From the IMG/VR virus record IMGVR_UViG_3300042540_001822, positions 62,001-126,000 of that record: 64,000 nucleotides of DNA. The stretch is one strand, 5' to 3'. Below are positions 1 to 64,000 of this stretch, piece after piece (positions within the stretch are counted from its first letter, which is position 1; each line of letters opens with the position of its first letter). The notes below the pieces were generated by a model. It made no database searches and was not told where the DNA came from. It worked only from the letters and a program-made list of their open reading frames with translations. The position numbers were made by a program, and so were the translations under genes.

Positions 1-122
1 ATATAAGTGTTAGGTTGTGTCCAATCAATGGGGGAACCGTCTTTTGTGAGTTTTGAAAAATCACCAGTTGCTGTGATAATTGGATTGGTTCCAAAATTTT
101 CGAATAATTTAATGTGTTTCAT
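1..122 (-). CDS. Partial hypothetical protein with MKHIKLFENF leader (runs off the window)
   Basis: Read by hand: ATG at 122 gives MKHIKLFENFGTNPIITATGDF...; GATATATA motif upstream (139-146, minus); same leader as 177..551. Confidence 0.8.
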   Translation of the reverse strand, partial: MKHIKLFENFGTNPIITATGDFSKLTKDGSPIDWTQPNTY

Positions 123-176
123 TTTTTTGTTTTTTTTTTATATATCTAAATGTGAGGAAGAATTTTTGGTTGGTTT

Positions 177-551
177 CTATTTCAGATTCTTGGCAATAAC
201 TTCCCATTGATTTAAAATCTCTTCCATCATATTTGTGCCATTTTTCAAAATTGCGTAGTAGCATTCTTCATATCTCAGTTCCTCAAGATTCTCCTCCAAT
301 TCACTCACAGATTTAACCAAACCATGTGAAAGATTTTCCAAAAAATTTTCCCAATTTCTTTCAATGGGTGCATTGTTGTAGGATTTCACTTGTTCTAGGG
401 TTTTCTGCCATACAGATTCTTCTGCTTCTTGCAAAGTTAGAAAAGTTCCAACCGGATCTTTCTCACCCCTATATAAATTGTAGTACATAACAAGGAATGG
501 TCCTGAATTAGATGAAGCCCCAAAATTTTCGAATAATTCTACGTGTTTCAT
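177..551 (-). CDS. Hypothetical acidic protein with MKHVELFENF leader (putative head internal protein)
   Basis: ORF track; leader and upstream region near-duplicate those of the gene at 1..122. Confidence 0.75.
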   Translation of the reverse strand: MKHVELFENFGASSNSGPFLVMYYNLYRGEKDPVGTFLTLQEAEESVWQKTLEQVKSYNNAPIERNWENFLENLSHGLVKSVSELEENLEELRYEECYYAILKNGTNMMEEILNQWEVIAKNLK

Positions 552-617
552 TTTTTATTTTTTTTTTATATATCTAAATGTAAGAAAAAATTTTGGAGCA
601 AAAAAACCAAACCCCAC

Positions 618-644
618 AAAAAACCCGGTTTGAAGACCGGGTTC
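618..644. terminator. Intrinsic terminator hairpin (AACCCGGT-ttgaag-ACCGGGTT)
   Basis: Inverted repeat next to an A-run, downstream of 737..1153. Confidence 0.7.
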
Positions 645-736
645 TTAATTTTTGTATTTTAAAGTTTTGTTTTTTAATTTAAGTTCTCGTTAGCACTGCG
701 TATATACGCAAAACGTTATAAGTAATAAAACAAAAA

Positions 737-1153
737 TTATGAGTTTATTATATTAATTAACGATTTCTTACAATTTTCAATAACTTCATTTGAGACATAT
801 TCATCTTTGTATGTTTTTAATTCGTCCAGGTAGAATTTTGATAATTCTTTTAACCCTTCATCCGAAGTTAGAAATCTATAACCGATCCTTCCAAGTTCAT
901 AATCAAAATCATTATCACCCTGATTTATTTTAATAAACTTAATTAAGAAATCTTTATCAAAATTACCTTCATTTGGTTTTACTTTATATCGTTGAACTCC
1001 ACCATATAATCCTTCGTATATGGATTCAAATAAATCATGAATTCCCATCATACCTGTAAAAAAATCAATAATAATATTATTATAATTCATACTTTCTTGT
1101 TTTAGTTGTTCGTTAATAAACTGACTTAGAGTTCTTTTAATATTCTTTTTCAT
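737..1153 (-). CDS. Hypothetical protein, leader ...LSQFINE
   Basis: ORF track; leader ends in FINE. Confidence 0.7.
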   Translation of the reverse strand: MKKNIKRTLSQFINEQLKQESMNYNNIIIDFFTGMMGIHDLFESIYEGLYGGVQRYKVKPNEGNFDKDFLIKFIKINQGDNDFDYELGRIGYRFLTSDEGLKELSKFYLDELKTYKDEYVSNEVIENCKKSLINIINS

Positions 1154-1186
1154 ATTTATTATTTTTATATGTATAGTTTTAATTTT

Positions 1187-1534
1187 TTACCCACCCACTT
1201 TTGAAATAGATGTTTTAGTTGCCCCACATTTAAAACCATCATCAAAAATCAAATTTACCATAGCACTATCATTTTTACCTCGTTCTACCCAAGTTACAGT
1301 TGCTATATCACCAGATAATGCCTTATCATATAACCCATCATGTTGTCCAGCCATATGTATTTCTCTTTTAAAATGTTTGCCTAACGCTTTTTTCATCATT
1401 TTTTCGTAGCTTTCCATTTGATTTTTAATGATTTCAGGATTGACTAAAACCTTATCACCTTTTTTAAAATCAGTAGTTATTTCTTCATTCAAGAATTGTT
1501 GCCAGTTCTTTACTTTGTTTATTTGTTCTCCCAT
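1187..1534 (-). CDS. Hypothetical protein, leader ...WQQFLNE
   Basis: ORF track. Confidence 0.7.
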   Translation of the reverse strand: MGEQINKVKNWQQFLNEEITTDFKKGDKVLVNPEIIKNQMESYEKMMKKALGKHFKREIHMAGQHDGLYDKALSGDIATVTWVERGKNDSAMVNLIFDDGFKCGATKTSISKVGG

Positions 1535-1617
1535 TTTTTGCTATTATTTTTATTTTTTATGTATCTAAATGTAATTAAGAATTTTTGACCAAAAAAATCA
1601 AACCCCATTTTTACAAT

Positions 1618-1935
1618 CTAGAAATCGGAATCCTTGGAAACTGTGTTACCTTCTTTGGTTCCAAAATAATAGGAAAAGATCATAAGAACCAAAGTTCTAA
1701 TTAAATCAAAAAGCTGGTCGCTTTGTTCTGGTGAAAGTAGGGATACTTTCCATGCAATTGTTTTATCCACAATAAACAAAGCAACCAAAGAGGTAAAAAT
1801 AACTAAAATGTATCTTACCAAAATTTCTTTGGTGCTTTTAGCAAACATCCTATAAACAAAAAAGGATGTGCCTAAGATAAATCCTAGAGCCATGAAAATC
1901 CCTAGCATCATAATGGTGGGAGAAGAGGAAAACAT
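1618..1935 (-). CDS. Small membrane protein (3 TM; holin-like)
   Basis: Three hydrophobic segments, ending SYYFG followed by a charged tail. Confidence 0.55.
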   Translation of the reverse strand: MFSSSPTIMMLGIFMALGFILGTSFFVYRMFAKSTKEILVRYILVIFTSLVALFIVDKTIAWKVSLLSPEQSDQLFDLIRTLVLMIFSYYFGTKEGNTVSKDSDF

Positions 1936-1947
1936 GGATTATATATC

Positions 1948-1980
1948 AAAAAAAAAGACCCAAACTTTCGTTTGGGTCTG
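1948..1980 (-). terminator. Intrinsic terminator
   Basis: AGACCCAAAC-tttc-GTTTGGGTCT hairpin with a U-tract on the minus strand. Confidence 0.75.
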
Positions 1981-2003
1981 GCGTCAATTTTAATTCTTTT
2001 TTT

Positions 2004-2270
2004 TTAAATCTGACCTTCTGGCTGGGGAGAATTAAGACCCAACAGATGGCGTGAAGACTCTAATAGATTAAGGTAGGCTTTTTCTCCCATTTCCTCTTTC
2101 AATTGTTTTACAAGTACTTTTAGTAGCATTTGCTTTTGCCACTTGATGTAGGCATCCTCGGAGTTTTTGATTTCTTGATGCACCCCGAGGATCCGATTCC
2201 ACAGATAATTTGAAGTTTCAGACATTTGTTTTTGGTTTGGTGAAACAAGGTTTTGATTTAATGAAGGCAA
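2004..2270 (-). CDS. Hypothetical protein (true start probably MSETSN)
   Basis: ORF track; TACTTTTG box at 2268-2275 overlaps the annotated start. Confidence 0.65.
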   Translation of the reverse strand: MPSLNQNLVSPNQKQMSETSNYLWNRILGVHQEIKNSEDAYIKWQKQMLLKVLVKQLKEEMGEKAYLNLLESSRHLLGLNSPQPEGQI

Positions 2271-2447
2271 AAGTAACCCAAAATGTTTAAAAATGTTTAT
2301 ATTTTGTTTAAAATATTTATTCAGTTAACAATTCAACCTTTTGTTTGTTTAACTTTTTACTTTAAAAGTTAAACAGGATTTGGATTTCCCGGGTCCCTGC
2401 TCGGTTTTGGATACATCCAGCACGGGAATTCAAACTGGACTACCCCA

Positions 2448-2475
2448 CAAAAAAAGTGCTCCCTGAGGAGCACTT
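2448..2475 (-). terminator. Intrinsic terminator
   Basis: AAGTGCTC-cctgag-GAGCACTT hairpin plus A-run. Confidence 0.7.
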
Positions 2476-2545
2476 CCAAAAGTCAATAACCCTTTAGAAA
2501 TAAACTTTTGTAACCTGACTGCCGATGCAACAGTCAGATGTGGGA

Positions 2546-2869
2546 TTACGCCAAAACCTCTTGGGCGTGTGTGGCGTTGGTGTAGAAAGTACGGGTTGAA
2601 CCGTCTTTCCGAACTCTTACCAGCTGTGTGCCAGTAGAATCAGTAGCCTGTAGAAAATCTAAAATGACCTCAGAGCCTGGACGCATACGAGCTGGCTTTT
2701 CTGTGTTCAGTGCTTTGGTTGGGAAAACATTGAGATGATTTTGTGTCGTCAGCTTCAATGTCTTCTGAGCCATTTCAGTTACTTCTTGACTAACGGATTT
2801 TTTGCTCGCAGCTTTTACTGTACGAGCTGGTGATGGGGTGATTGGGGTTTTCGATTTTGCTTTCGGCAT
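2546..2869 (-). CDS. Basic hypothetical protein
   Basis: ORF track; K/A/T/S-rich N-terminus; TATGTTTG box at 2908-2915. Confidence 0.7.
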   Translation of the reverse strand: MPKAKSKTPITPSPARTVKAASKKSVSQEVTEMAQKTLKLTTQNHLNVFPTKALNTEKPARMRPGSEVILDFLQATDSTGTQLVRVRKDGSTRTFYTNATHAQEVLA

Positions 2870-3022
2870 TTGATTTTAGTTTAGGTGAAATGATTTTGAA
2901 AACAGGGCAAACATACGGTGTAAATTAAATAAAAACCCCGTTGTACAAAATTTTGTCGAAAAAAAATTTATAGGATTCAAAACCCCCTCCCGCGCCGGGT
3001 GTATCTTACTAACATAACATCT

Positions 3023-3409
3023 TTAAAGAATACCAGACCTAAAAAAGAAAGGATCCCCTGTTAGAATTCCTTGTGCCAAATTTCGTCTAATAATAAACGA
3101 TCCTTCTTCTAATGTCTTTACTTTCATTGGCGGGTATTCCAAATCATTAACCATTCTCAAAGGCATTACCATAGGCCTTGTTGACAACATGGTTTTTTCC
3201 CAAATATCAGAAATTAAAATTTGAAACCTTTCTTGGAGGTCCAAATTTGTGTCTTGAGATTCCAGTAAAAAGTTTAAACTTCTGATTGGACCGAAGTGTG
3301 AATTAACAAACGAAATAAGTGTTGGGCTTGGAGTTGATGAGATCATATAATTTTTTATTTGATCCAAAGGTAAAAAGAAAATTAAGGAATAAAAAATGAA
3401 ACCCCACAA
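3023..3409 (-). CDS. Hypothetical protein (start probably MISSTP)
   Basis: ORF track. Confidence 0.55.
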   Translation of the reverse strand: MWGFIFYSLIFFLPLDQIKNYMISSTPSPTLISFVNSHFGPIRSLNFLLESQDTNLDLQERFQILISDIWEKTMLSTRPMVMPLRMVNDLEYPPMKVKTLEEGSFIIRRNLAQGILTGDPFFFRSGIL

Positions 3410-3452
3410 AAAGGGCCAGACTTTTGCCTGGCCCTTGGAGGTGGAAGTCTGA

Positions 3453-4043
3453 TTACTTCCGGTTCAAACCAAGTCCTTGAAGAACCATGGTGTTGGTTGG
3501 GCGATTTTCCATGTGGAGAAAAGCCATGTCCAAAACCTCTTCTGACAGGTACCAACCATCAATCACCCTGGAAACAAATCCTGGGGATTTCTTGCAGATG
3601 TCAGAGATTGACTTGATGTCACCTCTCTGCAACCTTTGGTTGACAAAGGCAAGTTTGAAGGTGTACTTGTTGTACCCATTCATCTTTGACTTCTCCTTTG
3701 GCTTCCGGCCCCTTTTTGGGGTAGATGGAGCAATTGGGAAAAGGGTGGCAACTGGAGGTTCTGGAATTTGAACCTTGGGTTTCTCTGCCACCTTAACCAA
3801 TTTTGGTTTGCGAGCAGGCTTGGTGTCGAACTTCTTGATGGAACCTTCAACCTGGGACTTGGTGGATCTTTTGATCCTGCCTTTCAAACCCAGAATCAAT
3901 TTCCGGGAATAAATGGAGGTGAGGGTTCTGCCAAAGAAGTTGGCGATTTCCGCGGAGGAAAATCCTCCTGCGACCATGTTCTTCAGTTGGGTGTCCTGCT
4001 CAGGAGTCCAACGAGAATGATGGGTTTGGGGTCTTTTTGCCAT
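3453..4043 (-). CDS. Two-HTH DNA-binding protein (N-terminal Myb/GcrA-like HTH, C-terminal HTH)
   Basis: RWTPEQDTQLKNMVAGGFSSAEIANFFGRT; C-terminal RGDIKSISDICKKSPGFVSRVI resembles 31428..31631; start moved to MAKRPQ behind TATATTTG at 4086-4093. Confidence 0.65.
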   Translation of the reverse strand: MAKRPQTHHSRWTPEQDTQLKNMVAGGFSSAEIANFFGRTLTSIYSRKLILGLKGRIKRSTKSQVEGSIKKFDTKPARKPKLVKVAEKPKVQIPEPPVATLFPIAPSTPKRGRKPKEKSKMNGYNKYTFKLAFVNQRLQRGDIKSISDICKKSPGFVSRVIDGWYLSEEVLDMAFLHMENRPTNTMVLQGLGLNRK

Positions 4044-4085
4044 ACGTGATGGGTTTAAAGGGTGGAAGAAATAAAATTGACAAGG

Positions 4086-4093
4086 CAAATATA
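4086..4093 (-). promoter_or_regulatory. Bacteroidota-type -7 promoter box TAnnTTTG (representative copy)
   Basis: Also at 2268, 2908, 7717, 9228, 55867, 58894, 61428 (minus) and 20875 (plus), each just upstream of a gene start. Confidence 0.7.
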
Positions 4094-4240
4094 CGATGGT
4101 TTGATTGATAAAAAAAACAAATTTACCAAAAATGCCATTAAAAAATAAAAAAAAATTTATTAATGGACTTAACTTGTTGTAAATGAACAACTTAAGAAAA
4201 CCAGCAAATTAAATTTTTTTTCTGTGCCTACGACAAACAA

Positions 4241-4549
4241 TTATAATAGTTGAATTTCCTTTTTTACATCTAACCAAAATTGGTAGTTACCGAACTCCTC
4301 TTTTAATTTTCCGTTTTCTTCCAAGTAATTCACTATTGGCTCAAATTCAATAGCACTATCTCCAAAAGCTTTTCGCCATTGAGCAACGGTCACCATTTGG
4401 TTATCTTCCATTCCGTCAATTCTAAAAAATCCATAGTGAGCATCTAACCACTTGCCCTCTACAACATGACCACTTAAGTTTGTGAATTTGAATTTAAGTG
4501 AGTTAAATCCTTTTTCTTTAGCATATTCTTGTAGTTCTAAAATTCTCAT
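4241..4549 (-). CDS. Hypothetical protein (start MRILEL)
   Basis: ORF track; the longer upstream extension runs through the repeat element. Confidence 0.7.
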   Translation of the reverse strand: MRILELQEYAKEKGFNSLKFKFTNLSGHVVEGKWLDAHYGFFRIDGMEDNQMVTVAQWRKAFGDSAIEFEPIVNYLEENGKLKEEFGNYQFWLDVKKEIQLL

Positions 4550-4607
4550 TTTAATTGGGTTAGGGGTTGGGCGTGGATGAATGTGCGAGTTATCGGCAAC
4601 CCTACGA

Positions 4608-4868
4608 CTACTCTGTAGCAAGTTTTATAGCATTGACTAAAGGCATTACTCCTTCGCCTCCATTTTGAGAAAGCATAAATTCAGGATAACGACCTTCATC
4701 TGCCAATTTCTTAAATTGTTCTTTTGCCCATTCACAAGCAGCAAGTAATTCATCAGCTACTTTCTTATCTACATACTCGCCTGTTTGGTCATTTGGTTTA
4801 CTTACTTTGTATCCTACAAATAATTGCGGGCTGTAAGTTAATTTTAAAGGTTCTTTACAATTGTTCAT
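4608..4868 (-). CDS. Cassette hypothetical protein
   Basis: Lies between GTTATCGGC (4589) and GCCGATAAC (4910). Confidence 0.7.
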   Translation of the reverse strand: MNNCKEPLKLTYSPQLFVGYKVSKPNDQTGEYVDKKVADELLAACEWAKEQFKKLADEGRYPEFMLSQNGGEGVMPLVNAIKLATE

Positions 4869-5223
4869 TTTATGTTTGTTTTTAAGTTAATAATTCCGAA
4901 AGAAGGGCAGCCGATAACAGCACCTACCAAAAAGGTGGGGGTTGGGGGGTTAGACAAATATGCGAGTTATAAGCAATTATTTTGCCTCAATACCATCCCA
5001 ACAAGACTTACAGCAGTATCCATCAAACTTTTTGTTGTTATGAAAGGTGTGACAGTTACGGCAAAATAACTGTCCGCTTCGCCTTATAACAACAGGTTTG
5101 TGAAATAAACCGCTTTCGATTTGTCCGTAAGTTGGTAGTGATTTGAATGTTCTGTTATTCTTCATATATTTCGTTGTTAAATGTTTACTTCACAAACCTG
5201 CAAACCGTTAGCAGAAATAAAAA

Positions 5224-5379
5224 TTACTCCTGCAATGCTTCCAACTCATATCGTACCAAAGCCATTTCGTCAATTGCTCTGATTTGTTCTTCAATCTTTT
5301 CACGTTCTTTAATCAATCTGATTATTTCTTCGTTGTCTGTTACTTTTGTCCAATCTATCATGTCAGTAATTTTTATCAT
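5224..5379 (-). CDS. Small hypothetical protein MIKITDMIDWTKV...
   Basis: 51-codon ORF read by hand (below the track cutoff). Confidence 0.6.
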   Translation of the reverse strand: MIKITDMIDWTKVTDNEEIIRLIKEREKIEEQIRAIDEMALVRYELEALQE

Positions 5380-5894
5380 TTGTGTTTAATTTTGTATTAG
5401 TGCGCTCTAAACAGAATTTACAATTCCCTTTGTGGGTTAATACTACCAATCAATTTCAATCGAATATTCACCTGCTTCAATTAAACCTCTTTTATAAAGG
5501 TCATTTGCAACAGTATGTATGTCTGGATAAAAATTTCTATCCCACCATAACTTAATACCATAGTCGGTTCTACCAGCAACAGGTTCATTAGGGTCACGTT
5601 CTAACCACTTTTCAAATTTTACACCCATAGTTTTACCATTTATTATTTCAGGTATTTCATCATTCATTTCATCATCACGAGTGTATTCACTTGGTATTGT
5701 AAGATGGAATATTCCCCTTGACCAACAACCATTTTGTTGTTGAAAACTATACGGCTTACCGTAAGTGTCTGAAACTAATTTATTCCAATCACTCACTTCA
5801 ATCATTTTTACATTTTTAATTTTTATCATTTGTGTTTAATTTTGTATTAGTGCGCTCTAAACAGAATTTACAATTCCCTTTGTGGGTTAATACT
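5367..5894. repeat. 78-bp perfect direct repeat (5367-5444 and 5817-5894)
   Basis: Identical taatttttatcatttgtg...gtgggttaatact flanking gene 5443..5829. Confidence 0.9.
5443..5829 (-). CDS. Hypothetical phage protein
   Basis: ORF track. Confidence 0.75.
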   Translation of the reverse strand: MIKIKNVKMIEVSDWNKLVSDTYGKPYSFQQQNGCWSRGIFHLTIPSEYTRDDEMNDEIPEIINGKTMGVKFEKWLERDPNEPVAGRTDYGIKLWWDRNFYPDIHTVANDLYKRGLIEAGEYSIEIDW

Positions 5895-6130
5895 GTTTGG
5901 TTACCCCAATCGCCAAGTAAATACTCGCAACTATCTACCTCTACTATTATTAATGGGTCTTTGTCTTTTCTTACCACAAAGCCGGATGTGTTTACTTCGC
6001 GGCAACCGCAAGAAAGAATAGTCATTAGTAGTGTACTGATAAAGGGGAATGTTGGTTTCATAAGGTGAAATAAGCAATAAGACACAAGATGGCAAGCACA
6101 ACGAATAGTGCCAAAAAAACAGGTAAGCAC
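5816..6130 (-). CDS. Hypothetical (lipo)protein, probable start MKPTFPF
   Basis: Hydrophobic stretch with ILSC lipobox-like motif; VDSCEY...THKGNCKFC. Confidence 0.55.
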   Translation of the reverse strand: MLTCFFGTIRCACHLVSYCLFHLMKPTFPFISTLLMTILSCGCREVNTSGFVVRKDKDPLIIVEVDSCEYLLGDWGNQTVLTHKGNCKFCLERTNTKLNTNDKN

Positions 6131-6216
6131 CCGTATTCTTCAATCATGTGACCGATGGCGTTTAACTGGGATAGAATCATGGGTTTAGGGGTTTGGGGGT
6201 TAGACAAATATGCGAG

Positions 6217-6450
6217 TTATACGCAACCTTGACGAAAAACAATCAACTGACTGCGACATTCTTCATAAAGCCCATAATCATAGTCATCTCCTTTTCTTGA
6301 TTTGTTTAAAAAGAAATCTACTGCGACTATTCCACTTTCAATTGCTAATAATCTATGGGCTTTCATATCACCCACTCCAAATTGTGCTATTAAAAAACTA
6401 TCAATCAATGATTGTGCTATTTCTTTTGCGTGTTCTGTTCTGTTGTACAT
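6217..6450 (-). CDS. Cassette hypothetical protein
   Basis: Its stop codon is supplied by the GTTA core at 6216. Confidence 0.7.
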   Translation of the reverse strand: MYNRTEHAKEIAQSLIDSFLIAQFGVGDMKAHRLLAIESGIVAVDFFLNKSRKGDDYDYGLYEECRSQLIVFRQGCV

Positions 6451-6561
6451 ATTTATTTTGTTTTAAAATTATAATCAAAAAGGCTGCTTATAACAGCAGT
6501 TTGGCAAGATGTGGGGGTTGGGGGAAGGAAAACTGGACAAATAAAGGAGTTACCTGCAAGG

Positions 6562-6936
6562 CTACGAAACTGCATAGACAGACATTCCTATAATAACCAG
6601 AGCGTGTAACAATTGGTCAAATCCAAACACAATCCAATGCCATTTATTAGCAGGTGATTGTAGTGAAGGAAACCAGCCATTCATTCTACCTTTCCAAACA
6701 TCAATTATAAAGTGTGTTACCCATTGGAATATTACTAAGTAAGCCCAATCGTTTGTAAAGCCAATAAACCATCCTAAAACAAGCGACATTAACATAGTGT
6801 GCATTGCAGCGTGAATGAATATTGGAAACAATGGCTTTCCAAGTCGCTTTGCATTAAGCATCCAAGCATTTGATAAATGTGTGTAATCTGCTAAAAAATG
6901 GCAGATAAATAATCCGATTAAAATTTGTGTTTGCAT
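6562..6936 (-). CDS. DUF3307-like membrane protein
   Basis: HFLADY...H...THFIID...GFDQLLH motif pattern. Confidence 0.8.
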   Translation of the reverse strand: MQTQILIGLFICHFLADYTHLSNAWMLNAKRLGKPLFPIFIHAAMHTMLMSLVLGWFIGFTNDWAYLVIFQWVTHFIIDVWKGRMNGWFPSLQSPANKWHWIVFGFDQLLHALVIIGMSVYAVS

Positions 6937-6998
6937 TTGTATTTTAAATTAAATCGTTTAGGGGTTGGACAAATAAACGAGTTAGTGATAATTAAAAA

Positions 6999-7247
6999 TC
7001 ACAAAATTGTACAATTTTCAATTTCATAAACCTTTGGATGTTTTTCTTTTAGTTTATTTATAGCATTTTCATAATTTTCAGCATAAATTAATTCATAACA
7101 AATTGGATATTCGTCACCAATACCTAAACTAAAAGAAAGTAAATAAATATTAACCTTTTGTGAATTTTGTGATTTTTCACTCTCCCTAACATCAGATATA
7201 TTCAATTCCGAGTTTTCTTTAAAACTCTTAATTATGTTCTTTTCCAT
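6999..7247 (-). CDS. Cassette hypothetical protein
   Basis: Reads across the TAAC core (LNISDVRES). Confidence 0.65.
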   Translation of the reverse strand: MEKNIIKSFKENSELNISDVRESEKSQNSQKVNIYLLSFSLGIGDEYPICYELIYAENYENAINKLKEKHPKVYEIENCTIL

Positions 7248-7272
7248 ATTCTATATTTTTTATCATCAACCG

Positions 7273-7680
7273 TTATGAGAAATGTTTTGTCAAAGCATCC
7301 TCTAATATTTGTATAGCTGTTTCTAATCCGCATTCCATCCCTTCTCTCCATTGTCCTTCACTATAATCTAATGGGGGTGATAATTGCCTACTACTTTCAA
7401 GTTGGCTTTGTAAATCTGCCAAAACACTTCTCATAACATCAGGTTGTTGCAATGTGGTTTCGGTGGTATGTGTTACATCTTCCATTTTAAGAAATTTTTC
7501 GTATTTTTCTTCCGTCATTCCGATTGCTTGTCTTTCCCATTCATGTTCACCTTGTTCACCATAAATTTCATATTCAGTCATAGGAGATTTTTTAACATCA
7601 TTGACCATAAAAATAAAAAAAGCAATTCCTATTAAAAGGAGAACAACCAATCCAATAACTGCTAGTAATGTGATATCCAT
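7273..7680 (-). CDS. Membrane-anchored hypothetical protein spanning an attC-like core
   Basis: N-terminal TM; LQQPDVMRS crosses TTCTCATAAC; stop from GTTA at 7272. Confidence 0.7.
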   Translation of the reverse strand: MDITLLAVIGLVVLLLIGIAFFIFMVNDVKKSPMTEYEIYGEQGEHEWERQAIGMTEEKYEKFLKMEDVTHTTETTLQQPDVMRSVLADLQSQLESSRQLSPPLDYSEGQWREGMECGLETAIQILEDALTKHFS

Positions 7681-7825
7681 AAAATTTACTTAGTTTTATT
7701 TTCGTATTTGCGTTTGCAAATATACAAATAAGTTTCGAGATTTCCAAATCTTACCTACAAAAATACATCATATTCCTGGTGTGTGGATGAAGGGAAATTG
7801 GACAAATAAACGAGTTATAGCACAT

Positions 7826-7981
7826 TTAATTATCGCTTAACGACTGGCCGAAAACTATACAAGCTAAACATACAGGAAGATACCATTTCCAATTATCTGT
7901 TTGTGTTATCCAAAGCGATGATAAAATCATCCCACTTGTGATTATTGCAACTGTGTTTAAAAATTTCTTTACTTTTTTCAT
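7826..7981 (-). CDS. Small 2-TM cassette protein MKKVKKFLNTVAII...
   Basis: 51-codon ORF read by hand between cores 7814 and 8006. Confidence 0.55.
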   Translation of the reverse strand: MKKVKKFLNTVAIITSGMILSSLWITQTDNWKWYLPVCLACIVFGQSLSDN

Positions 7982-8066
7982 CGTTTTAAAATTAACGCCT
8001 TATAACAGCAAATTTGGAAAATGTAAAAATTGGTTTCATGGGTTAGGGGTTGGGCGAATGTGCGAG

Positions 8067-8306
8067 TTAGGTGCAAGGCTCTGCCAACCATCCACCACAA
8101 GCAGACCAAACCACCCAACCACCATAAGCAACGTGCATACCGCCAAAAAACTTTGAAACAGATACAGACCAAGTGAAGTAACCTTCTTCAAGTGTTTGTC
8201 CTGTATCAAAATGTTTAAACTTATTACCCAAATGTTTTTTGGCTCGTTCCAAGACAAAAGCCCTGCAACTAACACGGGTTTGGCAAGATTGAGGGGTTGG
8301 TTTCAT
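8067..8306 (-). CDS. Cassette hypothetical protein
   Basis: Starts in the G-rich spacer, crosses the TAAC core, stops at GTTA 8066. Confidence 0.5.
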   Translation of the reverse strand: MKPTPQSCQTRVSCRAFVLERAKKHLGNKFKHFDTGQTLEEGYFTWSVSVSKFFGGMHVAYGGWVVWSACGGWLAEPCT

Positions 8307-8365
8307 GGGTTAGGGGTTGGGGGTTGGGAAGGAAAACTGGACAAATAAACGAGTTATGTGCAATT

Positions 8366-8608
8366 TTAAGACACCCACTTATGACACCTTTTACAAGCGA
8401 TTTCTTTTGGCTCGTTAGTGTCAGGCGTGTATTTCCTATGTCCTACAATTTTGCACCATAAAGGCAAAAAAGTATCTTCAAACATTAGTTTGCGCTGGTG
8501 TTTTATTACAGACCAAAAACGGTCATAGTAATATTTTTTGTTGTCAGGATACTTTCTTGCTAATCGCAGTATCCAAAATAAATCGCAAGTTTCTCTTGAT
8601 GTTGACAT
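8366..8608 (-). CDS. Hypothetical protein with C-terminal CxxxGH...CxxC
   Basis: WCKIVGHRK...CKRCH. Confidence 0.65.
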   Translation of the reverse strand: MSTSRETCDLFWILRLARKYPDNKKYYYDRFWSVIKHQRKLMFEDTFLPLWCKIVGHRKYTPDTNEPKEIACKRCHKWVS

Positions 8609-8691
8609 TTTTTTATTGATTTATGGTTTGGAAAAGTGTGTATTTACCGCATTTTGCAATAATAGTTTTTACTTTAGGCGCGATAAGTTTC

Positions 8692-8973
8692 TTAATTCAA
8701 AATGAATTTAAGAACCAAAATCAAAATTAGAATTAAACCAAACCCAAGAACGCTCACCAAAATTACAATACGTTCTCCCATAGATGATATCCCTTCGAAT
8801 TGGATTTTGCCCTCATCTTGTTTGTATGGAATAAGTTCCTCCCTCATTAATTCCCTCCAAAGTTCGGAATTACACTCTTCATTATCACATAAGAAGAAAA
8901 AACCAAACTCTCCTACATTCACCCTTCTTTGGGCTTGCTCTTGGCACTGACAACAGGTGGATTGTTGTTTCAT
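8692..8973 (-). CDS. Hypothetical Cys-rich protein with C-terminal TM
   Basis: ORF track. Confidence 0.6.
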   Translation of the reverse strand: MKQQSTCCQCQEQAQRRVNVGEFGFFFLCDNEECNSELWRELMREELIPYKQDEGKIQFEGISSMGERIVILVSVLGFGLILILILVLKFILN

Positions 8974-8996
8974 AAGGATATGTGGGTTTAATTGTG

Positions 8997-9069
8997 TGAT
9001 CCCGACTGGACTCGAACCAGTAACCTACTGCTTAGAAGGCAGTTGCTCTATCCATTGAGCTACGGGACC
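8997..9069 (-). tRNA. tRNA-Arg (anticodon TCT)
   Basis: GGTCCCGTAGCTCAATGGATAGAGCAACTGCCTTCTAAGCAGTAGGTTACTGGTTCGAGTCCAGTCGGGATCA folds as a cloverleaf with CTTCTAA loop and GTTCGA T-loop. Confidence 0.95.
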
Positions 9070-9289
9070 TGGATTTATTTTGGATCCATTTTTTCGTATT
9101 CTTTTTTGACCTGTGCCTGAAAATTTTCCACGTTTGCAGAGAATTTACCGTAGGCAGCTCCTGACATGAAAGCAAGAATTCCAAAAAGAATGAAGGTAAT
9201 TAGTAACAGCATAAGTTTGTTTTTTTACAAATATAAGAAAAAAACTAATATGATCGATTTCCAAATCAAAAAAATGCGGTCCTACGACC

Positions 9290-9667
9290 CTACACATCGG
9301 GATTAATTTCAGCCCAAAACAACTTTACAACACTTCCCTTTATTTCTCCATACACACAGTCACTAAATTCGTAGGCTGGCACAAAGGAATTCAAATCTAC
9401 CCAAGCCCAATCAGCATCATGGTTTGGGAATTGGGCCATGTACTGACCCTCTTCGTTTACCATCAATAATTCTCTTTTTTTGTCATCCAAAAAAGTTCCC
9501 CCGGTGTATATGTGTTTTTTCACATCCAAAATTGGTGGTGTTAGCATTTCGGGCTTACAAACATTGTCCTCTAATAAATTGCGGAAAAAAGAAATTGGAT
9601 TCATGTTACTTATACAGCAGAACCAACATTTGATTTCGTTTCCACCTCCTTTAAAACCTCGATCCAA
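9290..9667 (-). CDS. Hypothetical protein (start probably MNPISF)
   Basis: ORF track. Confidence 0.6.
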   Translation of the reverse strand: MDRGFKGGGNEIKCWFCCISNMNPISFFRNLLEDNVCKPEMLTPPILDVKKHIYTGGTFLDDKKRELLMVNEEGQYMAQFPNHDADWAWVDLNSFVPAYEFSDCVYGEIKGSVVKLFWAEINPDV

Positions 9668-9825
9668 TACAGATGCATCACAATCAACTCTGGGTGGATT
9701 TCGGTACAGTTAATTAAGGATTGTATGTTTTTTAAACAATCATTTACTGTTTTTTTACCCAACATCTCTTTTGCCTTCTGGGAGGGAGAAAGTGCAGGCA
9801 AATCAAACAAAACAGATTGGCTCAT
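9610..9825 (-). CDS. Hypothetical protein
   Basis: ORF track; overlaps the sigma factor stop. Confidence 0.6.
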   Translation of the reverse strand: MSQSVLFDLPALSPSQKAKEMLGKKTVNDCLKNIQSLINCTEIHPELIVMHLYWIEVLKEVETKSNVGSAV

Positions 9826-10706
9826 AGACTTGGTTCAAATTGAATTCTTCTTGCTCCGGATTTCATTTTCGTGATCGCCTTACGGTGAATGATCTCTGCC
9901 TTCTGTTTTGAAATTCCAAATTTCAAACCAATTTCTATGTATGTCAATGGGTAATCATATCCCACTCCATGATGTAATGTCACGATGTCTTTTTCTAAAG
10001 GAGTTAAAGAAAGCAACAACTTATTAACCATCTTCTTTTCGTCATCCTTGTTCAACACATCTTCTGGTGTATCTTCACCGGAATCAATTATCTCATACAG
10101 GTTAGAGTCTTCTGCTGTTTCTAGGGGCTTGTCCAAAGAGACAGACACAAAATTTTGGCCTGTCACAAATTTAAAGGTATCAAAGGTTAGATTTTCTCTT
10201 TTGAGTTCTTCCTTCATGTATTCAAATACCTCCATCTCTGTGGCCTCCCTACCAATCCTAGCAAAAAGGTAACATTTCGCATCCTCTGCTTTTTGAACTA
10301 AACGTAATTGATTGGGCGGGATGTACACTGTTCTTTTAAACTTCTGTATGTAAAGAATCATTTCCTTTCGGATATGCCAAACAGCAAAGGAGATAAATCT
10401 AAATCCCTTGGTTGGATCAAATCTATCTGCTGCATCCACCAGCCCCACGTTGCCCACAGCCACCATCTCCTGCTGTGATTCTTCATTACTAGCATACATC
10501 TTGGCAACCGATAACACAAACCTCAAATTTGAGGTAACCAGCTTTTCTCTGGCTTTGGCATTACCATTAAAGGCCTGGGTGGCTATTTCGTATTCCTCAT
10601 CTGGTGACATGATGGGTATTCGGGATACCTCCCTCAAATACACCTGGGTTGAAAACTTCTGGCTGAGAGTAAATGTCTCAACTTTTTTAAATTGTCTCAT
10701 GCCCAT
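9822..10706 (-). CDS. Sigma-70 family RNA polymerase sigma factor (RpoD/RpoS-like, regions 1.2-4)
   Basis: YLREV, AREKLVTSNLRFVLSVAK, GLVDAADRFDPTKGFRFISFAVWHIR, region-4 HTH. Confidence 0.9.
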   Translation of the reverse strand: MGMRQFKKVETFTLSQKFSTQVYLREVSRIPIMSPDEEYEIATQAFNGNAKAREKLVTSNLRFVLSVAKMYASNEESQQEMVAVGNVGLVDAADRFDPTKGFRFISFAVWHIRKEMILYIQKFKRTVYIPPNQLRLVQKAEDAKCYLFARIGREATEMEVFEYMKEELKRENLTFDTFKFVTGQNFVSVSLDKPLETAEDSNLYEIIDSGEDTPEDVLNKDDEKKMVNKLLLSLTPLEKDIVTLHHGVGYDYPLTYIEIGLKFGISKQKAEIIHRKAITKMKSGARRIQFEPSL

Positions 10707-10723
10707 TGAAGTTCATTCAAAAT

Positions 10724-10987
10724 TTAAATTTCGTCATTTGAAAAAGTGGCAATCTTTTGTTTCTGAACCCTTAGTACCGACTTTAGGTTTTTGTGATGAT
10801 TGGAAAGTTTGAGGGCGAGTTGTCCCTGGAAATCAGAATCCTTAGCCACAACCTTCATCCACGAATCCAAAAAGATATCGAGAAATCTGGCCGAGGATTC
10901 CAACTGAATGGGTGTAATACAGGATTTGATTGTTTCCTCTACCTTCACGGCATCAGAGGTCAATCTTGAGAAAATGGGCTGTGACAT
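10724..10987 (-). CDS. Hypothetical protein
   Basis: ORF track. Confidence 0.6.
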   Translation of the reverse strand: MSQPIFSRLTSDAVKVEETIKSCITPIQLESSARFLDIFLDSWMKVVAKDSDFQGQLALKLSNHHKNLKSVLRVQKQKIATFSNDEI

Positions 10988-11203
10988 ATCAAGGGTTTAG
11001 AACCCAAGATTAAGTCAAACGAACCAAACAAAAAAATTTAACTTCTTTTATTTTCCCTGCCCAACGTATTTCTTCTGGTAAAACTTGCTTCTCTTATTAG
11101 AAGAGGTTTTGGTTTTAGCATGAATACCTCTTCTTCTCTTCTTAAAAGAATCCTTGTGGGAGTTTGAACTCGTTTGTGATTTGGTTGCCATTGTGTTTGA
11201 AAT

Positions 11204-11488
11204 TTATTTTTTGCACTCAGATGGTTGAAAACATCCTTGTCCTCCACCCTCAACGTACCCTACCCTGAAATCCACATCATGACCCTGGGTGTAGGGAGAC
11301 TCCTGCCCACATACAACACAAAGGTCATACTCGGGGAAGGGAAGCTCGGGCTGGGACGTCTTAAGGGATCGAACAAATTCGTTCTCTCTGTTTTTCTGGT
11401 TCCAGTATCTTTCCTGGACAATTTCCCCTAGGGCATAGGCATTCGGGGTGGCGAGGATCTCTACCTCTGTGAGTGTGACTGTGATCAT
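11204..11488 (-). CDS. Hypothetical protein with CxxC...GYVEGGGQ
   Basis: ORF track. Confidence 0.6.
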   Translation of the reverse strand: MITVTLTEVEILATPNAYALGEIVQERYWNQKNRENEFVRSLKTSQPELPFPEYDLCVVCGQESPYTQGHDVDFRVGYVEGGGQGCFQPSECKK

Positions 11489-11489
11489 G

Positions 11490-12870
11490 TTCGAATTTTA
11501 GAGGGTGTAAAACATACTATCTTAGCACCATACTATATCTATTGTTTCGATTTTTCGGGTCCACAGAGGACCTGCCCACAGGTACAGGACTTGGTGGGAT
11601 CAGTGACACAGGGGGTTTCGGGATTGGGGGACATCGGGAGGGGCTGGGATCCAAAGAGGGCCGAGCGGACTCTGGCCCATAGCCGCCGGAGTAGAGGGGG
11701 AAGTGGAGGAAAGTGGAACATGGGTATATTTTGTGTTGAGGCGCCGTGCGCGTCGCGTGCACGCGCTGGGCTTGAGTATGTTAGCATCATACTATGTCAA
11801 ACCCCAAAAATTTCACCCGGGCCCGGGGTACGTTTTGTTTGTTTCTGTCTTATCTTTGGATTGTGTTTCTCATATGTGTTTTGCCCGTGTCGGTCTCCGG
11901 ATCGGCACGGGATTTTTGTTTGTCCCAGATTTCCAGGATAATCTCAGCCCAACGAAAACCTTTCGTTATAACACAACATGTTTACTTAGAATGACTTACA
12001 AATCGTAACAACAAAAAAATTTACCGGGCGGGCTGACCCAGATTAACCTCGGACTAACCTCGGCCCATCCGGGGCGGAGTTAAATTGGAAATCCGGGTTA
12101 TCCTCCACAAGCCTCCACTTAACCCCACTTTTTACCACACGGAGGTGCTAGGAAAAAAAATCGAGGTTAGCGGGGATAAATTTGGGGACAACTGGGAGAA
12201 CTTGGTTAACCCCGCCCTACAGGGGTAAAACGAGGCTTTCCCGGACGATCGGGTCTGGACTCATGGCCCTGGGTGGTTTTCAAGGCCTCAGAGGGGCTTC
12301 CACAAGGGGGATTTTTCCGCGAAACCTTGAGGGCAGAGTCCTTTAAAGAATCCCTTTCTTCTTGTCTGTCATGTCTGGGCCAGGAGGGCCAAGGAGTCCT
12401 TTAAAGAATCCGATTCTTCTTTGTGATGTCTGGACCAAGGAGTGTCGGGAAGTCCTTTAAAGAATCCCTTTCTTCTTGTCTGTTATGTCTGGGCCAAGGA
12501 GATCCCTACAGTAACCTTTAGCTACCTATGTGTCTCCTTGTCTTCTTATATGTCTTTGATGTCTGGGCAGAGTCCTTTAAAGAATCCGATTCTTCTTGTC
12601 TTCTTGTATGTCTTTTATGTCTGGGACAGTAGATCTTTCTGAGTACGTGTGTCTTCTCTTGTGTGTTCTCTTTATACTTTGCATGTTCGGGTTAAAACAT
12701 GTTAGATGTGGTGTAGTCCTTCTGTGTCTCCTTGTTCGTCTGTGTGTTCTTTTCTTCATTCTTAAATTGACATTGGATTTTGTTCTTTTTTATTTGGAAG
12801 GGCCGGGGTTCTTTCTGTGTTCCCAATTTTGTCCCCCTCGATTTTTGAGGAACACGTTTGATGCAAATGA
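11490..12870. other. GC-rich non-coding strand-switch region (candidate origin, terminus or packaging region)
   Basis: Genes diverge on either side; no plausible ORFs; palindromes, phased CCAC repeats, iteron-like repeats and a strong T-over-A skew. Confidence 0.55.
12337..12600 (+). repeat. Four copies of AGTCCTTTAAAGAATCC(CT/GA)TTCTTCTT
   Basis: Copies start at 12337, 12395, 12451, 12571; palindromic CTTTAAAG core. Confidence 0.85.
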
Positions 12871-12876
12871 TATATA
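12869..12876 (+). promoter_or_regulatory. Putative late promoter GATATATA (representative copy)
   Basis: Recurs a short distance upstream of most MKH-leader genes, including most LRR-array junctions; analogous to T4 late TATAAATA. Confidence 0.65.
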
Positions 12877-12891
12877 AAAAAAATTGTTTTT

Positions 12892-14322
12892 ATGAAACGC
12901 ATTAAATTATTTGAATCATTTGTTGCCGAAAACTACTCAAAACGTTCTCCTAAATTTAATATGCCTGATTTCTATGTTATGCCTAATGGATTATCCAGAA
13001 ATAAGGTTTATGTTGTCAAGTTGACTTACCAGTGTGAGAATTTAATTTATGCCTTAATGGATTATTCTCAGTTGGAAAAAACATATGAGTTATTGAATCT
13101 AAATCTCGTCTCAGAAAAGATACGATGGTATTCCTGGATGATTTATGAATTCCCGAACAATCCAAATGTCGAAGAGGAATCTAAAAAAGGAGACCCATTA
13201 TACAATCAAAAGGTTCTAACCCAGAAAGGTTGGTCTATCCAAATTATTGCAGAGGCGGAGAGTGACAAGTTTCCCTATTATGTTTTCATTCCAAAAGGCG
13301 ATGAACCCCCATCAATCATGAAAAAATTGAAGGAAATTTCTAAAAATTGTAAATTTTGTGCAGATGAACCAGATATTTCCTCCTTTAGGCCTGGACAGAT
13401 CACATGTGCAATAGGTAGCGAAGATGTTGTTTTCGATCCTGGAATGGGAATGGAATTATCTGATATCATTTATGATGATAGCGGAACTTATGAAAGCCCG
13501 CAAGATATCGATCGCGGGTTTGAACCAAGGGGATTCTACATTAGATTTGATTCTCTAGGAGCATTTTTAGCAGCGCACCATCCTTCTTATCATGAATTTA
13601 ATAGATTCTATAAGTCTAAGTTTGTTGTTGACAATTCGAAAATCTTTGAAATTCTCCAATACAAGCCAGACCTTGTTGGGGTTAGAAATTTAATTCAAGG
13701 AAAGGAAGGTTCCCGGGATTTTCTAGACGATATATTTGCATTCCTTATAGATGAGGATGCCCCTCAAAAGATTGTAAAAGAAATTAGTGATATTTTAAAT
13801 CCGGATGACTATGAACCCCAAACCATGGATTTTTATAGGGCCAAGCTTAATATATACACGAAGAGAATTCTTTCCTGGGATCCTTTAAAAAAATCCGAAA
13901 CTCCAGATTTTAAAGAAGGAAATATTTTTCTAGCACTTCCTGATGATCGATCTCTTGTTGTTTCCATCCTCAATAAACTTCCGAAGGATTATCAAGAAAT
14001 TAAAGAAGGGTTAGATTCCATAGATCCATCCTTTCTTCAAAAAAATATGGATGATTATGGATCTGATTTTTCAACTTTGGATTCATATAAAGAAATGTTA
14101 AAATCTAATATTTATTTTTTTGAAAAAAATTCAATCACAAAACAAAAAATAAATCTCTATGATGGGAAATTACCATCAATAGATGTTCTAATGAATGAAA
14201 CTCATTGTGATTTCTTTTACGGAATATTTAGAAATATAACCGCCGATGAAATTAACAGGATGAGTCCAATCGAACTTTATCTTAATGTATTTTTTCAAGG
14301 AAAAAGCATTTTAGATTTTTAA
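12892..14322 (+). CDS. Hypothetical protein with MKRIKLFESFVAE leader
   Basis: 476-aa ORF. Confidence 0.8.
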   Translation: MKRIKLFESFVAENYSKRSPKFNMPDFYVMPNGLSRNKVYVVKLTYQCENLIYALMDYSQLEKTYELLNLNLVSEKIRWYSWMIYEFPNNPNVEEESKKGDPLYNQKVLTQKGWSIQIIAEAESDKFPYYVFIPKGDEPPSIMKKLKEISKNCKFCADEPDISSFRPGQITCAIGSEDVVFDPGMGMELSDIIYDDSGTYESPQDIDRGFEPRGFYIRFDSLGAFLAAHHPSYHEFNRFYKSKFVVDNSKIFEILQYKPDLVGVRNLIQGKEGSRDFLDDIFAFLIDEDAPQKIVKEISDILNPDDYEPQTMDFYRAKLNIYTKRILSWDPLKKSETPDFKEGNIFLALPDDRSLVVSILNKLPKDYQEIKEGLDSIDPSFLQKNMDDYGSDFSTLDSYKEMLKSNIYFFEKNSITKQKINLYDGKLPSIDVLMNETHCDFFYGIFRNITADEINRMSPIELYLNVFFQGKSILDF

Positions 14323-14428
14323 TTGGGTAAAGCGAGATTTATTTTAATTTTGGGGCCGGGGTTCTTTCGGTGTTCCCAATTTTGTCCCCCTCGACTTCGA
14401 ATGACTGCGGTTGGGAATATATAAGGAC

Positions 14429-15247
14429 ATGAAACACCTCCAATCCTTTTCCCTGTTCGAAGCCCAAACTTCTGTCCTGACCACAGACCAAGAGGCATTT
14501 TTGAATGAATACATCAAAGGAGCATGGTCGGTCAATCCAACAACAGGTCTGGTCGATGTGGAGGGAAATTTTGCTTGTAGTTCCAAAAGGCTGAAGTCTC
14601 TGTCGGGCATCTCGTTCGGACATGTGAGTGGGAATTTCGCCTGTTTCAACAACCAACTGACCTCCCTGAAAGGAGCACCACAGACGGTGGGTGGGGGTTT
14701 CGATTGTTCTTATAACGATCTCACTTCCCTGGAAGGAGCACCACAGACGGTGGGTGGGGATTTCAATTGCTTTTATAATTACAATCTTAAATCCTTGGAA
14801 GGAGCACCTCGGACTGTGGGTGTGAATTTCGATTGTTCTTATAACGATCTCACTTCCCTGGAAGGAGCACCTCAGACGGTGGGTGGGGATTTCAATTGCT
14901 TTTATAATTACAATCTTAAATCCTTGGAAGGAGCACCTCGGACTGTGGGTGTGAATTTCCTTTCTGACAAATTCCAATTAGAAGAAGGCGAATGGAACAT
15001 GCAAGGATGGCTGGAGGTTTTGAACACAGGAACGGAAGAAGCCAAAAAATTGATTTCCACCCTGCCATGGCTACAACCGGACTGGTGGAACTTGGAACTC
15101 CAACGGGATCCCGGTAAAACAGTTCATCTATTGGGGTCTTTATGGAAACATATGCCAAAGGACATGCAATCTGCAATTAAGATTCCCGGGGGATATGAAG
15201 ATGATTTCGAACTGTTTTCTGGATTTAACGAGCTGGGCTTGTTTTAG
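14429..15247 (+). CDS. LRR-like variable-module protein 1 (5 modules)
   Basis: FxCxxNxLTSLEGAPQTV repeats; start moved to MKHLQ; internal 129-bp duplication. Confidence 0.9.
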   Translation: MKHLQSFSLFEAQTSVLTTDQEAFLNEYIKGAWSVNPTTGLVDVEGNFACSSKRLKSLSGISFGHVSGNFACFNNQLTSLKGAPQTVGGGFDCSYNDLTSLEGAPQTVGGDFNCFYNYNLKSLEGAPRTVGVNFDCSYNDLTSLEGAPQTVGGDFNCFYNYNLKSLEGAPRTVGVNFLSDKFQLEEGEWNMQGWLEVLNTGTEEAKKLISTLPWLQPDWWNLELQRDPGKTVHLLGSLWKHMPKDMQSAIKIPGGYEDDFELFSGFNELGLF

Positions 15248-15262
15248 AGGATATATAGGAGA

Positions 15263-15886
15263 ATGAAACACCTCCAATCCTTTTCCCTGTTCGAAGCCCA
15301 AACTTCTTTCCTGACAACCGACCAAAAGGAATTTTTAAATGAATGCACCAAAGGAGCATGGTCGGTCAACCGGCAGACCGGTCTGGTCAATGTGGAGGGG
15401 AATTTTGACTGTAGTTTCAAATCACTAAAGTCTCTGCCTGACATCTCGTTCGGACACGTCAGTGGTCATTACGGCTGTTTCAACAACCAACTGACCTCCC
15501 TCGAGGGAGCACCCCAGACGGTAGGCGGGGGTTTCTACTGTTCCAACAACAAACTGACCTCCCTCGAAGGATCCCCACAGACTGTGGGTGGGGATTTTTG
15601 GTGTGACGAATTCGAATTAGATTCAGGCAAATGGAACATGCAAGGATGGGTGGAAGTTCTGAACACAGGAACACCAGCAGCCCAAAAATTGATTTCCACC
15701 CTTCCATGGATCCAACCGGACTGGTGGAACCTGGAACTCCAACGGGATCCCGGGAAGACGGTTCATCTATTGGCCACTGCATGGAATCACATGCCAAAGG
15801 ACATGCAATCTGGAATTAAGATTCCTCGGGGATATGAAGGTGATTTCGAACTGTTTTCCGGATTTGACGAGCTGGGCTTGTTTTAA
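15263..15886 (+). CDS. LRR-like variable-module protein 2 (2 modules)
   Basis: Paralogue; ends SGFDELGLF. Confidence 0.9.
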   Translation: MKHLQSFSLFEAQTSFLTTDQKEFLNECTKGAWSVNRQTGLVNVEGNFDCSFKSLKSLPDISFGHVSGHYGCFNNQLTSLEGAPQTVGGGFYCSNNKLTSLEGSPQTVGGDFWCDEFELDSGKWNMQGWVEVLNTGTPAAQKLISTLPWIQPDWWNLELQRDPGKTVHLLATAWNHMPKDMQSGIKIPRGYEGDFELFSGFDELGLF

Positions 15887-15903
15887 AGGATATATATAAG
15901 GAC

Positions 15904-16716
15904 ATGAAACACCTCCAGTCCTTCGTACTTTTCGAAGCCCAAACTTCTGTCCTGACACCCCGCCAAAATAAATTTTTGAATGGATGCACCAAAGAAACAT
16001 GGTCGGTCAACCGGCAGACTGGTCTGGTCGATGTGAAGGGAAATTTTGACTGTAGTTTCAAATCACTAAAGTCTCTGCATGGCATCTCGTTCGGAAACGT
16101 CAGTGGTCATTTTGGCTGTATATACAACCAACTGACCTCCCTGAAAGGATCACCCCAGACGGTGGGTGGGAATTTCAACTGTTCCACCAACCGACTGACT
16201 TCTCTAGAAGGAGCACCGCAGAAGGTGGGTGTGAGTTTCGACTGTGGTGTAAACAAATTGACCTCCTTGAAAGGATCACCACAGACGGTGGGTGGGATTT
16301 TCTCCTGTTACAACAACCGACTGACCTCTCTCGAAGGAGCACCTCAGAAGGTTGGCTCGAATTTTTCTTGTACTTTTAACGATCTCACTTCCCTGAAAGG
16401 AGCACCTGAGACGGTGGGTGGGTATTTTACGTGTGACGAATTCAAATTAGATTCGGGTGAATGGAACATGGAAGGATGGGTGGAGGTTTTGAACACAGGA
16501 ACACCAGCAGCCCAAAAATTGATTTCCACCCTTCCATGGCTCCAACCAGACTGGTGGAACTCGGAACTCCAACGGGATCCAGCGAAAACAGTTCATCTAT
16601 TGGGGTCTTCATGGAAACATATGCCAAAGGACATTCAATCTGCAATTAAGATTCCTCGGGGATATGAAGGTGATTTTGAATTGTTTTCTGGATTTGACGA
16701 GCTGGGGTTGTTTTAA
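15904..16716 (+). CDS. LRR-like variable-module protein 3 (5 modules)
   Basis: Paralogue. Confidence 0.9.
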   Translation: MKHLQSFVLFEAQTSVLTPRQNKFLNGCTKETWSVNRQTGLVDVKGNFDCSFKSLKSLHGISFGNVSGHFGCIYNQLTSLKGSPQTVGGNFNCSTNRLTSLEGAPQKVGVSFDCGVNKLTSLKGSPQTVGGIFSCYNNRLTSLEGAPQKVGSNFSCTFNDLTSLKGAPETVGGYFTCDEFKLDSGEWNMEGWVEVLNTGTPAAQKLISTLPWLQPDWWNSELQRDPAKTVHLLGSSWKHMPKDIQSAIKIPRGYEGDFELFSGFDELGLF

Positions 16717-16731
16717 AGGATATATAGAGGG

Positions 16732-17544
16732 ATGAAACACATCCAATCCTTTTCTCTGTTCGAAGCCCAAACTTCTGTCCTGACCACAGACCAAGAGGCA
16801 TTTTTGAATGAATTCACCGACGGGACCTGGTCGGTTAATCCAACAACTGGTTTGGTGGACGTTCAGGGTGATTTTAACTGTTTCGGTCAAGGTCTGAAAT
16901 CACTTCGAAAAATATCTTTCGGTCATGTGAGTGGGTATTTCTCCTTTTCCGACAACCAACTGACCTCCCTGGCAGGGGCACCCCAGACGGTGAGTGGGCA
17001 TTTCTTCTGTTCCCGCAACCAACTGACCTCCCTTAAAGGAGCACCCCAGACGGTGGATGGGCCTTTCTACTGTTACAAAAACAAACTGACCTCCCTCGAA
17101 GGAGCACCTCAGACGGTGTATGGGGATTTCCGGTGTTACAATAACCAACTGACCTCCCTAGAAGGAGCACCACAGACGGTGGGCGGGGATTTCTCTTGCT
17201 ACAACAACCAACTGACCTCCCTGGAAGGAGCACCTCAGACGGTGGGTGGGTATTTTACGTGTGACGAATTCCAATTAGATTCGGGTGAATGGAACATGGA
17301 AGGATGGCTGAGGGTTTTGAAAACAGGAAAAACAAAAGCCAAAAAATTGATTCTCACCCTGCCATGGCTACAACCGGACTGGTGGAACTCGGAACTTCAG
17401 CGGGATCCAGGGAAAACCGTTCATCTATTGGGGTCTTTGTGGAAACATATGCCAAAGGACATGCAATCTGGAATTAAGATTCCTCGGGGATATGAAGGTG
17501 ATTTTGAATTGTTTTCTGGATTTGACGAGCTGGGGTTGTTTTAA
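16732..17544 (+). CDS. LRR-like variable-module protein 4 (5 modules)
   Basis: Paralogue. Confidence 0.9.
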   Translation: MKHIQSFSLFEAQTSVLTTDQEAFLNEFTDGTWSVNPTTGLVDVQGDFNCFGQGLKSLRKISFGHVSGYFSFSDNQLTSLAGAPQTVSGHFFCSRNQLTSLKGAPQTVDGPFYCYKNKLTSLEGAPQTVYGDFRCYNNQLTSLEGAPQTVGGDFSCYNNQLTSLEGAPQTVGGYFTCDEFQLDSGEWNMEGWLRVLKTGKTKAKKLILTLPWLQPDWWNSELQRDPGKTVHLLGSLWKHMPKDMQSGIKIPRGYEGDFELFSGFDELGLF

Positions 17545-17559
17545 AGGATATATAGGAGA

Positions 17560-18384
17560 ATGAAACACCTCCAGTCCTTCGTACTTTTCGAAGCCAAAGC
17601 TGCTCGTCTTCCTTCTGGACTTACTCAAAGTCAAGAAAATTTCTTGAACCGACACACCAGAGGAACATGGTCTGTTAATCCAACGACCGGTCTGGTAGAT
17701 GTTTTTGGGGAATTTTACTGTTTCGGTCAAGGTCTGAAATCACTTCGAAAAATATCTTTCGGTCATGTGAGTGGGAATTTCGACTTTTCTTCCAACAAAC
17801 AAACCTCTCTGAAAGGAGCACCCCAGACGGTTAAACGTCAATTCAATTGTTCTGATAACGAACTGACCTCCCTGGAAGGAGCACCTCAGGAGGTAGGTAG
17901 GAGTTTCTACTGTTACAAAAACAAACTGACTTCCCTAGAAGGATCACCTAAGACTGTAGGCGGTGATTTCGACTGTGCTATCAACCATCTGACTTCCCTT
18001 AAAGGAGCACCACAAACGGTGGATGGTCGTTTCTACTGTGATAGGAACAAATTAACCTCCCTGGAAGGAGCACCTCAGACGGTGGTTGGGAATTTTAAGT
18101 GTGACGAATTCGAATTAGATTCAGGTGAATGGAACATGGAAGGATGGCTGAGGGTTTTGAAAACAGGAAAAACAAAAGCCAGAAAATTGATTTGCACCCT
18201 TCCATGGCTACAACCGAACTGGTGGAACTCTGAACTTCAGCGGGATCCCGGTAAAACAGTTCATCTATTGGGGTCTTTGTGGAAACATATGCCAAAGGAC
18301 ATGCAATCTGGAATTAAGATTCCTCGGGGATATGAAGGTGATTTTGAATTGTTTTCTGGATTTGACGAGCTGGGGCTGTTTTAA
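17560..18384 (+). CDS. LRR-like variable-module protein 5 (5 modules)
   Basis: Paralogue. Confidence 0.9.
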   Translation: MKHLQSFVLFEAKAARLPSGLTQSQENFLNRHTRGTWSVNPTTGLVDVFGEFYCFGQGLKSLRKISFGHVSGNFDFSSNKQTSLKGAPQTVKRQFNCSDNELTSLEGAPQEVGRSFYCYKNKLTSLEGSPKTVGGDFDCAINHLTSLKGAPQTVDGRFYCDRNKLTSLEGAPQTVVGNFKCDEFELDSGEWNMEGWLRVLKTGKTKARKLICTLPWLQPNWWNSELQRDPGKTVHLLGSLWKHMPKDMQSGIKIPRGYEGDFELFSGFDELGLF

Positions 18385-18399
18385 AGGATATATAAGGGC

Positions 18400-19278
18400 A
18401 TGAAATATCTCGTTTCATTTGTCCTTTTCGAAACCGAAAAGACTTCAGGCCTGACACCCGGCCAAGAGGCATTTTTGAATGAATGCTCCAGCAAGACCTG
18501 GTCGGTTAACCGGCAGAATGGTCTGGTCGATGTGCAAGGAGGTTTTACTTGTAGTTTCAAATCCCTAACGTCTCTGCCTGACATCTCGTTCGGAAACGTC
18601 AGTGGTCATTTCATCTGTTCCAACAACCAAATGACCTCCCTTGATGGAGCACCACAGAAGGTGGGTGGGATTTTCTCCTGTGCCGGCAATCAGCTGACCT
18701 CCCTAAAAGGAGCAACCCAGAATGTGGGCGGGAATTTTTGGTGTCACCAAAACCAGCTGACCTCCCTGGAAGGAGCACCCCAGACGGTGAACGGGAATTT
18801 CCACTGTTACTACAACCGACTGACCTCTCTCGAAGGAGCACCCCAGACGGTAAAAAAGAATTTCCACTGTTACAAAAACCAACTGACCTCACTTAAAGGA
18901 GCACCTGAGACGGTGGGTGGGAATTTTGAATGTTCCAACAACAAACTCCAATCCCTGGAAGGAGCACCTCATACGATAAACGGGGGTTTTCGGTGTGACG
19001 AATTCCATTTATATTCAGGCAAATGGAACATGCAAGGATGGGTGGAGGTTTTGAACACAGGAACACCAGCAGCCCAAAAATTGATTTCCACCCTTCCATG
19101 GATCCAACCGGACTGGTGGAACCAGGAACTCCAAAGGGATCCTGGGAAGACGGTTCATCTGTTGTCTACCATGTGGAACCACATGCCAAAGGACATGCAA
19201 TCTGCAATTCAGATCCCTCGGGGATATGAAGGTGATTTTGAATTGTTTACTGGATTTGACGAGCTGGGCTTGTTTTAA
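18400..19278 (+). CDS. LRR-like variable-module protein 6 (6 modules)
   Basis: Paralogue. Confidence 0.9.
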   Translation: MKYLVSFVLFETEKTSGLTPGQEAFLNECSSKTWSVNRQNGLVDVQGGFTCSFKSLTSLPDISFGNVSGHFICSNNQMTSLDGAPQKVGGIFSCAGNQLTSLKGATQNVGGNFWCHQNQLTSLEGAPQTVNGNFHCYYNRLTSLEGAPQTVKKNFHCYKNQLTSLKGAPETVGGNFECSNNKLQSLEGAPHTINGGFRCDEFHLYSGKWNMQGWVEVLNTGTPAAQKLISTLPWIQPDWWNQELQRDPGKTVHLLSTMWNHMPKDMQSAIQIPRGYEGDFELFTGFDELGLF

Positions 19279-19295
19279 AGGATATATATAGGAGA

Positions 19296-20171
19296 ATGAA
19301 ACACATTCAATCCTTTTCCCTGTTCGAAGCCCAAACTTCTGTCCTGACAACCGACCAAGAGGAATTTTTAAATGAATGCACCGACGGGACCTGGTCGGTT
19401 AATCCAACAACAGGTCTGGTAGATGTTAAAGGAGATTTTGATTGTAGTTCCAAAAGGCTGAAGTCTTTGTCGGGCATCTCGTTCGGACATGTCAGTGGGT
19501 ATTTCTTCTGTTCCAACAACCAATTGACCTCCCTGAAAGGAGCACCTCAGACGGTGAGTGGGACTTTCTTCTGTACTGACAACAAACTGACCTCCCTGAA
19601 AGGAGCACCACAGACGGTGGGTGGGAGTTTCTACTGCGGTGAAAACCAATTGACCTCCCTGGAAGGTGCACCCCAGACGGTGAGTGAGGATTTTTGGTGT
19701 CACCAAAACCGACTGACCTCCCTCGAAGGAGCACCCCAGACGGTGGGTGGAAGTTTCAACTGTATGGACAACCGGCTGACCTCCCTGGCGGGAGCACCTC
19801 AGACGGTGGATGTGGATTTCAATTGCTTTCATAACAATCTTAAATCCTTGGAAGGAGCACCTCAGAAGGTGGGTAGGAATTTTAAGTGTAACGGATTCCA
19901 ATTAGATCCAGGCAAATGGAACATGGAAGGATGGCTGGAGGTTCTGAACACAGGAACACCAGCAGCCCAAAAATTGATTCTAACCCTTCCATGGCTACAA
20001 CCGAACTGGTGGAACTCTGAACTTCAGCGGGATCCCGGTAAAACAGTTCATCTATTGGCCACTGTATGGAATGACATGACAAAGAACATGCAATCTGCAA
20101 TTAAGATTCCTAAGGGATATGAAGATGATTTCGAACTGTTTTCTGGATTTGACGAGCTGGGCTTGTTTTAA
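19296..20171 (+). CDS. LRR-like variable-module protein 7 (6 modules)
   Basis: Paralogue. Confidence 0.9.
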   Translation: MKHIQSFSLFEAQTSVLTTDQEEFLNECTDGTWSVNPTTGLVDVKGDFDCSSKRLKSLSGISFGHVSGYFFCSNNQLTSLKGAPQTVSGTFFCTDNKLTSLKGAPQTVGGSFYCGENQLTSLEGAPQTVSEDFWCHQNRLTSLEGAPQTVGGSFNCMDNRLTSLAGAPQTVDVDFNCFHNNLKSLEGAPQKVGRNFKCNGFQLDPGKWNMEGWLEVLNTGTPAAQKLILTLPWLQPNWWNSELQRDPGKTVHLLATVWNDMTKNMQSAIKIPKGYEDDFELFSGFDELGLF

Positions 20172-20186
20172 AGGATATATTAGGAC

Positions 20187-20810
20187 ATGAAACACATCCA
20201 ATCCTTTTCTCTGTTCGAAGCCCAAACTTCTGTCCTGACAACCGACCAAGAGGAATTTTTAAATGAATGCACCGACGGGACCTGGTCGGTCAACCGGCAC
20301 ACTGGTCTGGTCAATGTGCAAGGAGGTTTTGCTTGTAGTTTCAAAAGTCTAACGTCTCTGAATGGCATCTCGTTCGGACACGTCAGTGGTAATTTCTTCT
20401 GTTTCTACAACCATCTGACCTCCCTGGAAGGAGCACCTCAGACGGTGGGTGGGGATTTCTTCTGTGATAAAAACAGATTAACCTCCCTGGAAGGAGCACC
20501 ACAAGAAATAAATGGTCGATTTCTTTGTGATGAATTTGAATTAATCAAGGGTAAATGGAACATTGAAGGATGGGCGGAGGTTCTGAACACGGGAACGGAA
20601 GAAGCCAAAAAATTGATTCTCACCCTTCCGTGGCTCCAACCGGACTGGTGGAACTCGGAACTCCAACGGGATCCAGGGAAGACGGTTCATCTATTGGCCA
20701 CTGTATGGAAGAGCATGCCAAAGGACATGCAATCTGCAATTAAGATCCCTCGGGGATATGAAGGTGATTTCGAATTGTTTTCTGGATTTGACGAGCTGGG
20801 TTTGTTTTAA
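20187..20810 (+). CDS. LRR-like variable-module protein 8 (2 modules)
   Basis: Paralogue. Confidence 0.9.
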   Translation: MKHIQSFSLFEAQTSVLTTDQEEFLNECTDGTWSVNRHTGLVNVQGGFACSFKSLTSLNGISFGHVSGNFFCFYNHLTSLEGAPQTVGGDFFCDKNRLTSLEGAPQEINGRFLCDEFELIKGKWNIEGWAEVLNTGTEEAKKLILTLPWLQPDWWNSELQRDPGKTVHLLATVWKSMPKDMQSAIKIPRGYEGDFELFSGFDELGLF

Positions 20811-20910
20811 AGGATAATCGCAGATCCGGAGTGAATTTTTTTTGGAAAAATTCGAAAGTTTGAGGATTTATATGTAATTTTGGGGTAAACACACTTCAAA
20901 AAAAATTGTA

Positions 20911-21303
20911 ATGAACACACCAGTAAGTTTTGAATTAGCTAAGTTGCTAAAAGAAAAAGGATTTGATGGTAATTACTTTCATTATTGGAATATGGTAAAT
21001 CATAGCGGAGAATGGAAAGTAGATACAAGTATATGGGAATATACTGACAATTATATTGAAGCACCAACCATTGCAGAAGTAGTAATGTGGTTGTATGAGA
21101 AGCATGGGATTTGGATTTATCCATTACCTATAGATGATGATATGAAATTATGGCAAGCAAGAATTATTAAAGGTGAACCATTTAATAAATTAAGCAATAC
21201 CTTAAAAATAATATCTTATGGGGAAATTTCCTACAGAGGTATATATTCACCAACAGAAGCTTATGAAGCTGCTATCAAATACACTTTAAAAAACTTAATC
21301 TAA
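20911..21303 (+). CDS. Phage protein, MNTPVSFELAKLLKEK family
   Basis: Conserved ends shared with 21698..22063. Confidence 0.8.
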   Translation: MNTPVSFELAKLLKEKGFDGNYFHYWNMVNHSGEWKVDTSIWEYTDNYIEAPTIAEVVMWLYEKHGIWIYPLPIDDDMKLWQARIIKGEPFNKLSNTLKIISYGEISYRGIYSPTEAYEAAIKYTLKNLI

Positions 21304-21701
21304 TGTTAGAAAAAGACTTTGTACCTTACGAACCATCCTTAGCACTCAGAGAACTTGGTTTTGACGAGCCTTGTTTTGGGTATTATGAACCTAATAAAGT
21401 GTTTAATTACATAAATTGGGAAATCTTTAAAGATTTTCCATACCTTGCAAAAAATAGTGAATGGCAAGATTTATGTGGGGCACCAACATACTCACAAGCA
21501 TTCAGATGGTTTAGAGATAAGTATAAAATTCATTCAGTTATTAATCTTACTATAATTGGTACTTGGTATTTTGAATTATATGATTTGAATGATAAAAGAA
21601 ATGCTGAGATTAAAACAAATCAAAATGAATTTAAAACACCCGAAGAAGCAGAACTTGCTTGTCTTATCAAACTAATTGAAATTGTAAAAGAAAAGAAATG
21701 A
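21303..21701 (+). CDS. Phage protein, KEFVPYE/APTFSQAFRWFR family
   Basis: Shared with 22060 and 22490. Confidence 0.8.
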   Translation: MLEKDFVPYEPSLALRELGFDEPCFGYYEPNKVFNYINWEIFKDFPYLAKNSEWQDLCGAPTYSQAFRWFRDKYKIHSVINLTIIGTWYFELYDLNDKRNAEIKTNQNEFKTPEEAELACLIKLIEIVKEKK

Positions 21702-22063
21702 ACACACCAGTAAGTTTTGAATTAGCTAAGTTGCTAAAAGAAAAAGAGTTTGAACAAAAAACAAAATCATATAATGAAGATGGTAAACTAGTTACCGTTT
21801 CTTTAACTATAAGAAGATTCAACCCAGAAAAAATTTATTATCCAGCACCAACCATTGCAGAAGTAGTAATGTGGTTGTATGAGAAACATGGGATTTGGAT
21901 TGAGGCAAGCTTAAATCAATTCTCTAAACCTAAAGATTTACACTGGATGTACTCTATAACATTTACACAGAATTGTACTTATTCTCATAGTCCTAAATCA
22001 TATAAATCACCAACAGAAGCATACGAAGCTGCTATTGAATACACTTTAAATAACTTGTTATGA
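21698..22063 (+). CDS. Phage protein, MNTPVSFELAK family
   Basis: Paralogue of 20911. Confidence 0.8.
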   Translation: MNTPVSFELAKLLKEKEFEQKTKSYNEDGKLVTVSLTIRRFNPEKIYYPAPTIAEVVMWLYEKHGIWIEASLNQFSKPKDLHWMYSITFTQNCTYSHSPKSYKSPTEAYEAAIEYTLNNLL

Positions 22064-22497
22064 ACTCCTTAGAAAAAGAATTTGTCCCTTATGAACAAGC
22101 CTTAGCACTTAAAGAACTTGGGTTTGATGAACCTTGTTTAATGAGGATATGGTGGCTCAATAGTGTTCATAAAGACACAATAATACCTTTTGAACCACAT
22201 ATTTCTATAAATGGTAGAGATATTAACTTTGAATATTCTTTACCAAAGAAACACCCTTCAACAGAATTTGTTGCATTAGAATTACAAGTACCAACATTCT
22301 CACAAGCATTCAGATGGTTTAGAAAAAACCATAAATTAGGTGCAATTGTTAGTCAGTTTGGCTATGGTATAGAAGATGAGTATGGACAAATTATTTACAA
22401 CATTGATGATGACGAAAAACCATTATGCTATGAAGAAGCAGAACTTGCTTGTTTAATCAAACTAATTGGAATTGTAAAAGAAAAGAAAAATGGATAA
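22060..22497 (+). CDS. Phage protein, KEFVPYE family
   Basis: Paralogue. Confidence 0.8.
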   Translation: MNSLEKEFVPYEQALALKELGFDEPCLMRIWWLNSVHKDTIIPFEPHISINGRDINFEYSLPKKHPSTEFVALELQVPTFSQAFRWFRKNHKLGAIVSQFGYGIEDEYGQIIYNIDDDEKPLCYEEAELACLIKLIGIVKEKKNG

Positions 22498-22882
22498 AGA
22501 ATTTGTACTCTACGAACAAGCCTTAGCACTCAGAGAACTTGGGTTTGATGAACCTTGTATTTGTGGTTATTCAAAAAGTAATGAAAAACTTGAAATTTAT
22601 TCTAGATTTTTAGTTACAAAAGATAGTTTTACTGTTGATGCACCAACATTCTCACAAGCATTCAGATGGTTTAGAGAGAAGCATAATCTAAGAGAGTTTA
22701 TTGGATTTAGACCAAATGTTAAAAAGTTTGCTTTCCACATCTATGATATGTCATTATCAGGTATGGAGTATGTTAAACAAAGAACAATGGAAGAATTTAA
22801 TAAAGACCCTAAAGTTGGAACCTACGAAGAAGCTGAACTTGGTTGTTTAATCAAACTAATTGAAATTGTGAAAAACAAATAG
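22490..22882 (+). CDS. Phage protein, KEFVPYE family
   Basis: Paralogue. Confidence 0.8.
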   Translation: MDKEFVLYEQALALRELGFDEPCICGYSKSNEKLEIYSRFLVTKDSFTVDAPTFSQAFRWFREKHNLREFIGFRPNVKKFAFHIYDMSLSGMEYVKQRTMEEFNKDPKVGTYEEAELGCLIKLIEIVKNK

Positions 22883-22883
22883 A

Positions 22884-23525
22884 ATGAAAAACATACACGT
22901 ATTGCCAACAGACAAACCAAGTAGGTTAGGACAAGTATATGAAAAGTTATCTTTTTTTAAAGATAGAACTTGGGATAATACTGAAAATTGGAGGTGTAAA
23001 AACATCTACATCACTAATGATGAAGAAATTAAAGAAGGAGATTGGTTTTATGATTTAGGTACCAAGTATATTAAGATTAAACAATCTTGGGAAAATTCAC
23101 ATTTAGATTTTAATGGTAAAAAAATAATCCTAACAACAGACCAAGATTTAATCAAAGATGGTGTACAAGCTATTGACGATGAATTTTTAGAGTGGTTTGT
23201 TAAGAATCCAAGTTGTGAGAGTGTTCATGTATATAATCAAACTCAGGTTGGTTATCAATATGATGGATATCATTATATTCTACCAGAATATAATCAAGAA
23301 ACACTTGAAGAAGCTGCTGAAAATTATGTTAGAAATGAGCCAGATGCTACTCTGAAACTAATTAGTAAGTATTCTTTTAAAGATGGTACTAAATGGCAAG
23401 CAGAAACAATGTATAGTGAGGAAGAAGTATTCAATCTATGTCGTGAGTTTGCAATATTTGTACAGCGTAACGGGCCGAGTTATAAGAAACAACAAGAATG
23501 GTTTGAACAATTTAAAAAGAAATAA
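22884..23525 (+). CDS. Phage protein (MKNIHVLPTDKPS / ETLEEAA / YSEEEV modules)
   Basis: ORF track. Confidence 0.8.
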   Translation: MKNIHVLPTDKPSRLGQVYEKLSFFKDRTWDNTENWRCKNIYITNDEEIKEGDWFYDLGTKYIKIKQSWENSHLDFNGKKIILTTDQDLIKDGVQAIDDEFLEWFVKNPSCESVHVYNQTQVGYQYDGYHYILPEYNQETLEEAAENYVRNEPDATLKLISKYSFKDGTKWQAETMYSEEEVFNLCREFAIFVQRNGPSYKKQQEWFEQFKKK

Positions 23526-23528
23526 GAT

Positions 23529-23870
23529 ATGAATAACAATTTAGAATTTGAAAATGAAGACCCATCTCCTGATAGTATAGAAGACAATCATCCAAGAACT
23601 AATTATGGAGAAGGTTATGGTGGTAAAGAAACACTTGAAGAAGTTGCCCATGAAATGCTTGTTGATTATGGAATTAAGTCAATAGGTCAAAGTATAGGAG
23701 TTTTCTCAGTTAAAAAACTTATGGTGAATATGGCTAAATGGCAAGCTGAAAGAAGGTATAGTGAGGAAGAAGTATTCAATCTATGTCGTGAGTTTGCAAT
23801 ATTTGTACAGCGTAACGGGCCGAGTTATAAGAAACAACAAGAGTGGTTTGAACAATTTAAAAAGAAATAA
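23529..23870 (+). CDS. Phage protein sharing its C-terminal module with 22884..23525
   Basis: About 118-bp duplication, 23411-23528 vs 23756-23873. Confidence 0.8.
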   Translation: MNNNLEFENEDPSPDSIEDNHPRTNYGEGYGGKETLEEVAHEMLVDYGIKSIGQSIGVFSVKKLMVNMAKWQAERRYSEEEVFNLCREFAIFVQRNGPSYKKQQEWFEQFKKK

Positions 23871-23871
23871 G

Positions 23872-24576
23872 ATGATACACAAACTAATCCACACGCCCAA
23901 TTACCTGTTGGTGGTTGATGATTCAGAGATTAAAAAAGGGGATAAATCACTTCTAAATATAGAAGGATTTGTACCAATGATATTAACTAATCATGAACCT
24001 ATTGAAGAGGGATATGAAGGTAAAAAAATCATCGCCCACCTACCACTCAACAACTCACCAATTCTTGAAGGAGTGGATTTGTTAGCACCGTTGGAGACAG
24101 AAGATTTTAATCCTACTGGTGAATATACTAAAGAGTACATGTCTTCTTTGATGTTTGATGGCAAATCATTTGTATCGGATGTTCTGTTAGCAACAAGAGT
24201 AGGTTACAACAAAGCCAAAAAGAAGTACAAGTACACATTGAAGGATATAAATATTATGGTAAACAATTGCGTTACATTTGCTATATCAAACACACACCTA
24301 TCAGTAGGTGAGTATGCAACGAAATTCAAAGATTTCTATGATAAGTGCATCCAATCACTCAACCTTTCCGAATTACCTACTTCTTTTGAGTGTGAGATTG
24401 AGCATTTTTATATGTCAAACAAAGAGTTTTACAAAGATGCAGGTTGGGTTAAGTGTGATGAGGCTCAATATAAAAGCATCAAAGAAGAAATACCTACCTG
24501 TCCTTTGAAAAAATTACATAAGGAAACCACAACACCTGAAGGTCATACCCAATGGGTAGGCAAATACATGTACTAA
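23872..24576 (+). CDS. Phage hypothetical protein (MIHKLIHT...)
   Basis: Start moved to the ATG after the previous stop. Confidence 0.75.
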   Translation: MIHKLIHTPNYLLVVDDSEIKKGDKSLLNIEGFVPMILTNHEPIEEGYEGKKIIAHLPLNNSPILEGVDLLAPLETEDFNPTGEYTKEYMSSLMFDGKSFVSDVLLATRVGYNKAKKKYKYTLKDINIMVNNCVTFAISNTHLSVGEYATKFKDFYDKCIQSLNLSELPTSFECEIEHFYMSNKEFYKDAGWVKCDEAQYKSIKEEIPTCPLKKLHKETTTPEGHTQWVGKYMY

Positions 24577-24740
24577 ACAACCCAACCAATAAAAATATAC
24601 ACAGAAGAATTGGATTGGGATAGAATCCATAGAAGAATCAAAACAAAAAATGTTTTTACTTGCTAAACCAAAAGAACTTTTTAATTTTTATGATAAGCCA
24701 GGAAAAACTTTGGATTGGCTTTAAGAGATAAAATCTGCAC

Positions 24741-25319
24741 TCAAATTTGATTTTGAATGGCTTTTCTCATCTGATTCAGATTGGTGGGCTCTATTCTGTA
24801 TTTGAAAAATTTGATGTTGTTGTATTGCGGAAATTCTTTTTTAAATTCGGGGGTTATATCTAACACTTCCCTTATTTTCACTCCAAACTTATTCACATTT
24901 TTTTTCATGATGGAATCGTAAATGTTTGGACGTCTGAAGTCTCCTTGGTATTCCAATTTTGAGCCTATCACAATTGAAACAATTCTTTCGTTTCCCGGAT
25001 ATTCTTGTAACCATTCCTTCACAACACCCACTAAGTTAGACATAACCTCGAGCATGTTGTTCTTGTTTGTCATTTCTACTGAAATTTCATCTTCCACAAT
25101 CCTACCAAAATCTATTTTGAGTGCAGAATCCCCCTGGGAATTGGAAATGATCTGAATGACTACCTGATAGGGATCATCTCCAATTTGGAAATCGTAGAAA
25201 AAAGTTTTTCCGGTTTTTCCCCCGTCTATGGGACGAGTCAATGATGATTTTTTTATTTGGTGGGGTGTCTTTATTCTGTCCCCTATTTCATTCAGTTTAA
25301 ATTCTGTAAAAGATTTCAT
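24741..25319 (-). CDS. Hypothetical protein with MKSFTEFKLNE leader
   Basis: ORF track. Confidence 0.75.
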   Translation of the reverse strand: MKSFTEFKLNEIGDRIKTPHQIKKSSLTRPIDGGKTGKTFFYDFQIGDDPYQVVIQIISNSQGDSALKIDFGRIVEDEISVEMTNKNNMLEVMSNLVGVVKEWLQEYPGNERIVSIVIGSKLEYQGDFRRPNIYDSIMKKNVNKFGVKIREVLDITPEFKKEFPQYNNIKFFKYRIEPTNLNQMRKAIQNQI

Positions 25320-25528
25320 TCGTTTGTTTTTACCTAGGTGAACAAAATTTTCCTTCGGTTGATTTTTTTTCTGTATATGTATCCTCTAAATCCCAGAAGT
25401 TGTCATGGTGTAAAACAAATTGAAATGCGGAATGTTCCCCTTTATTTGGCAGGCCGGGGTTCTTGGAGATCCGACGATTTTAACCCCCATTGTTAAGAAG
25501 TGTCAGTTGTTCCTCTGATATATAGGAC

Positions 25529-26410
25529 ATGAAACATCTGATTCCATTTAGGATCTACGAATCCCAGACGACTTCAGGTCTTACGGAGGGACAGAAGGAA
25601 TTCTTGAACAAATACACACGAGGAACCTGGTCCGTCAATCCAACAACAGGTTTGGTGGATATAGATGGGTATTTTGATTGTTCAGGTAGTAAAATTAAAA
25701 ACTTTATGGGAATTCAATTTGGTGAAGTGACACGATCTTTTGATTGCGAGTCTAACCTTTTAACTTCTTTGGAAGGATCGCCCAGGTTCGTGCGTGGTAC
25801 TTTTAGATGTAACAATAACTCTATCACCTCTTTGGAAGGATCTCCCCAAACTGTAGGGGGGGATTTCCTTTGCAGCAAAAACTCACTTTCTTCGATTAAA
25901 GGAGCTCCAAGAAAAGTTGGTGAGGATTTTTGGTGCAATGATAATGATATAGAAACACTAGAGGGTGGTCCAGATATTGTTGGTAAAGATTTTGAATGCG
26001 AAAATAACCATCTGAGCTCTCTTAAGGGATCACCAAAAACGATTCCGGGAGATTTTTATTGTTATGGAAACCCTTTATTAATTTCTCTCGAAGGAGCACC
26101 ACAGACTATAGATGGGATTTTCTTCCACGACAAAATAAAAATGAAAAAAGGAGAATGGAACATGCGAGGATGGGTGGAGGTTCTGAACACAGGATCAGAA
26201 AAAGACAAAAAATTGATTCTCACCCTGCCATGGCTCCAATCGGACTGGTGGAACTTGGAACTCCAAAGAGATCCTGGGAAGACGGTTCATCTATTGGCCA
26301 ATGTATGGAATCTTATTCCAAAGAACATGCAATCTGCAATTAAGATTCCTAAAGGATATGAAGATGATTTCGAACTGTTTTCCGGATTTAACGAGCTGGG
26401 TTTGTTTTAA
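25529..26410 (+). CDS. LRR-like variable-module protein 9 (6 modules)
   Basis: Paralogue with more divergent modules. Confidence 0.9.
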   Translation: MKHLIPFRIYESQTTSGLTEGQKEFLNKYTRGTWSVNPTTGLVDIDGYFDCSGSKIKNFMGIQFGEVTRSFDCESNLLTSLEGSPRFVRGTFRCNNNSITSLEGSPQTVGGDFLCSKNSLSSIKGAPRKVGEDFWCNDNDIETLEGGPDIVGKDFECENNHLSSLKGSPKTIPGDFYCYGNPLLISLEGAPQTIDGIFFHDKIKMKKGEWNMRGWVEVLNTGSEKDKKLILTLPWLQSDWWNLELQRDPGKTVHLLANVWNLIPKNMQSAIKIPKGYEDDFELFSGFNELGLF

Positions 26411-26424
26411 AGGATATATAGAAC

Positions 26425-26997
26425 ATGAAACACCTGAAATTATTCGAAAATTTCACGAAAGATGATTTGGATAATTTGATTTCGGGATTTGAGGAACTCG
26501 GAATTAACAAAAAGAAATTTCTCAGAATTAAATTTGTTGGTATTTACGTAACTGAATCTGATAGAACAAATGAAGCTGATTTCAGATTTCATAATGATAG
26601 AATTTTGAGGATCCCAATTTCGGAATTTGAAAAAGAAGATTTAGAACCCGGCAAAGAATCTTTTTCGAAAACCCTCCAAGATTCGGTTTTATATGCCATC
26701 AGAAATGGTGAAGCCGAAGTAAATCCAGATTGTGTGGGTGAATTATATATTGGCGAAACTTTTGATCCTAGTACCTTAATCTCCGTCGCCGAAAAAACAC
26801 AAACCCTGGATGGATTTTGGGATCTTGTCACCCAATATTTATATGATGTTGGAACTGATATCATTTATGACCATTTCAGTAATGAAGGTATAATGGAAGA
26901 ATTCGCTGATTTTTTCTTTGACGAATGCAAGAATTTAAAGCCAAAATTTTGGATAGAAAAAGAAGGTGAAAAATGGGGGGAAATCAGTAAAATATAA
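26425..26997 (+). CDS. Acidic protein with N-terminal LISGFEELG motif
   Basis: MKHLKLFENF...DLDNLISGFEELGI. Confidence 0.8.
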   Translation: MKHLKLFENFTKDDLDNLISGFEELGINKKKFLRIKFVGIYVTESDRTNEADFRFHNDRILRIPISEFEKEDLEPGKESFSKTLQDSVLYAIRNGEAEVNPDCVGELYIGETFDPSTLISVAEKTQTLDGFWDLVTQYLYDVGTDIIYDHFSNEGIMEEFADFFFDECKNLKPKFWIEKEGEKWGEISKI

Positions 26998-27001
26998 AGA
27001 C

Positions 27002-27754
27002 ATGAAACATCTTCTCCCATTTAGGATATACGAATCCCAGACGACTTCAGGTCTGACCGAGGAACAGCAGGAATTCTTGAACAAATACACCGAAGGAACC
27101 TGGTCTGTCAATCCAACAACAGGTTTGGTGGACGTTCAGGGTGATTTTAACTGTAGTTCCGAAAGACTGAAGTCTCTGCTGGACATCCATTTCGGACATG
27201 TGGTTGGGAATTTCAACTGTTACGACAACCGACTGACCTCGCTGGCGGGAGCACCCCAGACGGTGGGTGGGAATTTCAACTGTTACAACAACAAACTGAC
27301 CTCCCTGGAAGGATCACCTCAGACGGTGGGTGGGGATTTCAATTGCTTTTTTAACGATCTTAAATCCTTGGAAGGAGCACCTCAGACGGTGGGCGGGAAT
27401 TTCGATTTCTCTCCTAACGATCTTAAATCCTTGGAAGGAGCACCCTATACGATAAATGGGATTTTTATTTCTGACGAATTCAAATTAGATGCTGGCAAAT
27501 GGAACATGGCAGGATGGCTGAAGGTTCTCAACACAGGAACAGAAGAAGCCAAAAAATTGATTCTCACCCTGCCATGGCTCCAACCGGACTGGTGGAACTT
27601 GGAACTCCAACGGGATCCAGGCAAAACAGTCCATCTGTTGGGGTCTTTATGGAACCACTTGCCAAAGAACATTCAATCTGCAATCAAGATTCCTAAGGGA
27701 TATGAAGATCAGATGGATCTGTTTTCTGGATTCGACGAGCTGGGTTTGTTTTAG
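27002..27754 (+). CDS. LRR-like variable-module protein 10 (4 modules)
   Basis: Start moved to MKHLLPF. Confidence 0.9.
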   Translation: MKHLLPFRIYESQTTSGLTEEQQEFLNKYTEGTWSVNPTTGLVDVQGDFNCSSERLKSLLDIHFGHVVGNFNCYDNRLTSLAGAPQTVGGNFNCYNNKLTSLEGSPQTVGGDFNCFFNDLKSLEGAPQTVGGNFDFSPNDLKSLEGAPYTINGIFISDEFKLDAGKWNMAGWLKVLNTGTEEAKKLILTLPWLQPDWWNLELQRDPGKTVHLLGSLWNHLPKNIQSAIKIPKGYEDQMDLFSGFDELGLF

Positions 27755-27769
27755 AGGATACATAAGGAC

Positions 27770-28963
27770 ATGAAACACATTCAATCCTTTTCCCTGTTCG
27801 AAGCTCGGAAGACTTCAGGCCTGACCCAAAAGCAAAAGACTTTCTTGACCAAATACACAATGGGCAGCTGGACATATAATCCGGCCACTGGGATGGTAGA
27901 TGTGGAGGGAAATTTTGACTGTAGTTTCAAATTCATAAAGTCTCTGCCTGGCATCTCGTTCGGACATGTGAGTGGGAATTTTGATTGTTCCGGCAATCAG
28001 CTGACCTCCCTGGCAGGAGCACCCCAGACGGTGGATGGGGGTTTCTTCTGTTCCAGCAACCAACTGACCTCCCTGGAAGGAGCACCTCAGACGGTGGATG
28101 GGACTTTCAACTGTTCCAACAACAAGCTGACCTCCCTGGAAGGAGCACCTCAGACGGTTGGCGGGGATTTTTCCTGTACTTATAACAATCTCACTTCCCT
28201 GGAAGGAGTACCTCAGACGGTAGGAGGTGATTTCTACTGTTATCACAACCAACTGACCTCCCTGGCAGGAGCACCACAGACGGTGGATGGGGATTTCTAC
28301 TGTGAAAACAACCAGCTGACCTCCCTGGAAGGAGCACCCCAGACGGTGAACGGGAATTTCCACTGTTTCTACAACCGGCTGTCCTCCCTGGAAGGAGCAC
28401 CCCAGACGTTGGATGGGGATTTCGAATGTGGATTTAACCAACTGACCTCTCTGGCAGGAGCTCCCCAGACGTTGGATGGGGATTTCGGATGTGATAACAA
28501 CCGACTGACCTCCCTAGAAGGAGCTCCCCAGACGTTGGATGGGAATTTCAAATGTGATAACAACCGACTGACCTCCCTAAAAGGAGCACCCCAGACGGTG
28601 GGTGGGTATTTCATGTGTTTCTACAACCCGCTGTCCTCCCTGAAAGGATCACCCCAGACGGTGGTTGGGAATTTTTGGTGTGACGAATTCGATTTAGATC
28701 CAGGCAAATGGAACATGGAAGGATGGCTGGAGGTTCTGGACACTAGATCAGAAGAAGCCAAAAAATTGATTCTCACCCTTCTATGGCTCCAACCGGACTG
28801 GTGGAACCAGGAACTCCAAAGGGATCCAGGGAAAACAGTTCATCTATTGGCCACTGTATGGAAACATATGCCAAAGGACATGCAATCTGCAATTAAGATT
28901 CCTAAGGGATATGAAGATGATTTCGAACTGTTTACTGGATTTGACGAGCTGGACTTGTTTTGA
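27770..28963 (+). CDS. LRR-like variable-module protein 11 (11 modules)
   Basis: Longest paralogue; ends TGFDELDLF. Confidence 0.9.
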   Translation: MKHIQSFSLFEARKTSGLTQKQKTFLTKYTMGSWTYNPATGMVDVEGNFDCSFKFIKSLPGISFGHVSGNFDCSGNQLTSLAGAPQTVDGGFFCSSNQLTSLEGAPQTVDGTFNCSNNKLTSLEGAPQTVGGDFSCTYNNLTSLEGVPQTVGGDFYCYHNQLTSLAGAPQTVDGDFYCENNQLTSLEGAPQTVNGNFHCFYNRLSSLEGAPQTLDGDFECGFNQLTSLAGAPQTLDGDFGCDNNRLTSLEGAPQTLDGNFKCDNNRLTSLKGAPQTVGGYFMCFYNPLSSLKGSPQTVVGNFWCDEFDLDPGKWNMEGWLEVLDTRSEEAKKLILTLLWLQPDWWNQELQRDPGKTVHLLATVWKHMPKDMQSAIKIPKGYEDDFELFTGFDELDLF

Positions 28964-29071
28964 TTAATGCCCAGATAGAAAATTATTATTGGATAGAAGC
29001 AAAAAGTTATTTTGCTGAGAAGATATATAAATTTATTTGCTAAAATAAAAAAAAATTAAACACAAACAAAT

Positions 29072-29728
29072 ATGCCATTGATTTCTTGGAATTCTTTTTG
29101 TTCTAGTAATATCGAATATTTAAATGAATCCGATGAATTAGAAACATTAATTGGGGGTTTTGAAGATTTGGGTTTTTCCGAAAAAAGATGGTCCTGGTCT
29201 GAAATTGAATCCGCCTGGCATAAAATTATGTGGGAAGGAATTTTTAATTTTGATGTTAACCACACCATATCAAGATTAAATTGCACATTGGCAGGCAATA
29301 ATTTAAGGGTTGAAGTCTACAAACCATTTTCTGTAACTATCAATCAAAAAGTTTTCATCAAATACTTTACCTCTAATTTACAAAAAATTCCTTCTTCTGG
29401 AAAACGAATTGAAAGTTTCACCTTAAACCAAATTTTAGAAACTTTAGATAAAATGGCAAGGGGGTTTTCCATACAATACGGACAAATTGAAGAAATTTTT
29501 GTTCATCTATTGGATGAATTGCGCCAGGATGAAAAAAACCCCAATCTTTGGTTGAAACTTAAGGTAGATTTGGACCCCGAAACGGATCAGGCGGGAAACT
29601 CTAATTTCCGATTATCTTTGTCAGAAATGAAAGTAGATCCTAATTGGGACCAGGTGGCGGATATAATGTGTGATCCAAGAATGCTTAAAGAATTTAAACG
29701 CAATTTGTATGAAAAAGCGGGAATCTAA
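29072..29728 (+). CDS. Protein with LIGGFEDLG motif and WSWSEI repeat
   Basis: Related to 29709 and 30359. Confidence 0.75.
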   Translation: MPLISWNSFCSSNIEYLNESDELETLIGGFEDLGFSEKRWSWSEIESAWHKIMWEGIFNFDVNHTISRLNCTLAGNNLRVEVYKPFSVTINQKVFIKYFTSNLQKIPSSGKRIESFTLNQILETLDKMARGFSIQYGQIEEIFVHLLDELRQDEKNPNLWLKLKVDLDPETDQAGNSNFRLSLSEMKVDPNWDQVADIMCDPRMLKEFKRNLYEKAGI

Positions 29729-30362
29729 AATTAGGTCGTTCTCTTCCTTTCGAGAATCTGAGGATTTTGACGATGTTTTATTCGGATTCGAGGAACTTGG
29801 TTTATCAGAAAAAACCTACTCTTGGTCACAGATTTTGGAAGTTTGGGGTAATTTACGTTGGCTAAAAACAATTGTGGAAATAAGTATCCAAAAGCGGGCA
29901 GCACAAAATCGAAAACAATTGTCTGTAAAATTTGACGAACGTCAGATAAAACTAGAAATTGAATTTGAAGGAAGATTCGAGGTAGAAATTGATGTGGATT
30001 TTTTATCAGAAGAATTAGAAAATTCATTGGCTGTTCTTCCCGTTGATAAGACAACTGGATCTGAACCTAGATTTACGGAAAACCACATAATCGAAACTTT
30101 GTCTCATTCCGACCTGGAAGAACAGATTCAAGATGCAATTAATGATAGACAGCAAAAAGAAAATTCAAACTGGTGGGTTGAAATATATAATTACAAAACA
30201 GGAGATCCGGAGAATGATGTTATACATAATGGACCGGCGGAAATTGATTTTCATTTAGAAGCTGAATTGGCTGTAAAAAAAACAGAGTTTAATGAGATTA
30301 TGATGTCCGAAAAAATGGTAAAATGGCTCAAAAAAACACTTGAAAAATCAACATATACATGA
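29709..30362 (+). CDS. Protein with VLFGFEELG motif
   Basis: Start moved to MKKRES. Confidence 0.75.
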   Translation: MKKRESKIRSFSSFRESEDFDDVLFGFEELGLSEKTYSWSQILEVWGNLRWLKTIVEISIQKRAAQNRKQLSVKFDERQIKLEIEFEGRFEVEIDVDFLSEELENSLAVLPVDKTTGSEPRFTENHIIETLSHSDLEEQIQDAINDRQQKENSNWWVEIYNYKTGDPENDVIHNGPAEIDFHLEAELAVKKTEFNEIMMSEKMVKWLKKTLEKSTYT

Positions 30363-30970
30363 AAACATTTTTTTCCTTTCTAGAATCTGAAGATCTTAAC
30401 AACCTAGAGGACCTTTTGTCCGGATTTGAAGATCTGGGTTTACAAGATAGAAAATGGGATGAGGACCAAATTAGAGAATGTTTGGAGGAATTAAACTGGG
30501 ATGATTGTCTGACTTTCTTTGTAGAAGATTTTTTTATAGACTGGAGAGGACCGAATGTGAAAACCAAGACCAATTTAAACGGTTCAGAATTTTCAATTAA
30601 ACCAGATATCGAATGTAAAATTGGGGCTCATTTAGATGTTAAGAAATTATCAGAAACCTTAGCAGAAAAATTACAAAAAAAACCTAAAACCACCCAAAAT
30701 AAAAATTTGTTCACGATGGAAGAAATTCTCAAAGGCTTCAATTTTGTTAAATGGGGAAACATATGGTCAGATTTTATGGATGATATAAGTGACAATTATA
30801 AATCTTGGGTTAAAATCAAAATGCAAGTTGAGGTTGAAGATTTTGCTAGCAATTATCCAATAAACATCGAAACTAGAATTTTGTTTGACGACTCGGACCA
30901 AGCCCCTTTCAAAATGAAAGACTGGGACCACATTAATCGAGTTATTCAGAAAATTTTTATAGTTAACTAA
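30359..30970 (+). CDS. Protein with LLSGFEDLG motif
   Basis: MKTFFSFLE leader. Confidence 0.75.
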   Translation: MKTFFSFLESEDLNNLEDLLSGFEDLGLQDRKWDEDQIRECLEELNWDDCLTFFVEDFFIDWRGPNVKTKTNLNGSEFSIKPDIECKIGAHLDVKKLSETLAEKLQKKPKTTQNKNLFTMEEILKGFNFVKWGNIWSDFMDDISDNYKSWVKIKMQVEVEDFASNYPINIETRILFDDSDQAPFKMKDWDHINRVIQKIFIVN

Positions 30971-30993
30971 ATGAAAATTGATATTAATCATCT

Positions 30994-31329
30994 ATGAAAC
31001 ATCTAGCGAATTTTTTACTTTTCGAGAAGGTTATACTTCAGGGTGATAATATGAAGGAAAGAGCCGAAATTCTAAGAAAAATTATTCGAGGAAAATTAGA
31101 ACCAGATGATGTTATCAACAAAGACAAATTTGATTACAAGAAGTGGTCACAAACAATCAAAGAACTTAAGGCAATTTATTTAAGAAAAAAATTTACAATT
31201 ACGGATTCTCTAAATTTGCTTTATGTCGAACCTTCTTACCTTCCTGCCTATATAAAATTTGAAAAACCTAAACTGAAGGAAAAAAAGAAATCACCCGAAA
31301 AAGAAAAGGAAAAAACTAAGACAAAGTAG
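30994..31329 (+). CDS. Basic hypothetical protein with MKHLANFLLFE leader
   Basis: ORF track. Confidence 0.7.
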   Translation: MKHLANFLLFEKVILQGDNMKERAEILRKIIRGKLEPDDVINKDKFDYKKWSQTIKELKAIYLRKKFTITDSLNLLYVEPSYLPAYIKFEKPKLKEKKKSPEKEKEKTKTK

Positions 31330-31427
31330 TAAAACTTCCCAATTTAGGTAAATTTTAAGTTTTTTTCCAAGAATGTGTGAAACTTAAAATTCTCTCCATC
31401 ATAGAAAAGGTGTTTAAACTCAATTTT

Positions 31428-31631
31428 ATGTCAAACACAACCAAAAAACCCCAAGTGTCCTACCAGGACAAAATGAACGTCATCCACAGCAAAAGCAGAA
31501 GGGGTGATCAAAAAAGAATTTCCGAGATGACCGGTTATTCTGCCTCTTATGTGTCTGAAGTTTTGTCGGCTCGGTACAACAACGATGAAATCGTTAACTG
31601 CGCCTACAAAATTATGAGACCCCGGAAGTAA
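31428..31631 (+). CDS. Small HTH DNA-binding protein
   Basis: GDQKRISEMTGYSASYVSEVL. Confidence 0.7.
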   Translation: MSNTTKKPQVSYQDKMNVIHSKSRRGDQKRISEMTGYSASYVSEVLSARYNNDEIVNCAYKIMRPRK

Positions 31632-31645
31632 TTTTCTTCCAACTT

Positions 31646-31675
31646 CAAGCCCCACTTCGGTGGGGCTTTTTTTTT
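31646..31675 (+). terminator. Intrinsic terminator
   Basis: AAGCCCCAC-ttcg-GTGGGGCTT followed by a T-run. Confidence 0.85.
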
Positions 31676-31689
31676 AAATTTAAATCCAA

Positions 31690-32295
31690 ATGGAAATAAT
31701 TATCAAAAAAGACAGACCCAATTATTTTAAATCTCATCTTAAAAAATTAAAGACGGGAAGGGGGGTAATTTTACAAGCAGGGGAAGGAAAATCTGCCAAA
31801 GAAATTTTGTCTTGCTGGCCAGGTACAGTATTCTTGGTAGACTCGTGGTCTGATTCACAAGATATTGAAATAAGAGTACCGGGGATGGCGGGAGAAACAG
31901 TTTTGCTTCGGGCCTTGGACAGAATTAAGTTGTATGGAGATCGAGCTATTTTGATCAGGACCAGCACCGAAAAAGCGGGCAATTTATTTGGTCCAGAAAG
32001 TCTTGATTTTGTTTTTTTACAGGACATTACAACCTATGAAGAGGTCAAAAGCACAATCAAAGAGTGGATTCCTAAAATCAAACCAGGAGGTGTGATTGGC
32101 GGATTTGGATTTTTAAATTCTAATTTACAAAATTCCGGAAAAGAAAATGGTAACAATCAAATGATTTGGAACGAAGATGGGGTATTTTTGGGTTACTTTG
32201 GTGTTAACCGTGCAGTTAGAGAAACTGTAGGTTTTAGATTTGATGTAAGCGTAACCTCGGAAGAGGTAGGATCATGGTTTGTTACTCTTGAGTAG
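31690..32295 (+). CDS. Class I SAM-dependent methyltransferase-like (Methyltransf_24-like, degenerate)
   Basis: FLVDSW...SLDFVFL...WIPKIKPGGVIGG...FGVNRAV. Confidence 0.6.
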   Translation: MEIIIKKDRPNYFKSHLKKLKTGRGVILQAGEGKSAKEILSCWPGTVFLVDSWSDSQDIEIRVPGMAGETVLLRALDRIKLYGDRAILIRTSTEKAGNLFGPESLDFVFLQDITTYEEVKSTIKEWIPKIKPGGVIGGFGFLNSNLQNSGKENGNNQMIWNEDGVFLGYFGVNRAVRETVGFRFDVSVTSEEVGSWFVTLE

Positions 32296-32578
32296 GAGGT
32301 TCTTCACCCCTATTTCCATTTAATTTTTTTTCCTTTTGAATCTCCGTGAGTATGTAACCAGAAATGGCGAACTCAATCCCAGCCCAAATAGCTATATCTG
32401 AAGAAGTGGCCTCGGAGTGATTTTCAAGCAGCCAATAAACCATTCCCCATTGCCCGATGATAAAGGCTATGGAAGATTCTAGCCTTTTTTTGGAAAAAAA
32501 AGAAGATTGAGAGGTATAAATACCTAAAAGTTCTTTACCTAGCCAATATAGCCGATCTTTCCAAAATTCAATTTTCAT
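32282..32578 (-). CDS. Small 2-TM membrane protein (holin-like)
   Basis: Two hydrophobic segments after SSFFSKKRLES. Confidence 0.5.
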   Translation of the reverse strand: MKIEFWKDRLYWLGKELLGIYTSQSSFFSKKRLESSIAFIIGQWGMVYWLLENHSEATSSDIAIWAGIEFAISGYILTEIQKEKKLNGNRGEEPPTQE

Positions 32579-32633
32579 GGTTCAATTTTTTGATATATAT
32601 ATTTTTGGTGATTGAAAATGTATAATCTAATTT

Positions 32634-33458
32634 ATGAAACGTATCCTTCCATTTGTACTTTTCGAATCCAAAGCTGTTCGTCTTCTTTGTGGTCCCACCA
32701 AGAAGCAGGAGGAATTCTTAAATCGTTACACACGAGGAACCTGGTCTGTTAATCCATCAACTGGTTTGGTGGACGTTCAGGGTGATTTTGATTGTTTCGA
32801 TCTACGTCTGAAATCCTTTCGAGGAATCTCGTTCGGACATGTCAGTGGGTATTTCGGCTGTTCCGGCAACCAGCTGACCTCCCTGGAAGGAGCACCCCAG
32901 ACGGTGGGTGGGGGTTTCCACTGTTCCAACAACCGATTGACCTCCCTGAAAGGAGCACCCCTGACGGTGAACGGGGATTTCCTCTGTTACAACAACCAGC
33001 TGACCTCGCTGGCGGGAGCACCACAGACGGTGGGTGGGTTTTTTAAGTGTTACGACAACCAGCTGACCTCTCTTAAAGGAGCACCTCAGACGGTGGGTGA
33101 TGCTTTCTCCTGTTACGACAACCAGCTGACCTCCCTCGAAGGAGCACCTCAGACGGTGGGTGGGAAATTCTATTGTGATTTATTCGAAATACAAAAAGGC
33201 AAATGGAACATGGAAGGATGGGCGGAGGTTCTGAACACAGGAACACCAGCAGCCCAAAAATTGATTCTCACCCTCCCATGGCTAGGACCGGACTGGTGGA
33301 ACCAGGAACTCCAACGGGATCCAGCGAAAACAGTTCATCTATTGGCCACTGTATGGAACCACATGCCAAAGGACATGCAATCTGCAATCAAGATTCCTAA
33401 GGGATATGAGAATCAGTTGGATCTGTTTTCTGGATTCGACGAGCTGGGCTTGTTTTGA
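32634..33458 (+). CDS. LRR-like variable-module protein 12 (5 modules)
   Basis: Paralogue; ends QLDLFSGFDELGLF. Confidence 0.9.
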   Translation: MKRILPFVLFESKAVRLLCGPTKKQEEFLNRYTRGTWSVNPSTGLVDVQGDFDCFDLRLKSFRGISFGHVSGYFGCSGNQLTSLEGAPQTVGGGFHCSNNRLTSLKGAPLTVNGDFLCYNNQLTSLAGAPQTVGGFFKCYDNQLTSLKGAPQTVGDAFSCYDNQLTSLEGAPQTVGGKFYCDLFEIQKGKWNMEGWAEVLNTGTPAAQKLILTLPWLGPDWWNQELQRDPAKTVHLLATVWNHMPKDMQSAIKIPKGYENQLDLFSGFDELGLF

Positions 33459-33467
33459 TAATAAAAA

Positions 33468-34118
33468 ATGGAATCAGAAAAAAAAATTGAATTTGTTAAA
33501 TGGTTCTTGGGAACCTTTGTTCTGGTGATTATTACTACTTTTATTTCTTTTTACTTTCAGAATAGAGAACAATCTTTAAAAGAAGTTACTTTCTACGATA
33601 AATATGCCACGGAGCTTATCGTATTAAACCCAGATATTGCCAAAAGAAGACTTCTATCTCAATATTTTGCCCACGTAACACCAAACGCCCAAGTTAGGGC
33701 ACAATGGATGTCCTATTACAAAGTCGTAAACGAAGAATGGCTAAATTCTACCGGTCAACTAGCACCACCCCCACAATCATCCATCCCTTTAGATTCTTCT
33801 GCCACATTTTTCAGTGAGCATCAAGAACAAGAAAAAAAAGATGATCCTTTAGATTTCGTACTGCCTGGAACCAAATTTCAATCTGCTTCCGATTTGGAAA
33901 GGTTAGGCTGGGAATCTCTGCTTGATGGCAAATATGAAGATGCTCTCTTTTATTTTAGAAGGTGCGAGGACATATATCCAGGTTTCCATTCTATTTGGGA
34001 GACAATAAAATTTTTGGAATCTAACCCAAATTACGAAGTTTCAAGTATGAAAACTGATTTAAAAAAATACACATGGAAACTTCCGGCAGATTTAAAACGA
34101 AGAGTTGAATCTCTTTAA
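33468..34118 (+). CDS. Membrane-anchored protein with a C-terminal TPR-like helix pair
   Basis: N-terminal TM; GWESLLDGKYEDALFYFRRCEDIYP. Confidence 0.6.
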   Translation: MESEKKIEFVKWFLGTFVLVIITTFISFYFQNREQSLKEVTFYDKYATELIVLNPDIAKRRLLSQYFAHVTPNAQVRAQWMSYYKVVNEEWLNSTGQLAPPPQSSIPLDSSATFFSEHQEQEKKDDPLDFVLPGTKFQSASDLERLGWESLLDGKYEDALFYFRRCEDIYPGFHSIWETIKFLESNPNYEVSSMKTDLKKYTWKLPADLKRRVESL

Positions 34119-34145
34119 ATAAATGTTGAAATGGATATATAAAAA

Positions 34146-36077
34146 ATGCAATTTAATCTACAGAAATTTTCTGATTTCGTTTGGCAAAGAATTTTGGAGG
34201 AAGACGATAATCCGGTTTCACCTCAAACCACTCCCAATCCGTTTAGTTCACATTGGCTTGACCGAACTGCATTACCAGGAGACCCGGAATACGGGAAAAA
34301 AAAGTCTAGAATAGTTCCATTCGAAGAGGATATAAACCCGGAGGGATTTGTTCTAAAACAAAATCTTTTAAATTCCAATGGAATTATAATTGATAGTCTG
34401 ACTTTAAATAATGTCTTAACGGGATCAGTGTTAGATTTTGAAGAATTGAGAAAAATTCTATCCCGTATTTTTTATAAAATTGCCAGAAGTTCCAAAATCA
34501 AAAATTTTTTAATCCAAACTGAAAATATTTCAGGTTTAAAGTCCAATTGGATCATGTTTTTGGGAAAAGTTTGTTTGAAAAATTCATCCTTAACAGATGA
34601 AAAATTATTTTTAGATTTCAGATGGGTTAAGGCTGTGGAGGAAAAAACCGGAGGTTCAATGTGGGGAGGAGGAAAAGGAATTGATCCTGGAGCAATGACG
34701 ATTTTGTTTTATTCTATAGGATCTAATTCAGATCCAATCTACAATCGTTATATTCAGAAAAACGCTGCTTTAGGTGAGATTGCCAACCAAGCAGGACAGA
34801 GAATTGTCAGAGTGCCAAGTGCTTCCGAAATTAAATCGGTTCAACTACTCTATCCTTTAGGTAAAGATTTCACCTTCGAAATTGACCTCCAGGAAAATTT
34901 ATTTCAAATTCTGAATTCAATACAAACACAAATTCATTCTGCACAGGAGGAATTCCCAGTGGTAGATCAAAAACAAGAAAAAATTGATTTTGTACCTCAA
35001 AAAATATTCAATCTTTTCCAAGAAAATGCCATTTGGTTTTTAGATGGGGATTTGGTTTTTAACAACGAGAAAATTTTAGATATTTTTGATGCCATAGATG
35101 ATGGAAGATTTTTAATCTGGGATTCAAATCAGAAGACTTATTCTAGTCCAACCTATATTTTTACCGATGAAATGTTGGTGAAAACAAGAAAAAGACTGGA
35201 AAATTTTTTCTCCCATTTCTATGAACAATTTGAAAAACAAAAGTACTCTAGAGTTAGTTTGCAAAATCTTAACACACAAAATTTTAAAAATGCTTTTGAA
35301 GATATCAAGTTGTGCTTTGATAACTTTAAATTTAAAAAAGGAATGGATTTTAAAAAATTAAATTCCAAAATGAGACAAGAAATTGAAAAGACGACAGAAA
35401 ACAAAAAAAACCGTGTTTCTGATTTTTCTAATTTTTTGGCAGAAAGGGAAAAAATTTCCGCCAGGAAGAAAAATCCATGTTGGTCTGGTTACAAAAAGGT
35501 GGGAATGAAAACCAAAAATGGCAAATCCGTGCCCAACTGTGTTCCTGTAAACAAATCTAAGAATATTTTAGGAGAAAATGAGAATATAGATGACATAATT
35601 TCTGGGTTCGAAGATCTTGGAATTAATAAAAAACTCAAGGTTTGGTTTATAGACTGGGAGTCTCATGTAGATGGTTGTAGTCGATATCTATTGTGTGTTG
35701 AAGGCTACACCAGACCGGAAGCCATTTTGAAAATTGCAGAAACTTTGAGTGTAGAAGATGGGGTAGATCAGGAAGATTGGAAAAATTTTTTAAATCTCGT
35801 GGAAGAAGATAAAGATGGAATTTGGGGAGAATTGGTTCAACTAGTTCAGGAGTCGAATTACAGAGAGGAAGAAGAAACCCTTTTGTCTGTTAATGTCATG
35901 GATCACCCTAAACCCTCAGCTTTAGAACTTGAGCCTAGATCGCTCACTCTTTATAATGATTTCAATTCTTTTACAAAAAATGCAGAATTGGTTCTAGAGG
36001 CTGACAGAAATTTGAAATCTTGGTATGGAATAAATTTGGACTCAATTGAAAAATTAGAATCAGACCATTGGATATAA
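34146..36077 (+). CDS. Multi-module (possibly processed) protein with internal IISGFEDLG module
   Basis: Internal DFSNFLAE, PCWSGYKKVGMKTKNGKSVPNCVP, then a C-terminal domain homologous to the next three genes. Confidence 0.75.
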   Translation: MQFNLQKFSDFVWQRILEEDDNPVSPQTTPNPFSSHWLDRTALPGDPEYGKKKSRIVPFEEDINPEGFVLKQNLLNSNGIIIDSLTLNNVLTGSVLDFEELRKILSRIFYKIARSSKIKNFLIQTENISGLKSNWIMFLGKVCLKNSSLTDEKLFLDFRWVKAVEEKTGGSMWGGGKGIDPGAMTILFYSIGSNSDPIYNRYIQKNAALGEIANQAGQRIVRVPSASEIKSVQLLYPLGKDFTFEIDLQENLFQILNSIQTQIHSAQEEFPVVDQKQEKIDFVPQKIFNLFQENAIWFLDGDLVFNNEKILDIFDAIDDGRFLIWDSNQKTYSSPTYIFTDEMLVKTRKRLENFFSHFYEQFEKQKYSRVSLQNLNTQNFKNAFEDIKLCFDNFKFKKGMDFKKLNSKMRQEIEKTTENKKNRVSDFSNFLAEREKISARKKNPCWSGYKKVGMKTKNGKSVPNCVPVNKSKNILGENENIDDIISGFEDLGINKKLKVWFIDWESHVDGCSRYLLCVEGYTRPEAILKIAETLSVEDGVDQEDWKNFLNLVEEDKDGIWGELVQLVQESNYREEEETLLSVNVMDHPKPSALELEPRSLTLYNDFNSFTKNAELVLEADRNLKSWYGINLDSIEKLESDHWI

Positions 36078-36090
36078 AATAAGAAAATGT

Positions 36091-36600
36091 ATGGCACTTA
36101 AAAATTTTTTAGATTTTTTTCTGACCGAAAACTCAGAGGAAGAAATTAATTCTTTAATTTCTGGATTTGAGGATTTGGGCATAAATGAAAAGCCCAAGGT
36201 TTGGTTCTTCTCGGCTGATTCCAGAGCGGATGGTTTCATAGAAGAATTGTTGGTTGTAGAGGCTACAACTGAAATAGAAGCAATTAAGATGGTCTTAAAA
36301 CATTCTTTAATTAATTATGAAGAGGAAGAAGATGGTTCTATCTCCACTGAAGACGGCGACCCAATAAAAGATTTAGAAGACCTCGCAACAGCTTGTGAAG
36401 ATTATTACAGCGATGTAAATTATTCATTTTCTTTCATAGACCAAATTACACACCCATTCCCGAGCCGATATCAACCAGGCACAACTGAGTATTCAATTTA
36501 TAGACAATATCACGAGGGTTTAAGTAATGCTTTTAAGGAGATAAATAAAACCAACGCCGAATTAAAGAGAAAATATGGCATTGGATTGGAAGATTTATAA
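36091..36600 (+). CDS. Acidic LISGFEDLGINEKPKVWF family protein
   Basis: Tandem paralogue. Confidence 0.8.
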   Translation: MALKNFLDFFLTENSEEEINSLISGFEDLGINEKPKVWFFSADSRADGFIEELLVVEATTEIEAIKMVLKHSLINYEEEEDGSISTEDGDPIKDLEDLATACEDYYSDVNYSFSFIDQITHPFPSRYQPGTTEYSIYRQYHEGLSNAFKEINKTNAELKRKYGIGLEDL

Positions 36601-36619
36601 GGGATAAATAAAATTTAAA

Positions 36620-37120
36620 ATGGCACTCAAAAAATTTTTTGAATTTTCAATTTCTGAAACAGAAGAAGATCCCGAATCTTTAATTTCTGGATTTGAGGAT
36701 TTGGGCATAAATGAAAAGCCCAAGGTTTGGTTTTTCATTTTAGATTGGTACGATCACAATTTTACTGGAGATATAGATAATGAGATTCCGGATTATTCAT
36801 ATTTAATTGTTATAGAGGCAAATTCACAAAAAGAAGCCATGGATTTTTTAAGTGAATATAGTCAGTCAGAATTTAAGGAAGAAATTCTCAACAGAGAAAA
36901 TTGGAATCAATTTCTTAAAGAATTCAATCAAACTGCTTTGGAGGAAGCACATCCTATCGGATGTAAGTTACATCTTTTAAAAGAAATTTTCCACCCTTAT
37001 TCATCTAAATTTCAACCTGGTTTTGAATTATTTGCCCTTGATAAAGGGAACAACAAAATACTGAACCAAGAATTAATTCAAAAATATGGAGTGGGAACAG
37101 AAGACCTTCGTATTTATTAA
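36620..37120 (+). CDS. Acidic LISGFEDLGINEKPKVWF family protein
   Basis: Tandem paralogue. Confidence 0.8.
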   Translation: MALKKFFEFSISETEEDPESLISGFEDLGINEKPKVWFFILDWYDHNFTGDIDNEIPDYSYLIVIEANSQKEAMDFLSEYSQSEFKEEILNRENWNQFLKEFNQTALEEAHPIGCKLHLLKEIFHPYSSKFQPGFELFALDKGNNKILNQELIQKYGVGTEDLRIY

Positions 37121-37134
37121 AAAAATAAAAAATT

Positions 37135-37638
37135 ATGAAATTACAAAATTTTTCGAATTTTTCCCCCCAAAAAAAAGATGACTATGATATTGATTCTTTG
37201 ATTTCTGGATTTGAGGATTTGGGCATAAATGAAAAGCCCAAGGTTTGGTTTTTTGATTACTCTTGTTTTGGAGATGGAACTCACCAAAGAAACATTCTCG
37301 CCATACAGGCAATTTCCGAAATGGACGCCAAAAGAATGATGATGGAATATTTTAAAGCTGGAAGACCATCGAATTTTTCCCAAAAGTTGGGAAGCGATAA
37401 AGGCTGGGAAAATTTTCTAGAATTTATTTTAGAAAAAGCCAATCCTGCTCTTGGAATGGAAGTAATCGATTTAGTAAAAGAAATTCCATTTCCTAACCCT
37501 TCTCGATTCAAAGAGGGAATTAATAATTTGGTTTTATATTGGTCTGAAAATCAAGCAATTGATTGTTTTCATGCTATGAATGACGTAGAAGAATATCTTA
37601 GAAAAAAATATAATATTGGATTGGAAGATTTTTCCTAA
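37135..37638 (+). CDS. Acidic LISGFEDLGINEKPKVWF family protein
   Basis: Tandem paralogue. Confidence 0.8.
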   Translation: MKLQNFSNFSPQKKDDYDIDSLISGFEDLGINEKPKVWFFDYSCFGDGTHQRNILAIQAISEMDAKRMMMEYFKAGRPSNFSQKLGSDKGWENFLEFILEKANPALGMEVIDLVKEIPFPNPSRFKEGINNLVLYWSENQAIDCFHAMNDVEEYLRKKYNIGLEDFS

Positions 37639-37662
37639 GATCACCGAAAATTTGAATTCATT

Positions 37663-38061
37663 TCAGGTTGGATCGTGTGTGGATAATTTCCATTTCCACC
37701 CTTCAATCATCAATGAAGCAGTGGCATAATTCGTGGCTAGTGGCACATTGTAAACATTGCAAACTCTTAGAAGCATATTTACGTCCACAATGTGAGGATG
37801 AACAGCCAAGGGGTCGATAAAAAACACGACCCCATCCACATGTCCGTCTGCTATCATGGCGGCGATTTGGGCGTCACCCCCCATAGGTCCAGACTTCTTT
37901 TTCTCTACCCGAATCCCAGCATGTTCGATGTGTGTACCTGTGGTACCGGTGGCCACGATGTTGTGGAGGCAAAAGAAATCCATTCTTTTCATGATGAAAG
38001 CAACTATGTCAGCTTTTTTCCCATCATGTGCAATAACTGCTATGTTTAGCGGTTTGTTCAT
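37663..38061 (-). CDS. mgsA: Methylglyoxal synthase
   Basis: IAHDGKK, ATGTTG, SGPMGGDAQI, FFIDPL..PH.VD, PLATN.ATA. Confidence 0.93.
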   Translation of the reverse strand: MNKPLNIAVIAHDGKKADIVAFIMKRMDFFCLHNIVATGTTGTHIEHAGIRVEKKKSGPMGGDAQIAAMIADGHVDGVVFFIDPLAVHPHIVDVNMLLRVCNVYNVPLATNYATASLMIEGWKWKLSTHDPT

Positions 38062-39083
38062 AATTTTCTAAATTCTGGCTTCAAAATTTTCCAAATAGAA
38101 TGGGTAATGTCCTTTCCGTCAAGAAGACTAAAAAGCAAATTGGGATGTCTAAATCTGGTGGCCTGTTCCGCATAGGACTTCCGGTCGGAGGGATTAATTT
38201 TTCCAAGAATTTCTTGATGATAAGAAACATAGTCTTTTCGAATGTTGTCAAACCTAAGTGTTAAATCACCAGCTACCTCTTGGACCTTCCGATAAAATTC
38301 ATCAGGTACATCCACAAGTAAATTAGTGAAATCCCCACCGGAAGCCAAAACCTCCCAGATGGCTGTCGTGGAGAGATTGGTCATGATTTTATGTAATCGC
38401 AAATATTCCTCTCCTTTGATTTTCATCCTATCTCCATTCGAAAAACGGATCACAAAACCCTCTGCCTTATCGGAAATTTTCCCTTTTAAAGTGGAATAAT
38501 CTAAAATCCCATCGTATCTGGGAGTTATATCACAAACAATATATTTGGAAGTTAGATTTAAAATTTCGTAAGACATCTCTAATCCATCGTGGGTCCTAAA
38601 TGCTCCCAAAAGGGTGAGTTTATCTTCGTTACCGTAATCTACTACAATCCGGTTCCAAGGAGCAGTTAATTCAAATAAATAGGTATACTCGTCATCAAGA
38701 GTTGAAGTGTCAAGAGCATCAAGCAGTTTTTGTCCAGCAACGGCCTGATCTGAGGTGAAAGAACCTCTAGAGGAGACGAACCAACGGTCCCACACGAAAA
38801 ATGCAATTATCAGGGATCCGTCTATCTTTTCAAACACTTCGAAATCAGGAGTTGGGTTATGTTTGCCTTCCTCCAAATTAAAGAATTTACGGAAGGGCCT
38901 GGCACAGATTGTACCATCATCTGTCCAGGTAACCAATCCCCGGCAACTCAAAGTTACCTCGTCCCAAAGGGATTCGTATTGGACCTTTTCAGTGTAATTC
39001 CAAATTTCAAGGGGATACACTGGATGTTTCTGATGGTACAATAGACCTTGCTGGGCGTATTGACGTAAAGTTTGAAGTTCCAT
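38058..39083 (-). CDS. T4 Rnl1-like RNA ligase
   Basis: CRGL, RPFRKFFN, EKIDGSLI (motif I), SSRGSF, NRIVVDY, EGFV, KIK. Confidence 0.85.
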   Translation of the reverse strand: MELQTLRQYAQQGLLYHQKHPVYPLEIWNYTEKVQYESLWDEVTLSCRGLVTWTDDGTICARPFRKFFNLEEGKHNPTPDFEVFEKIDGSLIIAFFVWDRWFVSSRGSFTSDQAVAGQKLLDALDTSTLDDEYTYLFELTAPWNRIVVDYGNEDKLTLLGAFRTHDGLEMSYEILNLTSKYIVCDITPRYDGILDYSTLKGKISDKAEGFVIRFSNGDRMKIKGEEYLRLHKIMTNLSTTAIWEVLASGGDFTNLLVDVPDEFYRKVQEVAGDLTLRFDNIRKDYVSYHQEILGKINPSDRKSYAEQATRFRHPNLLFSLLDGKDITHSIWKILKPEFRKL

Positions 39084-39160
39084 ACCATATTTTAGTGTAA
39101 AAATACGAAAATTTTCTTGGAAAAATCTCCCAAAAAAATAATTTTAAGCTATTTTATAAT

Positions 39161-39940
39161 TTAATCCTTGAAATTATAAATTTTACTGTACCTAATTTTA
39201 GGGTTAGACCTTATAGCTCTTGCCTTCTCATATTCTGTAGACTCTTCCATCCATGGGAGTTTTAAATAATCGGTTGATTTCCAAATTTGACTGTCTATTT
39301 TTTCCTCTATGTAATAATAAGAAGCGATCGACATTCTTGGTTTTTTACCCTTAAAGGGGAAGGGCTGCCCATGGAAATTGTCCCGAGTATCAAATATTAC
39401 CCAGGAATTAAATTGATTAAGTAGTTTGGTAACTTTTCCATCCTTCCAAAATTCTAATGATCCGTTGTTGAATTCCTGATCCTCGTCAGTCAAATATCCG
39501 ATAACATTAATGCACCTCAAAAGCTGTTTTGTATTTGAATATGAATCTGGTAAAACGTTGAAGTCTTTATGGATAGAAAGATATCCACCATGTTTAGTTT
39601 TATGCAAACCACCTCCCCATCTTTTTTCATCAACTTTAAGATTTTCTAGTCCTGTTATTTTTTGTATAAAACTTACAAATTCATCGGAATGAATATAAAT
39701 AAACAATCTTTTCAAATTTTCTGGCATTTTATCCAAATTGTTTAATGTATATTTTTCAAACTCGAAATAGGGATCAGAGTACTTAAAAAAATCTTCATCC
39801 GATAAATCTAAAAATTCTTTTTCACAAATTTTGATAAAATCAGAATCAAAAAGGTCTTGTAATACAACGTGATTAGGGGAATTTTCTATGTAATTTTTTT
39901 TTAATTCTTCCAGATTCAAATTTTGATTTAAAAATTTCAT
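39161..39940 (-). CDS. 2OG-Fe(II) oxygenase (prolyl-4-hydroxylase-like)
   Basis: GGGLH...IHKDFN (HxD)...FHG...RMSIA. Confidence 0.85.
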   Translation of the reverse strand: MKFLNQNLNLEELKKNYIENSPNHVVLQDLFDSDFIKICEKEFLDLSDEDFFKYSDPYFEFEKYTLNNLDKMPENLKRLFIYIHSDEFVSFIQKITGLENLKVDEKRWGGGLHKTKHGGYLSIHKDFNVLPDSYSNTKQLLRCINVIGYLTDEDQEFNNGSLEFWKDGKVTKLLNQFNSWVIFDTRDNFHGQPFPFKGKKPRMSIASYYYIEEKIDSQIWKSTDYLKLPWMEESTEYEKARAIRSNPKIRYSKIYNFKD

Positions 39941-40010
39941 TTTTTTTAACGATTATATTTAATCCAAACTTTTATGTTTCAAAACTGTTTTCATCATGAT
40001 ATATAAATCT

Positions 40011-41201
40011 ATGGAAAATAGAATTTTAAATTTTTCTGATTTCATCTTGGAATCAACAATTAACAGGCCAAATTACTGGGAGGTCAATTACCCTGATAAA
40101 TGGAAGGCTTTGCAAGATCTTGGGTTTGTGGATGTAACCACAGATAGAATGAAGAAAAATGGAAATAACATCATCATAAAAAACGACAATTTACCTCTTT
40201 ACCCCGCCGGAATTTACTATCAAGATTCGGGATATTTAAGAAACGTTGCTGCAAAAAATGGATTTATTACCAGAGACATGAATTGGGTTCAAGCAGCAGA
40301 TTACTTGATTGATAAATTTAGCAAATTAAAACAAATTATTCCTTCAGGCGTTCCCCCAAAAGTTTTCATTTCAATTTTAGAAAAATTAGAAAGATCGATT
40401 GTATCAAAATCGTCAGGAAAAAAAGTAATATTTGATCCATCTTCTAAAGAAGTTACTGTAAAAAGTACATTTGTACTTCATGTGGATGAAATTCCAGAAT
40501 TTATATCTTTGGGTTACAAATTAGGTCATGTGGATTCATTCAAATTGAAAGGAGATTTGACCCGTTATCCAGAAATAACTAAAGCACAATGCGATTTAAT
40601 TTTTCCATCTGAATGTAATGAATTGGAGGTTTTGGGTGTGAAATTTTCATCGGATTGTCAAAATGTTCCTATTTTTCCACCCGCAAGAACTTCGATAAAT
40701 GTAAATATAGAGGGAATTAAAAATTTAAAATGCTTAAGTCCAGATCAACCACAAAAGATTGAAAGTTTAAAGGTTATAAGTGACCTTGAATCTCTGTATG
40801 GATTATACATCATTCAATGTGAAAAAGTAAATTTAAGAGTAAAAAAAAATACAGGACCTCGACCTTGGGAAAATAAACTCACTGGATTGACATTCCCAGA
40901 CAGCTCTAACGATCCTTATTATTCTGGCGTCAAAACTACGGGCTGGGACATTGAAAATTGGGTAAAAGTTCTCCGAGAAGGAAATGAAGAGCAAAAAAAA
41001 CTGATGATAACACTTCCGATGCTAGATTCAAACTTTTGGAATGAACGGATGGAAGAAAATCCAGGTGAAACAATCCACATTTTGGCCCCGATTTGGAATG
41101 ATCCAGGATTTACAGAAATAAACAAGGGAATTAAAATTCCTCCCGGATATGAAGACCAATTAGATTTGTTTTCTGGATTTTCGGAACTGGGATTGTTCTA
41201 G
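40011..41201 (+). CDS. Divergent member sharing the LRR-family C-terminal domain
   Basis: WVKVLREGNEEQKKLMITLP...PGETIHIL...GYEDQLDLFSGFSELGLF; start after GATATATA at 39998. Confidence 0.8.
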   Translation: MENRILNFSDFILESTINRPNYWEVNYPDKWKALQDLGFVDVTTDRMKKNGNNIIIKNDNLPLYPAGIYYQDSGYLRNVAAKNGFITRDMNWVQAADYLIDKFSKLKQIIPSGVPPKVFISILEKLERSIVSKSSGKKVIFDPSSKEVTVKSTFVLHVDEIPEFISLGYKLGHVDSFKLKGDLTRYPEITKAQCDLIFPSECNELEVLGVKFSSDCQNVPIFPPARTSINVNIEGIKNLKCLSPDQPQKIESLKVISDLESLYGLYIIQCEKVNLRVKKNTGPRPWENKLTGLTFPDSSNDPYYSGVKTTGWDIENWVKVLREGNEEQKKLMITLPMLDSNFWNERMEENPGETIHILAPIWNDPGFTEINKGIKIPPGYEDQLDLFSGFSELGLF

Positions 41202-41215
41202 AAATTTAAATCAAA

Positions 41216-41986
41216 ATGAAACATTTATTTCCCTTTCCTCTGTTTGAATCCCGCAAACCTCCTTTAACCAAAGAACAGATTCAATTTTTGGAATTTCACA
41301 CTACCGGAACATGTAATTATAATTTTTCCTCCGGGAAAATAGACGTGGATGGGGTTTTTAGTTTAGAAGAAGATCAAGATTCTCTGATGGGATTGGAATT
41401 TGGAGTGGTCGAAGGAGGTTTCTCAATAAATGCAAATTTTCAAAATTTGAAAGGATTTCCAGAGGTAGTCGATGGTTTATTTTTTCTCCAATCAGATTTA
41501 ATTTCAGATCTCACCGGATCACCACAGTTTATAGAAAATTGTATGATACACAGCAAAAGCTTAAAATCTTTAAAGGGGGGTCCCAGAGAAGTAGGATCTA
41601 TGAGTCTCACCATTGAATTTCCATCTATTCAAAACTTACAAGGGGCTCCTGAAATTGTCAAAGAAAAGTTTAGATTAAGAATTTCGGGGTTCAAAAGTGG
41701 ATCCCCCATGGTGATAGTGTTTCTGCCTTTTACCTGGAACTTAGAGGGAAAGATTGAAATGTTAAAATTACAAAAGGGGGAAGAAAAAAATTTACTTTCT
41801 ACTTTAATTTCTGTGGAGGATGTTAAAAAATCTTTTAAAGAAAGACCATCACAAACTTTATATGACCTCGTAGAAGTGTGGAATTTACCCGGATTTTCAG
41901 AGATAAAAAAACAAATTCAAATCCCAGCAAATTTTAGGGACCAATTTGATTTAATGACAGGATTTAATGAACTAGGATTATTTTAG
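41216..41986 (+). CDS. Divergent LRR-like paralogue (about 4 degenerate modules)
   Basis: LKGFP/LTGSP/LKGGP/LQGAP; ends TGFNELGLF. Confidence 0.8.
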   Translation: MKHLFPFPLFESRKPPLTKEQIQFLEFHTTGTCNYNFSSGKIDVDGVFSLEEDQDSLMGLEFGVVEGGFSINANFQNLKGFPEVVDGLFFLQSDLISDLTGSPQFIENCMIHSKSLKSLKGGPREVGSMSLTIEFPSIQNLQGAPEIVKEKFRLRISGFKSGSPMVIVFLPFTWNLEGKIEMLKLQKGEEKNLLSTLISVEDVKKSFKERPSQTLYDLVEVWNLPGFSEIKKQIQIPANFRDQFDLMTGFNELGLF

Positions 41987-42132
41987 TTTTTAATATTTAG
42001 AATTTTTAATTATTATTTTCCATTTTTAAATATTTTTGTTACCAAATAAGAAAAAAATCATTATTTTTAAGGTAAAATCTCATTTGATCCATTTTAACCG
42101 AAATCTTTTACGGTTTTTGAAATAAAATAAAC

Positions 42133-42801
42133 ATGATTGAATTTCCCGGAAAATCACAGGTTTCTAAGTTAAATCTTTGGTTTCAACTTATTGCCGATTT
42201 CATTAGATATAAAATCGTTTATTCGGTAGAAGAATTTTTGTTTTTATTTAAAAATTACCTTCGAAACATTTGGATTTTTCGAAAAGCACTTGCTAGCCAC
42301 GTTTGTTGGGATTCTGGGTCAATTTTATACTTCTTAGAATTGGGGATAGACGATATTAGAAAAAATATTCAGGAAAAAGGAAAAGAGATCTCTATTTCTA
42401 GGAATAAAAAAATCCAAAAAATGGACAGAGCTGTCCAAATTCTTTCAAATATTAGGGAAGACAAATATTTTCTTTTGGCTGAAAATGAATTGGGCAAAAT
42501 CCACACAGGAAAAACGTGGTTCGAGCCGTATCTTCCAAATTCAGAAGAAGAGAAACAATGTGAAGGTTCGGAATCAGAGTTTCCTTTGTATGAAATGAAA
42601 GATGACCTTTCCGAAGAACAAAAGGCACACAATTCTAAAATTTTTAGCAGATCCCATGAACTAGAAAAGCTGGAATGGGAAGAATTATTTCAGATTCTGC
42701 AGGGGAAAGACAATTTAGAAAATTTGGAGACTTCAGAAGAATCAGATGATCCCTGGGGAAAAGCATACGACGGTTCGGGTTTAAAATCTTGGTGGGATTA
42801 A
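42133..42801 (+). CDS. Phage hypothetical protein (C-terminal WWD)
   Basis: ORF track. Confidence 0.7.
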   Translation: MIEFPGKSQVSKLNLWFQLIADFIRYKIVYSVEEFLFLFKNYLRNIWIFRKALASHVCWDSGSILYFLELGIDDIRKNIQEKGKEISISRNKKIQKMDRAVQILSNIREDKYFLLAENELGKIHTGKTWFEPYLPNSEEEKQCEGSESEFPLYEMKDDLSEEQKAHNSKIFSRSHELEKLEWEELFQILQGKDNLENLETSEESDDPWGKAYDGSGLKSWWD

Positions 42802-42838
42802 AAAATTTATCTTTTCATACAAAATTCAATTTTCAATT

Positions 42839-43057
42839 ATGACTAATTCATACGTTATCATCAAAAATTACAAAACTCCAGCTGGTACAACAGTTCCTGT
42901 TATCATGTTAGATTCTCAAGGAGAAGTTTTGGAATTCTCCTCTGAAACTGAAGCAGAAACTATGAGACAGATGTTTCAGAAAAATTCAGATTCTGGTTAT
43001 AGATTTTCTCTCCGTGAAATCAAAGGTCACTTTCCACCTTCAACATTGAACTCATGA
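42839..43057 (+). CDS. Hypothetical protein
   Basis: ORF track. Confidence 0.65.
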   Translation: MTNSYVIIKNYKTPAGTTVPVIMLDSQGEVLEFSSETEAETMRQMFQKNSDSGYRFSLREIKGHFPPSTLNS

Positions 43058-43251
43058 GCAAAAGAGATCCTTTACTAGCCAAATTGAGAACTCCGGTTCA
43101 CATTGATTTTATTGCCACATATATTCTTAAGGAATCTAGGGATAAAACCAGAGAAATTTTACAGGAATATATTGATGCAGGAATAGTGGGGGAGAGCCCT
43201 TTGGCCAAAGATTATTTTGGGGTCATAAATCCCCAATCGGCGAATAAATAA
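43054..43251 (+). CDS. Small winged-helix-like hypothetical protein
   Basis: ORF track; coupled start/stop. Confidence 0.55.
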   Translation: MSKRDPLLAKLRTPVHIDFIATYILKESRDKTREILQEYIDAGIVGESPLAKDYFGVINPQSANK

Positions 43252-43312
43252 TTTATTTTTCTTGGAACAAATCTTGAGTTTGTAAATTAAACTCAAGATA
43301 AATTTGTTTTTT

Positions 43313-44587
43313 ATGAGCAATAAAAATCCTAGAATTTTTGTGCAAATTGCATCCTATAGAGATCCTCAGTTGGTGAATACTATAGAGGACATGATCAAAA
43401 ATTCTAAATTTCCGAAAAATTTGGTTATTGGATTGTGTAGACAATATCACCCCGAGGATGGGTTCGACAATGTGGATAAGTTCAGGAAAGACAAAAGATT
43501 CAGAATTATTGATGTTCCTTATTCTGAAAGTAAAGGTGTTTGCTGGGCGAGAAACCAAGTCCAACAGAAATACTCTGGTGAAGAATTTACCCTTCAAATT
43601 GATTCACACATGAGATTTGCTCCTGATTGGGATGAAACACTTGTAGGAATGGTAAAACAGTTGCAGGAAGAAGGCTATGAAAAACCCTTGCTCACTTCTT
43701 ATGTTTCTTCTTTCGATCCAGAAAATGATCCAGCCGCTAGGGTACAAGAACCATGGAGAATGTCATTTGACCGTTTTATTCCAGAGGGTGCAGTTTTCTT
43801 TTTGCCTGAAACAATTCCAAACTGGCGCAATCTGACATCTCCGGTTCCTTCAAGATTTTACTCTGCGCATTTTGCCTTCACTTTAGGACAATTTTCAACC
43901 GAGGTCCAACATAATCCAAACTATTATTTCCACGGGGAGGAAATTTCGATTGCTGTTCGTGCCTTCACCTGGGGGTATGATTTATTTCATCCACATAAAG
44001 TTGTTATTTGGCACGAATATACTCGAAAAGGAAGGACAAAACAGTGGGACGACGACAAAGAATGGGTCAAAAAAAACAATGTCTCTCATCTAACAAACAG
44101 AAAATTGTTTGGGATGGACGGAGAGATTCGAGAAGGACACGATGGACCTTATGGTTTTGGTTCTATCAGAACTCTTCAACAATACGAAGAATATGCGGGT
44201 CTCCTGTTTGAAAAGAGAGCGGTACAACAGGAAACATTGGACAAATATTATCCACCTAATCCCGGGATCAACATGTTCGAAGGAAATGAAGAAGCATGGA
44301 AAAATTCATTCTCACAAATCTTCAAGCACTGTATTGATATTAATTATAATCAAGTCACAGAAACGGACTATGATTTTTGGGTTGTTGCTTTCCACGATGA
44401 AACAGACAAGACACTTTTTCGAAAAGATGCAGATAAGAATGAGATAAATAGAATGAAAAATGATCCAGATGGTTACTGTAAGGTGTGGAGAGAATTCAAC
44501 ACGACCACAAAACCTAAATACTGGGTCGTTTGGCCACACTCTGAATCCAAAGGATGGTGTGAAAGAATAACCGGAAATTTACCATAA
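43313..44587 (+). CDS. GlcNAc-transferase, GT60/Gnt1-like (GlcNAc family)
   Basis: IFVQIASYRD, GVCWAR, LQIDSHMRF, GEE, WHEY match the Dictyostelium Gnt1-type signature. Confidence 0.85.
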   Translation: MSNKNPRIFVQIASYRDPQLVNTIEDMIKNSKFPKNLVIGLCRQYHPEDGFDNVDKFRKDKRFRIIDVPYSESKGVCWARNQVQQKYSGEEFTLQIDSHMRFAPDWDETLVGMVKQLQEEGYEKPLLTSYVSSFDPENDPAARVQEPWRMSFDRFIPEGAVFFLPETIPNWRNLTSPVPSRFYSAHFAFTLGQFSTEVQHNPNYYFHGEEISIAVRAFTWGYDLFHPHKVVIWHEYTRKGRTKQWDDDKEWVKKNNVSHLTNRKLFGMDGEIREGHDGPYGFGSIRTLQQYEEYAGLLFEKRAVQQETLDKYYPPNPGINMFEGNEEAWKNSFSQIFKHCIDINYNQVTETDYDFWVVAFHDETDKTLFRKDADKNEINRMKNDPDGYCKVWREFNTTTKPKYWVVWPHSESKGWCERITGNLP

Positions 44588-44590
44588 AAA

Positions 44591-45892
44591 ATGAAAATAG
44601 TAACTTGTCAATTTTACACCAACAATATTCCATATAGAGAATTTTCAAAAGAAATAAATGAAAATTATTCAAAAGAGAATGGGTATATTTATTATGCTGA
44701 AAATAACAATGAAAAAATAATAGATAAATTAGAAGGAAGGTCAATTACTTGGTACAAGCCTCATTTATTACAAGAAATGATGATGAAGTACCCAACATGT
44801 GATTATATTCTATATTTAGATATTGATGCGGTTTTTATAAATAAAGAAAGAAAAATTCAGGAATTTATAACAAATGATTTTTCAATACTAATGTCTTCTG
44901 ACCATGGTCCTTCAATAGTAAATGCGGGTGTAATTTTATTGAAGAATAATAAATTCAATTATGAATTAATGTCTAAATGGTGGGAATTAGGAGAAGAATT
45001 CCCCGAGTATAAAACAGGTCTTTGGCATGACCAAACTTGTTTAAAGTTTTTGTATGAAAGACTTGAAGATAAATCTATTTTTAAAATTATTGAAAACAAC
45101 GATATAAATTCAAGAATTTATAATAAAGATAAATTTATTTTTCACGCTTTTAGTTACGGTCATTTACCTAACAGATCTTTAGACTTGGTTTATAATGATA
45201 TTTTTAACAAAGAAGAATCAGGAAAAGAAACTTTAAGCCAGATTTCAAAAAAATTTCCAACAGATAAAGATTTCACTCATAATTATTTTGATGCCGTATA
45301 TGAACCACATTTCTCCAAAATAAGAGAGAACGTAAAAAAATTTTGTGAAATAGGTGTTGGTGGTTTTTGGGGTGAAGTAGGATGGGTTCCCGGAAACTCT
45401 TTAAGAGTATGGGAAGAATATTTTCCTAATGCTAACATACTTGGTTTAGATCTTAATGATTATGATTTGGTAAGTGAGAATAGAATTACTGTTGATTATA
45501 TTGACCAATCTAAAAAAGAACTTGTGGACGAATATGCGGAAAAATTATACGATTATGATATAATTTTAGATGATGGTTCACATAATATTCATGACCAACA
45601 AATTACTTTTGCATCTTTTTTTAAATCATTAAAAAAAGGTGGAATATTTGTTATTGAAGATTTACATAGTAGTATTGAAGTAAAAATACCTGAAAAAAGA
45701 ACAGTTTGGGGTTGGGGCGACCCAACAAAAATTACAACATTAGAAATGTTAGAAAGCTTTAAACAAACAGGTAAAATTATTTCTGATTACTTAAGTGATG
45801 AAGAAAAGTATTATTTAGAAGATAATATTAGTTCCGTAGAAATTTTTACTAACTCACCTACAAGTATAACATCAATAATAATAAAAAAATAA
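44591..45892 (+). CDS. GT34-like glycosyltransferase fused to a class I methyltransferase
   Basis: WYKP...YLDIDA...NAGV...HDQ; then TDK...HNY, EIGV, DIILDDGSH, GGIFVIEDL. Confidence 0.8.
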   Translation: MKIVTCQFYTNNIPYREFSKEINENYSKENGYIYYAENNNEKIIDKLEGRSITWYKPHLLQEMMMKYPTCDYILYLDIDAVFINKERKIQEFITNDFSILMSSDHGPSIVNAGVILLKNNKFNYELMSKWWELGEEFPEYKTGLWHDQTCLKFLYERLEDKSIFKIIENNDINSRIYNKDKFIFHAFSYGHLPNRSLDLVYNDIFNKEESGKETLSQISKKFPTDKDFTHNYFDAVYEPHFSKIRENVKKFCEIGVGGFWGEVGWVPGNSLRVWEEYFPNANILGLDLNDYDLVSENRITVDYIDQSKKELVDEYAEKLYDYDIILDDGSHNIHDQQITFASFFKSLKKGGIFVIEDLHSSIEVKIPEKRTVWGWGDPTKITTLEMLESFKQTGKIISDYLSDEEKYYLEDNISSVEIFTNSPTSITSIIIKK

Positions 45893-45992
45893 TTATGTTA
45901 GAAATTTATAGAACTAGACCAGATTGGATTATAAGGGCTATTGTAACAAAAGATCCTTCAAGAATAGTTAAAGTTAAACCCGAATAATTCCA

Positions 45993-47027
45993 ATGGACAA
46001 TTTCAATACAAATCAAATTTCAACGGATGTTGAAAATTCAATTCAGAATTCAGAGGAAATAAAAATAATCGTTGTTTATCACACCTATTTGGTCAATCAA
46101 TGGAGGATTCAAGTTGAAGAACAGTTAAAAAGATTATATGATTCTGGATTATATGATGCAGCAGATAAAATTTGTGTTACTTCCGATTTAGGAGAAACCA
46201 CAAGAGAAGAGGCAATAGAATTTTTCTCTGCATTTCCAAAATTAGAAATTGAATTATCGGATCAAAATTATGGAGAATATTTAGCGATTAGAAAAGTAAG
46301 AGAACTATCCTTCCTCCATAAAAATGCTAAAATTTTGAACTTTCATACTAAAGGGATTTTCAACAATTGGATAACTTTTAATGGAAAAGAAAAATCTGAA
46401 AGAAAAATTAAAAATTCAAAAGCATGGAGATATTGCATGGAATATTTCACCATAGACAGATGGAGAGAGTGTGTTGAATTACTTGAAACTTGGGACAATG
46501 TTGGGGTCACGTGCAACGGAGGATGGTATTGGGGTAATTTCTGGTGGAGTTCATTCAAACACATCAGTAAAACAATAGAACCCCATCACTCCACCAGATG
46601 GACAAATGAAGCCTGGCTTAATTGTGAAATTCCAGACTCTAAAAACTTCGAGTTCTGGCATTTTGAAATTGATCCATTCCAATCCGAATTAAGGCCAGAA
46701 TTTTACATGGGGGGATTTGAGAAATACAAACAAGATAGACTAATAGTTAAATCTGCTTTATGGGGATCATGTCCTTTTGAAATAGACGAAGGTTATTCTG
46801 GTTACAAATTCGGAATTACTGAAGATGTAACAGAAAAAGTACAGGCTTCAATCGATCAAAACGGTGGAACGAAAATAGATTTCACAGTAGGGTTTAATTT
46901 TTTTAATACTGACCCTATTTTCGGTTATAGGAAATGTTTAGATGTTGAATTATATCCAGAAACAAATCCAAATTTAATTATTAGATTAGGACAAAGAGAA
47001 GGACACCTATTTAAATTCTCTTTTTAA
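45993..47027 (+). CDS. Putative glycosyltransferase-like protein
   Basis: FHTKG...WR..MEYF...GNFWW...R...EAW pattern; located in the glycosylation cluster. Confidence 0.55.
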   Translation: MDNFNTNQISTDVENSIQNSEEIKIIVVYHTYLVNQWRIQVEEQLKRLYDSGLYDAADKICVTSDLGETTREEAIEFFSAFPKLEIELSDQNYGEYLAIRKVRELSFLHKNAKILNFHTKGIFNNWITFNGKEKSERKIKNSKAWRYCMEYFTIDRWRECVELLETWDNVGVTCNGGWYWGNFWWSSFKHISKTIEPHHSTRWTNEAWLNCEIPDSKNFEFWHFEIDPFQSELRPEFYMGGFEKYKQDRLIVKSALWGSCPFEIDEGYSGYKFGITEDVTEKVQASIDQNGGTKIDFTVGFNFFNTDPIFGYRKCLDVELYPETNPNLIIRLGQREGHLFKFSF

Positions 47028-47057
47028 AATTTCTTTTGTGATTATCTACAAAATTAT

Positions 47058-48740
47058 ATGAAAAACAACTTTACAATTGTTACAGGATTATGGGATTTGA
47101 AAAGAGGAGATTTGGAAGGTTGGGCTAAAAGAGATTTCTCCTATTATAAATCTAAATTTTTTGAGTTACTCGAAACAGATGTGCCCATGGTCATTTGGAT
47201 TTCTGATGACCTAAGAACCGAGGTAGAGGAGGTGAGACAAGGGAAACCCACATCGATTCAAATTAAAAATTTGGAGGATTTTAAAACTTGGAATCCTTTT
47301 TTCCATCAAATACAAGAAATTAGAAATCGACCTTCTTGGCAAAATTTTGCAGGTTGGCTTCCAGAGTCACCACAGGCCGCTTTAGAATTTTATAATCCGA
47401 TGATGTTTGCCAAAATGTTCATGGTTAACGACTCTGCTATTTTAAATCCATTTAACACAGATTATTTCTTTTGGGTAGATGGGGGTTTAACCAACACGGT
47501 TCCTAAAGGATATTTTACAAAAGATGATGTTTTAAAAAATCTACCTAGATTTGTGATAAAACACAACGATAAATTTATTCAAATTTCTTATCCTTATACA
47601 GCAAACGAAGAAATACATGGATTTGAAAGGAAAGCCATGGCATCTTATTGTGGGGTTGACTATGTGAATTATGTTTGTCGTGGTGGGTTTTTTGGAGGTT
47701 CTAAGGAAAGAATACACGAGATCAATTCTCTGTATTATTCGATCATGTCTAAAACTTTACACGCCGGTTACATGGGAGCTGATGAGTGTTTGTTTACCAT
47801 CCTATCACACCAATATCCAGAGTTGACCCATCGTTTTGAGATAGAGGGAAACGGATTGGTGTGGCCTTTTTTTGAAGAACTTAAACATTACTCAGAGGAA
47901 AAGATAAAACTTGATTCGTCTTTTTTGAATCCTGAAAACTGTGGCTTATATGTAATTGGATTCAATAGTCCAAGTCAGTTTCAAACCTTAATTCAATCAA
48001 TGATGGATTATGATCCAGATTTCATCCGAAAGCCCATCAAAATTCTTTTGAATAATTCCACTGATTCCAGCACTACTCCAGAGTATGAAAAATTGTGTTT
48101 AGATTATGGATTCTCCCACGTGAAGATGGATAATCTAGGAATTTGTGGGGGTAGACAGTGGATAGCAGAAGATGCGGCAGAAAGAGAATTTGATTTTTAT
48201 TTTTTCTTTGAGGATGACATGTTTTTCTATCCAAAAGAGGGGGAAAGGTGTAGAAATGGGTTTAACCGTTTTGTGTCTGGATTGTATCAAAAATCTTTAG
48301 AAATTATCAAAGAAAACAATTTTGATTTTCTGAAGTTGAATTATTCCGAATTCTTTGGCGATAACGGTACCCAGTGGTCGTGGTATAATGTACCCCAGAA
48401 CATCAGAGAGAAATTTTTCCCAGAAAAACCTAATTTACCTAAAATAGGACAAGATCCCAATGCTCCTAAGACCGAATACAAAAATATTAGATCTCATAAA
48501 GGAATTCCTTATGTAAACGGTGATATCTATTATTGCAATTGGCCTCAAATTGTAAGTAAGACAGGAAACCAAAAGATGTTTTTAAACACAAAGTGGGCGA
48601 GGCCATACGAGCAAACTTGGATGTCCTATATGTTCCAAGAAATGAAAGATGGAAATCTGTACGCCGGTCTTTTACTTCTAACCCCCACTGAACACAACAG
48701 GTTCGAACACTACGACGGCAAGTTAAGGAAAGAAAGTTAG
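47058..48740 (+). CDS. HtrL/YibB-like glycosyltransferase fused to a second GT-A domain
   Basis: TIVTGLWD, NPFNTDYFFWVDGG, GGFFGG; second domain has FFEDD. Confidence 0.75.
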   Translation: MKNNFTIVTGLWDLKRGDLEGWAKRDFSYYKSKFFELLETDVPMVIWISDDLRTEVEEVRQGKPTSIQIKNLEDFKTWNPFFHQIQEIRNRPSWQNFAGWLPESPQAALEFYNPMMFAKMFMVNDSAILNPFNTDYFFWVDGGLTNTVPKGYFTKDDVLKNLPRFVIKHNDKFIQISYPYTANEEIHGFERKAMASYCGVDYVNYVCRGGFFGGSKERIHEINSLYYSIMSKTLHAGYMGADECLFTILSHQYPELTHRFEIEGNGLVWPFFEELKHYSEEKIKLDSSFLNPENCGLYVIGFNSPSQFQTLIQSMMDYDPDFIRKPIKILLNNSTDSSTTPEYEKLCLDYGFSHVKMDNLGICGGRQWIAEDAAEREFDFYFFFEDDMFFYPKEGERCRNGFNRFVSGLYQKSLEIIKENNFDFLKLNYSEFFGDNGTQWSWYNVPQNIREKFFPEKPNLPKIGQDPNAPKTEYKNIRSHKGIPYVNGDIYYCNWPQIVSKTGNQKMFLNTKWARPYEQTWMSYMFQEMKDGNLYAGLLLLTPTEHNRFEHYDGKLRKES

Positions 48741-48802
48741 ATTTTCATAATTCTTAATTTTAATTTAACATAATTTAACAATTCCGAAAATACATACACG
48801 GA

Positions 48803-49516
48803 ATGAAAACTCTTGTTATTTCCGACGTCCATATTGGATCCAAAGGTTGCTCCTCTGAGGAACTTCTTTATTTGTTGAAAGATCAGTCATTCCACCGTTA
48901 TATTTTGGTTGGTGATATTATCGATGGTTGGCTCTTCAAAAAATACAAAAGATTTACCTACGATCACGCTCGTTTAATTCGAAGATTTTTAAAACTCTCA
49001 AAAACAAAAGAAATCATTTGGATCGCCGGAAATCACGATGAATTTCTCAGAAAATATTTGCCTATGGAGTTGGGGAATATTAGAATTGTAGACGAATGGA
49101 TTGAATCTGGAATTTGGTTCTGTCACGGAGACAAATATGATGGAGTGGTTAAAATGAGGTGGCTTGCCCAATTGGGGGGATTGGGATATGATTTGGCAAT
49201 TGTCATTGATAGAACATTGAAAAAAATGGGATTCAAAAGATCTCTGTCTAAGTATTTAAAGGATAATGTCAAGGCGGCAGTTAAATTTATGACAGACTTT
49301 GAGAAAGAGATGGCGAGACAGGCCGAAAAAAGAGGTTGTCACACCGTGGTGTGTGGACACATACATAATCCAGAATTGAAGGAAATTGGCAAAATCAGAT
49401 ATATTAACACAGGGGATTGGATCGAAAACAACTCCTATCTGATTTTGAATAAAAATTATTGTTCCCTTTACTCCCATGGAAGAGAAATTGACAATTGTTA
49501 TTCCCTGCAAAAATGA
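48803..49516 (+). CDS. LpxH-like metallophosphoesterase (UDP-2,3-diacylglucosamine hydrolase family)
   Basis: SDVHIG, GDIID, GNHD, HGD, GHIH, NTGDW. Confidence 0.85.
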   Translation: MKTLVISDVHIGSKGCSSEELLYLLKDQSFHRYILVGDIIDGWLFKKYKRFTYDHARLIRRFLKLSKTKEIIWIAGNHDEFLRKYLPMELGNIRIVDEWIESGIWFCHGDKYDGVVKMRWLAQLGGLGYDLAIVIDRTLKKMGFKRSLSKYLKDNVKAAVKFMTDFEKEMARQAEKRGCHTVVCGHIHNPELKEIGKIRYINTGDWIENNSYLILNKNYCSLYSHGREIDNCYSLQK

Positions 49517-50183
49517 GGAAAAGTACATTTTTGCCACCCTGGAAAGTTTGGCCAGACAAAATATAGGATCCACCCAAATTTATCTGGCGGATGCTAATTC
49601 TACAGATTTAACTGTTTCTCGGGCCAAGATGGCTTCATTTCTTTTCAATTTGAATTTGAAAATCATTCCTGGTGGTAAGGTTGCAGAGGGTAGAAACACC
49701 GGAGCTTCAATGGCAAAAACCCCGTACGTTTTATTCCTTGATGCCGACGTTACTTTCACTCCACAAATGAATTTGAATTCTTGTGTTCAAAAAATGGACG
49801 GAAAAATCAAATTGATGTCTACAACTCCAGTTTCAAGAACAGAGGGAGATTGGAAGGCTGAAATTTTGTTTTGTCTCAACCGGTGGTGTACGATCTTGAT
49901 AAGTCAAAAAGAACCGTTCTCTGTGGGTTCTTTTACCCTAGTAGAATTAGAATCTTTTTGGTCAAAGGGTGGTTTTGATATAGAGGTAAAACACACAGAA
50001 GATTGGCTTTTTTCCCGTCAATTCGAACCCGGAGAGTTTTGCCTTATTCCAAATTTAATTACCCAGGATTCAAGACGTTTTAAAAGATTTGGTTACCTTA
50101 GAATGGCCAATCTCGTGATTCGAAATTGGAAGAATCGAAAGAACAGAGAACATTTTTTAAAGGAAGCAGGGTACTGGATTTGA
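49476..50183 (+). CDS. Glycosyltransferase family 2
   Basis: IVIPCKNEE, DANSTD, GRNTGA, FLDAD, TED. Confidence 0.88.
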   Translation: MEEKLTIVIPCKNEEKYIFATLESLARQNIGSTQIYLADANSTDLTVSRAKMASFLFNLNLKIIPGGKVAEGRNTGASMAKTPYVLFLDADVTFTPQMNLNSCVQKMDGKIKLMSTTPVSRTEGDWKAEILFCLNRWCTILISQKEPFSVGSFTLVELESFWSKGGFDIEVKHTEDWLFSRQFEPGEFCLIPNLITQDSRRFKRFGYLRMANLVIRNWKNRKNREHFLKEAGYWI

Positions 50184-50195
50184 GATATATAAAAA

Positions 50196-50822
50196 ATGAA
50201 ACATCTGATTCCATTTAGGATCTACGAATCCCAGAAGGCTTCAGGACTTACTCGAAGTCAAGAGGAATTCTTGAACAAATACACCGAAGAAACATGGTCT
50301 GTTAATCCATCGACCGGTCTGGTGGATGTTCAAGGGGATTTTTTTTGTTACGATCGAGGCCTGAAATCCCTGTCAGGCATATCGTTCGGACATGTGAGTG
50401 GGGATTTCTACTGTGGTAAAAACAAATTGGCCTCCCTAGAAGGATCACCCCAGACGGTGGGTGGGGGTTTCTATTGTCAGGGAAACGACCTGACCTCCCT
50501 GGAAGGAGCACCACAAGAAATAAATGGTCGATTTCTTTGTGATGAATTTGAATTAATCAAGGGTAAATGGAACATGCGAGGATGGCTGGAGGTTCTGAAC
50601 ACAGGAACTCCAGAAGACAAAAAATTGATTTCCACCCTTCCGTGGCTCCAACTGGACTGGTGGAACTTGGAACTCCAACGGGATCCAGGGAAAACAGTTC
50701 ATCTGTTGTCCACCATGTGGAATGACATGCCAAAGGACATGCAATCTGCAATCAAGATTCCTAAAGGATATGAAGGTGATTTTGAATTGTTTTCTGGATT
50801 TGACGAGCTGGGGTTGTTTTAA
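50196..50822 (+). CDS. LRR-like variable-module protein 13 (2 modules)
   Basis: Paralogue. Confidence 0.9.
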   Translation: MKHLIPFRIYESQKASGLTRSQEEFLNKYTEETWSVNPSTGLVDVQGDFFCYDRGLKSLSGISFGHVSGDFYCGKNKLASLEGSPQTVGGGFYCQGNDLTSLEGAPQEINGRFLCDEFELIKGKWNMRGWLEVLNTGTPEDKKLISTLPWLQLDWWNLELQRDPGKTVHLLSTMWNDMPKDMQSAIKIPKGYEGDFELFSGFDELGLF

Positions 50823-50836
50823 AGGATATATAAAAA

Positions 50837-51589
50837 ATGAAACATCTGATTCCATTTAGGATCTACGAAGCACAGACTACTTCAGGTCTTACGAAGAGAC
50901 AGGTTAAATTCTTAAACAAATACACAACTGGAGCCTGGTCTGTTAATCCAACGACAGGTTTGGTGGATGTTCAAGGGAATTTTTTTTGTTATTATCAATA
51001 TCTGAAATCCCTGTCAGGCATATCTTTCGGTCATGTAAATGGGAATTTCAACTGTAACACCAACCAACTGACTTCTCTGGAAGGAGCACCAAATACGGTG
51101 AGTGAAAATTTCGTTTGTTTCAACAACCGGCTGACCTCCCTGGAAGGAGCACCTCAGACGGTGGGTAATTATTTCGATTGTTCCCTCAACCAACTCCAGA
51201 CCCTGGAAGGAGCACCTCAAAGAGTGGGTGATAGTTTCGATTGTTCCAGAAACGAACTCCGATCCCTGGTAGGAGCACCTCATACGATAAACGGGGATTT
51301 TCTTTGTGACGAATTCAAATTAGATCCAGGCAAATGGAACATGGAAGGATGGCTGGAGGTTCTGAACACAGGAACTCCACAAGCCAAAAAATTGATTCTC
51401 ACCCTCCCATGGCTCCAACCGGACTGGTGGAACTTGGAACTCCAAAGGGATCCAGGTAAAACAGTTCATCTTTTGGGGTCTGCATGGAACCATATGCCAA
51501 AGGAAATGCAATCTGCAATCAAGATTCCTAAAGGATATGAAGGTGATTTCGAATTGTTTTCTGGATTCGATGAGTTGGGCTTGTTTTAG
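50837..51589 (+). CDS. LRR-like variable-module protein 14 (4 modules)
   Basis: Paralogue. Confidence 0.9.
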   Translation: MKHLIPFRIYEAQTTSGLTKRQVKFLNKYTTGAWSVNPTTGLVDVQGNFFCYYQYLKSLSGISFGHVNGNFNCNTNQLTSLEGAPNTVSENFVCFNNRLTSLEGAPQTVGNYFDCSLNQLQTLEGAPQRVGDSFDCSRNELRSLVGAPHTINGDFLCDEFKLDPGKWNMEGWLEVLNTGTPQAKKLILTLPWLQPDWWNLELQRDPGKTVHLLGSAWNHMPKEMQSAIKIPKGYEGDFELFSGFDELGLF

Positions 51590-51603
51590 AGGATATATAA
51601 ACC

Positions 51604-52335
51604 ATGAAACACATACTACCCTTTAAGATCTACGAATCACAATCAATGTCTTCTAGTTTAACACCACAGCAGGAAACTCTCTTGAATTTTTGTACAAAAA
51701 AAGGAAAATGGAGCGTGAATCCAACAACAGGTTTGGTGGACATTAATGGTGATTTCAAGTTGGCCTCAGATATGTTTATCCAAAATGATCAACTTCACAT
51801 TAAACCAACAAAAAGTTTTTTAGGAATCAGATTTGGAAATGTCGATGGGAAATTTGATTGTGTCGGCAATGAACTCCGATCCTTGGAAGGATCACCGCAG
51901 AAGGTTGGTGGAGAATTTTGGTGTTACAGAAACAATCTACAATCCTTGAAAGGAGGACCACGAACGGTTGGTGGAGGTTATGCATGTCAATTCAACGAAC
52001 TCCAATCCTTGGAAGGAGCACCACTGGAGGTTGGTGGTTTGGGATTTCAGTGTGATGAATTCAAATTAGATAAGGACAGTTGGAACTTACGGGGTTGGAT
52101 AGAGGTTTTAGAAACAGGAACCAAAAAGGCAAAGGATCTGATCAAGACCCTGCCCTATCTCCAACCGGACTGGTGGAACTTGGAACTCCAACGGGAACCT
52201 GGAAAGATCGTTCACCTGCTGGCACAGGCGTGGAAACACATGTCTGAGGACTTCAAATCTAAAATTGAGATTCCCGAGGGATATGAGAATGACTTTGGTT
52301 TCTTTTCTGAATTTGATGAGCTGGGGTTGTTTTGA
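51604..52335 (+). CDS. LRR-like variable-module protein 15 (3 modules)
   Basis: Paralogue; ends SEFDELGLF. Confidence 0.88.
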   Translation: MKHILPFKIYESQSMSSSLTPQQETLLNFCTKKGKWSVNPTTGLVDINGDFKLASDMFIQNDQLHIKPTKSFLGIRFGNVDGKFDCVGNELRSLEGSPQKVGGEFWCYRNNLQSLKGGPRTVGGGYACQFNELQSLEGAPLEVGGLGFQCDEFKLDKDSWNLRGWIEVLETGTKKAKDLIKTLPYLQPDWWNLELQREPGKIVHLLAQAWKHMSEDFKSKIEIPEGYENDFGFFSEFDELGLF

Positions 52336-52346
52336 GATATATATAA

Positions 52347-52745
52347 ATGTTAAAATATAATTTAATATTCATGAAATCTTCCAACCTTTATACAGCTTAC
52401 TTGGATTTTATCAACGAAGCTGCCAAACCAGAAGAAAGTTTTGAGCAATTTTGCAAAAATAGACTGGCAGGAGCCACTAAAATTACAGAAATGGCAAAGA
52501 AAAAAGGAGGTGATGCTCTATTGACTTTCCATCATTTCGAAGTTAAACTTCCAATTTATTCTAAAGCTTCAACAGGTAAATTTAAATTGAGCGAGGCCAC
52601 CACCAAATTAGATTCATTAGTTTCCAAACTAAATCAATCTCTCTCCACCACTGGCGAAATTAAAATGACTCAGGTCCAGTTTCAAAAATTGGTGGGTTTG
52701 ATTGAGGTTTGGGGAGAATTGATAATCAGATTCAAACAAAAATAA
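52347..52745 (+). CDS. Hypothetical protein with ...YLDFINE leader
   Basis: ORF track. Confidence 0.7.
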   Translation: MLKYNLIFMKSSNLYTAYLDFINEAAKPEESFEQFCKNRLAGATKITEMAKKKGGDALLTFHHFEVKLPIYSKASTGKFKLSEATTKLDSLVSKLNQSLSTTGEIKMTQVQFQKLVGLIEVWGELIIRFKQK

Positions 52746-52749
52746 AATC

Positions 52750-53250
52750 ATGGGAAAACACATTCGAGGATTAAATGAATTCGATGATTTTTCGGATCTA
52801 GATTCACTTATAGGGGGATTCGAGGAGCTAGGAATTACCAGCGTTTATGGGTGGGCTTTTCAGTGGGACAGCACGACCGAAGTTCCATTGGTTGAAATTG
52901 TAATTTCTTCTACTGCTAAGGAAGCTCTAGATATTTACTCCAAATATGGTTGGTTTTCGGAAGATGTTAGTTATATGATGGAATCCAGCAAACAAATAAA
53001 AACCATCTCGGACGTTTTCGACAATTTGGTTAAACAAAAAGTTATTTTTAACTCCAAAATCATATATGATCTTCGTCCTAAACAGGATTTGCAAATTAAA
53101 ACTGCTTATATAAAAACTCAAAGGAATAATCCATTTGAAATCACGGAAGTATTAAACACATATTTTACCAACGCGGAGGAAGTTTACAGAAAAACTTTCA
53201 TGCACCGAGGTTCTGCAGGTTTTGCAGGTGGACCTTTGATTAATATTTAA
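52750..53250 (+). CDS. Protein with N-terminal LIGGFEELG motif
   Basis: MGKHIRGLNEFDDFSDLDSLIGGFEELGI. Confidence 0.75.
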   Translation: MGKHIRGLNEFDDFSDLDSLIGGFEELGITSVYGWAFQWDSTTEVPLVEIVISSTAKEALDIYSKYGWFSEDVSYMMESSKQIKTISDVFDNLVKQKVIFNSKIIYDLRPKQDLQIKTAYIKTQRNNPFEITEVLNTYFTNAEEVYRKTFMHRGSAGFAGGPLINI

Positions 53251-53255
53251 AAGAT

Positions 53256-53861
53256 TTAGTTCTTTTTTGCTTTTGCCTTCTTTGCCTGCTGATAAAGACT
53301 CTTATCGTGCATTTTTGTTGTTTTTCCACCGGTGATAAAAGAATTCACTCTTGCGTGTGCCCACTGGTCAGGTGTTGTTCCTGGACGATGTCCAACTTTC
53401 CAGGCCGCCTTTCCGCGTTTAAAAACTTGCTTCAAGATTCCAAGAGGAAATCCACTTTTTTCTGCTTTCTTTTTTAAAGCTTTATGAGCGGGGGAACCAG
53501 GAGAGCTAACTGAACCGGCTGCAGATCCCTCGTCCAGCGAATCCCAATCTTCACCAGATTCTTCTAGTTCAAGAAAAACTTCATATGCAGCTTCTTCAAT
53601 TTCTGATCCGAATTCTTCATATACAATTAAATTAGATTCGTATGAAACCTCTTCGCTTTCACCAAACATTTCCTTGTATTTTTTCGTGTATTTGCTTTTC
53701 TTAGTCTCAACTTTTTTACCTTTACCTGCCTTCCTACTTTTATAATCGGCATCCCAAGGACCATATGCGGAGGAATCTGAGTCCGGCTTGTCCTTATGTT
53801 TTTGGATTTCTCTCTTCATCACTTTTGGATTTTTACTCAGATACTGTTTCGGAATTTTCAT
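53256..53861 (-). CDS. Basic phage protein, DUF5824-like
   Basis: ALKKKAEKSG...RGKAAWKVGHRPGTTPDQWAHARVNSF. Confidence 0.6.
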   Translation of the reverse strand: MKIPKQYLSKNPKVMKREIQKHKDKPDSDSSAYGPWDADYKSRKAGKGKKVETKKSKYTKKYKEMFGESEEVSYESNLIVYEEFGSEIEEAAYEVFLELEESGEDWDSLDEGSAAGSVSSPGSPAHKALKKKAEKSGFPLGILKQVFKRGKAAWKVGHRPGTTPDQWAHARVNSFITGGKTTKMHDKSLYQQAKKAKAKKN

Positions 53862-54303
53862 GAATATTATTATTTTGATTTAATTCTTCAACACAAAAAA
53901 TCTCTTCTGTGTTAAAATTTTGGGGAATACTGGGTTCTTTTTCTTTCATCTTTCTGGCCACAGTTAATTTCTCATAGATTGTTTGAATTTCTTCGTAGGT
54001 AAGGTTGCTTTTCTTCGAGTTGATATCAACTGTACAGGATACGACGTTTCCTTCTATATATCCTTGGTCAGAATCAATCCGATCAAAAGATCTTGAAAAT
54101 TGTCCTTCCTCTTCGAATCTACGCCCTGTGTAATAGCAGGTTGGATGGGAAAGTAATTCTTTAACTGTTTGAAAGCTGAGATCGAAATGCAGACCTCGGT
54201 CCTGTGCGCTCTGAAAGATTTTTAACATCTTTCGGGCAACTTCTAAATCGGTAATGTGGGAGGATCTGTGATGTTTGTGGGTTGGTTTTCTTTTTCCTTT
54301 CAT
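53833..54303 (-). CDS. HNH-like endonuclease-fold protein
   Basis: CYYTG...SFDRIDSDQGYIEGNVVSC...N..K. Confidence 0.65.
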   Translation of the reverse strand: MKGKRKPTHKHHRSSHITDLEVARKMLKIFQSAQDRGLHFDLSFQTVKELLSHPTCYYTGRRFEEEGQFSRSFDRIDSDQGYIEGNVVSCTVDINSKKSNLTYEEIQTIYEKLTVARKMKEKEPSIPQNFNTEEIFCVEELNQNNNIHENSETVSE

Positions 54304-54320
54304 GGTTGAAGTTTGTTCTC

Positions 54321-55538
54321 CTATATATCAGGAAAGAGAACACTTCTGATTCGCGGGATTGATCCCCAGCAAGTTGTATAGGGCGGGGTTAGAAAATCAC
54401 GTCTCATCTGCCAATCTTGGGATGTCGGTTCATTAACCTTCCTAGACTGGATGGTATCACGCCACATTTCGATTTGCTCCTGCCCAGATGTTGTCAAATC
54501 GCCCAAATAAACTCCTCCCTTTCGGTATTTAATTTTGGAATCAAACCCACCAATAAGCAACTGCTGAACAGAAGCCCAAATTTGATCATCATTGTTGGTT
54601 CTGGATAGAAATTTGTGGGAAAAACTTTTGGAATAGTAAAAATTATCTTTGTGTGGGTCGTTTGCAAGAAAAAGAACAACATATCCGGCGGACAAACCTT
54701 CAGATTTCAATTTTGTCACCACACTTTTCGTGTACAGTTCAATGGCCTTTTGCACCTCGTCAAAATTGCGGGTTCCTCTTCCAAATGTACGTGAAGTGGA
54801 AATATTTTTTCTTCGTTTGAATTTTGTCTCTACATCGTGGCATCTCATCCCAAGAAGTTCCTTGTGAGTTCGAAGTCCCACCACGGTCATATTTTTTTTC
54901 ACCCACTCCGGTGACAAAGACATAAAATCATGAACACTAGAGCATCCAACCTGATTCAATTTGATTTCGCTTTGCCTACCTATTCCCCATATATCAGAGA
55001 GAGCAATTTGGCGACCCTGTTTTTGAAAAAATTCACCGGAATCTTTCATGAAATAAATTCCGGAGGAGTCTTTGGCCATTTTGTTGGCCACCTTGGCCAA
55101 AGTCTTGGTGGAAGCTACACCAATAGAAATGGGAATTCCCGTCCAACGTAAAACCTGGGATCTGACGTGGGTTAAAAAATTTTCCATCTCAGAAGGATCC
55201 ACGTGATCTAAATTCATGAATACCTCATCGATAGAATAAATCTCAATGTGTGGTATAAAAGTTCGGATTGCTTCAACCACTCTCTCTGACATGTCTGCAT
55301 ACAAAGTGTAGTTGGAGGACAGAAGAACAACTCCTTCTTTTTGAATAAGATCTCTAATTTTAAAAACCTTCTGTCCCATCTTGATGCCTAATTTTTTGGC
55401 CTCCGGTGATCTAGCAATAGCGCTTCCATCATTGTTGCTGAGAACCAATACAGGTTTTCCTCTCAAAGAAGGATTAAAGACTCTTTCACAGGAAACGTAA
55501 AAGTTATTACAGTCCGCAAGTCCAATCCAACGGGTCAT
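54321..55538 (-). CDS. umuC: Y-family DNA polymerase V subunit
   Basis: DCNNFYVSCE, LSNNDG, SSNYTLY, YSIDE, TKTLAKVAN, WQMRR..LTPPYTT.W. Confidence 0.92.
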   Translation of the reverse strand: MTRWIGLADCNNFYVSCERVFNPSLRGKPVLVLSNNDGSAIARSPEAKKLGIKMGQKVFKIRDLIQKEGVVLLSSNYTLYADMSERVVEAIRTFIPHIEIYSIDEVFMNLDHVDPSEMENFLTHVRSQVLRWTGIPISIGVASTKTLAKVANKMAKDSSGIYFMKDSGEFFQKQGRQIALSDIWGIGRQSEIKLNQVGCSSVHDFMSLSPEWVKKNMTVVGLRTHKELLGMRCHDVETKFKRRKNISTSRTFGRGTRNFDEVQKAIELYTKSVVTKLKSEGLSAGYVVLFLANDPHKDNFYYSKSFSHKFLSRTNNDDQIWASVQQLLIGGFDSKIKYRKGGVYLGDLTTSGQEQIEMWRDTIQSRKVNEPTSQDWQMRRDFLTPPYTTCWGSIPRIRSVLFPDI

Positions 55539-55849
55539 GTTCTTTTAGTTCTTGTGATTACACCCCAATGTTCTTCTGGATTTCCCTCTCCAAATCGGTA
55601 TAAAACAAAGTGTCCCAATTCTGTTACCCCCACGCACATCTGACCTTCTTTTGGTTCTACCTTTCTATTCACCTCTATAATGTCTCCAGTTGTGAACTGG
55701 CCATAGCTAATTCCTCCGCCAACCCTAAAGAAGAAGGTGAAGTAAGGGTCTGGACCTAGAGGATAGAAATAGAGCCTATCTTGAACGTAATCTGTTGCGG
55801 GAGAAGAAAATCCAGTAGTTTTGGTTTTAACTTGGGCGAAAGATTCCAT
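55535..55849 (-). CDS. Degenerate UmuD-like protein
   Basis: GFSSPATDY and GDIIEVNR; coupled to umuC; catalytic Ser/Lys motifs not evident. Confidence 0.7.
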   Translation of the reverse strand: MESFAQVKTKTTGFSSPATDYVQDRLYFYPLGPDPYFTFFFRVGGGISYGQFTTGDIIEVNRKVEPKEGQMCVGVTELGHFVLYRFGEGNPEEHWGVITRTKRT

Positions 55850-55972
55850 CTGGTACAGAACAGCCTCAAATATAATATATACTCCTTGTTATCCATAATA
55901 TTTTTCACTTTTAGCTTTGATATATAAAAAAATAACTCAAAACCTCCTATTGACTTCCAAAAAATTAAATCT

Positions 55973-57199
55973 ATGCAGAATTTAATCTCCTATTCTTCTT
56001 TTGTTACTCAAAATGGATTGCTAGAATCTGAACAAATCAACGAGGAAATTATCGACCCAAATAAAATTCTGGCCGGACAAATTATAAAATTACCAAACGG
56101 AGAAACACACACGGTTCAGAAGGGAGAAACTCTTTCATCAATAGCTAAAAAATATGGAACTTCAGTTTCAGAGTTAGTGAAATCCAATTCACAATCTAAA
56201 TCAAATAAGCCAGAAAAATCCGATTCTAAAAGTGGTTCGAAGGGTAATTTAGATCCAGATAAAATCTTGGTTGGACAAATTATAAAATTACCGAATGGAA
56301 AAACACACACGGTTCAGAAGGGAGAGACTCTTTCGGGCATAGCTAAAAAATATGGAACCACCGTCCAGGAATTAATGGGCTCAGAATCAAATAAAAAAAG
56401 CGGTGAAAAAATTTCACCCAAATCTTCACCAGGTAATACCTCGTCAATCAAGACTTTTATAAGTTCAAAAGTTGCTCCTGAATTTAAATCTAAAATTGAT
56501 TCTGGAAAAATAGATTCTTCTGCTTCTAAAAAACTTATGCAAGTTAAAACCACAAAATGTGCCGATTTTGTTAACAAATTCACAGACACGGTAAGTTATG
56601 TAGGAGATGCCTGGATGGCTAAGGCTAATGAAGATATTGGTCCGTTTGTTTATAATGTTTTTGACAAATTGACCAAGACAGAACAAGATGATGCCATTAA
56701 AATGTGGCAAGAAATTCACGATCGCTCTCCTCGCTATTCTATAACTGATATTTTTAAAAAAGAAAAAATAAAATGGGAAGATTCTGGACCTCTTGCTGAT
56801 GAAATAAAATCATTTATTCAAAAATTAATTGCCAAAGATCCTTTGAACTCTGGAACTTTGAAATTAGATGATATTGTTGGAATTTATTTTCCTCCTTCCA
56901 GTCATCATGAAGAGGCTTTTTATGAAGGAGGGAAAAATTGGTTTACTGATAAGAATGGAAAGAAAGGGGAAGGAAATATTCCAGGTAAAACAATTAGGAC
57001 TGGTGAAGGATGGGGTATGAACACACACCTTGGCATAGTTGGAGCTATCAAAAACGGTAAACCGATTATTTTCCACAATATTCCTGCAAGCAAAACAGAA
57101 GGGCAAGTTTGGGCAGATCCAGTCGATAAAATTCAGGGTGGAGGCAAGATAGTGTGGGCTAGGAGACCTAAAACAGCAGGCAATCCTTTAGAAATTTAA
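55973..57199 (+). CDS. Double-LysM protein with putative C-terminal peptidase/amidase domain
   Basis: HTVQKGETLS.IAKKYGT.V.EL twice; CADFV...THLGIV suggests a Cys/His pair. Confidence 0.75.
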   Translation: MQNLISYSSFVTQNGLLESEQINEEIIDPNKILAGQIIKLPNGETHTVQKGETLSSIAKKYGTSVSELVKSNSQSKSNKPEKSDSKSGSKGNLDPDKILVGQIIKLPNGKTHTVQKGETLSGIAKKYGTTVQELMGSESNKKSGEKISPKSSPGNTSSIKTFISSKVAPEFKSKIDSGKIDSSASKKLMQVKTTKCADFVNKFTDTVSYVGDAWMAKANEDIGPFVYNVFDKLTKTEQDDAIKMWQEIHDRSPRYSITDIFKKEKIKWEDSGPLADEIKSFIQKLIAKDPLNSGTLKLDDIVGIYFPPSSHHEEAFYEGGKNWFTDKNGKKGEGNIPGKTIRTGEGWGMNTHLGIVGAIKNGKPIIFHNIPASKTEGQVWADPVDKIQGGGKIVWARRPKTAGNPLEI

Positions 57200-57207
57200 A
57201 AATATTT

Positions 57208-58155
57208 ATGCAACACTTGACAAATTTTTCCAGGTTTACTTTTTTACTGGAAAATTCATCTGGAAAAGAAAAAGAAAATTCAGTAAACTCCTCTTACGAG
57301 AAAAGATTCTCTTGTATTCCAAAAAAAGTTTTACCTTTTGTGGTAAGTGTGGCAAAAGATGTGGAAGGTTTCAAACAAAAATTGGGCGTAGATCTTCCAA
57401 ACTTAATTTTATTAACTAAAGCCACGGTTGGAATTATGGGAAGAGAAACACAATTTGGGAATTATTCAGAGATTACTGATATAGCTTCAGAATTTGCCCG
57501 TGAGGAGTTGGATTTAGGGCCTGTTATGGATTGGGGATTAAAAACTTTCTCTACAAAAACAGGTAAAAAAGTAACTCAAAGTTTGGGGATGGGACAAATA
57601 ACTCCAGAATTTTGGTCACGGTACAATTTAGAAAAAAAAATCGGTTTGTATGACGAATCTTTCGATGCTGAAAGTCAAGGACTAGCTGTTTTATATGGTT
57701 TAGCAGACAGATATAAATTGGGTTTACAAAAAGGTCTTAAGAAACAACCTTCCGTTAATCCTGTGTTACAAAAATATGGTTTAATTACTGGAATTAAAGG
57801 CACCGGAAATAATGCTTTAGACTTAGCCATCCTCGGACACAACATGGGAGAAAAAATTATGACTTTGTGGTGCAAAACCGATCATCCTTTGTATGCAGCA
57901 CCCAAAGAAGCAGGCCCAAAGTATAGTCCATTCCAAAACAAGGAAAGTTTTAATCCGAAAGGTAAATTACTTGCTAAGATTCAGGACCCTAGCCTGAAAA
58001 AATTTCCAGGAGAATTAACAGTCAAATTGAATGAGGTTATCCCGAATTTTTTCCCTAATTTGAAGGGCCCAGGTCATACCGCAATAGGTTACGTGGAGAA
58101 AGTTGCCAAGTATATGAAAAAGTTTTCTTGTTTAGACAGTTTAGGCACTAAATAA
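57208..58155 (+). CDS. Putative lysozyme/SLT-fold protein with leader
   Basis: IMGRETQFG...SLGMGQI...HN...YVEKV. Confidence 0.5.
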   Translation: MQHLTNFSRFTFLLENSSGKEKENSVNSSYEKRFSCIPKKVLPFVVSVAKDVEGFKQKLGVDLPNLILLTKATVGIMGRETQFGNYSEITDIASEFAREELDLGPVMDWGLKTFSTKTGKKVTQSLGMGQITPEFWSRYNLEKKIGLYDESFDAESQGLAVLYGLADRYKLGLQKGLKKQPSVNPVLQKYGLITGIKGTGNNALDLAILGHNMGEKIMTLWCKTDHPLYAAPKEAGPKYSPFQNKESFNPKGKLLAKIQDPSLKKFPGELTVKLNEVIPNFFPNLKGPGHTAIGYVEKVAKYMKKFSCLDSLGTK

Positions 58156-58879
58156 AATCTCCAACAATAAAAACTGTAGGAGTAGGAACATTGCCAATTT
58201 TCCTTTGTATATCTCCGATAATTTGATATTCGTAAGTATTTAATCCATCCCTAACTCCAACTTCGATAGAAGCACCGCCGTCAAACATCATAGCGTTAAC
58301 AAGACCTAAATCACGGGCTACATGATAAAATTCTTTTACTGTGCAAGCCGTGAGTCCGATGGTGTGAACCACACAAAAATTACCTTTGGAATCTTTACCC
58401 ACAATTAATCGTGGAAGTTTTTTTCTGGCCCATCTCTGATTGAAAATTCTAGAACAAGGGTTTCCATTAACAATAATCGGAGTATGTGTCTGGGCGGAGT
58501 ATAAAACTTTGTTTGGTCTTCTGCCAAAGTAAAGCCTTGGGTTCTTTCCGTTAGAAGTAAAATAAGCACCACCAGGTCTTTTTTTGGTGTAATTTTTGCC
58601 GTCTATTTTGACCTCCCCGATTGGAGTTCCATTTTTGGTAAAATAGTTTGCATTGATCCAGATATCGTGAGATTCGTGGTTTTTATTGACAACCCCAAAT
58701 TTGGCCGAGTTTTTATTGATCCGGATAAAATTAACATGGCTTCGGGTCAAACCATGATTTCCAATTTTGATTTTTTTAATTTCAACTTTTTGGGTTGTGA
58801 AATCTCGCCCCCAGATGTATTGATAACAGGAAAAAAAAGCTATCAATATCAGAACAAGAAAAAATATTCTGCGTTTCAT
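58148..58879 (-). CDS. Phosphodiester glycosidase (NAGPA) family protein
   Basis: INANYF, PRLIVG, AMMFDGGAS; N-terminal signal. Confidence 0.75.
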   Translation of the reverse strand: MKRRIFFLVLILIAFFSCYQYIWGRDFTTQKVEIKKIKIGNHGLTRSHVNFIRINKNSAKFGVVNKNHESHDIWINANYFTKNGTPIGEVKIDGKNYTKKRPGGAYFTSNGKNPRLYFGRRPNKVLYSAQTHTPIIVNGNPCSRIFNQRWARKKLPRLIVGKDSKGNFCVVHTIGLTACTVKEFYHVARDLGLVNAMMFDGGASIEVGVRDGLNTYEYQIIGDIQRKIGNVPTPTVFIVGDFI

Positions 58880-58915
58880 AAATTTAATTTTAACAAATAT
58901 ACGACAGAAACTCCA

Positions 58916-58947
58916 CAAAAAACCCTCCGAAAAATTGGAGGGTTTTA
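58916..58947 (-). terminator. Intrinsic terminator
   Basis: AAAACCCTCC...GGAGGGTTTT hairpin downstream of the endolysin. Confidence 0.7.
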
Positions 58948-58950
58948 AAA

Positions 58951-59805
58951 TTAACCAAAAAGTAATTTGTGAAATTTGTTGAACTCTGACCATCTATGGT
59001 CAAGCCCGATCCTACCTCCATTGATCTTCTCAGTAACCACAGTTAAGACCTCTTTTGTGGCACCTTTGTCGCAGAATCCCCAAATTTTATTTTTGTGAAA
59101 GAAAAAAGCGGCAGAGGTCAGTGGATATTTGGTGGCGACCAACTCTGGATTGGCCAAAATATCATCTTCAACCATTTTGTCGAACTCCGAATAGTTTGAT
59201 TTTCCAGTAAGCTGGATATAACCACGACCAGCATATTTCCATCCATCTCCAGATGCTTCATCGCCATTTCCCATTCTGGAAGAATAAACTTTATTAGCAA
59301 TTTTCTGTGGATTTTTGGCGTAAGATTCGTTCAAATTACCAGGAAAATATTTTGGAAAAATTTGTTTTAATCTTTCGGCAGAATAATTTAAATTTTCTTT
59401 GACCGATTTGAACCCTCCGGATTCATGAGAAGTTTGAGAAAGAAAGTGTGCCAATCTCAAATTGGATGTAATTCCGAATTTAGCTCCAAATTCCGATATT
59501 TCGGACAAAATTTTATCCGGAACATGCCCTTTGAGTTTTTCTAAAGATAGATCCAGTGTTTCCGCGGGCTTTGAGACAGGTTCGGATGTTTTTTCTGAGG
59601 CTGAACTAACTGGGGTTGGTGAGGGTCCAAACAATTTTGACCAGGTTCCATTACCAACTATTCCATCAGCAGTCAAACCGTTGGCTGCTTGCCACGCTTT
59701 TACTTTTGCTTCAGTACCTGGGCCGAAGTGACCATCTGCTGCCAGGCCTAATTTTGTTTGGAGTTTTTTTACATCTTCTCCTTTAGATCCGACTTTAAGT
59801 AACAT
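58951..59805 (-). CDS. Endolysin: PG-binding domain plus GH19 catalytic domain
   Basis: LKVGSKGEDVKKLQ...ADGIVG; HFLSQTSHESGGF..ENLNYS; GRGYIQLTGK.NY; INGG. Confidence 0.9.
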   Translation of the reverse strand: MLLKVGSKGEDVKKLQTKLGLAADGHFGPGTEAKVKAWQAANGLTADGIVGNGTWSKLFGPSPTPVSSASEKTSEPVSKPAETLDLSLEKLKGHVPDKILSEISEFGAKFGITSNLRLAHFLSQTSHESGGFKSVKENLNYSAERLKQIFPKYFPGNLNESYAKNPQKIANKVYSSRMGNGDEASGDGWKYAGRGYIQLTGKSNYSEFDKMVEDDILANPELVATKYPLTSAAFFFHKNKIWGFCDKGATKEVLTVVTEKINGGRIGLDHRWSEFNKFHKLLFG

Positions 59806-59874
59806 AAGATAAATTTTTTTCTGTATATATTCCAAGTCACTTCTTAAGATATATACTTAAAAGCAACACACGGT

Positions 59875-60384
59875 ATGGCCTACAGAATCGTTCTTAGACA
59901 AGACACTGCCTCTAATTGGCAACAAAACAATCCAACCCTCCTGAGCGGAGAATTGGGTTTCGAAACAAACACCAATCAGCTCAAGATTGGTAATGGAACT
60001 TCTTCCTGGAACGATCTAGGTTATTTTCCCTATTCTGGCTTAGATGGAAATTTCAATCTCACTTCAGGCCAGTTTTGGACATCGACTTTTGGTGGAGCAA
60101 CTGCGGGAATAGATTGGAACAATTCCAACGTTCAAAAATTAACTTTAACTTCTAATACCACCTTTTCCTTTTCAAATGGAGAAGATGGGGGCCAGTACGT
60201 GCTGATGTTAAAACAGGGAGCGAGTGGAGGATATGAAGTGACTTGGCCAGGATCGGTCAGCTGGCCGGGTGGATCTGGCCCGACTGGTCCGGTAATGACC
60301 TCTATTGCAGATCGATATGACGTATACAGATTTATTCACACCGACGGAAAATATTTCGGTACCGCCGATCAGAATTATTTGTAA
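59875..60384 (+). CDS. Tail-fibre-like protein (Mtd/hyaluronidase N-terminal-type domain)
   Basis: LRQDTASNWQQNNPTLLSGELGFETNTNQLKIGNG..W..L.Y. Confidence 0.75.
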   Translation: MAYRIVLRQDTASNWQQNNPTLLSGELGFETNTNQLKIGNGTSSWNDLGYFPYSGLDGNFNLTSGQFWTSTFGGATAGIDWNNSNVQKLTLTSNTTFSFSNGEDGGQYVLMLKQGASGGYEVTWPGSVSWPGGSGPTGPVMTSIADRYDVYRFIHTDGKYFGTADQNYL

Positions 60385-60394
60385 AAAGAAAGGT

Positions 60395-60580
60395 TTACTT
60401 TTTTGCCTTTTCCGGGGAAACTCTCTTTGAGAAGAACGCAATCTGAGAACATGATGTCATTTGTAAAATCCCAAGAAAAAGGGTAATCCCTGCCCATAGA
60501 CGAGGAAAAAATACGAGACAAAAGATCCAAATTACTAAACCAAAAATAAAGAGATGTAAATTTTCCTTAAAATTTTTCAT
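60395..60580 (-). CDS. Small 2-TM protein
   Basis: ORF track. Confidence 0.55.
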   Translation of the reverse strand: MKNFKENLHLFIFGLVIWIFCLVFFPRLWAGITLFLGILQMTSCSQIAFFSKRVSPEKAKK

Positions 60581-60764
60581 GTTTGCTTTCCATATATTTT
60601 TGGGCTGCTCTACCCATCCATTGGAGGGGATCCTCTAATTTAGGTTCATACATGGAATAGCCGGAGTTTCTTGGAGTTCTAGGATCTTTGCTGCCCGTCT
60701 CGGCCAAATTCAGTCTCTCCAATTTGGAGGCAATCTGTTTTAAATATTCTGGATTTGAATACAT
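60567..60764 (-). CDS. Hypothetical protein
   Basis: ORF track; GATATATA upstream. Confidence 0.6.
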   Translation of the reverse strand: MYSNPEYLKQIASKLERLNLAETGSKDPRTPRNSGYSMYEPKLEDPLQWMGRAAQKYMESKHEKF

Positions 60765-60808
60765 AGGCCTTGAGTTGGCTTATATATCTTTTCCGAAATT
60801 TATTTTTT

Positions 60809-61114
60809 CTACCCCAGACCTTGGGTTTTGACCAACGAGATCATCTGATCCAGGGTTCTGAAGACCATCATCTCCGGATCCTCTTCGTCTCGAATTCCAA
60901 AAAGCATATCTCCTGATTCTGATTTTCCAACTCCCAAAGTTCCGAGACCTTCGCAGATCAAAGGATAAAATTCATTCGGCTGAAGTTTTGACCAAATTTC
61001 TTCGTAGTCAAAATCATGCCATCCAAAATCGAAAGCTTCCTGGTACTGTTTGCTAAATTCTGCCATTTGGTTAATTTTGTGTTTGTGATATGGATTGACT
61101 GGAAATTTGGTCAA
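60809..61114 (-). CDS. Hypothetical protein
   Basis: ORF track. Confidence 0.6.
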   Translation of the reverse strand: MTKFPVNPYHKHKINQMAEFSKQYQEAFDFGWHDFDYEEIWSKLQPNEFYPLICEGLGTLGVGKSESGDMLFGIRDEEDPEMMVFRTLDQMISLVKTQGLG

Positions 61115-61125
61115 TCCCCTGAATG

Positions 61126-61410
61126 TTAATTAAATTTCTGTCGTTTTTCACGATTGGAATCAATCAAGAATTTGATTATTGTTGCTAAATCTGTGGCAGA
61201 CTCAGTTCTTTTTACCCATTCTGTATAACTCCAGGAATTGTCTTGTGAATCTAAAATAGTGCCCTTCCCTTGAAGCCACTGAACGAATTCTCCTAAAGTG
61301 GGTCTCCATACTATCAATCCCCATTGGTCAAAAATCTCAAGTTCATTGTTTTTGTTTCTTTGAATCCCCAGATTGCAGCCCTCATTATTAATAAGACATT
61401 CTTTTTTCAT
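61126..61410 (-). CDS. Hypothetical protein
   Basis: ORF track; TATATTTG box at 61428. Confidence 0.65.
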   Translation of the reverse strand: MKKECLINNEGCNLGIQRNKNNELEIFDQWGLIVWRPTLGEFVQWLQGKGTILDSQDNSWSYTEWVKRTESATDLATIIKFLIDSNREKRQKFN

Positions 61411-61498
61411 ATGAAATAAATTTTCTTCAAATATACGGGAAAAAATTCATTTGTTTCCCATGTTTTTGAAATTTCATGAAATGAGATTGGGAAAAAAT

Positions 61499-61735
61499 TT
61501 AGGATATAATTTTTATCTCATGGTCTGTCTCAATTACAACTCTTGCACCACAAGAAATCAAGGGTTTGATTTCAGTTCCAGAACCGCAATAGGTAATCTT
61601 ACTCGGTCCTAAAATCTCAACCTCATTACAGTAGGTATTTTTTCTACCTTGTTTAACTGTAATGACTGGTAAATCCGTTCCTTTTGTTTTGTTGGAACGA
61701 ATGTGATGTTGGTTGACGTGGATTTTAGTTTTCAA
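61499..61735 (-). CDS. Conserved phage hypothetical protein (IHVNQH...SCGARV)
   Basis: Motif pattern. Confidence 0.7.
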   Translation of the reverse strand: MKTKIHVNQHHIRSNKTKGTDLPVITVKQGRKNTYCNEVEILGPSKITYCGSGTEIKPLISCGARVVIETDHEIKIIS

Positions 61736-61747
61736 AATTCAAGAGAT

Positions 61748-61981
61748 TTAATTGTTGGTTGTTATTGATAGTTTATATTTTAGTGTTCTGTCAGTCATAT
61801 TCATAATACCGAATACCACTGATTCACCCTCAGGATTAACCATGGCAGGTGTTATCATATAACCTTCTATATTATTTAATGTTTGTTTAATTTCTCTAAC
61901 TAAACCATCAGGAATTGTCGTTTCAATTTCTGATTTTTCAAATGTTTCTGGGTTGTGGTATTCTGATTTGTAATTTTCCAT
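61748..61981 (-). CDS. Hypothetical protein
   Basis: ORF track. Confidence 0.6.
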   Translation of the reverse strand: MENYKSEYHNPETFEKSEIETTIPDGLVREIKQTLNNIEGYMITPAMVNPEGESVVFGIMNMTDRTLKYKLSITTNN

Positions 61982-61995
61982 AATTTTATATTTTC

Positions 61996-63126
61996 TTAAT
62001 TAGATAACGGCATTTTTATGCTTGGGTGGGATTGATAATTCTCCAATTTCCAGAAATCTGGTTTAAATTGTTCGATCTTTTGAGAAAATGGTATATCCAG
62101 ATCCATCAAATAATGGTACTCGTCTTTCCCTAACATTTGTGGTAAAGAATAAGGCTTTCTTGTTAGCTGATCTTTAACCCCATCTATTTGATTCAAGTAA
62201 ATGTGACAGTCTCCCATATTTGAAATGAGTTCATATGGTACCATACCAACCTCTTTAGCTATAATTGTTAATAATAGCCCATAAGATGCCAAATTAAAAG
62301 GGGTCCCTAGTGGAACATCTTGACTTCTGGCATTGCACATTAAAGAGATTGCTCTGGTTGGGATATTAGATTTAGAAAGTTCAATGTGTATTTCATGCTC
62401 GTTCATGTTTTCTGAATTTGAAGTGCAGTCAAAAAACTCTTCAAAGTAACTTAATCGTTCTTTAACGCTCAACTCTCTTGTATAAACTTGAAATCCATAA
62501 TGACAAGGTGGAAGAGTCATCGAATCCAATTCACCTACATTCCAAGCTGAAACCATCAATCGTCTTGAGTCTGGGTTTGTTTTGAGTTCGTTGATTAGGT
62601 TTTGGATTTGGTCTATTTTATTGTTTGGCCAAAATAAAGGTAGTTTATTTGGTCCAAAGTCATCTTGCCAACTTCTCCACTGCTTACCATAGATTGGACC
62701 TAAATCACCCCACTTCTTAGCAAACTCATCATCTGTTTTAATTTTGTTGATAAATTCTTCTTTTGGATAAATTAGTTGTTTTTCTAATATCTGTATTGAT
62801 ATCTCACTTCTGTCACCCTCAGTCCTGATAGCATGTTTATGTTTCTTTACATATGCTTTGTAACAATCACCATCCCAAATATGACAATCATTATCAACAA
62901 GGTATTTAATATTTGTTTCTCCTCTTAAAAACCAAAGTAACTCAGTTACAATTGACTTCCAATGCATTTTTTTGGTTGTGAGTAATGGAAACCCCTCACT
63001 CATTTTATGACGGATTTGTCTACCAAATACTGAAATAGTACCAGTACCCGTTCTATCTTTCTTTTCCACTCCATTATCTAATATATCTTGGAGTAGTGAT
63101 TGATATTGTTTGTCTAAATTATTCAT
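61996..63126 (-). CDS. thyA: Thymidylate synthase
   Basis: DRTGTGT, FPLLTTKK, ELLWFL, DLGPIYGKQWR, SRR, LPPCH, RSQD..LG.PFN, HIY. Confidence 0.97.
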   Translation of the reverse strand: MNNLDKQYQSLLQDILDNGVEKKDRTGTGTISVFGRQIRHKMSEGFPLLTTKKMHWKSIVTELLWFLRGETNIKYLVDNDCHIWDGDCYKAYVKKHKHAIRTEGDRSEISIQILEKQLIYPKEEFINKIKTDDEFAKKWGDLGPIYGKQWRSWQDDFGPNKLPLFWPNNKIDQIQNLINELKTNPDSRRLMVSAWNVGELDSMTLPPCHYGFQVYTRELSVKERLSYFEEFFDCTSNSENMNEHEIHIELSKSNIPTRAISLMCNARSQDVPLGTPFNLASYGLLLTIIAKEVGMVPYELISNMGDCHIYLNQIDGVKDQLTRKPYSLPQMLGKDEYHYLMDLDIPFSQKIEQFKPDFWKLENYQSHPSIKMPLSN

Positions 63127-63418
63127 CTGTCAATTCTTTAACGTATTCTTTTACAATGTAATCAGGTGCTGGTAAAATATCAAGTCGGTGTGCTATTTCT
63201 GTCAAACCAAATTCTTCATCTACCATCAATTCTTCTCTTAATGAATCTGCATCTTTCTTTGTTGGTTTATCCCAATACCCAACAAAGTGAAGTATGTTTA
63301 TCATATCACCTTCTTGGGTTGGATCAATAACTATCAATCCGTATTTAATGTCTTTTAGGTCTGGATCTTTATTCATAATCTTTGTTAAAGGAGGTATTGG
63401 TTTATCTAAATTATTCAT
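63119..63418 (-). CDS. Hypothetical protein
   Basis: ORF track; first residues MNNLDK are identical to those of thyA. Confidence 0.65.
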   Translation of the reverse strand: MNNLDKPIPPLTKIMNKDPDLKDIKYGLIVIDPTQEGDMINILHFVGYWDKPTKKDADSLREELMVDEEFGLTEIAHRLDILPAPDYIVKEYVKELTDE

Positions 63419-63420
63419 CT

Positions 63421-63639
63421 TTACCTAAATTTTTTTAATCTCTCTACAATATTATTATTGATCCCAGTACAAAAATCACGTTCAAATATATTCATTAGTG
63501 CTTGTTCAGCATCAACACCGCATTCATTTGTTGCCAATGCTATACATTCATCATCTGTCTTATTGTGCCAGAATGATAAATGTTTCAAAAACCAAGCACC
63601 GTCTTCTATTATTATTTTTCTTGGTCCTTCGTTATTCAT
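63421..63639 (-). CDS. Hypothetical protein
   Basis: ORF track. Confidence 0.6.
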   Translation of the reverse strand: MNNEGPRKIIIEDGAWFLKHLSFWHNKTDDECIALATNECGVDAEQALMNIFERDFCTGINNNIVERLKKFR

Positions 63640-63817
63640 AATGTTCTAATTGTTGTTCGTTAAAAATGTGTAATAATCCATATTCATCCATTTCGGCTAC
63701 TAATCTAATTTCACCTTTTATTGTTGTGAATACGGATACAATTGTGCAAGGAAATTTATATCCTTTCGGTTTCCACGCTTTGTCTCCTACTTTAAATTTT
63801 GTGTTATTCATTTTCAT
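63632..63817 (-). CDS. Small SH3-fold protein resembling R67/DfrB dihydrofolate reductase
   Basis: FKVGDKAWKPKG...IV...T...E...GLLHIFNEQQLE aligns by eye to R67 FG.GDRVRKKSG...VQIYPVAALE. Confidence 0.45.
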   Translation of the reverse strand: MKMNNTKFKVGDKAWKPKGYKFPCTIVSVFTTIKGEIRLVAEMDEYGLLHIFNEQQLEHYE

Positions 63818-64000
63818 ATTTGTTAATTGTATCTTCCATCTGGTGGAACATTTGTTTAATTCTCATCCCAAGTTCATATGGGTCGGCGTACTTAACCCCT
63901 TCTAGTGTTATTGTTTGGTTGGCTTTGAACCATTGTGGTATTTTAGACCATTTCTCTTGACCCCAAAGTCCTTTATATTTTTTATACCCCACATCATGCA

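Follow-up and report, generated by a model that had tools for sequence, protein, structure and literature searches.

The window, by which we mean the whole 64-kb stretch of DNA that was analysed, lies inside a 219-kb contig, a fragment of the genome of an uncultured freshwater huge phage. Complete relatives of this phage are 373–434 kb long, show 69–76% PolB identity to it and distantly resemble T4 in their replication and head genes. A search of the 219-kb contig found no protease, capsid or gp55 gene; protease and capsid genes are missing because the contig is a fragment, and the case for all three is thus made from the relatives, at the PolB identity given above. An alternative genetic code as the cause of the missing large genes was ruled out, as the standard code fits both the ORF lengths and the stop usage.

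Genes that begin with a short shared leader, often with the octamer GATATATA upstream, are found along the window, and the feature runs past both of its ends into the rest of the contig. The genes and elements concerned are as follows.

177..551, minus strand: 124-aa orphan with the leader MKHVELFE; GATATATA at 567-574, 15 nt upstream
12892..14322, plus strand: 476-aa orphan with the leader MKRIKLFESFVAE; GATATATA at 12869-12876
14429-15247, 15263-15886, 15904-16716, 16732-17544, 17560-18384, 18400-19278, 19296-20171 and 20187-20810, plus strand: tandem array of eight leucine-rich repeat (LRR) genes, family A
19240..19328, plus strand: sample gene junction, with the last 12 codons (C-terminal motif), stop, AGGATATATA, 5–7 nt, ATG and an 11-codon leader
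24741..25319, minus strand: 192-aa orphan with the leader MKSFTEFKLNE, closest to MKTFKEF of T4 IPI
25529..28963, plus strand: second array, with family A genes at 25529-26410, 27002-27754 and 27770-28963 and a family B gene at 26425-26997
29072-29728, 29709-30362 and 30359-30970, plus strand: three related genes for proteins of 203–218 aa, the leader followed by a GFE(D/E)LG motif
30994-31329, plus strand: 111-aa gene with the leader MKHLANFLLFE
32634..33458, plus strand: single family A LRR gene; GATATATA at 32592-32599
34146..36077, plus strand: 643-aa protein with the leader MQFNLQKFSDFVWQRILE; GATATATA 4 nt upstream
36091..37638, plus strand: three family B genes (36091-36600, 36620-37120 and 37135-37638)
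40011-41201 and 41216-41986, plus strand: pair of divergent family A-like genes, both carrying the C-terminal motif
50196..53250, plus strand: third array, with family A genes at 50196-50822, 50837-51589 and 51604-52335, a 132-aa gene at 52347-52745 and a family B gene at 52750-53250
55973-57199, plus strand: LysM protein with two LysM domains and a leader ending in LLE at residue 18
57208-58155, plus strand: 315-aa orphan with the leader MQHLTNFSRFTFLLE
58951-59835, minus strand: GH19/PG_binding endolysin without the leader
59848..60384, plus strand: GATATATA (59848-59855) ahead of a tail-fibre-like gene (Mtd_N domain, no leader), from the motif scan and Pfam

The family A genes of the first array (14429..20810) share one plan: an 11-residue leader and an N-cap are followed by 3–7 LRR units, each 22 aa long, then by a helical domain of 85 aa and the C-terminal sequence ELFSGFDELGLF. 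The member at 27770-28963 has 12 units, and 95 units of 22 aa were counted in all. Variability is concentrated at the x positions of xFxCxxNxL, which gives each repeat its own hypervariable sites. Pfam LRR_4 scored 28.2 bits (cut-off 27) in a 397-aa member, with another member below the cut-off. The AlphaFold (AF2) model of family A is a solenoid with an overall pLDDT of 90.9, and a Foldseek search with this model placed LRR structures at the top, with weak matches (E of 5e-3 and above, TM of 0.3–0.4). As modelled, family A consists of leucine-rich repeat proteins whose tandem repeats form a solenoid. Megablast of the LRR array against phage records gave no match. The divergent gene at 40011-41201 carries the leader MENRILNFSDFILE, with GATATATA at 39998-40005; the start of this '401-aa' ORF was corrected to 40011, 5 nt past the octamer.

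Intergenic gaps within the arrays are only 12–15 nt, and the junction DNA is nearly identical among copies. What variation there is falls mostly at third codon positions (0.19 versus 0.09/0.02 in the tail and 0.30 versus 0.20/0.13 in the leader). Contigs from four lake runs split the array into pieces of 120–460 nt, and their assembly graphs branch at the junction, contigs leaving position 19288 into another paralogue; copy number and order in the short-read assembly are therefore uncertain.

The family B genes at 36091..37638 encode a leader, an acidic linker, the sequence SLISGFEDLGI and an alpha/beta domain. The alpha/beta model is confident (the leader itself being of low confidence), yet a structure search found no PDB match, and a word-index protein search returned matches from the same lineage only, none of them named. 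A second motif, GF(D/E)(E/D)LG(L/I), is common to the LRR group and the small-protein group and is situated at the C-terminal end or directly behind the leader. It is specific to this phage lineage and probably docks the proteins of both groups to a putative common partner; as ideas, it might mimic clamp-binding or SSB-tail peptides, or be related to ESGFAG, a conserved stretch in the scaffold of the relatives. A role as a cleavage site was ruled out because the position of its Glu is not fixed. The original prediction had overlooked both this motif and the fact that the main family is made up of LRR proteins.

The N-terminal leader

The leader follows the pattern MK-x-(L/I)-x-x-F-x-x-(L/I)-x-E and occupies the first 11–19 residues. 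It was scored with a regular expression for an aromatic/hydrophobic N-terminal pattern ending in (L/I/V/F)-x-E within 11–19 residues, which has a background of 4–5%, so that some single cases are chance matches. From the ORF calls, there are about 33 leader genes in the window and 55–70 in the 219-kb contig. About seven of the 33 matched window genes are doubtful (737, 1187, 9290, 21303, 22060, 22490 and 43084), and about seven clear leader genes escape the expression (177-551 on the minus strand, 26425, 29072, 30359, 37135, 52347 and 52750), which leaves the originally predicted figure of more than 30 leader proteins standing. The matched window leaders have a modal length of 11 residues (range 11–19), Leu (22) or Ile (9) at P3 in 31 of 33 and Ser or Ala at P1' in 19 of 33. 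Their end fits the prohead-protease site (L/I)-x-E at the sequence level, with the exception of one family B subgroup whose leader has no Glu. The T4 leaders, read from AF158101 and written here with a slash behind the Glu, are MKTYQEFIAE/A (IPII and IPIII) and MKTFKEF...ITE/A (IPI). Leaders of the window such as MKHIQSFSLFE/A and MKSFTEFKLNE/I resemble them and end in (L/I)-x-E, and the proposed likeness to the T4 capsid-targeting sequence (CTS) is thus upheld.

Two controls were applied. The expression matched 16.9% of N-termini and 4.8% of internal-Met decoys, a 3.5-fold difference. With a PSSM made from the LRR family leader, 33 of 371 non-family N-termini scored above the 99th percentile of the internal decoys, 3.7 being expected, although the common MK start accounts for part of this excess.

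The earlier statement that the leader is found on unrelated proteins needs qualification. About two thirds of the leader proteins fall into just two sets of paralogues, one of 20 LRR proteins in tandem arrays and one of about 15 small proteins, and because much of the count consists of paralogues with an inherited leader, the independent cases are far fewer than the genes. Non-homologous bearers do occur, namely the LysM protein, a RimK-like ATP-grasp protein, an adenylate kinase and several orphans, of which the 124-aa protein (177..551) matched no Pfam family and the 476-aa protein (12892..14322) had no match in Pfam, PHROG or a tblastn search against phage records. The LysM and lytic enzymes had likewise been listed as bearers, which is correct for the LysM protein and incorrect for the GH19/PG_binding endolysin. 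The leader is short and lies outside the fold: residues 1–14 are disordered in the family A model, and the adenylate kinase domain begins only at residue 28, behind the leader. Adenylate kinase and the RimK-like protein are metabolic enzymes and are unusual as head cargo.

The pattern is kept in 33 of the 41 orthologue pairs from the relatives G003 and G005. Four orthologue sets (RimK-like, adenylate kinase, 177-aa and 312-aa) are variable before the Glu and conserved directly after it (RELPD, ADGFGT, GGAAI). A shortage of (L/I)-x-E within the mature cargo, which would be a footprint of the protease, is seen in the window's contig (0.77 versus 1.08) but not in G005 (1.25) or G003 (1.11).

The octamer GATATATA and the head genes of relatives

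The window contains 25 copies of GATATATA where 1.33 are expected, a number reached by none of 100 shuffles. There are 50 copies in the contig, 39 of them located no more than 40 nt upstream of a start. Leader and octamer are associated in three genomes, with odds ratios of 12.4 (p of 1e-11), 8.0 and 7.1. The octamer, exact or with one mismatch, accompanies about 22–24 of the approximately 33 leader genes in the window, in line with the earlier claim that a promoter motif is usual for them. The complete relative G003 has GATATATA as its most enriched upstream 8-mer (50 of 75 sites); it stands ahead of portal, tail-tube, protease and tail-fibre genes in G005 and G003, and in G005 also ahead of a head-closure-like gene. 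The Mtd_N tail-fibre-like gene keeps the octamer in its G003 and G005 orthologues, and its own copy indicates that the motif serves an ordinary structural gene in the window too. Classical structural proteins carry GATATATA and lack the leader, which shows that the leader is not general to late genes. The sequence around the octamer has no conserved upstream positions and an A at +5 in 79% of sites, and the spacing to the ATG is 4 nt at about a fifth to a quarter of sites. Being AT-rich, conserved ahead of structural genes and free of a −35 element, the octamer is consistent with a T4-type late promoter.

Pfam Peptidase_S77 scored above its cut-off in all five large relatives tested, with an adjoining Gp23-type capsid gene (E of 1e-40). 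The profile of the relatives' protease matches T4 gp21 (PDB 5JBL), with conserved His and Ser at two sites that read Ala in the crystallised chain, and one relative's protease scores on Pfam Peptidase_S80 as well. It is fused to a repeat scaffold in a single ORF of about 655 aa. The scaffold-like part consists of 14-residue repeats, every one of which contains Y-L-A-E, and (L/I)-x-E occurs there at 2.7 times expectation. Homologues of gp55 were found in the relatives G003, G005 and G001 (E of 1.4e-6 to 1e-4) and none on the 219-kb fragment.

Interpretation of the leaders

We consider it probable, at roughly 0.65, that the shared leaders are capsid-targeting propeptides of the T4 type, removed by cleavage, and that the proteins bearing them are head cargo expressed late. 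A gp55-type sigma factor would recognise GATATATA as a promoter with a single element, and the leader genes would be transcribed from it late in infection. Transcription would probably start at the A five bases downstream of the octamer, in which case many mRNAs would be leaderless or nearly so. Guided by its leader, each protein would enter the prohead's scaffolding core; a gp21-type prohead protease would then cut behind the Glu of the (L/I)-x-E site, leaving the mature form in the head. The predicted cargo comprises about 20 LRR proteins, arranged as tandem arrays and hypervariable at positions of the binding face, about 15 small proteins, the RimK-like ATP-grasp protein, the adenylate kinase, the LysM protein and orphans. 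We infer late timing, targeting, cleavage and injection for the leader proteins in general; some of them may, by analogy with T4 gp22, gp67 and gp68, be parts of the scaffold or core that are degraded and not injected.

A more far-reaching version is possible, though doubtful. The head would be loaded with a diversified library, consisting of some twenty LRR binders with hypervariable ligand-facing residues together with enzymes, by means of T4-type leaders and GF(D/E)(E/D)LG docking, and the library would be injected with the DNA as a ready-made arsenal for countering host defences or taking over the host. The junction (tail motif, promoter and leader) would then be the border of a recombination cassette through which the library grows and is shuffled.

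The capsid-targeting reading has to be weighed against the leader being a real, selected tag with another use (an assembly site or compartment, a chaperone, a membrane or degradation), on proteins that are not packaged in the head. That ordinary metabolic enzymes (adenylate kinase and RimK-like ATP-grasp) bear the leader would suit such a tag, as would the second motif, a sign that the lineage uses short docking peptides with a putative partner. We nevertheless regard it as unlikely: the leader resembles the T4 CTS in length and sequence and in its closing (L/I)-x-E, leader genes tend to carry the promoter motif of structural genes, the clade has a matching protease and a scaffold rich in L-A-E sites, and conservation changes sharply at the Glu, as for a cleaved peptide.

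We judge it improbable that the shared ends are by-products of cassette duplication or recombination, the conserved junction DNA (3' end, promoter and first codons) having been copied or gene-converted from neighbour to neighbour, or retained for the sake of initiating transcription or translation of near-leaderless mRNAs, with a peptide that lacks any function of its own. The near-identical junctions with their 12–15-nt gaps and the branching of the assembly graphs at 19288 in the lake runs are features that such a process would leave, and with GATATATA 4 nt from the ATG at a fifth to a quarter of sites the first codons could affect initiation. T4 internal-protein loci, too, are reportedly shuffled through conserved flanks. 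However, the differences between copies concentrate at third codon positions, non-homologous proteins show the pattern again, encoded by other codons and behind untranslated regions of 14–46 nt, and in orthologues from genomes at 69–76% PolB identity individual residues differ but the amino-acid pattern is retained; recombination would account for the spread of the leader but not for its (L/I)-x-E ending.

Chance and composition, by which an AT-rich genome yields K/F/N/I/E-rich N-termini for a loose pattern to catch (4–7% of internal Met positions match such expressions, as do 27 of 409 shuffled N-termini, and window matches such as 21303, 22060, 22490 and 43084 are doubtful), account for a minority of single cases only and as a general explanation are highly improbable, being contradicted by the 3.5-fold excess over decoys, the 33 non-family N-termini above the PSSM threshold against 3.7 expected, the tie to GATATATA (p of 1e-11) and the conservation in orthologues.

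Our literature search found no paper connecting the capsid-targeting sequence with huge phages. If the leaders work as in T4, the head-packaged protein set of this clade would be by far the largest proposed for any phage, and a large share of it would be built from a repeat scaffold whose variability recalls that of immune receptors. This bears on the role of the many extra genes of huge phages, and suggests that part of the genome codes for proteins that reach the host in finished form at infection. The leader, the cut site and the late promoter word, with its probably fixed start base, provide testable sequence rules by which the virion cargo of uncultured huge phages can be annotated, and the leader may serve as a portable packaging tag.

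Comparison with known systems

The LRR domains of the injected bacterial effectors SspH1, IpaH and YopM and those of other LRR binders with short repeats, which are among the best Foldseek matches, are likewise solenoids of 20–22-residue repeats. Unlike them, the family A proteins have the generic LRR fold only, with no E3 ligase or effector domain, and delivery would be by a phage head and not by a secretion system.

The function of the T4 CTS has been described (PMC8442874, PMC3012670), and gp21 cleaves after Glu (PMC5694885), with which the Leu or Ile at P3 and the small P1' residue in the window agree. As with the T4 CTS, the leader comprises 10–19 N-terminal residues with an MK start, aromatics three apart and (L/I)-x-E followed by a small residue, on otherwise unrelated proteins. 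Also as in T4, the putative promoter is a single AT-rich element, which would be late, and relatives within the clade encode a protease of the gp21 type together with a gp23-type capsid protein and a sigma factor related to gp55. The differences begin with scale: T4 has well under ten CTS proteins, whereas about 33 leader proteins are encoded in 64 kb here and 55–70 in the 219-kb fragment, as counted from genes. The cargo of T4 consists of small basic proteins and that predicted for the present phage of LRR arrays and enzymes; the promoter word is TATAAATA in T4 and GATATATA here; a second shared motif is present; and the clade's protease is fused to a repeat scaffold in one ORF.

The large phages phiKZ, 201phi2-1 and SPN3US (with gp175/gp245-type proteases) contain many proteins inside the head, as is predicted for this lineage. 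Both have paralogous families whose N-termini are conserved and a gp21-related protease, and cleavage after Glu is known there and predicted here (PMC5694885). Their sites differ, however, reading (S/A/G)-x-E or A-x-E, most of their propeptides exceed 100 residues and 8–19 proteins are processed. The leaders described here are T4-short with Leu or Ile at P3, and the candidates are several times more numerous.

The internal-protein loci of T-even phages are plastic: a conserved CTS precedes varied anti-restriction proteins, among them IPI*, and this set is interpreted as a repertoire of injected proteins shaped by an arms race (PMC3012670). The combination of a conserved leader and flanks with variable bodies is common to both systems. 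The T-even bodies are unrelated small ORFs at one locus, whereas those of the present arrays are tandem paralogues of a single LRR scaffold, hypervariable within the repeats.

Leader peptides and the families that carry them

The leader, found on about 33 genes of the window by our own ORF calls, comprises 11–19 residues, with Met first, Lys usual, a hydrophobic residue near position 4, Phe near position 7 and a terminal (L/I)-x-E. This bears out the original prediction of more than 30 proteins with a leader resembling the capsid-targeting sequence (CTS) of phage T4. P3 is Leu or Ile in 31 of 33 leaders and the residue after Glu is Ser or Ala in 19 of 33. Candidates number 55–70 in the partial genome, and paralogues inflate the leader count. 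The carriers had also been described as unrelated proteins; all-against-all BLAST places most of them in two groups, and the description stands for leaders on non-family proteins: a LysM protein, a RimK-like ATP-grasp enzyme, an adenylate kinase whose domain does not begin until residue 28, and several orphans of 111–643 amino acids. The paralogy had been missed, as had a second motif, GF(D/E)(E/D)LG(L/I).

Family A comprises 20–22 leucine-rich-repeat (LRR) proteins, 17 of them in the window and mostly in three tandem arrays. Because four lake data sets yield these arrays only as small unitigs, the number and the order of their copies in this assembly are uncertain. Members contain the leader, a conserved N-cap, 3–12 LRR units of 22 residues, an 85-residue helical domain and a tail, ELFSGFDELGLF, that is invariant up to the stop codon. 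In an AlphaFold model, residues 1–14 are disordered and do not belong to the fold. Over a total of 95 repeat units, entropy at the x positions of xFxCxxNxL is 3.1–3.7 bits, compared with 0.3–0.7 at scaffold positions; such a contrast typifies LRR proteins with a diversified binding face, here a predicted one. Family B, with about 15 small members, is united mainly by the leader and the second motif, which reads SLISGFEDLGI and lies 10–15 residues after the leader; one subgroup lacks the leader Glu, and the α/β domain behind the motif has no match in the PDB. At protein ends the second motif occurs 36 times in the contig and not once in two relatives, the complete genome G003 and the 230-kb contig G005, and the LRR paralogues of G005 have the same leader with a different tail. 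It is therefore a lineage-specific short linear motif, putatively for docking.

LRR paralogues in the 735-kb phage LR756501 also begin with MIKTFKLYE-type peptides, and the leader may thus be widespread in the huge-phage group. An LRR protein of the 195-kb Vibrio phage VB_VaC_SRILMA (L002, 3330–3965) shares 55% identity with family A across the repeats but has neither the leader nor the tail motif.

The source genome and its neighbouring features

The window covers bases 62001–126000 of a 219,475-bp IMG/VR virus record (GC 35.8%), which uses the standard genetic code. No capsid, portal, tail or protease genes were found on the record and its longest ORF does not exceed 821 amino acids; it is therefore a fragment. 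A longer JGI contig of the same phage (L139; 231,101 bp), which encodes DUF2201, MoxR-type AAA, ClpB-like and glycosyltransferase proteins, extends at least 10 kb past its left end and runs about 30 kb further; the genome is thus larger than the record. Replication genes include a helicase, an exonuclease and a family B DNA polymerase (PolB) encoded in two parts by genes 20 kb from each other, the N- and C-terminal parts of which correspond to positions 109–495 and 483–839 of PHROG 262. By PolB, the nearest named relatives are huge phages of Al-Shayeb et al. (2020): LR756500 (39% identity), LR756501 (34%) and the Lak phages (29%). Many IMG/VR contigs are closer, including G005 (76%) and four that are complete or nearly so (348–434 kb, 69–70%, three with terminal repeats). 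Nearly identical DNA occurs in metagenomes that 17 studies obtained from lakes and freshwater; no RNA runs with nearly identical sequence were found.

Features of the record (window coordinates unless stated)
Record 202484–204055 and 181894–183060, both (−), outside the window: split PolB (L011:4984–6555, L010:2394–3560)
8996–9069 (−): tRNA-Arg, anticodon TCT (ARAGORN and Rfam)
9822–10706 (−): sigma-70 family factor with regions 1.2, 2 and 4, distinct from the gp55-type late sigma of the relatives
38058–39940 (−): T4 Rnl1-type RNA ligase and 2OG-Fe(II) oxygenase, on the opposite strand between leader-gene arrays
43304–50183 (+): glycosyltransferase-like cluster (Pfam GlcNAc, Glyco_transf_34, HtrL_YibB), adjoined by further such candidates
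54321–55849 (−): UmuC-type Y-family polymerase (IMS, IMS_C, DUF4113); the 104-residue gene upstream, in the UmuD position, has no Pfam match
61996–63126 (−): thymidylate synthase of 376 residues, matching the full 266-position Pfam profile and hence with about 110 residues of insertions

A roughly 1.3-kb stretch of higher GC content (window 11500–12880), immediately 5′ of the first leader gene and without a convincing ORF, contains 4–5 direct repeats of about 26–46 nt (core AGTCCTTTAAAGAATCC, spacing about 57 nt); its role could be iteron-like or regulatory. Beyond the window, 18 related proteins of about 100 residues are encoded in tandem runs (record 47792–61048, 138387–140014 and 149114–151384), with a MTIAQQIKWDFKTNG start, repeated NGxxIYxEN hairpin-like units and a GEKFKLVKV end.

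The promoter-like word and the head machinery of relatives

We counted 25 copies of the word GATATATA in the window (1.3 expected) and 50 in the contig, with 39 of the 50 sites at most 40 nt upstream of a start. The predicted frequent pairing of leader and promoter motif is confirmed (odds ratio 12.4, p = 1e-11). In G003 it is the top upstream-enriched 8-mer (50 of 75 sites). In G005 it precedes portal (PHROG E = 5e-59), tail-tube, head-closure-like, virion structural and protease-scaffold genes; the classical structural proteins among these have no leader, which is therefore not general to late genes. The distance to ATG is bimodal (4–5 and 14–30 nt), which counts against a ribosome-binding role. 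Among 133 sites in the contig, G003 and G005, the fifth base after the word is A in 79%, and about one fifth lie exactly 4 nt from ATG. We read this A as the probable transcription start, in which case the 4-nt class would produce leaderless mRNAs. Two small paralogous families, one with the start MNTPVSFELAKLLKEK and the other containing EFVPYEQALALKELGFDEPC, alternate in tandem at window 20911–22882 (+), with more copies at record 42081–42802; since GATATATA is absent from both, the weak resemblance of their starts to the leader pattern probably does not mark true leaders.

For the protease, capsid and gp55 genes, only the relatives provide examples. Pfam Peptidase_S77 scores above cut-off in all five large relatives, in an ORF directly upstream of the gene for a T4 Gp23-type major capsid protein. 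The protease-domain profile matches T4 gp21 (PDB 5JBL), and the relatives' proteases keep His and Ser at two places where the crystallized chain reads Ala; we interpret them as catalytic residues that were mutated in the crystallized protein. The protease takes up the N-terminal third of an approximately 655-residue ORF. In the remainder, a 14-residue unit with Y-L-A-E (in a few copies V-A-E or L-G-E) is repeated about 17 times, and a conserved ESGFAG stretch comes after the last unit.

Protease-scaffold ORF (repeat type YSEYLAENxDxxIx)
G005 51463–53493 (L095/L104)
G003 50884–52854

The repeat part looks like a scaffold made for chopping at (L/I)-x-E. The capsid protein of G005 begins MKLINE followed by AEI, and G003, G005 and a further relative, G001, encode homologues of gp55, the late sigma factor of T4.

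Interpretation and comparison with known systems

Descent of paralogues does not by itself account for the leader. In four non-family orthologue sets the sequence varies freely before Glu and is conserved immediately behind it (RELPD; ADGFGT or SDGFGT; GGAAI), a sharp boundary at the predicted cut site of the kind that a removed propeptide should show. We favour, with a probability of about 0.65, T4-type capsid-targeting propeptides on proteins that would be expressed late, enter the prohead and be trimmed after Glu; we further infer that the cargo would be injected. Some leader proteins may, by analogy, be core parts that are degraded, as are T4 gp22, gp67 and gp68. Enzymes of ordinary metabolism are odd cargo, a weak point of the CTS reading, as are the family B subgroup without the Glu and the reliance on relatives for the protease, capsid and gp55 genes. 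Depletion of (L/I)-x-E in the mature cargo, a possible footprint of the protease, is seen in this contig (0.77) but not in G005 or G003 (1.25 and 1.11). We consider it unlikely that the leader is a tag for another destination. Still less probable is that cassette recombination or initiation signals produced the leader as a by-product; copy-to-copy differences lie mainly at third codon positions, and the pattern is kept in 33 of 41 orthologue pairs (G003 and G005). Chance is a negligible contender, the pattern being 3.5 times commoner at N-termini than at internal Met decoys and a matrix from the main family matching 33 of 371 proteins outside both families against 3.7 expected.

The principle of CTS, gp21, internal proteins and a late promoter is already known from T4, and extensive head-protein processing from phiKZ-like giants. 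The leaders are close to those of T4 IPII and IPIII (MKTYQEFIAE, then A) and of IPI, which begins MKTFKEF with a cut expected after ITE at residue 19 (AF158101). CTS function in T4 has been described (PMC8442874, PMC3012670, PMC5694885); our literature search found no paper connecting capsid-targeting sequences with huge phages. New here are the scale of the candidate set in a partial genome, the hypervariable LRR arrays as predicted cargo, the second, putative docking motif, the protease-scaffold fusion and a promoter word with a probable fixed start base.

Follow-up and report, generated by a model that had tools for sequence, protein, structure and literature searches.

Does the array of small genes at 4.5–8.4 kb of the window represent an integron-like cassette array in a phage, or a different kind of exchangeable gene module? 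The window, the 64,000 nt of positions 62,001 to 126,000 of IMG/VR record IMGVR_UViG_3300042540_001822, is part of a 219-kb uncultured phage contig, and the region 4.5–8.4 kb holds small minus-strand ORFans. An earlier note had proposed that the segments of this region start with GTTA and end with TAAC, with the two ends of the same segment being complementary, and had interpreted this as an attC-type array of shuffling cassettes feeding the early region. We confirmed the observation, which is stronger than originally seen, whereas the integron interpretation was only partly supported. Small early genes sit between matching inverted-repeat arms next to a conserved promoter-like box, and these modules are swapped whole between many related phages, which resembles an integron, although the parts that define one were not found.

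All six proposed pairs were present with the matches claimed, at 4589/4910 (9/9), 4966/5083 (8/8), 6216/6486 (8/9), 6981/7183 (7/8), 7272/7428 (10/10) and 8066/8264 (9/10), and the inverted repeat claimed at 5093–5110 and 5183–5200 (17/18) was also found (16/17 in register 5095–5111/5183–5199). The complementarity runs further than was noted, typically over 15 bp, and for instance 7272–7289/7420–7437 is 18 bp with one G.T. Three points needed correction. The segments do not tile the region, as copies of the repeat at 6549 and 8353 have no partner and the 7814/7997 pair is weak (6/8). The note placed all genes antisense to canonical cassettes, but TAAC..GTTA reads the same on both strands, so these cores do not decide that claim. 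Finally, the statement that the window has no integrase holds for the 40 largest ORFs scanned.

The conserved GAGTTA repeat is a 25-nt box on the gene strand, TTGCnnaTAAC-TCGyWTATTTGTCyA (here called the M1 box), of which the window has 8 copies and 5–6 partner sites. The 11 nt before each TAAC are the reverse complement of a GTTA-N11 site just upstream of the same gene, so that each module consists of a GTTA-arm, one ORF and an arm-TAAC. The features of the array are as follows, with L-numbers denoting related loci in other contigs:

4573–4603, minus strand: M1 box 1, with the 3′ arm plus TAAC at 4589–4603 and the promoter-like right half at 4573–4588; the C-rich leader 4551–4572 precedes the ATG at 4549.
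4904–4918, minus strand: 5′ arm (GTTATCGGCTGCCC on the gene strand) pairing with 4589–4603 and bracketing ORF 4608–4868 (86 aa).
4950–4980, minus strand: M1 box 2, with its 5′ partner at 5076–5090, inside ORF 4977–5165.
5095–5199, minus strand: H-type linker hairpin (arms 5095–5111/5183–5199, 16/17 with one G.T on the gene strand), with a geometry as in relatives, abutting the 5′ arm at 5076–5090; the loop holds the ATG of ORF 4977–5165.
5200–5221, minus strand: orphan 3′ arm ending in TAAC (5207–5221), followed by a type C flank GGTTTGC (5200–5206), after ORF 5224–5379; the same arm sequence occurs in a complete cassette of L011.
5367–5894, minus strand: two perfect 78-nt direct repeats (5367–5444, 5817–5894) flanking ORF 5443–5829, each containing a start codon and the first four codons (MIKI), the footprint expected from insertion of a gene plus one repeat by recombination.
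6200–6230, minus strand: M1 box 3, with its 5′ partner at 6480–6494, bracketing ORF 6217–6450 (77 aa); the C-rich leader is 6183–6199.
6533–6563, minus strand: M1 box 4, without a 5′ partner, following ORF 6562–6936 (DUF3307 membrane protein).
6965–6995, minus strand: M1 box 5, with a degenerate 5′ partner at 7176–7190, inside ORF 6999–7247; the L016/L040 orthologue has a perfect 26-bp stem.
7272–7437, minus strand: module with an 18-bp stem (7272–7289/7420–7437) and a type C flank; a 52-codon reading frame runs exactly from the ATG in GTTATG to the TAA in TAAC, in frame within ORF 7273–7680; an orthologue is present in L232.
7717–7748, minus strand: the only canonical Bacteroidota-type promoter match (TTTG-N20-TATATTTG) in the array, part of the 'type B' linker after M1 box 6.
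7798–7828, minus strand: M1 box 6, with a weak 5′ partner at 7991–8005 (6/8), following ORF 7826–7981.
8050–8080, minus strand: M1 box 7, with its 5′ partner at 8259–8273, bracketing ORF 8067–8306 (79 aa); the same module occurs in L054 and L226 with different flanks.
8337–8367, minus strand: M1 box 8, without a partner, following ORF 8366–8608; the C-rich leader is 8307–8336.
9822–10706, minus strand: sigma-70 family factor gene (regions 1.2, 2 and 4), upstream of the array on the gene strand and a candidate reader of the M1 box.

Complementarity no better than chance had been named beforehand as grounds for rejecting the proposal, and we compared the pairs with controls. Within the window alone the statistics are modest, with four pairs reaching at least 8/10 beyond GTTA/TAAC against a mean of 0.39 in 1000 shuffles (P=0.004), and permutation of the arms among sites giving P=0.018. 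Across about 190 related loci the signal is overwhelming, as 20 of 60 cassettes match their own partner at 8/10 or better against 1.4% of 3532 mismatched controls, and 50 stems were found against 0–4 in shuffled sequence. The 52 oriented distinct stems carry 40 different variable hexamers and are 91% Watson-Crick, with a conserved G/T at position 11 (G.T in 41 of 45 stems). Homologous ORFs (46% amino acid identity) have entirely different arms, each self-complementary. Each stem brackets one ORF of 54–127 aa with the stop codon 0–25 nt before TAAC, and the stems span 106–349 nt with two longer (about 690 and 733 nt), with essentially no empty hairpin. The long-range stem has a predicted probability above 0.6 in 17 of 26 sense RNAs, and linker hairpins carry 35 G.U against 10 A.C on the sense strand when both are scored alike. 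A search of 3500–9500 against the Rfam 15 covariance models, at E up to 1, gave only a tRNA-Arg at 8996–9069.

The box is confined to 4.5–8.4 kb of the window, but recurs elsewhere in the same genome and in at least 100 other viral or metagenome contigs next to unrelated genes. In representative genomes of 185,579 bacterial and archaeal species there were only 58 single matches, none with the C-rich extension. The consensus was derived from 52 distinct sites, and the box is followed by a C-rich leader and the next start codon 36–55 nt later, whereas in some loci a canonical host-type promoter lies between, with the start codon then 98–138 nt away. The box therefore behaves like a promoter or regulatory box, and it lies 1.2 kb downstream (on the gene strand) of the phage sigma-70 family gene, although its promoter activity was not assayed, and the spacing between the TTG and the TATTTG-like element does not fit the host-type −33/−7 promoter.

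The earlier note had singled out insertion or deletion breakpoints at the cores in related genomes as the deciding evidence, and such breakpoints were found. Whole units come and go with junctions exactly at TAAC or GTTA in four independent comparisons, with only 4–5 nt of shared sequence; L005 and L144, and L011 and L216, differ by one and two whole units, respectively. Other module junctions lie at several places in the shared linkers and C-rich leaders, 11–98 nt away from the cores. The M1 variant travels with the upstream gene in some comparisons, and the linker travels with the downstream gene in others.

Our preferred reading, which we hold only tentatively, is that the region is a hyperplastic early-gene array of a phage probably infecting Bacteroidota, built from self-contained promoter-plus-panhandle expression modules. 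The tail of each gene, stop codon included, forms the left half of the next box, and is the reverse complement of a GTTA-N11 site 4–40 nt upstream of, or within the first codons of, the same gene. Each small ORF is thus enclosed by a 15-bp stem with the invariant GUUA/UAAC at its base, and one helical turn away a conserved A-G-U over U-U-A triplet with G opposite T. We propose that the arms pair within the sense strand, which is the mRNA, and also the lagging-strand template if replication starts at the divergent region near 12.5 kb. In RNA the resulting panhandle would insulate each module's transcript, mark its end and protect it, while on DNA the folded modules would bring neighbouring TAAC cores together, so that whole units (linker plus arms plus ORF) could be deleted or inserted precisely by general recombination or replication slippage. 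Homologous exchange in the shared linkers would shuffle modules between phages. The anatomy, the covariation, the pairing potential, the distribution across phages and the unit junctions were established by our analysis, but promoter function, the nucleic acid that folds and the role of the fold are inferences, made without expression or structure-probing data. Several findings do not sit easily with this reading. Outside position 11 the arms show no excess of G.U over A.C (11 against 10), which would be expected of an RNA stem under long selection; some 5′ arms lie inside coding sequence and some linker hairpins carry a promoter in their loop, so not every transcript would contain both halves. 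The unit indels with 4–5 nt of microhomology are more precise than ordinary homologous recombination would give, and the same outer 12–13-nt arm pair occurs around unrelated ORFs.

The closest precedent is the promoter-early stem-loop (PeSL) cassettes of T4-type phages (PMC2839356, PMC4122927), in which conserved short regulatory repeats lie between small non-essential ORFans of hyperplastic regions and are the points of exchange by which genes are inserted, deleted and replaced as modules, with direct repeats flanking single ORFs. The array described here shares the conserved promoter-like repeats between ORFs without known function, as well as indels and replacements between relatives with junctions inside the repeats, and the 78-nt direct repeats around ORF 5443–5829; whether mini-circles form by recombination between repeats was not examined. 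A PeSL has a local stem-loop terminator next to a host sigma-70 promoter, but no short hairpins were found here. What differs from PeSL cassettes is that the stem is long-range and encloses the whole ORF, that its arm sequence varies and covaries, that it has an invariant GUUA/UAAC base and a conserved G/T position, that the box does not match the host promoter consensus, and that several junctions are exact at a 4-nt core. Pairing between the 5′ leader and 3′ end also closes small-protein bacterial mRNAs and could control their translation, processing or decay, as in hok fold-back inhibition, and in icaR by 5′/3′ UTR pairing (PMC3868564), but those are single genes with their own specific sequences, whereas here the architecture is repeated and exchangeable, with conserved stem ends across dozens of unrelated ORFs. 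The processing stems flanking 16S and 23S rRNA, cut by RNase III, are likewise long-range inverted repeats bracketing a functional unit inside a longer transcript, but the unit bracketed here is protein-coding, the stems are only 15 bp, and no RNase III gene was found in the window. Conserved intergenic repeats that act as promoters are present in halovirus HF2 (PMC8707807), which is an archaeal virus, and no gene-bracketing complementarity is described there.

Alternatively, a dedicated structure-specific recombination system, integron-like in logic but not a member of that family, is unlikely but not excluded. An unidentified phage or host enzyme may recognise folded sense-strand DNA by the GTTA/TAAC base, the G.T at position 11 and the linker hairpin, and excise and insert units at the TAAC core. 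This would account for the exact junctions, and in 12 of 34 5′ flanks in relatives the linker consists of TAAC, 3–4 nt, a 15–23-bp hairpin, 1 nt and GTTA, a geometry that recalls the R box, spacer and L box. The arms are near-perfect Watson-Crick with one conserved mismatch, which could mark the strand as extrahelical bases do in attC (PMC5027507), and the conserved elements lie one helical turn apart. However, no integrase, resolvase or transposase was found among the 40 largest window ORFs, or among the 25 domain families listed for 49 recurrent neighbour proteins of related loci, and the four TAAC..GTTA linkers of the window do not fold better than shuffles. The junctions away from the cores and the inconsistent linkage of M1 variant and linker also argue against it, and precise deletion between short repeats at the base of folded stems can arise by replication slippage without any recombinase. 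In its furthest form, which we consider improbable, lytic phages that probably infect Bacteroidota may carry their own structure-addressed gene-cassette system, in which units of a linker hairpin plus GTTA-arm, ORF and arm-TAAC fold in the sense strand, and the variable hexamer acts as an address pairing the two ends of one unit; this would be a functional analogue of integrons that evolved in viruses.

Non-autonomous, MITE-like mini-transposons, with GTTA..TAAC as terminal inverted repeats around a passenger ORF and a transposase acting in trans, are very unlikely. The modules are found in different contexts with junctions at their outer ends, the termini are conserved and the arms are DNA-type near-perfect repeats, but transposase-bound repeats are normally conserved, whereas the arms differ between copies. 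No target-site duplication was visible in the listed flanks (5′ flanks end in ..gct, ..ctt or ..gat, and 3′ flanks start with tcg or ggt), all copies point the same way as the genes and sit only at gene boundaries, and no transposase was found among the proteins scanned.

A true integron or CALIN recombined by an IntI integrase is a remote possibility. As in attC arrays (PMC5027507, PMC2727003), small, mostly unknown genes are arranged with GTT../..AAC cores, the start of each module is complementary to its own far end, whole-unit indels fall at the core, recognition would be by structure rather than sequence, and some relatives have a hairpin between TAAC and GTTA. However, attC is an imperfect hairpin of one strand, 57–141 nt, with R and L boxes, an unpaired spacer and extrahelical bases (PMC5027507), whereas the four window linkers have z from −0.5 to +0.7 as ssDNA on either strand and −1.1 to +1.5 as RNA, and no extrahelical bases were identified, also in relatives with hairpin linkers. 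The complementarity is 15 bp, against the 7-nt R box of attC, and encloses the ORF. There is no single attI and no common promoter driving promoterless cassettes, as eight copies of the box lie in 3.8 kb, each 36–55 nt before a start codon, and the motif was found in viral or metagenome contigs but, beyond the single matches above, not in bacterial genomes. No IntI gene was found among the proteins scanned, but about 130 kb of the contig was not seen, which leaves the presence of such a gene unsettled. The cores gave a mixed picture against the RYYYAAC/GTTRRRY consensus with crossover in AAC and do not decide the matter either way, since GTTA/TAAC resembles it and is invariant, but position 5 is T in 18 of 26 stems where a purine is expected, and four junctions fall at or within TAAC/GTTA while others lie elsewhere.

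Invertible segments (invertons or a shufflon) are equally remote, as despite the 15-bp inverted repeats flanking segments of 106–349 nt, and some ORFs reading through the 5′ arm from a shared N-terminal leader, every one of the 45–52 oriented modules has the ORF, the G/T position and the box in the same relative orientation, no flipped copy of any module was found among relatives, and no invertase was found among the proteins scanned. Chance complementarity between short AT-rich motifs, for which only the modest excess within the window speaks, is refuted by the large excess over shuffled and mismatched controls, with covarying arms in independent contigs.

The window is 100% identical to pieces of the IMG/VR contig IMGVR_UViG_3300042540_001822, which is 219,475 bp. 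Near and distant DNA searches of annotated phage records detected distant relatives of only one gene (5443-5829), at about 70% nucleotide identity, in uncultured phages of 636-735 kb, and no motif was present there. The regions upstream of start codons in the window are A-rich and G-poor and lack a Shine-Dalgarno signal, which, given the nature of translation in Bacteroidota, points to that host group by inference. The canonical Bacteroidota promoter pattern was not enriched in the window (5 matches versus 3.1 expected), and the host assignment therefore rests on the A-rich, G-poor start regions and on the conserved 'type B' linker (a linker that contains a canonical promoter match). From about 12.0 kb downwards all genes are on the minus strand, and within 4.2-8.7 kb they are small (40-135 aa) and without known function, with only DUF3307 and PHROG families of unknown function being matched, while a search of Rfam gave no family. 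Other features in the window were:

118-188, 546-616, 1537-1607 and 3336-3406, a second, different intergenic repeat family upstream of minus-strand genes, reading like a host-type promoter on the gene strand (..TACATTTAGATATATAAAAA)
4551-4572, 4931-4949, 6183-6199, 6511-6532, 8041-8049 and 8307-8336, telomere-like C-rich leaders (CCCCAACCCCTAACCC) directly before start codons, in a genome whose other start regions are A-rich
8996-9069, minus strand, tRNA-Arg (anticodon TCT) between the array and the sigma gene
9822-10706, minus strand, sigma-70 family factor gene (regions 1.2, 2 and 4), upstream of the array on the gene strand
12324-12616, four to five copies of a roughly 40-nt repeat (core AGTCCTTTAAAGAATCC) in the divergent region between the minus-strand and plus-strand genes, coinciding with the minimum of the cumulative GC skew, a candidate replication origin or control region
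14411-20810, plus strand, tandem array of about eight paralogous ORFs of 207-292 aa, with 82-89% identical 300-nt repeats and no Pfam match for the one tested
23476 and 23821, two near-identical sequence copies 345 nt apart inside plus-strand genes, in a region shared at 89% identity by L035 and L055 (L numbers denote related loci)
38058-39940, minus strand, T4 Rnl1-type RNA ligase next to a 2OG-Fe(II) oxygenase
43304-48740, plus strand, block of glycosyltransferase-like genes
54321-55538, minus strand, Y-family DNA polymerase
61996-63126, minus strand, thymidylate synthase with an insertion of about 110 aa relative to the Pfam model

The observation made in the earlier note is confirmed, as all six pairs of complementary segment ends listed there are present at the stated positions. 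On the gene (minus) strand these resolve into two elements, of which M1 (8 copies) reads TTGCnnaTAAC-TCGyWTATTTGTCyA, and is followed by a C-rich tract of the CCCCAACCCCTAACCC type and then by the next ATG, whereas M2 (5-6 copies) reads TG-GTTA-N11 and is located upstream of, or within the first codons of, the preceding gene. The strand complementary to the C-rich leaders has four or more G runs and is prone to forming a quadruplex. The complementarity is between the variable nucleotides before TAAC in M1 and those after GTTA in the M2 on the other side of the same gene. A complementarity no better than chance had been named beforehand as grounds for rejecting the cassette reading, but within the window four pairs reached at least 8/10, compared to 0.39 expected (P=0.004), and P was 0.018 when the arms were permuted among sites.

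A search with a 17-nt M1 pattern retrieved 69 viral loci and 120 metagenome loci, most of which carry the extended motif next to unrelated genes. The same pattern gave only 58 single matches in the genomes of 185,579 species, which we consider chance matches, none with the C-rich extension, and the element is therefore phage-specific. In the related loci, own-pair complementarity was at least 8/10 in 20 of 60 cassettes, compared to 1.4% of mismatched controls, and a stem finder gave 50 hits versus 0-4 in shuffled sequences. The enlarged set contained 52 oriented distinct stems from 34 records, with 40 different hexamers and a median span of 241 nt.

Within a module, positions 1-4 of the stem (GUUA/UAAC) are invariant, positions 5-10 vary and stay Watson-Crick, position 11 is G in the 5′ arm and T in the 3′ arm in 41 of 45 stems, and positions 12-15 pair again. 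Inspection of the listed arms showed that T11 is conserved in 3′ arms irrespective of whether these are followed by M1-right (the part of M1 after TAAC) or by a type C flank. Each stem brackets one ORF of 54-127 aa, with the ATG usually 19-55 nt after the G of GTTA and the stop codon 0-25 nt before TAAC, although in some modules the ORF reads through the 5′ arm from a shared N-terminal leader. The spans are 106-349 nt, with two longer (about 690 and 733 nt). A search for empty short hairpins found essentially none, with a 30-nt 'empty' hairpin (GTTAGATG..CATATAAC) in L237, located next to a perfect 22-nt palindrome (TAACTCGTTTA|TAAACGAGTTA; gene strand about 880-940), being the only such case seen. 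The long-range stem was predicted with a probability above 0.6 in 17 of 26 sense RNAs.

The sequence following TAAC is M1-right in 32 of 52 stems, and a type C flank (GGTTGGG..) in 15. In relatives, type C flanks begin a 15-23-bp hairpin that ends one nucleotide before the GTTA of the next module (12 of 34 distinct 5′ flanks), and some of these hairpins share a loop sequence but have different stems. The inner inverted repeat at 5093-5200, described in the earlier note as one site retaining a full inner repeat, is one of these linker hairpins.

Across 52 distinct M1 sites about 25 nt are conserved, and the next long ORF starts 36-55 nt after TAAC, or 98-138 nt after TAAC where a canonical TTTG-N20-TAnnTTTG promoter lies between. 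The TATTTG part of the box resembles the -7 element of Bacteroidota promoters, but on inspection its spacing to the TTG does not fit. Promoter function is inferred and not shown. The sigma-70 family gene at 9822-10706 lies upstream of the array on the gene strand, but no sigma gene was found in the other motif-bearing loci, which are short fragments.

The interpretation of the region as an attC-type cassette array is partly supported. When compared with the defining features of integrons (PMC5027507, PMC2727003), the four TAAC..GTTA linkers of the window did not fold better than shuffled sequences, either as RNA or as ssDNA on either strand. No integrase was found among the 40 largest ORFs of the window, nor among the 25 domain families listed for 49 recurrent neighbour proteins of motif-bearing loci, which are replication, methylase and anti-defence genes. 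Furthermore, there are many boxes rather than one attI, and the complementarity is 15 bp and encloses the gene. Membership of the integrons is therefore not supported.

The cassette idea is nevertheless not empty. Insertion or deletion breakpoints at the cores in related genomes had been put forward in advance as the requirement for this reading, and where the same module occurs with flanks of different type, identity indeed stops exactly at the core. This was seen for window 8066-8273, and L226, against L054; for L005 against L144, with L005 having one extra unit of linker plus module before the same M1-right and leader; for L011 against L216, which differ by two extra units; and for L037 against L237, where identity starts exactly at GTTA. 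These sites share only 4-5 nt. Other junctions fall 11-98 nt from the cores, inside shared linkers, and a single crossover point was not obtained since most junctions could not be placed within the shared box. The C-rich leaders are indel junctions in relatives, with one indel lying between direct repeats of the leader including ATGAAAC, and in the window ORF 5443-5829 is flanked by perfect 78-nt direct repeats that include the start codon. This mixture fits exchange at any shared sequence, as described for the PeSL (promoter-early stem-loop) cassettes of T4-type phages, plus a precise process at the stem bases.

Our early counts suggested a general excess of G.U on the sense strand, but an unbiased recount showed that in the arms this rests on position 11 alone, with the other positions giving 11 G.U versus 10 A.C and being 91% Watson-Crick. 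In contrast, the linker hairpins do show an excess, with 35 G.U versus 10 A.C (p = 2e-4). If replication starts at the divergent region near 12-12.9 kb, as may be indicated by the repeats and the GC-skew minimum, the sense strand is also the lagging-strand template, and therefore sequence alone does not separate folding of single-stranded DNA from folding of mRNA. The conserved base and the conserved A-G-U/U-U-A triplet lie one helical turn apart, suggesting, by inference only, recognition by a protein on one face of the helix.

We tentatively favour promoter-plus-panhandle expression modules, which are exchanged as units by general recombination and structure-stimulated slippage, while the main rival, a dedicated structure-specific recombinase, is considered unlikely but not dismissed. 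Either way, no description of gene-bracketing covarying repeats in phages was found in the literature that we could search, and the architecture differs in this respect from the phage regulatory cassettes already known, to which we assign it. Phage hyperplastic regions are where new host-takeover and counter-defence genes appear, and how such genes are acquired and kept expressible is largely unexplained outside the T4 PeSL case. Here a simple, searchable grammar, consisting of a box, a C-rich leader, and GTTA-arm, ORF, arm-TAAC with a conserved G/T one helical turn from the base, marks individual gene modules in well over a hundred uncultured phage contigs. It delimits ORFans precisely, predicts transcript ends, shows whole-unit gain and loss, and offers a concrete test of whether module exchange in phages needs a dedicated enzyme or only folded nucleic acid plus general recombination. 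If the arms work in RNA, this would be a repeated use of 5′-3′ end pairing as a modular expression device.

The 12 nt before GTTA in the 5′ flanks of many modules often read like the mirror image, and not the complement, of M1-right (for example tttttatacgcT|GTTA compared with TAAC|Tcgcatatttgt), for which we have no explanation. Many different genes, in L004, L009, L012, L018 and many other loci, begin with the same nucleotides, ATGAAACCAACCCC (MKPTP..), and the first codons therefore belong to the shared linker, while a conserved gene starting MKPTPTDFRRWQIHIRKECV follows M1 in many contigs.

Follow-up and report, generated by a model that had tools for sequence, protein, structure and literature searches.

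We found that, in a giant lake-water phage, small genes are built from exchangeable pieces that meet exactly at the 4-nt marks TAAC and GTTA at the feet of integron-like DNA hairpins, so that one protein body turns up behind many different start pieces in related phages. The analysed window is a 64,000-nt stretch (positions 62,001 to 126,000) of the 219-kb, 88%-complete IMG/VR phage contig IMGVR_UViG_3300042540_001822, which we assign to a lake-water phage of roughly 220-250 kb; the host is probably a Bacteroidota, judged only from the promoter type. A small-gene array on the minus strand (window 4.2-8.6 kb, plus genome 26-52 kb) alternates coding segments, which we term payloads and which run from GTTA to TAAC on the gene strand, with linkers, which run from TAAC to GTTA. 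We give this reading, in which payloads and linkers are exchanged at both cores between related phages, a probability of about 0.6; all comparisons use metagenome contigs, no excision or exchange event was observed directly, and how the pieces are exchanged remains inferred.

Guided by a sequence-only reading, which had proposed that the cores supply stop codons and lie inside ORFs, that the interior of the site doubles as translation start and N-terminus, and that homology might break at the core, we first re-examined the cores themselves (plus-strand coordinates throughout). Stop codons lie inside a minus-strand TAAC in ORF 6217..6450 (core 6216-6219), ORF 7273..7680 (7272-7275) and ORF 8067..8306 (8066-8069), and a minus-strand GTTA is read through in frame in ORF 6999 (7187-7190), ORF 7273 (7434-7437), ORF 8067 (8270-8273) and ORF 4977 (5087-5090), confirming the observation. 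A bare 4-mer is at chance level, so significance rests on other evidence. The 17-mer around TAAC has 8 copies in the window against 0.27 expected and 20 copies in the genome, all in one orientation, and CTGNTGTTAK occurs 12 times in the genome, all on the minus strand, 9 of them within 26-71 kb. TAAC lies at or within 16 nt after the stop in 31 of 106 array ORFs against 29 of 291 elsewhere (p = 6e-6). By contrast, in-frame TGTTA near N-termini is only weakly enriched (18 of 106 against 30 of 291, p = 0.054), an nhmmer profile of the GTTA half scores the in-ORF sites only at E = 1.7 and 4.6 genome-wide, and the TAAC at 7272-7275 is not a copy of the 17-mer repeat but opens a different linker class (TAAC-GGTTG-ATGATAAA...).

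Next, to ask whether the linkers are defined by structure, we folded them as single-stranded DNA and scanned for hairpins. Intact linkers fold into attC-like hairpins with a 4-bp TAAC/GTTA foot, an asymmetric 5 x 1-2 nt internal loop (G[GT]TT[GT] opposite T or TT), a 10-19 bp stem and a terminal loop of 11-150 nt that can hold a Bacteroidota-type promoter, a start codon and a translated N-terminal leader, which reads through the 3′ stem arm and GTTA into the payload; TAAC gives a stop codon in one frame. A strict scan with fixed spacers found 8 hairpins on the gene strand, 0 on the other strand and 0.7 in shuffles, plus 22 further distinct copies with unrelated stems in relatives, whereas a loose scan did not exceed shuffles and hairpins around GTTA were not generally enriched (14-20% in every region). 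Stem sequence differs between copies but stays complementary: 98.5% of cells are paired, 8 of 11 stem pairs are changed on both sides, and the covariation score is 0.606 against 0.178 in shuffles (0 of 500), with slid controls giving 30-59% paired. Only one intact hairpin lies in the window, at 5087-5210, and model R1 finds none there; most copies within 6216-8306 are of a promoter type and do not fold (z near 0). Many window copies are inferred to be hybrids in which a promoter 18-mer replaces the 5′ arm and only the 3′ arm plus GTTA remains. An Rfam scan of 3500-10000 found only a tRNA.

The intact hairpin linker (5087..5210, minus strand) comprises TAAC (5207-5210), a 6-nt spacer, an 18-bp stem, a loop of about 80 nt holding ATG 5163-5165 and 25 leader codons, a 2-nt spacer and GTTA (5087-5090); its fold z-score is -2.7 and those of its homologues range from -2.4 to -4.4. 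Changes in the leader by codon position are 21:13:67, mostly synonymous, indicating that it is translated. It opens the Cys-rich payload of ORF 4977..5165 (4966..5090), whose stop TAA at 4977-4979 is followed by TAAC at 4966-4969. The 26-aa leader is conserved in 20 proteins and followed by at least 7 unrelated payloads, and the homologue P0027 carries this payload behind another N-terminus. Identity profiles of related contigs bound this linker exactly at both cores.

The payload of ORF 8067..8306 (8066..8273, minus strand) shows the reciprocal pattern. From the GTT codon onward it is conserved in 16 proteins that carry at least 10 unrelated leaders, it is followed by at least 6 different downstream linkers in relatives, and its identity profiles are sharp at both cores (8270-8273 and 8066-8069); an RNA-run contig covers 8064-8293. 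It is preceded by a promoter-type linker (8270..8356) running from TAAC (8353-8356) through the conserved 18-mer with a -7-like box, a C-rich leader and ATG 8304-8306 (codons MKPTP...) to the L′ half (GCCAAACCCG-T) and GTTA (8270-8273). This copy does not fold as a whole hairpin; the same ATG module starts a different gene in L005, L010 and others (L numbers denote related contigs and scaffolds). It is followed by a promoter-type linker (8003..8069; profile-search E = 0.0011, module C) with a 15-codon upstream ORF that ends just after GTTA (8003-8006), the next gene having its own ATG at 7979-7981.

ORF 7273..7680 is preceded by a variant promoter linker (7681..7817, minus strand) that starts at TAAC (7814-7817) with the 18-mer, carries a second canonical TAnnTTTG box and ends at the ATG of this ORF; the homology of L003, L008, L012 and L017 starts exactly at this TAAC. 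Inside the ORF, an in-frame relic linker (7434..7475), from TAAC (7472-7475) to GTTA (7434-7437), joins the TM-anchored N-part to a C-terminal payload (7272..7437) whose stop is the TAA inside TAAC (7272-7275). This C-terminal domain is joined to at least 4 unrelated N-termini; homology segments start at 7475 (L028), 7454 (L027) and 7446 (L026), the last running 7446-7271, from core to core, and L168/L169 also bear on this linker. Scaffold L027 is a chimera of a genome-51-kb N-part and the C-part of the window, with the crossover inside GCTGTTATGA and only about 10 nt in common. The sequence-only reading had taken the TM anchor joined to a cassette domain as its example of a new fusion; however, the anchor is not itself a swapped leader, as the 'anchor-less' homologue P0002 simply has its start codon changed from ATG to ATT and L166/L167 keep the anchor DNA, and the supported junction is the relic linker. 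No relatives of ORF 7273 were found in viral contigs.

The short linker that follows (7187..7275, minus strand) consists of TAAC (7272-7275), GGTTG, ATGATAAA..., ATG 7245-7247, 19 leader codons and GTTA (7187-7190). Its 5′ arm occurs in the hairpin copies g30366 and g28068 and in L166, and its leader also occurs on another payload at genome 26527-26736. The payload of ORF 6999..7247 (6981..7190), with stop TGA at 6999-7001 followed by TAAC (6981-6984), has a homologue in L008/L015 that is 95% identical after the core region and about 50% identical before it, and this homology ends at 6966, right after the 18-mer. A short promoter-type linker (6937..6984) then leads from TAAC (6981-6984) to the ATG of the DUF3307 gene 6562..6936. 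The remaining promoter-type linkers, all on the minus strand, lie at 6491..6552 (TAAC 6549-6552 to GTTA 6491-6494, with a local terminator-like hairpin around GTTA; E = 4.7e-7), at 6181..6219 (no GTTA half; its TAAC, 6216-6219, holds the stop of ORF 6217..6450, and ATG 6178-6180 starts a 40-aa TM protein), at 4915..4969 (TAAC 4966-4969 to GTTA 4915-4918; E = 0.0023) and at 4553..4592 (TAAC 4589-4592 to ATG 4550-4552, no GTTA half). Among the cassette ORFs, Pfam and PHROGs searches matched only DUF3307/phrog_2470 and phrog_27943, and the ESM Atlas gave no usable hit for ORF 8067; a search for cultured relatives through the sigma factor reached about 30% identity at best.

Together, these results support the proposal that homology breaks at the core and that the interior of the site acts as translation start and N-terminus. 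Across related contigs, 14 of 49 homology-end clusters lie within 5 nt of a core against 4.2 +/- 2.0 expected. Notably, GTTA is read in two different frames, as V or as L, indicating a DNA-level core and leading us to reject a conserved Val as a peptide motif of the junction. Sharp boundaries could partly reflect selection for working in-frame joins, and hairpins after stop codons followed by T-rich sequence could simply be terminators. Assembly chimeras are unlikely, because the shared cores are far shorter than assembler k-mers and the same combinations recur in several samples (for example, P0039 on 22 contigs). A recombination core in the enzymatic sense is not shown: no tyrosine or serine recombinase, Y1 transposase, TnpB, reverse transcriptase or GIY-YIG was found in the 88%-complete contig (PF00589, PF00239, PF01541, PF13392, PF00078, PF01797 and PF07282 absent; one weak HNH match at genome 146 kb), and no PF00589 match was found in three related partial records. 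We infer that exchange is directed by the hairpin foot and could be done by an unidentified structure-specific recombinase or nuclease or by copy-choice template switching of a polymerase stalled at the stem, and that ordinary homologous recombination between the longer conserved promoter blocks adds shuffling like that of the PeSL cassettes of T4-type phages.

We considered whether these are canonical integron attC sites, forming a cluster of attC sites lacking an integrase (CALIN) in a virulent phage, with cassettes moved by a host or missing integrase cutting at G|TT. The architecture matches (R″-spacer-L″...L′-spacer-R′ with conserved AAC/GTT, variable paired stems and loops, placement at the 3′ end of small ORFs), the arrays at genome 27-39 kb and window 4.5-8.4 kb satisfy the CALIN definition of at least two sites in one orientation within 4 kb with no intI nearby (PMC4889954), and CALINs in virulent phages, including a Polaribacter phage, are recombined by IntI1 (PMC9892861). 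However, payloads do not travel with their own downstream site, as boundaries lie at both R″ and R′; the internal loop appears one-sided, and in the hairpins recovered here (4-6 x 1-2 nt internal loops) stems are essentially perfect with no extrahelical bases seen; loops carry promoters, start codons and translated leaders; and there are dozens of sites, against 2-4 in the published phage CALINs. Although the sites were not scored with attC models, we regard this explanation as unlikely. In fused integron gene cassettes (PMC4670013), loss or decay of the recombination site also lets two cassette ORFs be read as one protein, as in ORF 7273..7680, but there it is a rare accident, whereas here reading through the site is the regular way payloads obtain their start codon.

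Equally unlikely is that the linkers are only PeSL-type regulatory cassettes, conserved for expression and shuffled by ordinary homologous recombination, as in T4-type phages (PMC2839356, PMC4122927). PeSLs likewise repeat a promoter plus stem-loop in hyperplastic regions full of small ORFans, end with the start codon of the next gene and are associated with insertions, deletions and replacements between close relatives and with circular or permuted joints. In agreement, the 18-mer block is identical in 25 other viral contigs, the L008/L015 breakpoint lies right after it, and a 'goes back' joint between two promoter-type linkers (8317->4945) appears in two lake runs. On the other hand, hairpin-type linkers share only about 9 and 7 nt at their feet while their stems and loops are unrelated, boundaries are sharp at 4-nt cores with unrelated neighbours, the hairpin encloses the promoter and start codon rather than preceding them, and the modules extend into coding sequence and create chimeric proteins. 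Moreover, there is no sigma-70 -35/-10 signal above background (20 sites against 20.7 expected); the boxes resemble TAnnTTTG of Bacteroidota (PMC6847099, PMC9723704), and TATTTGT is the most enriched 7-mer on the gene strand of the array (44 against 16).

Less likely still, the hairpins could be RNA-level elements (terminators, RNase III sites or translational regulators) with TAAC and GTTA only marking the edges of functional units. Hairpins sit directly after stop codons and are followed by TTGTTAT-type T-rich sequence, one copy scores as a terminator, and the stems enclose start codons, which could gate translation; yet transcripts from the promoter inside the 5′ arm or the loop would lack the 5′ arm, and this view gives no reason why unrelated neighbours join at the very same nucleotide on both sides in many phages. 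Last, miniature hairpin transposons (MITE-like) inserting at TA and duplicating it (TA|AC...GT|TA) would fit small, TA-flanked elements with arm-like inverted repeats and many copies in one orientation, but are very improbable, as arm sequences are not conserved between copies, only kept complementary, payload ends are identical across relatives whichever linker follows, and no transposase family was found in the 88%-complete contig (no PF01797 or PF07282 match).

How phage hyperplastic regions gain, lose and re-combine their many small ORFan genes is an old open question, to which PeSL-mediated homologous shuffling and a handful of attC clusters in phages are two partial answers. This locus joins them in an unexpected way: the hairpins look like attC sites but hold the expression signals and the first 10-50 codons of the next gene, and, as a result, every exchange changes a protein as well as the gene order. 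The pattern recurs in many independent lake metagenomes, and the phage itself occurs in at least 16 runs. Tentatively, this may be a cassette-exchange system of lytic giant phages that does not depend on an integron integrase, in which exchange at both hairpin feet would routinely build new chimeric proteins from a pool of leaders and payloads, amounting to programmed domain shuffling of accessory (possibly host-takeover or anti-defence) proteins. If an enzyme acts at the hairpin foot, it is a new recombination activity; if none does, this is a clear natural case of structure-guided copy-choice recombination.

The contig of which the window forms bases 62001-126000 is a single, linear IMG/VR virus record of 219,475 bp with 35.8% G+C and an estimated completeness of 88%. 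Megablast of this region against cultured phages matched only a tRNA-Arg gene (anticodon TCT) on the minus strand at window 8996-9069, at the edge of the array, which is 87-89% identical to tRNA-Arg genes of marine cyanophages. A sigma-70-family gene (294 aa, minus strand, 9822-10706) lies directly downstream of the array region and has about 30% identity to anything cultured and to proteins of uncultured gut phages and Gram-positive phages. Next to the array lies a large repeat-protein gene family of about 15 paralogous genes of 200-400 aa on the plus strand (window 14400-20900, 25500-29000, 32600-33500 and 50200-52300), each containing runs of 63-nt (21-aa) tandem repeats. The stretch 4200-9000 is present almost whole in at least 16 lake-water metagenome runs.

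All genes between 4.2 and 9 kb lie on the minus strand; motifs are written on the gene strand and coordinates are those of the plus strand. One cassette, at 6562-6936, encodes a DUF3307 membrane protein (PF11750; phrog_2470, 'moron/host takeover' category), and another, at 5443-5829, matches phrog_27943 of unknown function. First, we tested the sequence-only reading, which held that cassette cores supply stop codons and are read through at the start of the next ORF, and found its coordinates to be exact. The stops of ORFs 6217, 7273 and 8067 are the TAA of a gene-strand TAAC at 6216-6219, 7272-7275 and 8066-8069, respectively, whereas ORFs 6999, 7273, 8067 and 4977 read in frame through a gene-strand GTTA at 7187-7190, 7434-7437, 8270-8273 and 5087-5090. 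The 17-mer around TAAC (TAACTCG..TATTTGTC) has 8 copies in the window against 0.27 expected, and the contig has 20 copies, all in one orientation, in two small-gene regions (genome 26-39 kb and window 4.5-8.4 kb). TAAC at or just after a stop codon is three to four times commoner in these regions than elsewhere (31 of 106 against 29 of 291, p = 6e-6). The TAAC at 7272, however, belongs to another linker class and not to the 17-mer family. A further linker class, without a GTTA end, is represented by a 75-nt direct repeat at 5363-5440 and 5820-5895 that starts with TAAC after a stop codon and ends with the start codon and first codons (MIKI) of ORFs 5224..5379 and 5443..5829.

To determine what the 17-mer is, we examined word enrichment on the gene strand of the array. 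The most enriched 7-mer is TATTTGT (44 against 16), which resembles the TAnnTTTG -7 box of Bacteroidota promoters (PMC6847099, PMC9723704), and the host is inferred only from this promoter type; sigma-70 consensus sites are at background. The exact 18-mer occurs in 25 other viral contigs, and in many of these it is followed by a C-rich leader and ATG AAA CCA ACC CC..., the true start of another conserved gene, so that the ATG inside window copies 8340 and 8053 is a genuine start module. The plus strand opposite the C-rich 5′ leader of promoter-type linkers (window 8307-8330; also genome 28572) reads GGGTTAGGGGTTGGGGGTTGGG, a G-quadruplex-type motif that is one of only 4 such motifs on the plus strand of the contig. 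As whole units, these promoter-type copies do not fold (z about 0).

Next, we compared module junctions in relatives, all of which are metagenome contigs (L handles denote nucleotide sequences and P handles proteins). Homologues of ORF 7273 keep the C-terminal domain but carry at least 4 unrelated N-termini. Scaffold L027 is 85% identical to genome 51238-51112 and then 97.8% identical to window 7454-6558, and the two donors share only GCTGTTATGA at the switch. The ORF 8067 payload is conserved from its GTT codon in 16 proteins with at least 10 different leaders, and every homologue ends with TAAC as its stop and is then followed by one of 6 unrelated linkers. Conversely, a 26-aa leader of ORF 4977 is conserved in 20 proteins and followed by at least 7 unrelated payloads. 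The homologue of ORF 6999 in L008/L015 is 95% identical after the core region and about 50% identical before it, and downstream homology ends right after the 18-mer. Column-wise identity profiles show the change exactly at TAAC and at GTTA on both sides of both module kinds, and homology-end clusters fall within 5 nt of a core 14 times out of 49, against 4.2 +/- 2.0 by chance. Several leaders recur on other payloads inside this same genome, which also contains, outside the window at genome 40418-40660 (L164:15418-15660), an ORF made almost wholly of MVKSRAES-type octapeptide repeats.

The DNA of the ORF 4977 leader family showed that the conserved block starts at TAAC well upstream of the ATG and that its 5′ part is complementary to the last leader codons. 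Folded as single-stranded DNA, the block from 5087 to 5210 forms a TAAC/GTTA foot, a one-sided bulge of 4-6 nt, an 18-19 bp stem and a loop of about 80 nt that contains the start codon, with a fold z-score of -2.7 in the window and -2.4 to -4.4 in the homologues. In L159 and L161 the three bases outside the cores also co-vary. A strict scan requiring TAAC, 4-6 nt, a stem of at least 8 bp, 1-2 nt and then GTTA revealed 8 copies on the gene strand of the contig, none on the other strand and 0.7 on average in shuffles, together with 22 further distinct copies in related contigs, whose stems are unrelated in sequence. In the gap-free 44-nt class, 98.5% of cells pair, 8 of 11 stem pairs change on both sides, and the covariation score is 0.606 against 0.178 in shuffles (0 of 500 reach it); sliding the partner by 1-3 columns drops pairing to 30-59%. 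A covariance model of that class finds five copies in genome 25-45 kb and none in the window. Loops of the longer classes contain TTTG...TAnnTTTG promoters, or a start region (AAACTTAAA...ATG) with a leader ORF. Notably, the 3′ halves of the promoter-type copies in the window (GCCAAACCCG-T-GTTA) match the 3′ arm of hairpin copies such as genome 33824 and L129, and these copies are therefore inferred to be hybrids in which the promoter 18-mer has replaced the 5′ arm.

To probe whether the core is a DNA mark or a peptide motif, we examined its reading frame. GTTA is read as GTT-A.. (Val) in most fusions but as ..G-TTA (Leu) in others, indicating that the core is conserved as DNA. The leaders are nevertheless translated: in the ORF 4977 leader family, 8 of 13 variable codons change only synonymously, and changes by codon position are 21:13:67. 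The first residues of the ORF 8067 payload are conserved as protein even in distant homologues, and no start codon of its own lies there. In ORF 7273..7680, an in-frame relic linker, from TAAC (7472-7475) to GTTA (7434-7437), joins a TM-anchored N-part to the conserved C-domain; homology to L028 begins at 7475, and homology to L027 and L026 begins at 7454 and 7446. The sequence-only reading had offered the TM anchor of this ORF, joined to a cassette domain, as an example of a new fusion. However, the apparently anchor-less homologue P0002 still has the anchor DNA, with its start codon changed from ATG to ATT, and the anchor is therefore not a separately swapped leader.

In Logan contigs, examined without raw reads, assemblies break or switch partners at the linkers, with loose ends at 4900-4940, 5198-5233, 6530-6565, 6992, 7713 and 8254-8332. 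A metatranscriptome run yielded contigs over 5183-5412 and 8064-8293, which is weak support for expression because DNA carry-over cannot be excluded.

Together, these results show the architecture and the precise exchange at both cores, but not the process. We favour exchange directed by the hairpin foot, through an unknown enzyme or through template switching at a stalled stem. No tyrosine or serine recombinase, Y1 transposase, TnpB, reverse transcriptase or GIY-YIG enzyme was found in the 88%-complete contig, and no PF00589 match was found in three related partial records (of the five records searched, one is probably unrelated and another uncertain). Homologous recombination fits events between promoter-type blocks, which include the L008 break and a joint of window 8317 to 4945, in which Logan contigs of two independent lake runs (X14 and X16) join two promoter-type linkers 3373 nt apart in 'goes back' order; this joint may be an excised circle, a tandem duplication or a permuted gene order in a relative. 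Homologous recombination does not fit junctions that share only 4-10 nt. In integrons, a cassette keeps its own attC and crossovers occur only at G|TT of R′ (PMC4889954), whereas here payload and linker part company at TAAC as well, so that a defining integron feature is lacking although the site architecture is attC-like. Terminator or RNA-regulatory roles may coexist with exchange at the foot.

CALINs with 2-4 attC sites have been found in 17 phages, and five of six sites tested from virulent phages were recombined by IntI1 (PMC9892861). PeSLs join a stem-loop, a promoter and the next start codon, and mediate shuffling in T4-type phages (PMC2839356, PMC4122927), and fused integron cassettes are rare accidents (PMC4670013). 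The present system shares features with each, but differs in that the expression signals and a translated leader sit inside the hairpin, both feet serve as boundaries, and chimeric proteins are the regular outcome. We regard it as a variant related to these known systems, with a real chance that it is a distinct recombination system.

Follow-up and report, generated by a model that had tools for sequence, protein, structure and literature searches.

The short acidic motif that recurs in this phage DNA is two things, namely part of an N-terminal module of several acidic protein families and the last helix of the C-terminal domain of an LRR-like family. Our analysis demonstrates the motif itself, its selective conservation, its modular use and its confinement to a single lineage, together with a leader common to the genes concerned and an upstream box that most of them share. 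A six-frame scan of the window, i.e. the whole stretch of 64,000 nucleotides analyzed, returned 20 matches to GF[ED][ED]LG and 26 to the looser [GEF]F[EDNS][ED]L[GD]. All 26 copies are found inside long plus-strand ORFs, and no copy was detected in the remaining frames or on the minus strand of the window. Composition alone predicts 0.009 copies against the 26 seen and 1000 residue shuffles gave a maximum of one; a comparison with a shuffled background had been proposed in a preliminary description of this DNA. The scan also confirmed the positions that had been assigned to the motif: it is C-terminal in 17 of the 26 copies, all in LRR-like proteins (form LFSGFDELGLF before the stop, with variants GFNELGLF, GFSELGLF, GFDELDLF and EFDELGLF), it lies 20-30 residues from the N-terminus in eight acidic proteins, and it is internal in one (34146, residue about 489). 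The source is an uncultured freshwater giant phage.

The motif-bearing proteins of the window belong to four families (17 LRR-like, five A, three B and one C; Table 1), so that counting them as 26 otherwise unrelated proteins was an overstatement. Moreover, one LRR-like gene begins at 14429, ahead of position 15210 where the region had been considered to start, and three gene starts were corrected (ATG 27002, ATG 29709, ATG 40011). The codons of the motif vary by family (GGA TTT GAG GAT TTG GGC, GGT TTT GAA GAT TTG GGT or GGG TTC GAA GAT CTT GGA) and, because of this difference, the motif must be kept at the protein level. Conservation of that kind had been noted between families; the likeness of the LRR tails within the window is ordinary paralogy.

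Table 1. Positions in the window of the genes discussed and of one upstream box.
Positions	Strand	Feature	Leader or N-terminus	Motif
177..551	-	124-aa protein, GATATATA box upstream	leader MKHVELFENF	
12892..14322	+	476-aa acidic protein	short-register leader MKRIKLFESF	without motif
14429..15247	+	LRR-like gene 1	leader MKHLQSFSLFE	tail GFNELG 15221-15238
15250..15257	+	example GATATATA box		
15263..15886	+	LRR-like		tail 15860-15877
15904..16716	+	LRR-like		tail 16690-16707
16732..17544	+	LRR-like		tail 17518-17535
17560..18384	+	LRR-like		tail 18358-18375
18400..19278	+	LRR-like		tail 19252-19269
19296..20171	+	LRR-like		tail 20145-20162
20187..20810	+	LRR-like		tail 20784-20801
25529..26410	+	LRR-like		tail GFNELG 26384-26401
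26425..26997	+	family C acidic protein	leader MKHLKLFENF	N-module 26485-26502
27002..27754	+	LRR-like, start ATG		tail 27728-27745
27770..28963	+	LRR-like, 13 repeats		tail variant GFDELD 28937-28954
29072..29728	+	family B1		N-module 29156-29173
29709..30362	+	family B2, start ATG		N-module 29784-29801
30359..30970	+	family B3		N-module 30422-30439
30994..31329	+	small basic Lys-rich protein, pI 9.8	full leader MKHLANFLLFE	without motif
32634..33458	+	LRR-like		tail 33432-33449
34146..36077	+	family A5, 643 aa: N-domain, Cys-rich NPCW..VPNCVP, internal motif, family-A body		internal 35604-35621
36091..36600	+	family A1		N-module 36163-36180
36620..37120	+	family A2		N-module 36689-36706
37135..37638	+	family A3		N-module 37207-37224
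40011..41201	+	divergent C-terminal-domain family member, start ATG	leader MENRILNFSDFILE, N-proximal ALQDLGF	tail GFSELG 41175-41192
41216..41986	+	divergent LRR-like		tail GFNELG 41960-41977
50196..50822	+	LRR-like, AlphaFold2-modelled		tail 50796-50813
50837..51589	+	LRR-like		tail 51563-51580
51604..52335	+	LRR-like		tail variant EFDELG 52309-52326
52750..53250	+	family A4		N-module 52816-52833
55973..57199	+	LysM protein, GATATATA box upstream	leader-like MQNLISYSSF	

The N-terminal module comprises 35-45 residues, in which a hydrophobic leader is followed by an acidic linker and then by an amphipathic helix whose end reads [SG]-G-F-E-[DE]-L-G-φ. It is present in nine window genes of three families with different bodies; more such bodies exist elsewhere in the same phage genome, and the lineage holds about ten in total. 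The motif (G25, F26, E27, L29, G30) is the sole invariant stretch in family A, the other invariant columns being M1, F6, F9, S21, W38, A64 and Y162, and the bodies drop to 25-38% identity. Across 18 N-terminal modules G-F-E-x-L-G alone is invariant. Comparison by hhalign related family A to B (95% probability) and to C (93% probability), in both cases restricted to the first 30-48 residues. In the AlphaFold2 prediction for family A the module is a low-confidence appendage (pLDDT 48-56 for residues 1-30) outside the folded body (pLDDT above 85). Furthermore, when 1.84 billion (1.84e9) representative proteins were searched exhaustively with a profile, there were only 24 matches at E<=1e-3, which confined the module to about 22 clusters, all of this lineage, and a DNA pattern for L-I-S-G-F-[DE][DE]-L-G-I matched one IMG/VR contig of 2.9 million.

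In the 17 LRR-like members of the window, a conserved helical C-terminal domain has the motif as its final helix. At the DNA level, the conservation of this domain in the window is about 88%, third codon positions included, and the tail is not better conserved than the rest of it. The 22-residue repeat, L-T-S-L-x-G-A-P-x-T-V-x-G-x-F-x-C-x-x-N-x-L, combines a fixed framework with hypervariable positions 14, 16, 18, 19 and 21, a signature of an arms race that we list in favour of the explanation preferred below. Of two family members scanned with Pfam, one matched LRR_4 with a score of 28.2, just above the cut-off (27), but no individual stretch of it was significant. The AlphaFold2 model of the 50196 gene is β-rich (pLDDT 90); leader residues 1-14 fall below 50, and the motif helix, at about 92, is a confident part of the fold. 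The family resembles bacterial LRR proteins of the internalin, YopM and IpaH type in its 22-residue repeat, its fixed Leu/Asn/Cys ladder, its hypervariable surface positions and its predicted β-solenoid, for which the best Foldseek matches are LRR proteins, none of them significant (lowest E-value 0.08). In contrast, those proteins have no counterpart of the helical C-terminal domain or of the leader.

The SGFDELGLF ending is limited to this sub-lineage, while sister lineages end in LLDLQRAGIF, LQDLKDFGL and others. There are at least five LRR tail types, one per contig with a single exception, and a clean co-variation of these types with the N-terminal modules was not seen; for example, a lineage with LLELVRSGIM tails retains MISGFEDLGI in one module. 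The idea of a shared portable tag is supported in part. It fits the N-terminal class, given the invariance in family A, the hhalign results, the predicted appendage and the roughly ten bodies in a single lineage. An obligatory signal common to the LRR tail and the N-terminal motif is not supported, since the sister lineages have other LRR tails while some of their modules keep SGFEDLG.

These observations bear on the possibility that no common function is involved, the two elements being an inherited N-terminal helix of diverged paralogs and the LRR domain's own last helix, alike through a Schellman cap in an acidic setting. F-E-D-L-G-I corresponds to a Schellman motif (hydrophobic C3, polar C2 and C1, Gly C', hydrophobic C''), and both AlphaFold2 helices end directly before L-G-φ (H193-204 before LGLF in the LRR model, H15-28 before LGI in family A). 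As L-G-φ fits this generic helix cap, part of the resemblance is structural and could be convergent. The variation of LRR tails between lineages, in which the cap Gly (G206) and the last Phe (F208) alone are conserved, and the unexceptional conservation of the tail within the window point in the same direction. The occurrence of L-[RK]-E-L-G-F near the N-terminus in a five-gene family without the leader (20911-22882) can be counted on this side as well. However, a cap leaves unexplained the invariant S-G-F-E-[DE] of bodies without other detectable similarity, the upstream acidic run, the grafting onto many bodies, the detached low-confidence module and its constant pairing with the leader. In addition, the family C module (26425) equals the LRR tail at 9 of 15 positions, and five more are similar. 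We believe that an absence of common function is unlikely.

Both classes carry the leader M-K-H-L-x-x-F-x-[LVI]-[FY]-E-[AS]. The LRR-like consensus is M-K-H-[LI]-x-x-F-x-[LVI]-[FY]-E-[AS], and the other families show shorter registers, e.g. MKHLKLFE-NF. Its strict form occurs 17 times against 0.02 in shuffles. Among 85 unique LRR-family sequences F7 was found in 82, [LVI]9 in 80, E11 in 84 and [AS]12 in 82, of which only positions 9 and 12 (together with 3) are independent because the search pattern itself partly fixed positions 4, 7, 10 and 11. The leader had been noticed in the preliminary description, but its being a second shared signal had been missed. Upstream, a promoter-like GATATATA box is present 25 times in the window versus 1.3 expected, always on the strand of the downstream gene and with the ORF start 3-46 nt downstream in 22 of the 25. 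About 19 of these boxes precede leader-bearing ORFs, one is found upstream of an Mtd_N tail-fibre-like gene (59875-60384), and leaderless genes and one for an ATP-grasp enzyme are also preceded by it; none was found before the PolB, RNR or topoisomerase genes.

In T4-type capsid targeting sequence (CTS) propeptides, which are 10-19 residues long, the hydrophobics at positions 4 and 7 serve for targeting and the cleavage site is [LI]-x-E; the cut is made after Glu under the direction of residues 8 and 10, and the C-terminus of T4 Alt is processed too (PMC9026906). The leader logo ([LI]4, F7, [LVI]9, [FY]10, E11, [AS]12) agrees with this description as a pattern match only, and MKHLQSFSLFE-A shares with the T4 CTS (MKTYQEFIAE) the hydrophobics at 4 and 7 and [LI]-x-E, then a small residue. 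As in the T-even internal proteins, a short conserved N-terminal leader is found on otherwise unrelated, fast-evolving proteins, and a small basic Lys-rich leader protein (30994) is present; the PolB of this phage groups with T4-type and huge-phage polymerases. On the other hand, the acidic capped helix, the second conserved element here, is absent in T4, and the cohort is far bigger, with about 35 leader-bearing genes in 64 kb. The internal proteins of T4 are typically basic and DNA-binding, whereas acidic LRR-like proteins and small acidic ones make up the cargo here: pI is below 7 in 26 of 28 proteins examined, mostly 4.3-5.6, the exceptions being 30994 and 17560 (pI 8.6). A gp21-like protease and a gp22/gp23 homologue were not located. 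Following related contigs of 219-231 kb, which may be incomplete, over eight hops with Pfam and PHROG annotation revealed no capsid, portal, scaffold or prohead-protease genes in about 150 kb.

The explanation that we tentatively favour is a co-regulated cohort of accessory proteins with a portable two-part address tag, combining CTS-like leader cleavage, docking on a hub and packaging. The first part is the unstructured N-terminal leader and the second an amphipathic acidic helix with a Schellman-type cap, (F)-[ED]-[ED]-L-G-φ, at its end. These parts adjoin in families A, B and C, forming the module grafted on different bodies, and in the LRR-like family the acidic helix is supplied by the C-terminal domain. 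Acting like the T4 CTS, the leader would be cut after its conserved Glu, so that in most mature proteins the acidic helix would lie close to a terminus, and in 34146 it would stay internal. The helix could then dock on a hub that the phage encodes and all these proteins share, the assembly core or inner capsid being the likeliest, and the cohort would be packaged and subsequently delivered with the DNA. Cleavage, partner and destination are what we infer from these patterns. Several results speak against this explanation, namely the failure to find head genes in about 150 kb of related contigs, the acidity of most of the proteins, the confident place of the LRR tail helix in its fold, the diversity of the LRR tails, the generic nature of the cap, and the boxes ahead of leaderless genes and of the ATP-grasp gene. 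A portable tag for a shared partner appears on balance probable; virion packaging specifically is rather doubtful.

It is quite unlikely, in our opinion, that the motif is instead a short linear motif that binds a host hub once the proteins have been synthesized or delivered, such as the sliding clamp, a chaperone/protease adaptor or a defence protein, and that unites LRR binders and acidic proteins on one host machine. Most of these proteins have an acidic-hydrophobic helix at or close to a terminus, as hub-binding tails typically do, the phage has genes for a gp45-like clamp candidate, ClpP and DnaJ, and tail types specific to lineages would be in line with co-evolution with a partner from the host or the phage. 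The terminal ELGLF of the LRR tails also loosely resembles clamp-binding pentapeptides, as a lead only. However, no PDB chain resembled the module at E<=10 and the tail gave a single chance-level match (E 1.1). A terminal clamp pentapeptide of the Q-L-x-L-F type, common to these proteins and the replicative polymerase of the same genome, was not found: the tails have no Gln, the phage PolB ends in NLFMINTLF and not in the motif, and the N-terminal modules have no terminal aromatic after L-G-φ.

Proteases of the phiKZ type cut after [S/A/G]-x-E, and propeptides of giant phages can be long and multiply cut (PMC5694885). A similar maturation site after the Glu of G-F-E-D, as in phiKZ/SPN3US, would turn the approximately 27-residue module of families A-C into a removable propeptide. 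G-F-E is invariant in the 18 modules of this sub-lineage, but conservation extends over at least nine residues, far more than a three-residue site needs. Moreover, LRR tails read G-F-D-E, sister lineages have T-L-E, N-L-E, S-[LM]-E or no Glu, and the leader's own [LVI]-[FY]-E is of the T4 and not the phiKZ type. We consider such a site very improbable. As systems, phiKZ, 201phi2-1 and SPN3US are comparable in that they are giant phages loading many paralogous proteins into the head via N-terminal propeptides cut after Glu, as we propose here, and in that their ejection and inner-body paralogs, like the paralogs of this phage, have near-identical N-termini while the rest diverges. Yet their propeptides often exceed 100 residues and carry the [S/A/G]-x-E site, there is no sequence similarity, and nothing indicates that this phage is a phiKZ relative. 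Binder-plus-cargo heterodimers, in which the acidic-protein helix docks on or swaps with the last LRR helix (the earlier adaptor-effector idea), can hardly be expected: the helices are near-identical in this sub-lineage, and interleaving and a common upstream box connect the genes, but the classes do not co-vary across lineages, gene numbers are unequal (17 versus 9 in the window), and nothing favours LRR proteins as adaptors for the acidic ones.

Regarding the two-part address tag, the earlier suggestion of packaging or ejection is plausible. Encapsulin cargo-loading peptides are short, conserved, N- or C-terminal on unrelated cargo, and dock on the inside of a shell with the HK97 fold. To our knowledge, this is the only system with one tag routinely at opposite ends, and it is an analogy only. 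The consensus is Gly/Ser/Leu-rich there and acidic and helical here, and encapsulins are cellular nanocompartments. In its furthest form, which we consider improbable, our explanation implies that this huge freshwater phage lineage loads its heads and ejects their content by means of a new signal in two parts, in which a CTS-like leader is combined with a capped acidic helix that may be placed at either end of the cargo, and that at least 35 packed proteins, including hypervariable LRR-like binders, are injected against host defences. If true, the scale and modularity of such a protein-delivery system would be without a described precedent in any phage.

A six-frame scan of the window recovered 21 copies of F-[ED]-[ED]-L-G and 26 of the wider pattern [GEF]-F-[EDNS]-[ED]-L-[GD], all inside long plus-strand ORFs, with no copy on the minus strand or in an alternative frame. 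As the preliminary description had counted, 17 copies are C-terminal (...LFSGFDELGLF-stop and variants), eight lie 20-30 residues from the N-terminus and one is internal to the 643-residue product of gene 34146. The strict six-residue form GF[ED][ED]LG was observed 20 times in the window against 0.009 predicted from composition, and never more than once in any of 1000 residue shuffles. Motif codons vary from family to family; selection therefore acts on the protein, as had been proposed.

The carriers had also been called otherwise unrelated, which goes too far. The 17 tail-bearing genes form a single LRR-like family, built from a leader, a short N-domain, two to 13 copies of a 22-residue repeat and, at the C-terminus, a helical domain some 85 residues long. 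Within the window the whole of this domain is conserved to about 88% at the DNA level, including third codon positions, so the 17 similar protein ends reflect nothing more than paralogy or gene conversion. In the repeat, L1, S3, L4, G6, P8, V11, F15, C17, N20 and L22 form a nearly fixed framework, and positions 14, 16, 18, 19 and 21 are hypervariable. AlphaFold2 gave a confident model (pLDDT 90) in which disordered residues 1-14 lead into a β-solenoid and then a C-terminal domain of six helices; the last of these (residues 193-204) is the motif, with LGLF trailing it. Foldseek returned weak LRR matches only (best E-value 0.08), tblastn with an LRR protein matched two Vibrio phages and huge uncultured phages over the repeats only, and a literature search on jumbo-phage LRR proteins yielded nothing relevant.

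The other nine carriers make up three further families (A, B and C), whose bodies share no other detectable similarity. Profile alignments of A with B and of A with C are confined to the first 30-48 residues, indicating a homologous N-terminal module (N-module) on otherwise dissimilar bodies; the LRR family aligns with A over the 12-residue motif only. The N-module runs from a leader through an acidic linker to a helix that ends in [SG]-G-F-E-[DE]-L-G-φ. In family A no block apart from the motif is invariant, and the bodies are down to 25-38% identity; AlphaFold2 modeled the body with pLDDT above 85 and residues 1-30 as two loose helices (pLDDT 48-56). No significant match to families A, B, C or the LRR model was found in Pfam, PHROG, PDB or BFVD, and nothing in PDB or BFVD resembled the family A body or the N-module. 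Directly upstream of the motif in the 34146 product lies a Cys-rich stretch, matching several PHROGs of unknown function, that looks like a small zinc ribbon inserted in the N-module. Five tandem paralogs elsewhere lack the leader, but near their N-termini L-[RK]-E-L-G-F-D-E echoes the helix end E-L-G-φ.

An exhaustive search of 1.84 billion representative proteins with an N-module profile (44 positions, 18 N-modules) gave 24 matches at E<=1e-3, of which about 22 are true, all from this lineage and on roughly ten different bodies. A DNA pattern for L-I-S-G-F-[DE][DE]-L-G-I matched just one IMG/VR contig, the relative entered there as a viral genome, which encodes more N-module proteins with new bodies beyond the window region. 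The N-module is thus real, portable and extremely restricted.

Coordinates of the features discussed (window positions unless a contig is named; genes named by start coordinate)
Feature	Position	Remarks
Family A	36091, 36620, 37135, 52750, 34146	C-terminal part of 34146
Family B	29072, 29709, 30359	
Family C	26425	
GATATATA box, example sites	12869-12876, 15250-15257, 34134-34141, 55919-55926, 59848-59855	
Cys-rich stretch NPCW-GY-x-VG-x-KTKNG-x-VPNCVP	35500-35600	residues about 440-475 of 34146 product
Same stretch, outside the window	L069 176-889; L035 4063-4737	
Tandem small paralogs	20911-22882	121-145 aa; PHROGs 12005 and 25117, function unknown
Start of 40011	39996-40011	listed ATG 39996 overlaps GATATATA box
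Basic Lys-rich protein	30994-31329	pI 9.8; full leader
Repeat-protein array, 735-kb phage	L002 (LR756501) 2950-6576	N-termini MIKKFGLFES and similar
Sugar-modification block	42133-50183	glycosyltransferase, methyltransferase, metallophosphatase genes
Sigma factor	9822-10706	
UmuC-like polymerase V with Srd- or HNH-like protein	53833-55849	UmuC-like gene 54321-55538
LysM protein	55973-57199	leader-like N-terminus; upstream box
GH19 endolysin	58951-59805	canonical; no leader
Endolysin-like protein, related contig	L005 6362-7462	with leader
Tad3-family (anti-Thoeris) gene, flanking contig	L094 2126-2707	

Contigs of 219-232 kb from freshwater-lake metagenomes match the window, and IMG/VR lists one as a viral genome; megablast of 24 kb found no close relative in culture. 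The genes present indicate a large phage: the split family-B polymerase has its nearest relatives in 460-735-kb uncultured phages and Lak phages, and ribonucleotide reductase, split topoisomerase II, a gp45-like clamp candidate, ClpP, DnaJ, T4-type RNA ligase, GH19 endolysin, an Mtd_N tail-fibre-like protein, a sigma factor and Tad3 are also encoded. On the 219,475-bp relative (L001 and L004) the two polymerase genes are separated by about 19 kb, a stretch that contains LRR genes as well as topoisomerase II subunits, UvdE, DnaJ and the clamp candidate. A large block between the LRR arrays of the window, together with DegT, PglD, acetyltransferase and glutamine synthetase genes on related contigs, gives the phage an extensive sugar-modification capacity.

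Whether LRR tail and N-module represent one signal was addressed across lineages. A metagenome scan with the LRR alignment gave 78 loci and at least five tail types, one type per contig with one exception: T1 (...SGFDELGLF), T2 (...LLDL[QEV]R[AS]GI[FM]), T3 (...LQDL[KR]DFGL), tail type T4 (...VDPWQDF[KR]L) and T5 (...LDDLEMLGDF[TM]). The leader accompanies all five; the tails of T1 and T2 have no more in common than the cap Gly and the final aromatic residue. Covariation looked promising in one T2 contig, where a family-B homologue had shifted in the same way as the LRR tails (G-F-acid-acid to N/D-L-S/E-K/R in both classes), but further contigs did not uphold it: N-modules of other T2 contigs retain MISGFEDLGI, KS[LM]EDLG[IV] or SFDDL-I, and a T1-like side branch combines tails [AS][GE][FL]S[ED]LGLF with N-modules [TEN]-L-E-D-L-G-[FL]. 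From these variants the universal N-module core is φ-[EQ]-[DE]-L-G-φ. The 8-9-residue identity between N-module and LRR tail is a trait of this sub-lineage, and the coupling is not obligatory.

Leaders are present on nearly all motif carriers and on several proteins without the motif. Across 85 unique LRR-family sequences the leader reads M-K-H-[LI]-x-[PS]-F-x-[LVI]-[FY]-E-[AS], some of whose positions the search pattern had fixed. The window has 17 strict copies where shuffles gave 0.02, and looser registers (MKHLKLFE-NF, MKRIKLFE-SF, MALKNFLDFFLTE-N, MENRILNFSDFILE-S) stand on families A-C, 12892, 177, 30994 and others. The capsid targeting sequence (CTS) of phage T4, MKTYQEFIAE, is close to the leader in pattern, and the match is one of pattern only. 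In the T4 CTS, targeting depends on residues 4 and 7 and cleavage after Glu on residues 8 and 10; the C-terminus of T4 Alt is trimmed too (PMC9026906). Tandem related repeat proteins of the 735-kb phage L002 have leader-like N-termini and lack both the helical C-terminal domain and the motif, with similar leaders on LRR and non-LRR proteins; the leader is therefore the older and more widespread of the two signals, compared with the motif. ATG 40011 is likely the true start of one gene, giving the leader MENRILNFSDFILE, and its product has an N-proximal ALQDLGF together with the C-terminal tail. The product of 30994, conserved in sister lineages, is the only carrier resembling a classical basic internal head protein. 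Against annotated phages, tblastn of 55973 matched through LysM repeats only, and 12892 had no match.

The promoter-like box GATATATA occurs 25 times in the window against 1.3 expected (about 19-fold), on the same strand as the following gene, and 22 of the 25 copies have an ORF start 3-46 nt downstream. About 19 precede leader-bearing genes and one the tail-fibre-like gene; none precedes the polymerase, reductase or topoisomerase genes. The box is likely a phage promoter for this cohort and possibly a late one, its resemblance to the T4 late box being loose. Spacings of only 3-7 nt imply that many of the mRNAs may be leaderless.

The simplest interpretation is a portable address tag. The CTS-like leader would be removed after its Glu, leaving a capped acidic helix near one end of most mature proteins, where it would dock on a shared partner. 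We consider such a tag slightly more probable than its absence. Packaging into the virion is suggested by head loading, the best-known phage precedent, and would be in keeping with the leader, with a box that is likely late and with cargo that shows an arms-race pattern; we nevertheless regard this destination as rather unlikely, and the best explanation taken as a whole as tentative, a little short of an even chance. Four counter-arguments underlie these estimates. Capsid and protease genes were found on none of the stretches reached along related contigs, which gave only early small ORFs, Tad3, sugar-modification and replication genes, ClpP, DnaJ, Hsp20 and GlnA, and the cargo proteins are acidic. 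The LRR-family helix belongs to the fold, and LRR tails and N-modules do not co-vary.

A purely structural role for the helix is a less probable alternative. A Schellman helix cap has a hydrophobic residue at C3, polar residues at C2 and C1, Gly at C' and a hydrophobic residue at C''. The AlphaFold2 helices of both the LRR-like and family A models stop exactly at L-G-φ, an end that fits such a cap, and that part of the resemblance would, on these models, be structural. A motif recognized by a host hub and a protease site are further, unlikely readings. A pairing of LRR proteins with acidic proteins, corresponding to the adaptor-plus-effector system of the preliminary description, is an unlikely reading too; nothing positive speaks for it, and the two classes do not co-vary. 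Membership among clamp-binding motifs was rejected, because a near-identical contig encodes a split PolB with a different end.

We found the N-module, the LRR-like family with its C-terminal domain and the leader in no paper or family library. The T4 CTS system is nearest in kind to the portable tag, which would differ in being two-part and much larger; a destination other than the virion would make it more novel than a CTS variant. At 35-45 residues, the tag is a candidate for loading foreign proteins into phage particles. If it leads to the virion, the T4 principle, in which a conserved peptide targets hypervariable cargo, would reach huge uncultured phages, and a second, position-independent signal would be added to it. 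In that case the LRR-like family would be a natural library of phage-made binders, each repeat offering five hypervariable positions on a fixed framework, and dozens of unknown genes would become candidate delivered anti-defence factors. Whatever the destination, tag, leader and GATATATA box define a regulon-like cohort in an otherwise almost unannotated genome.
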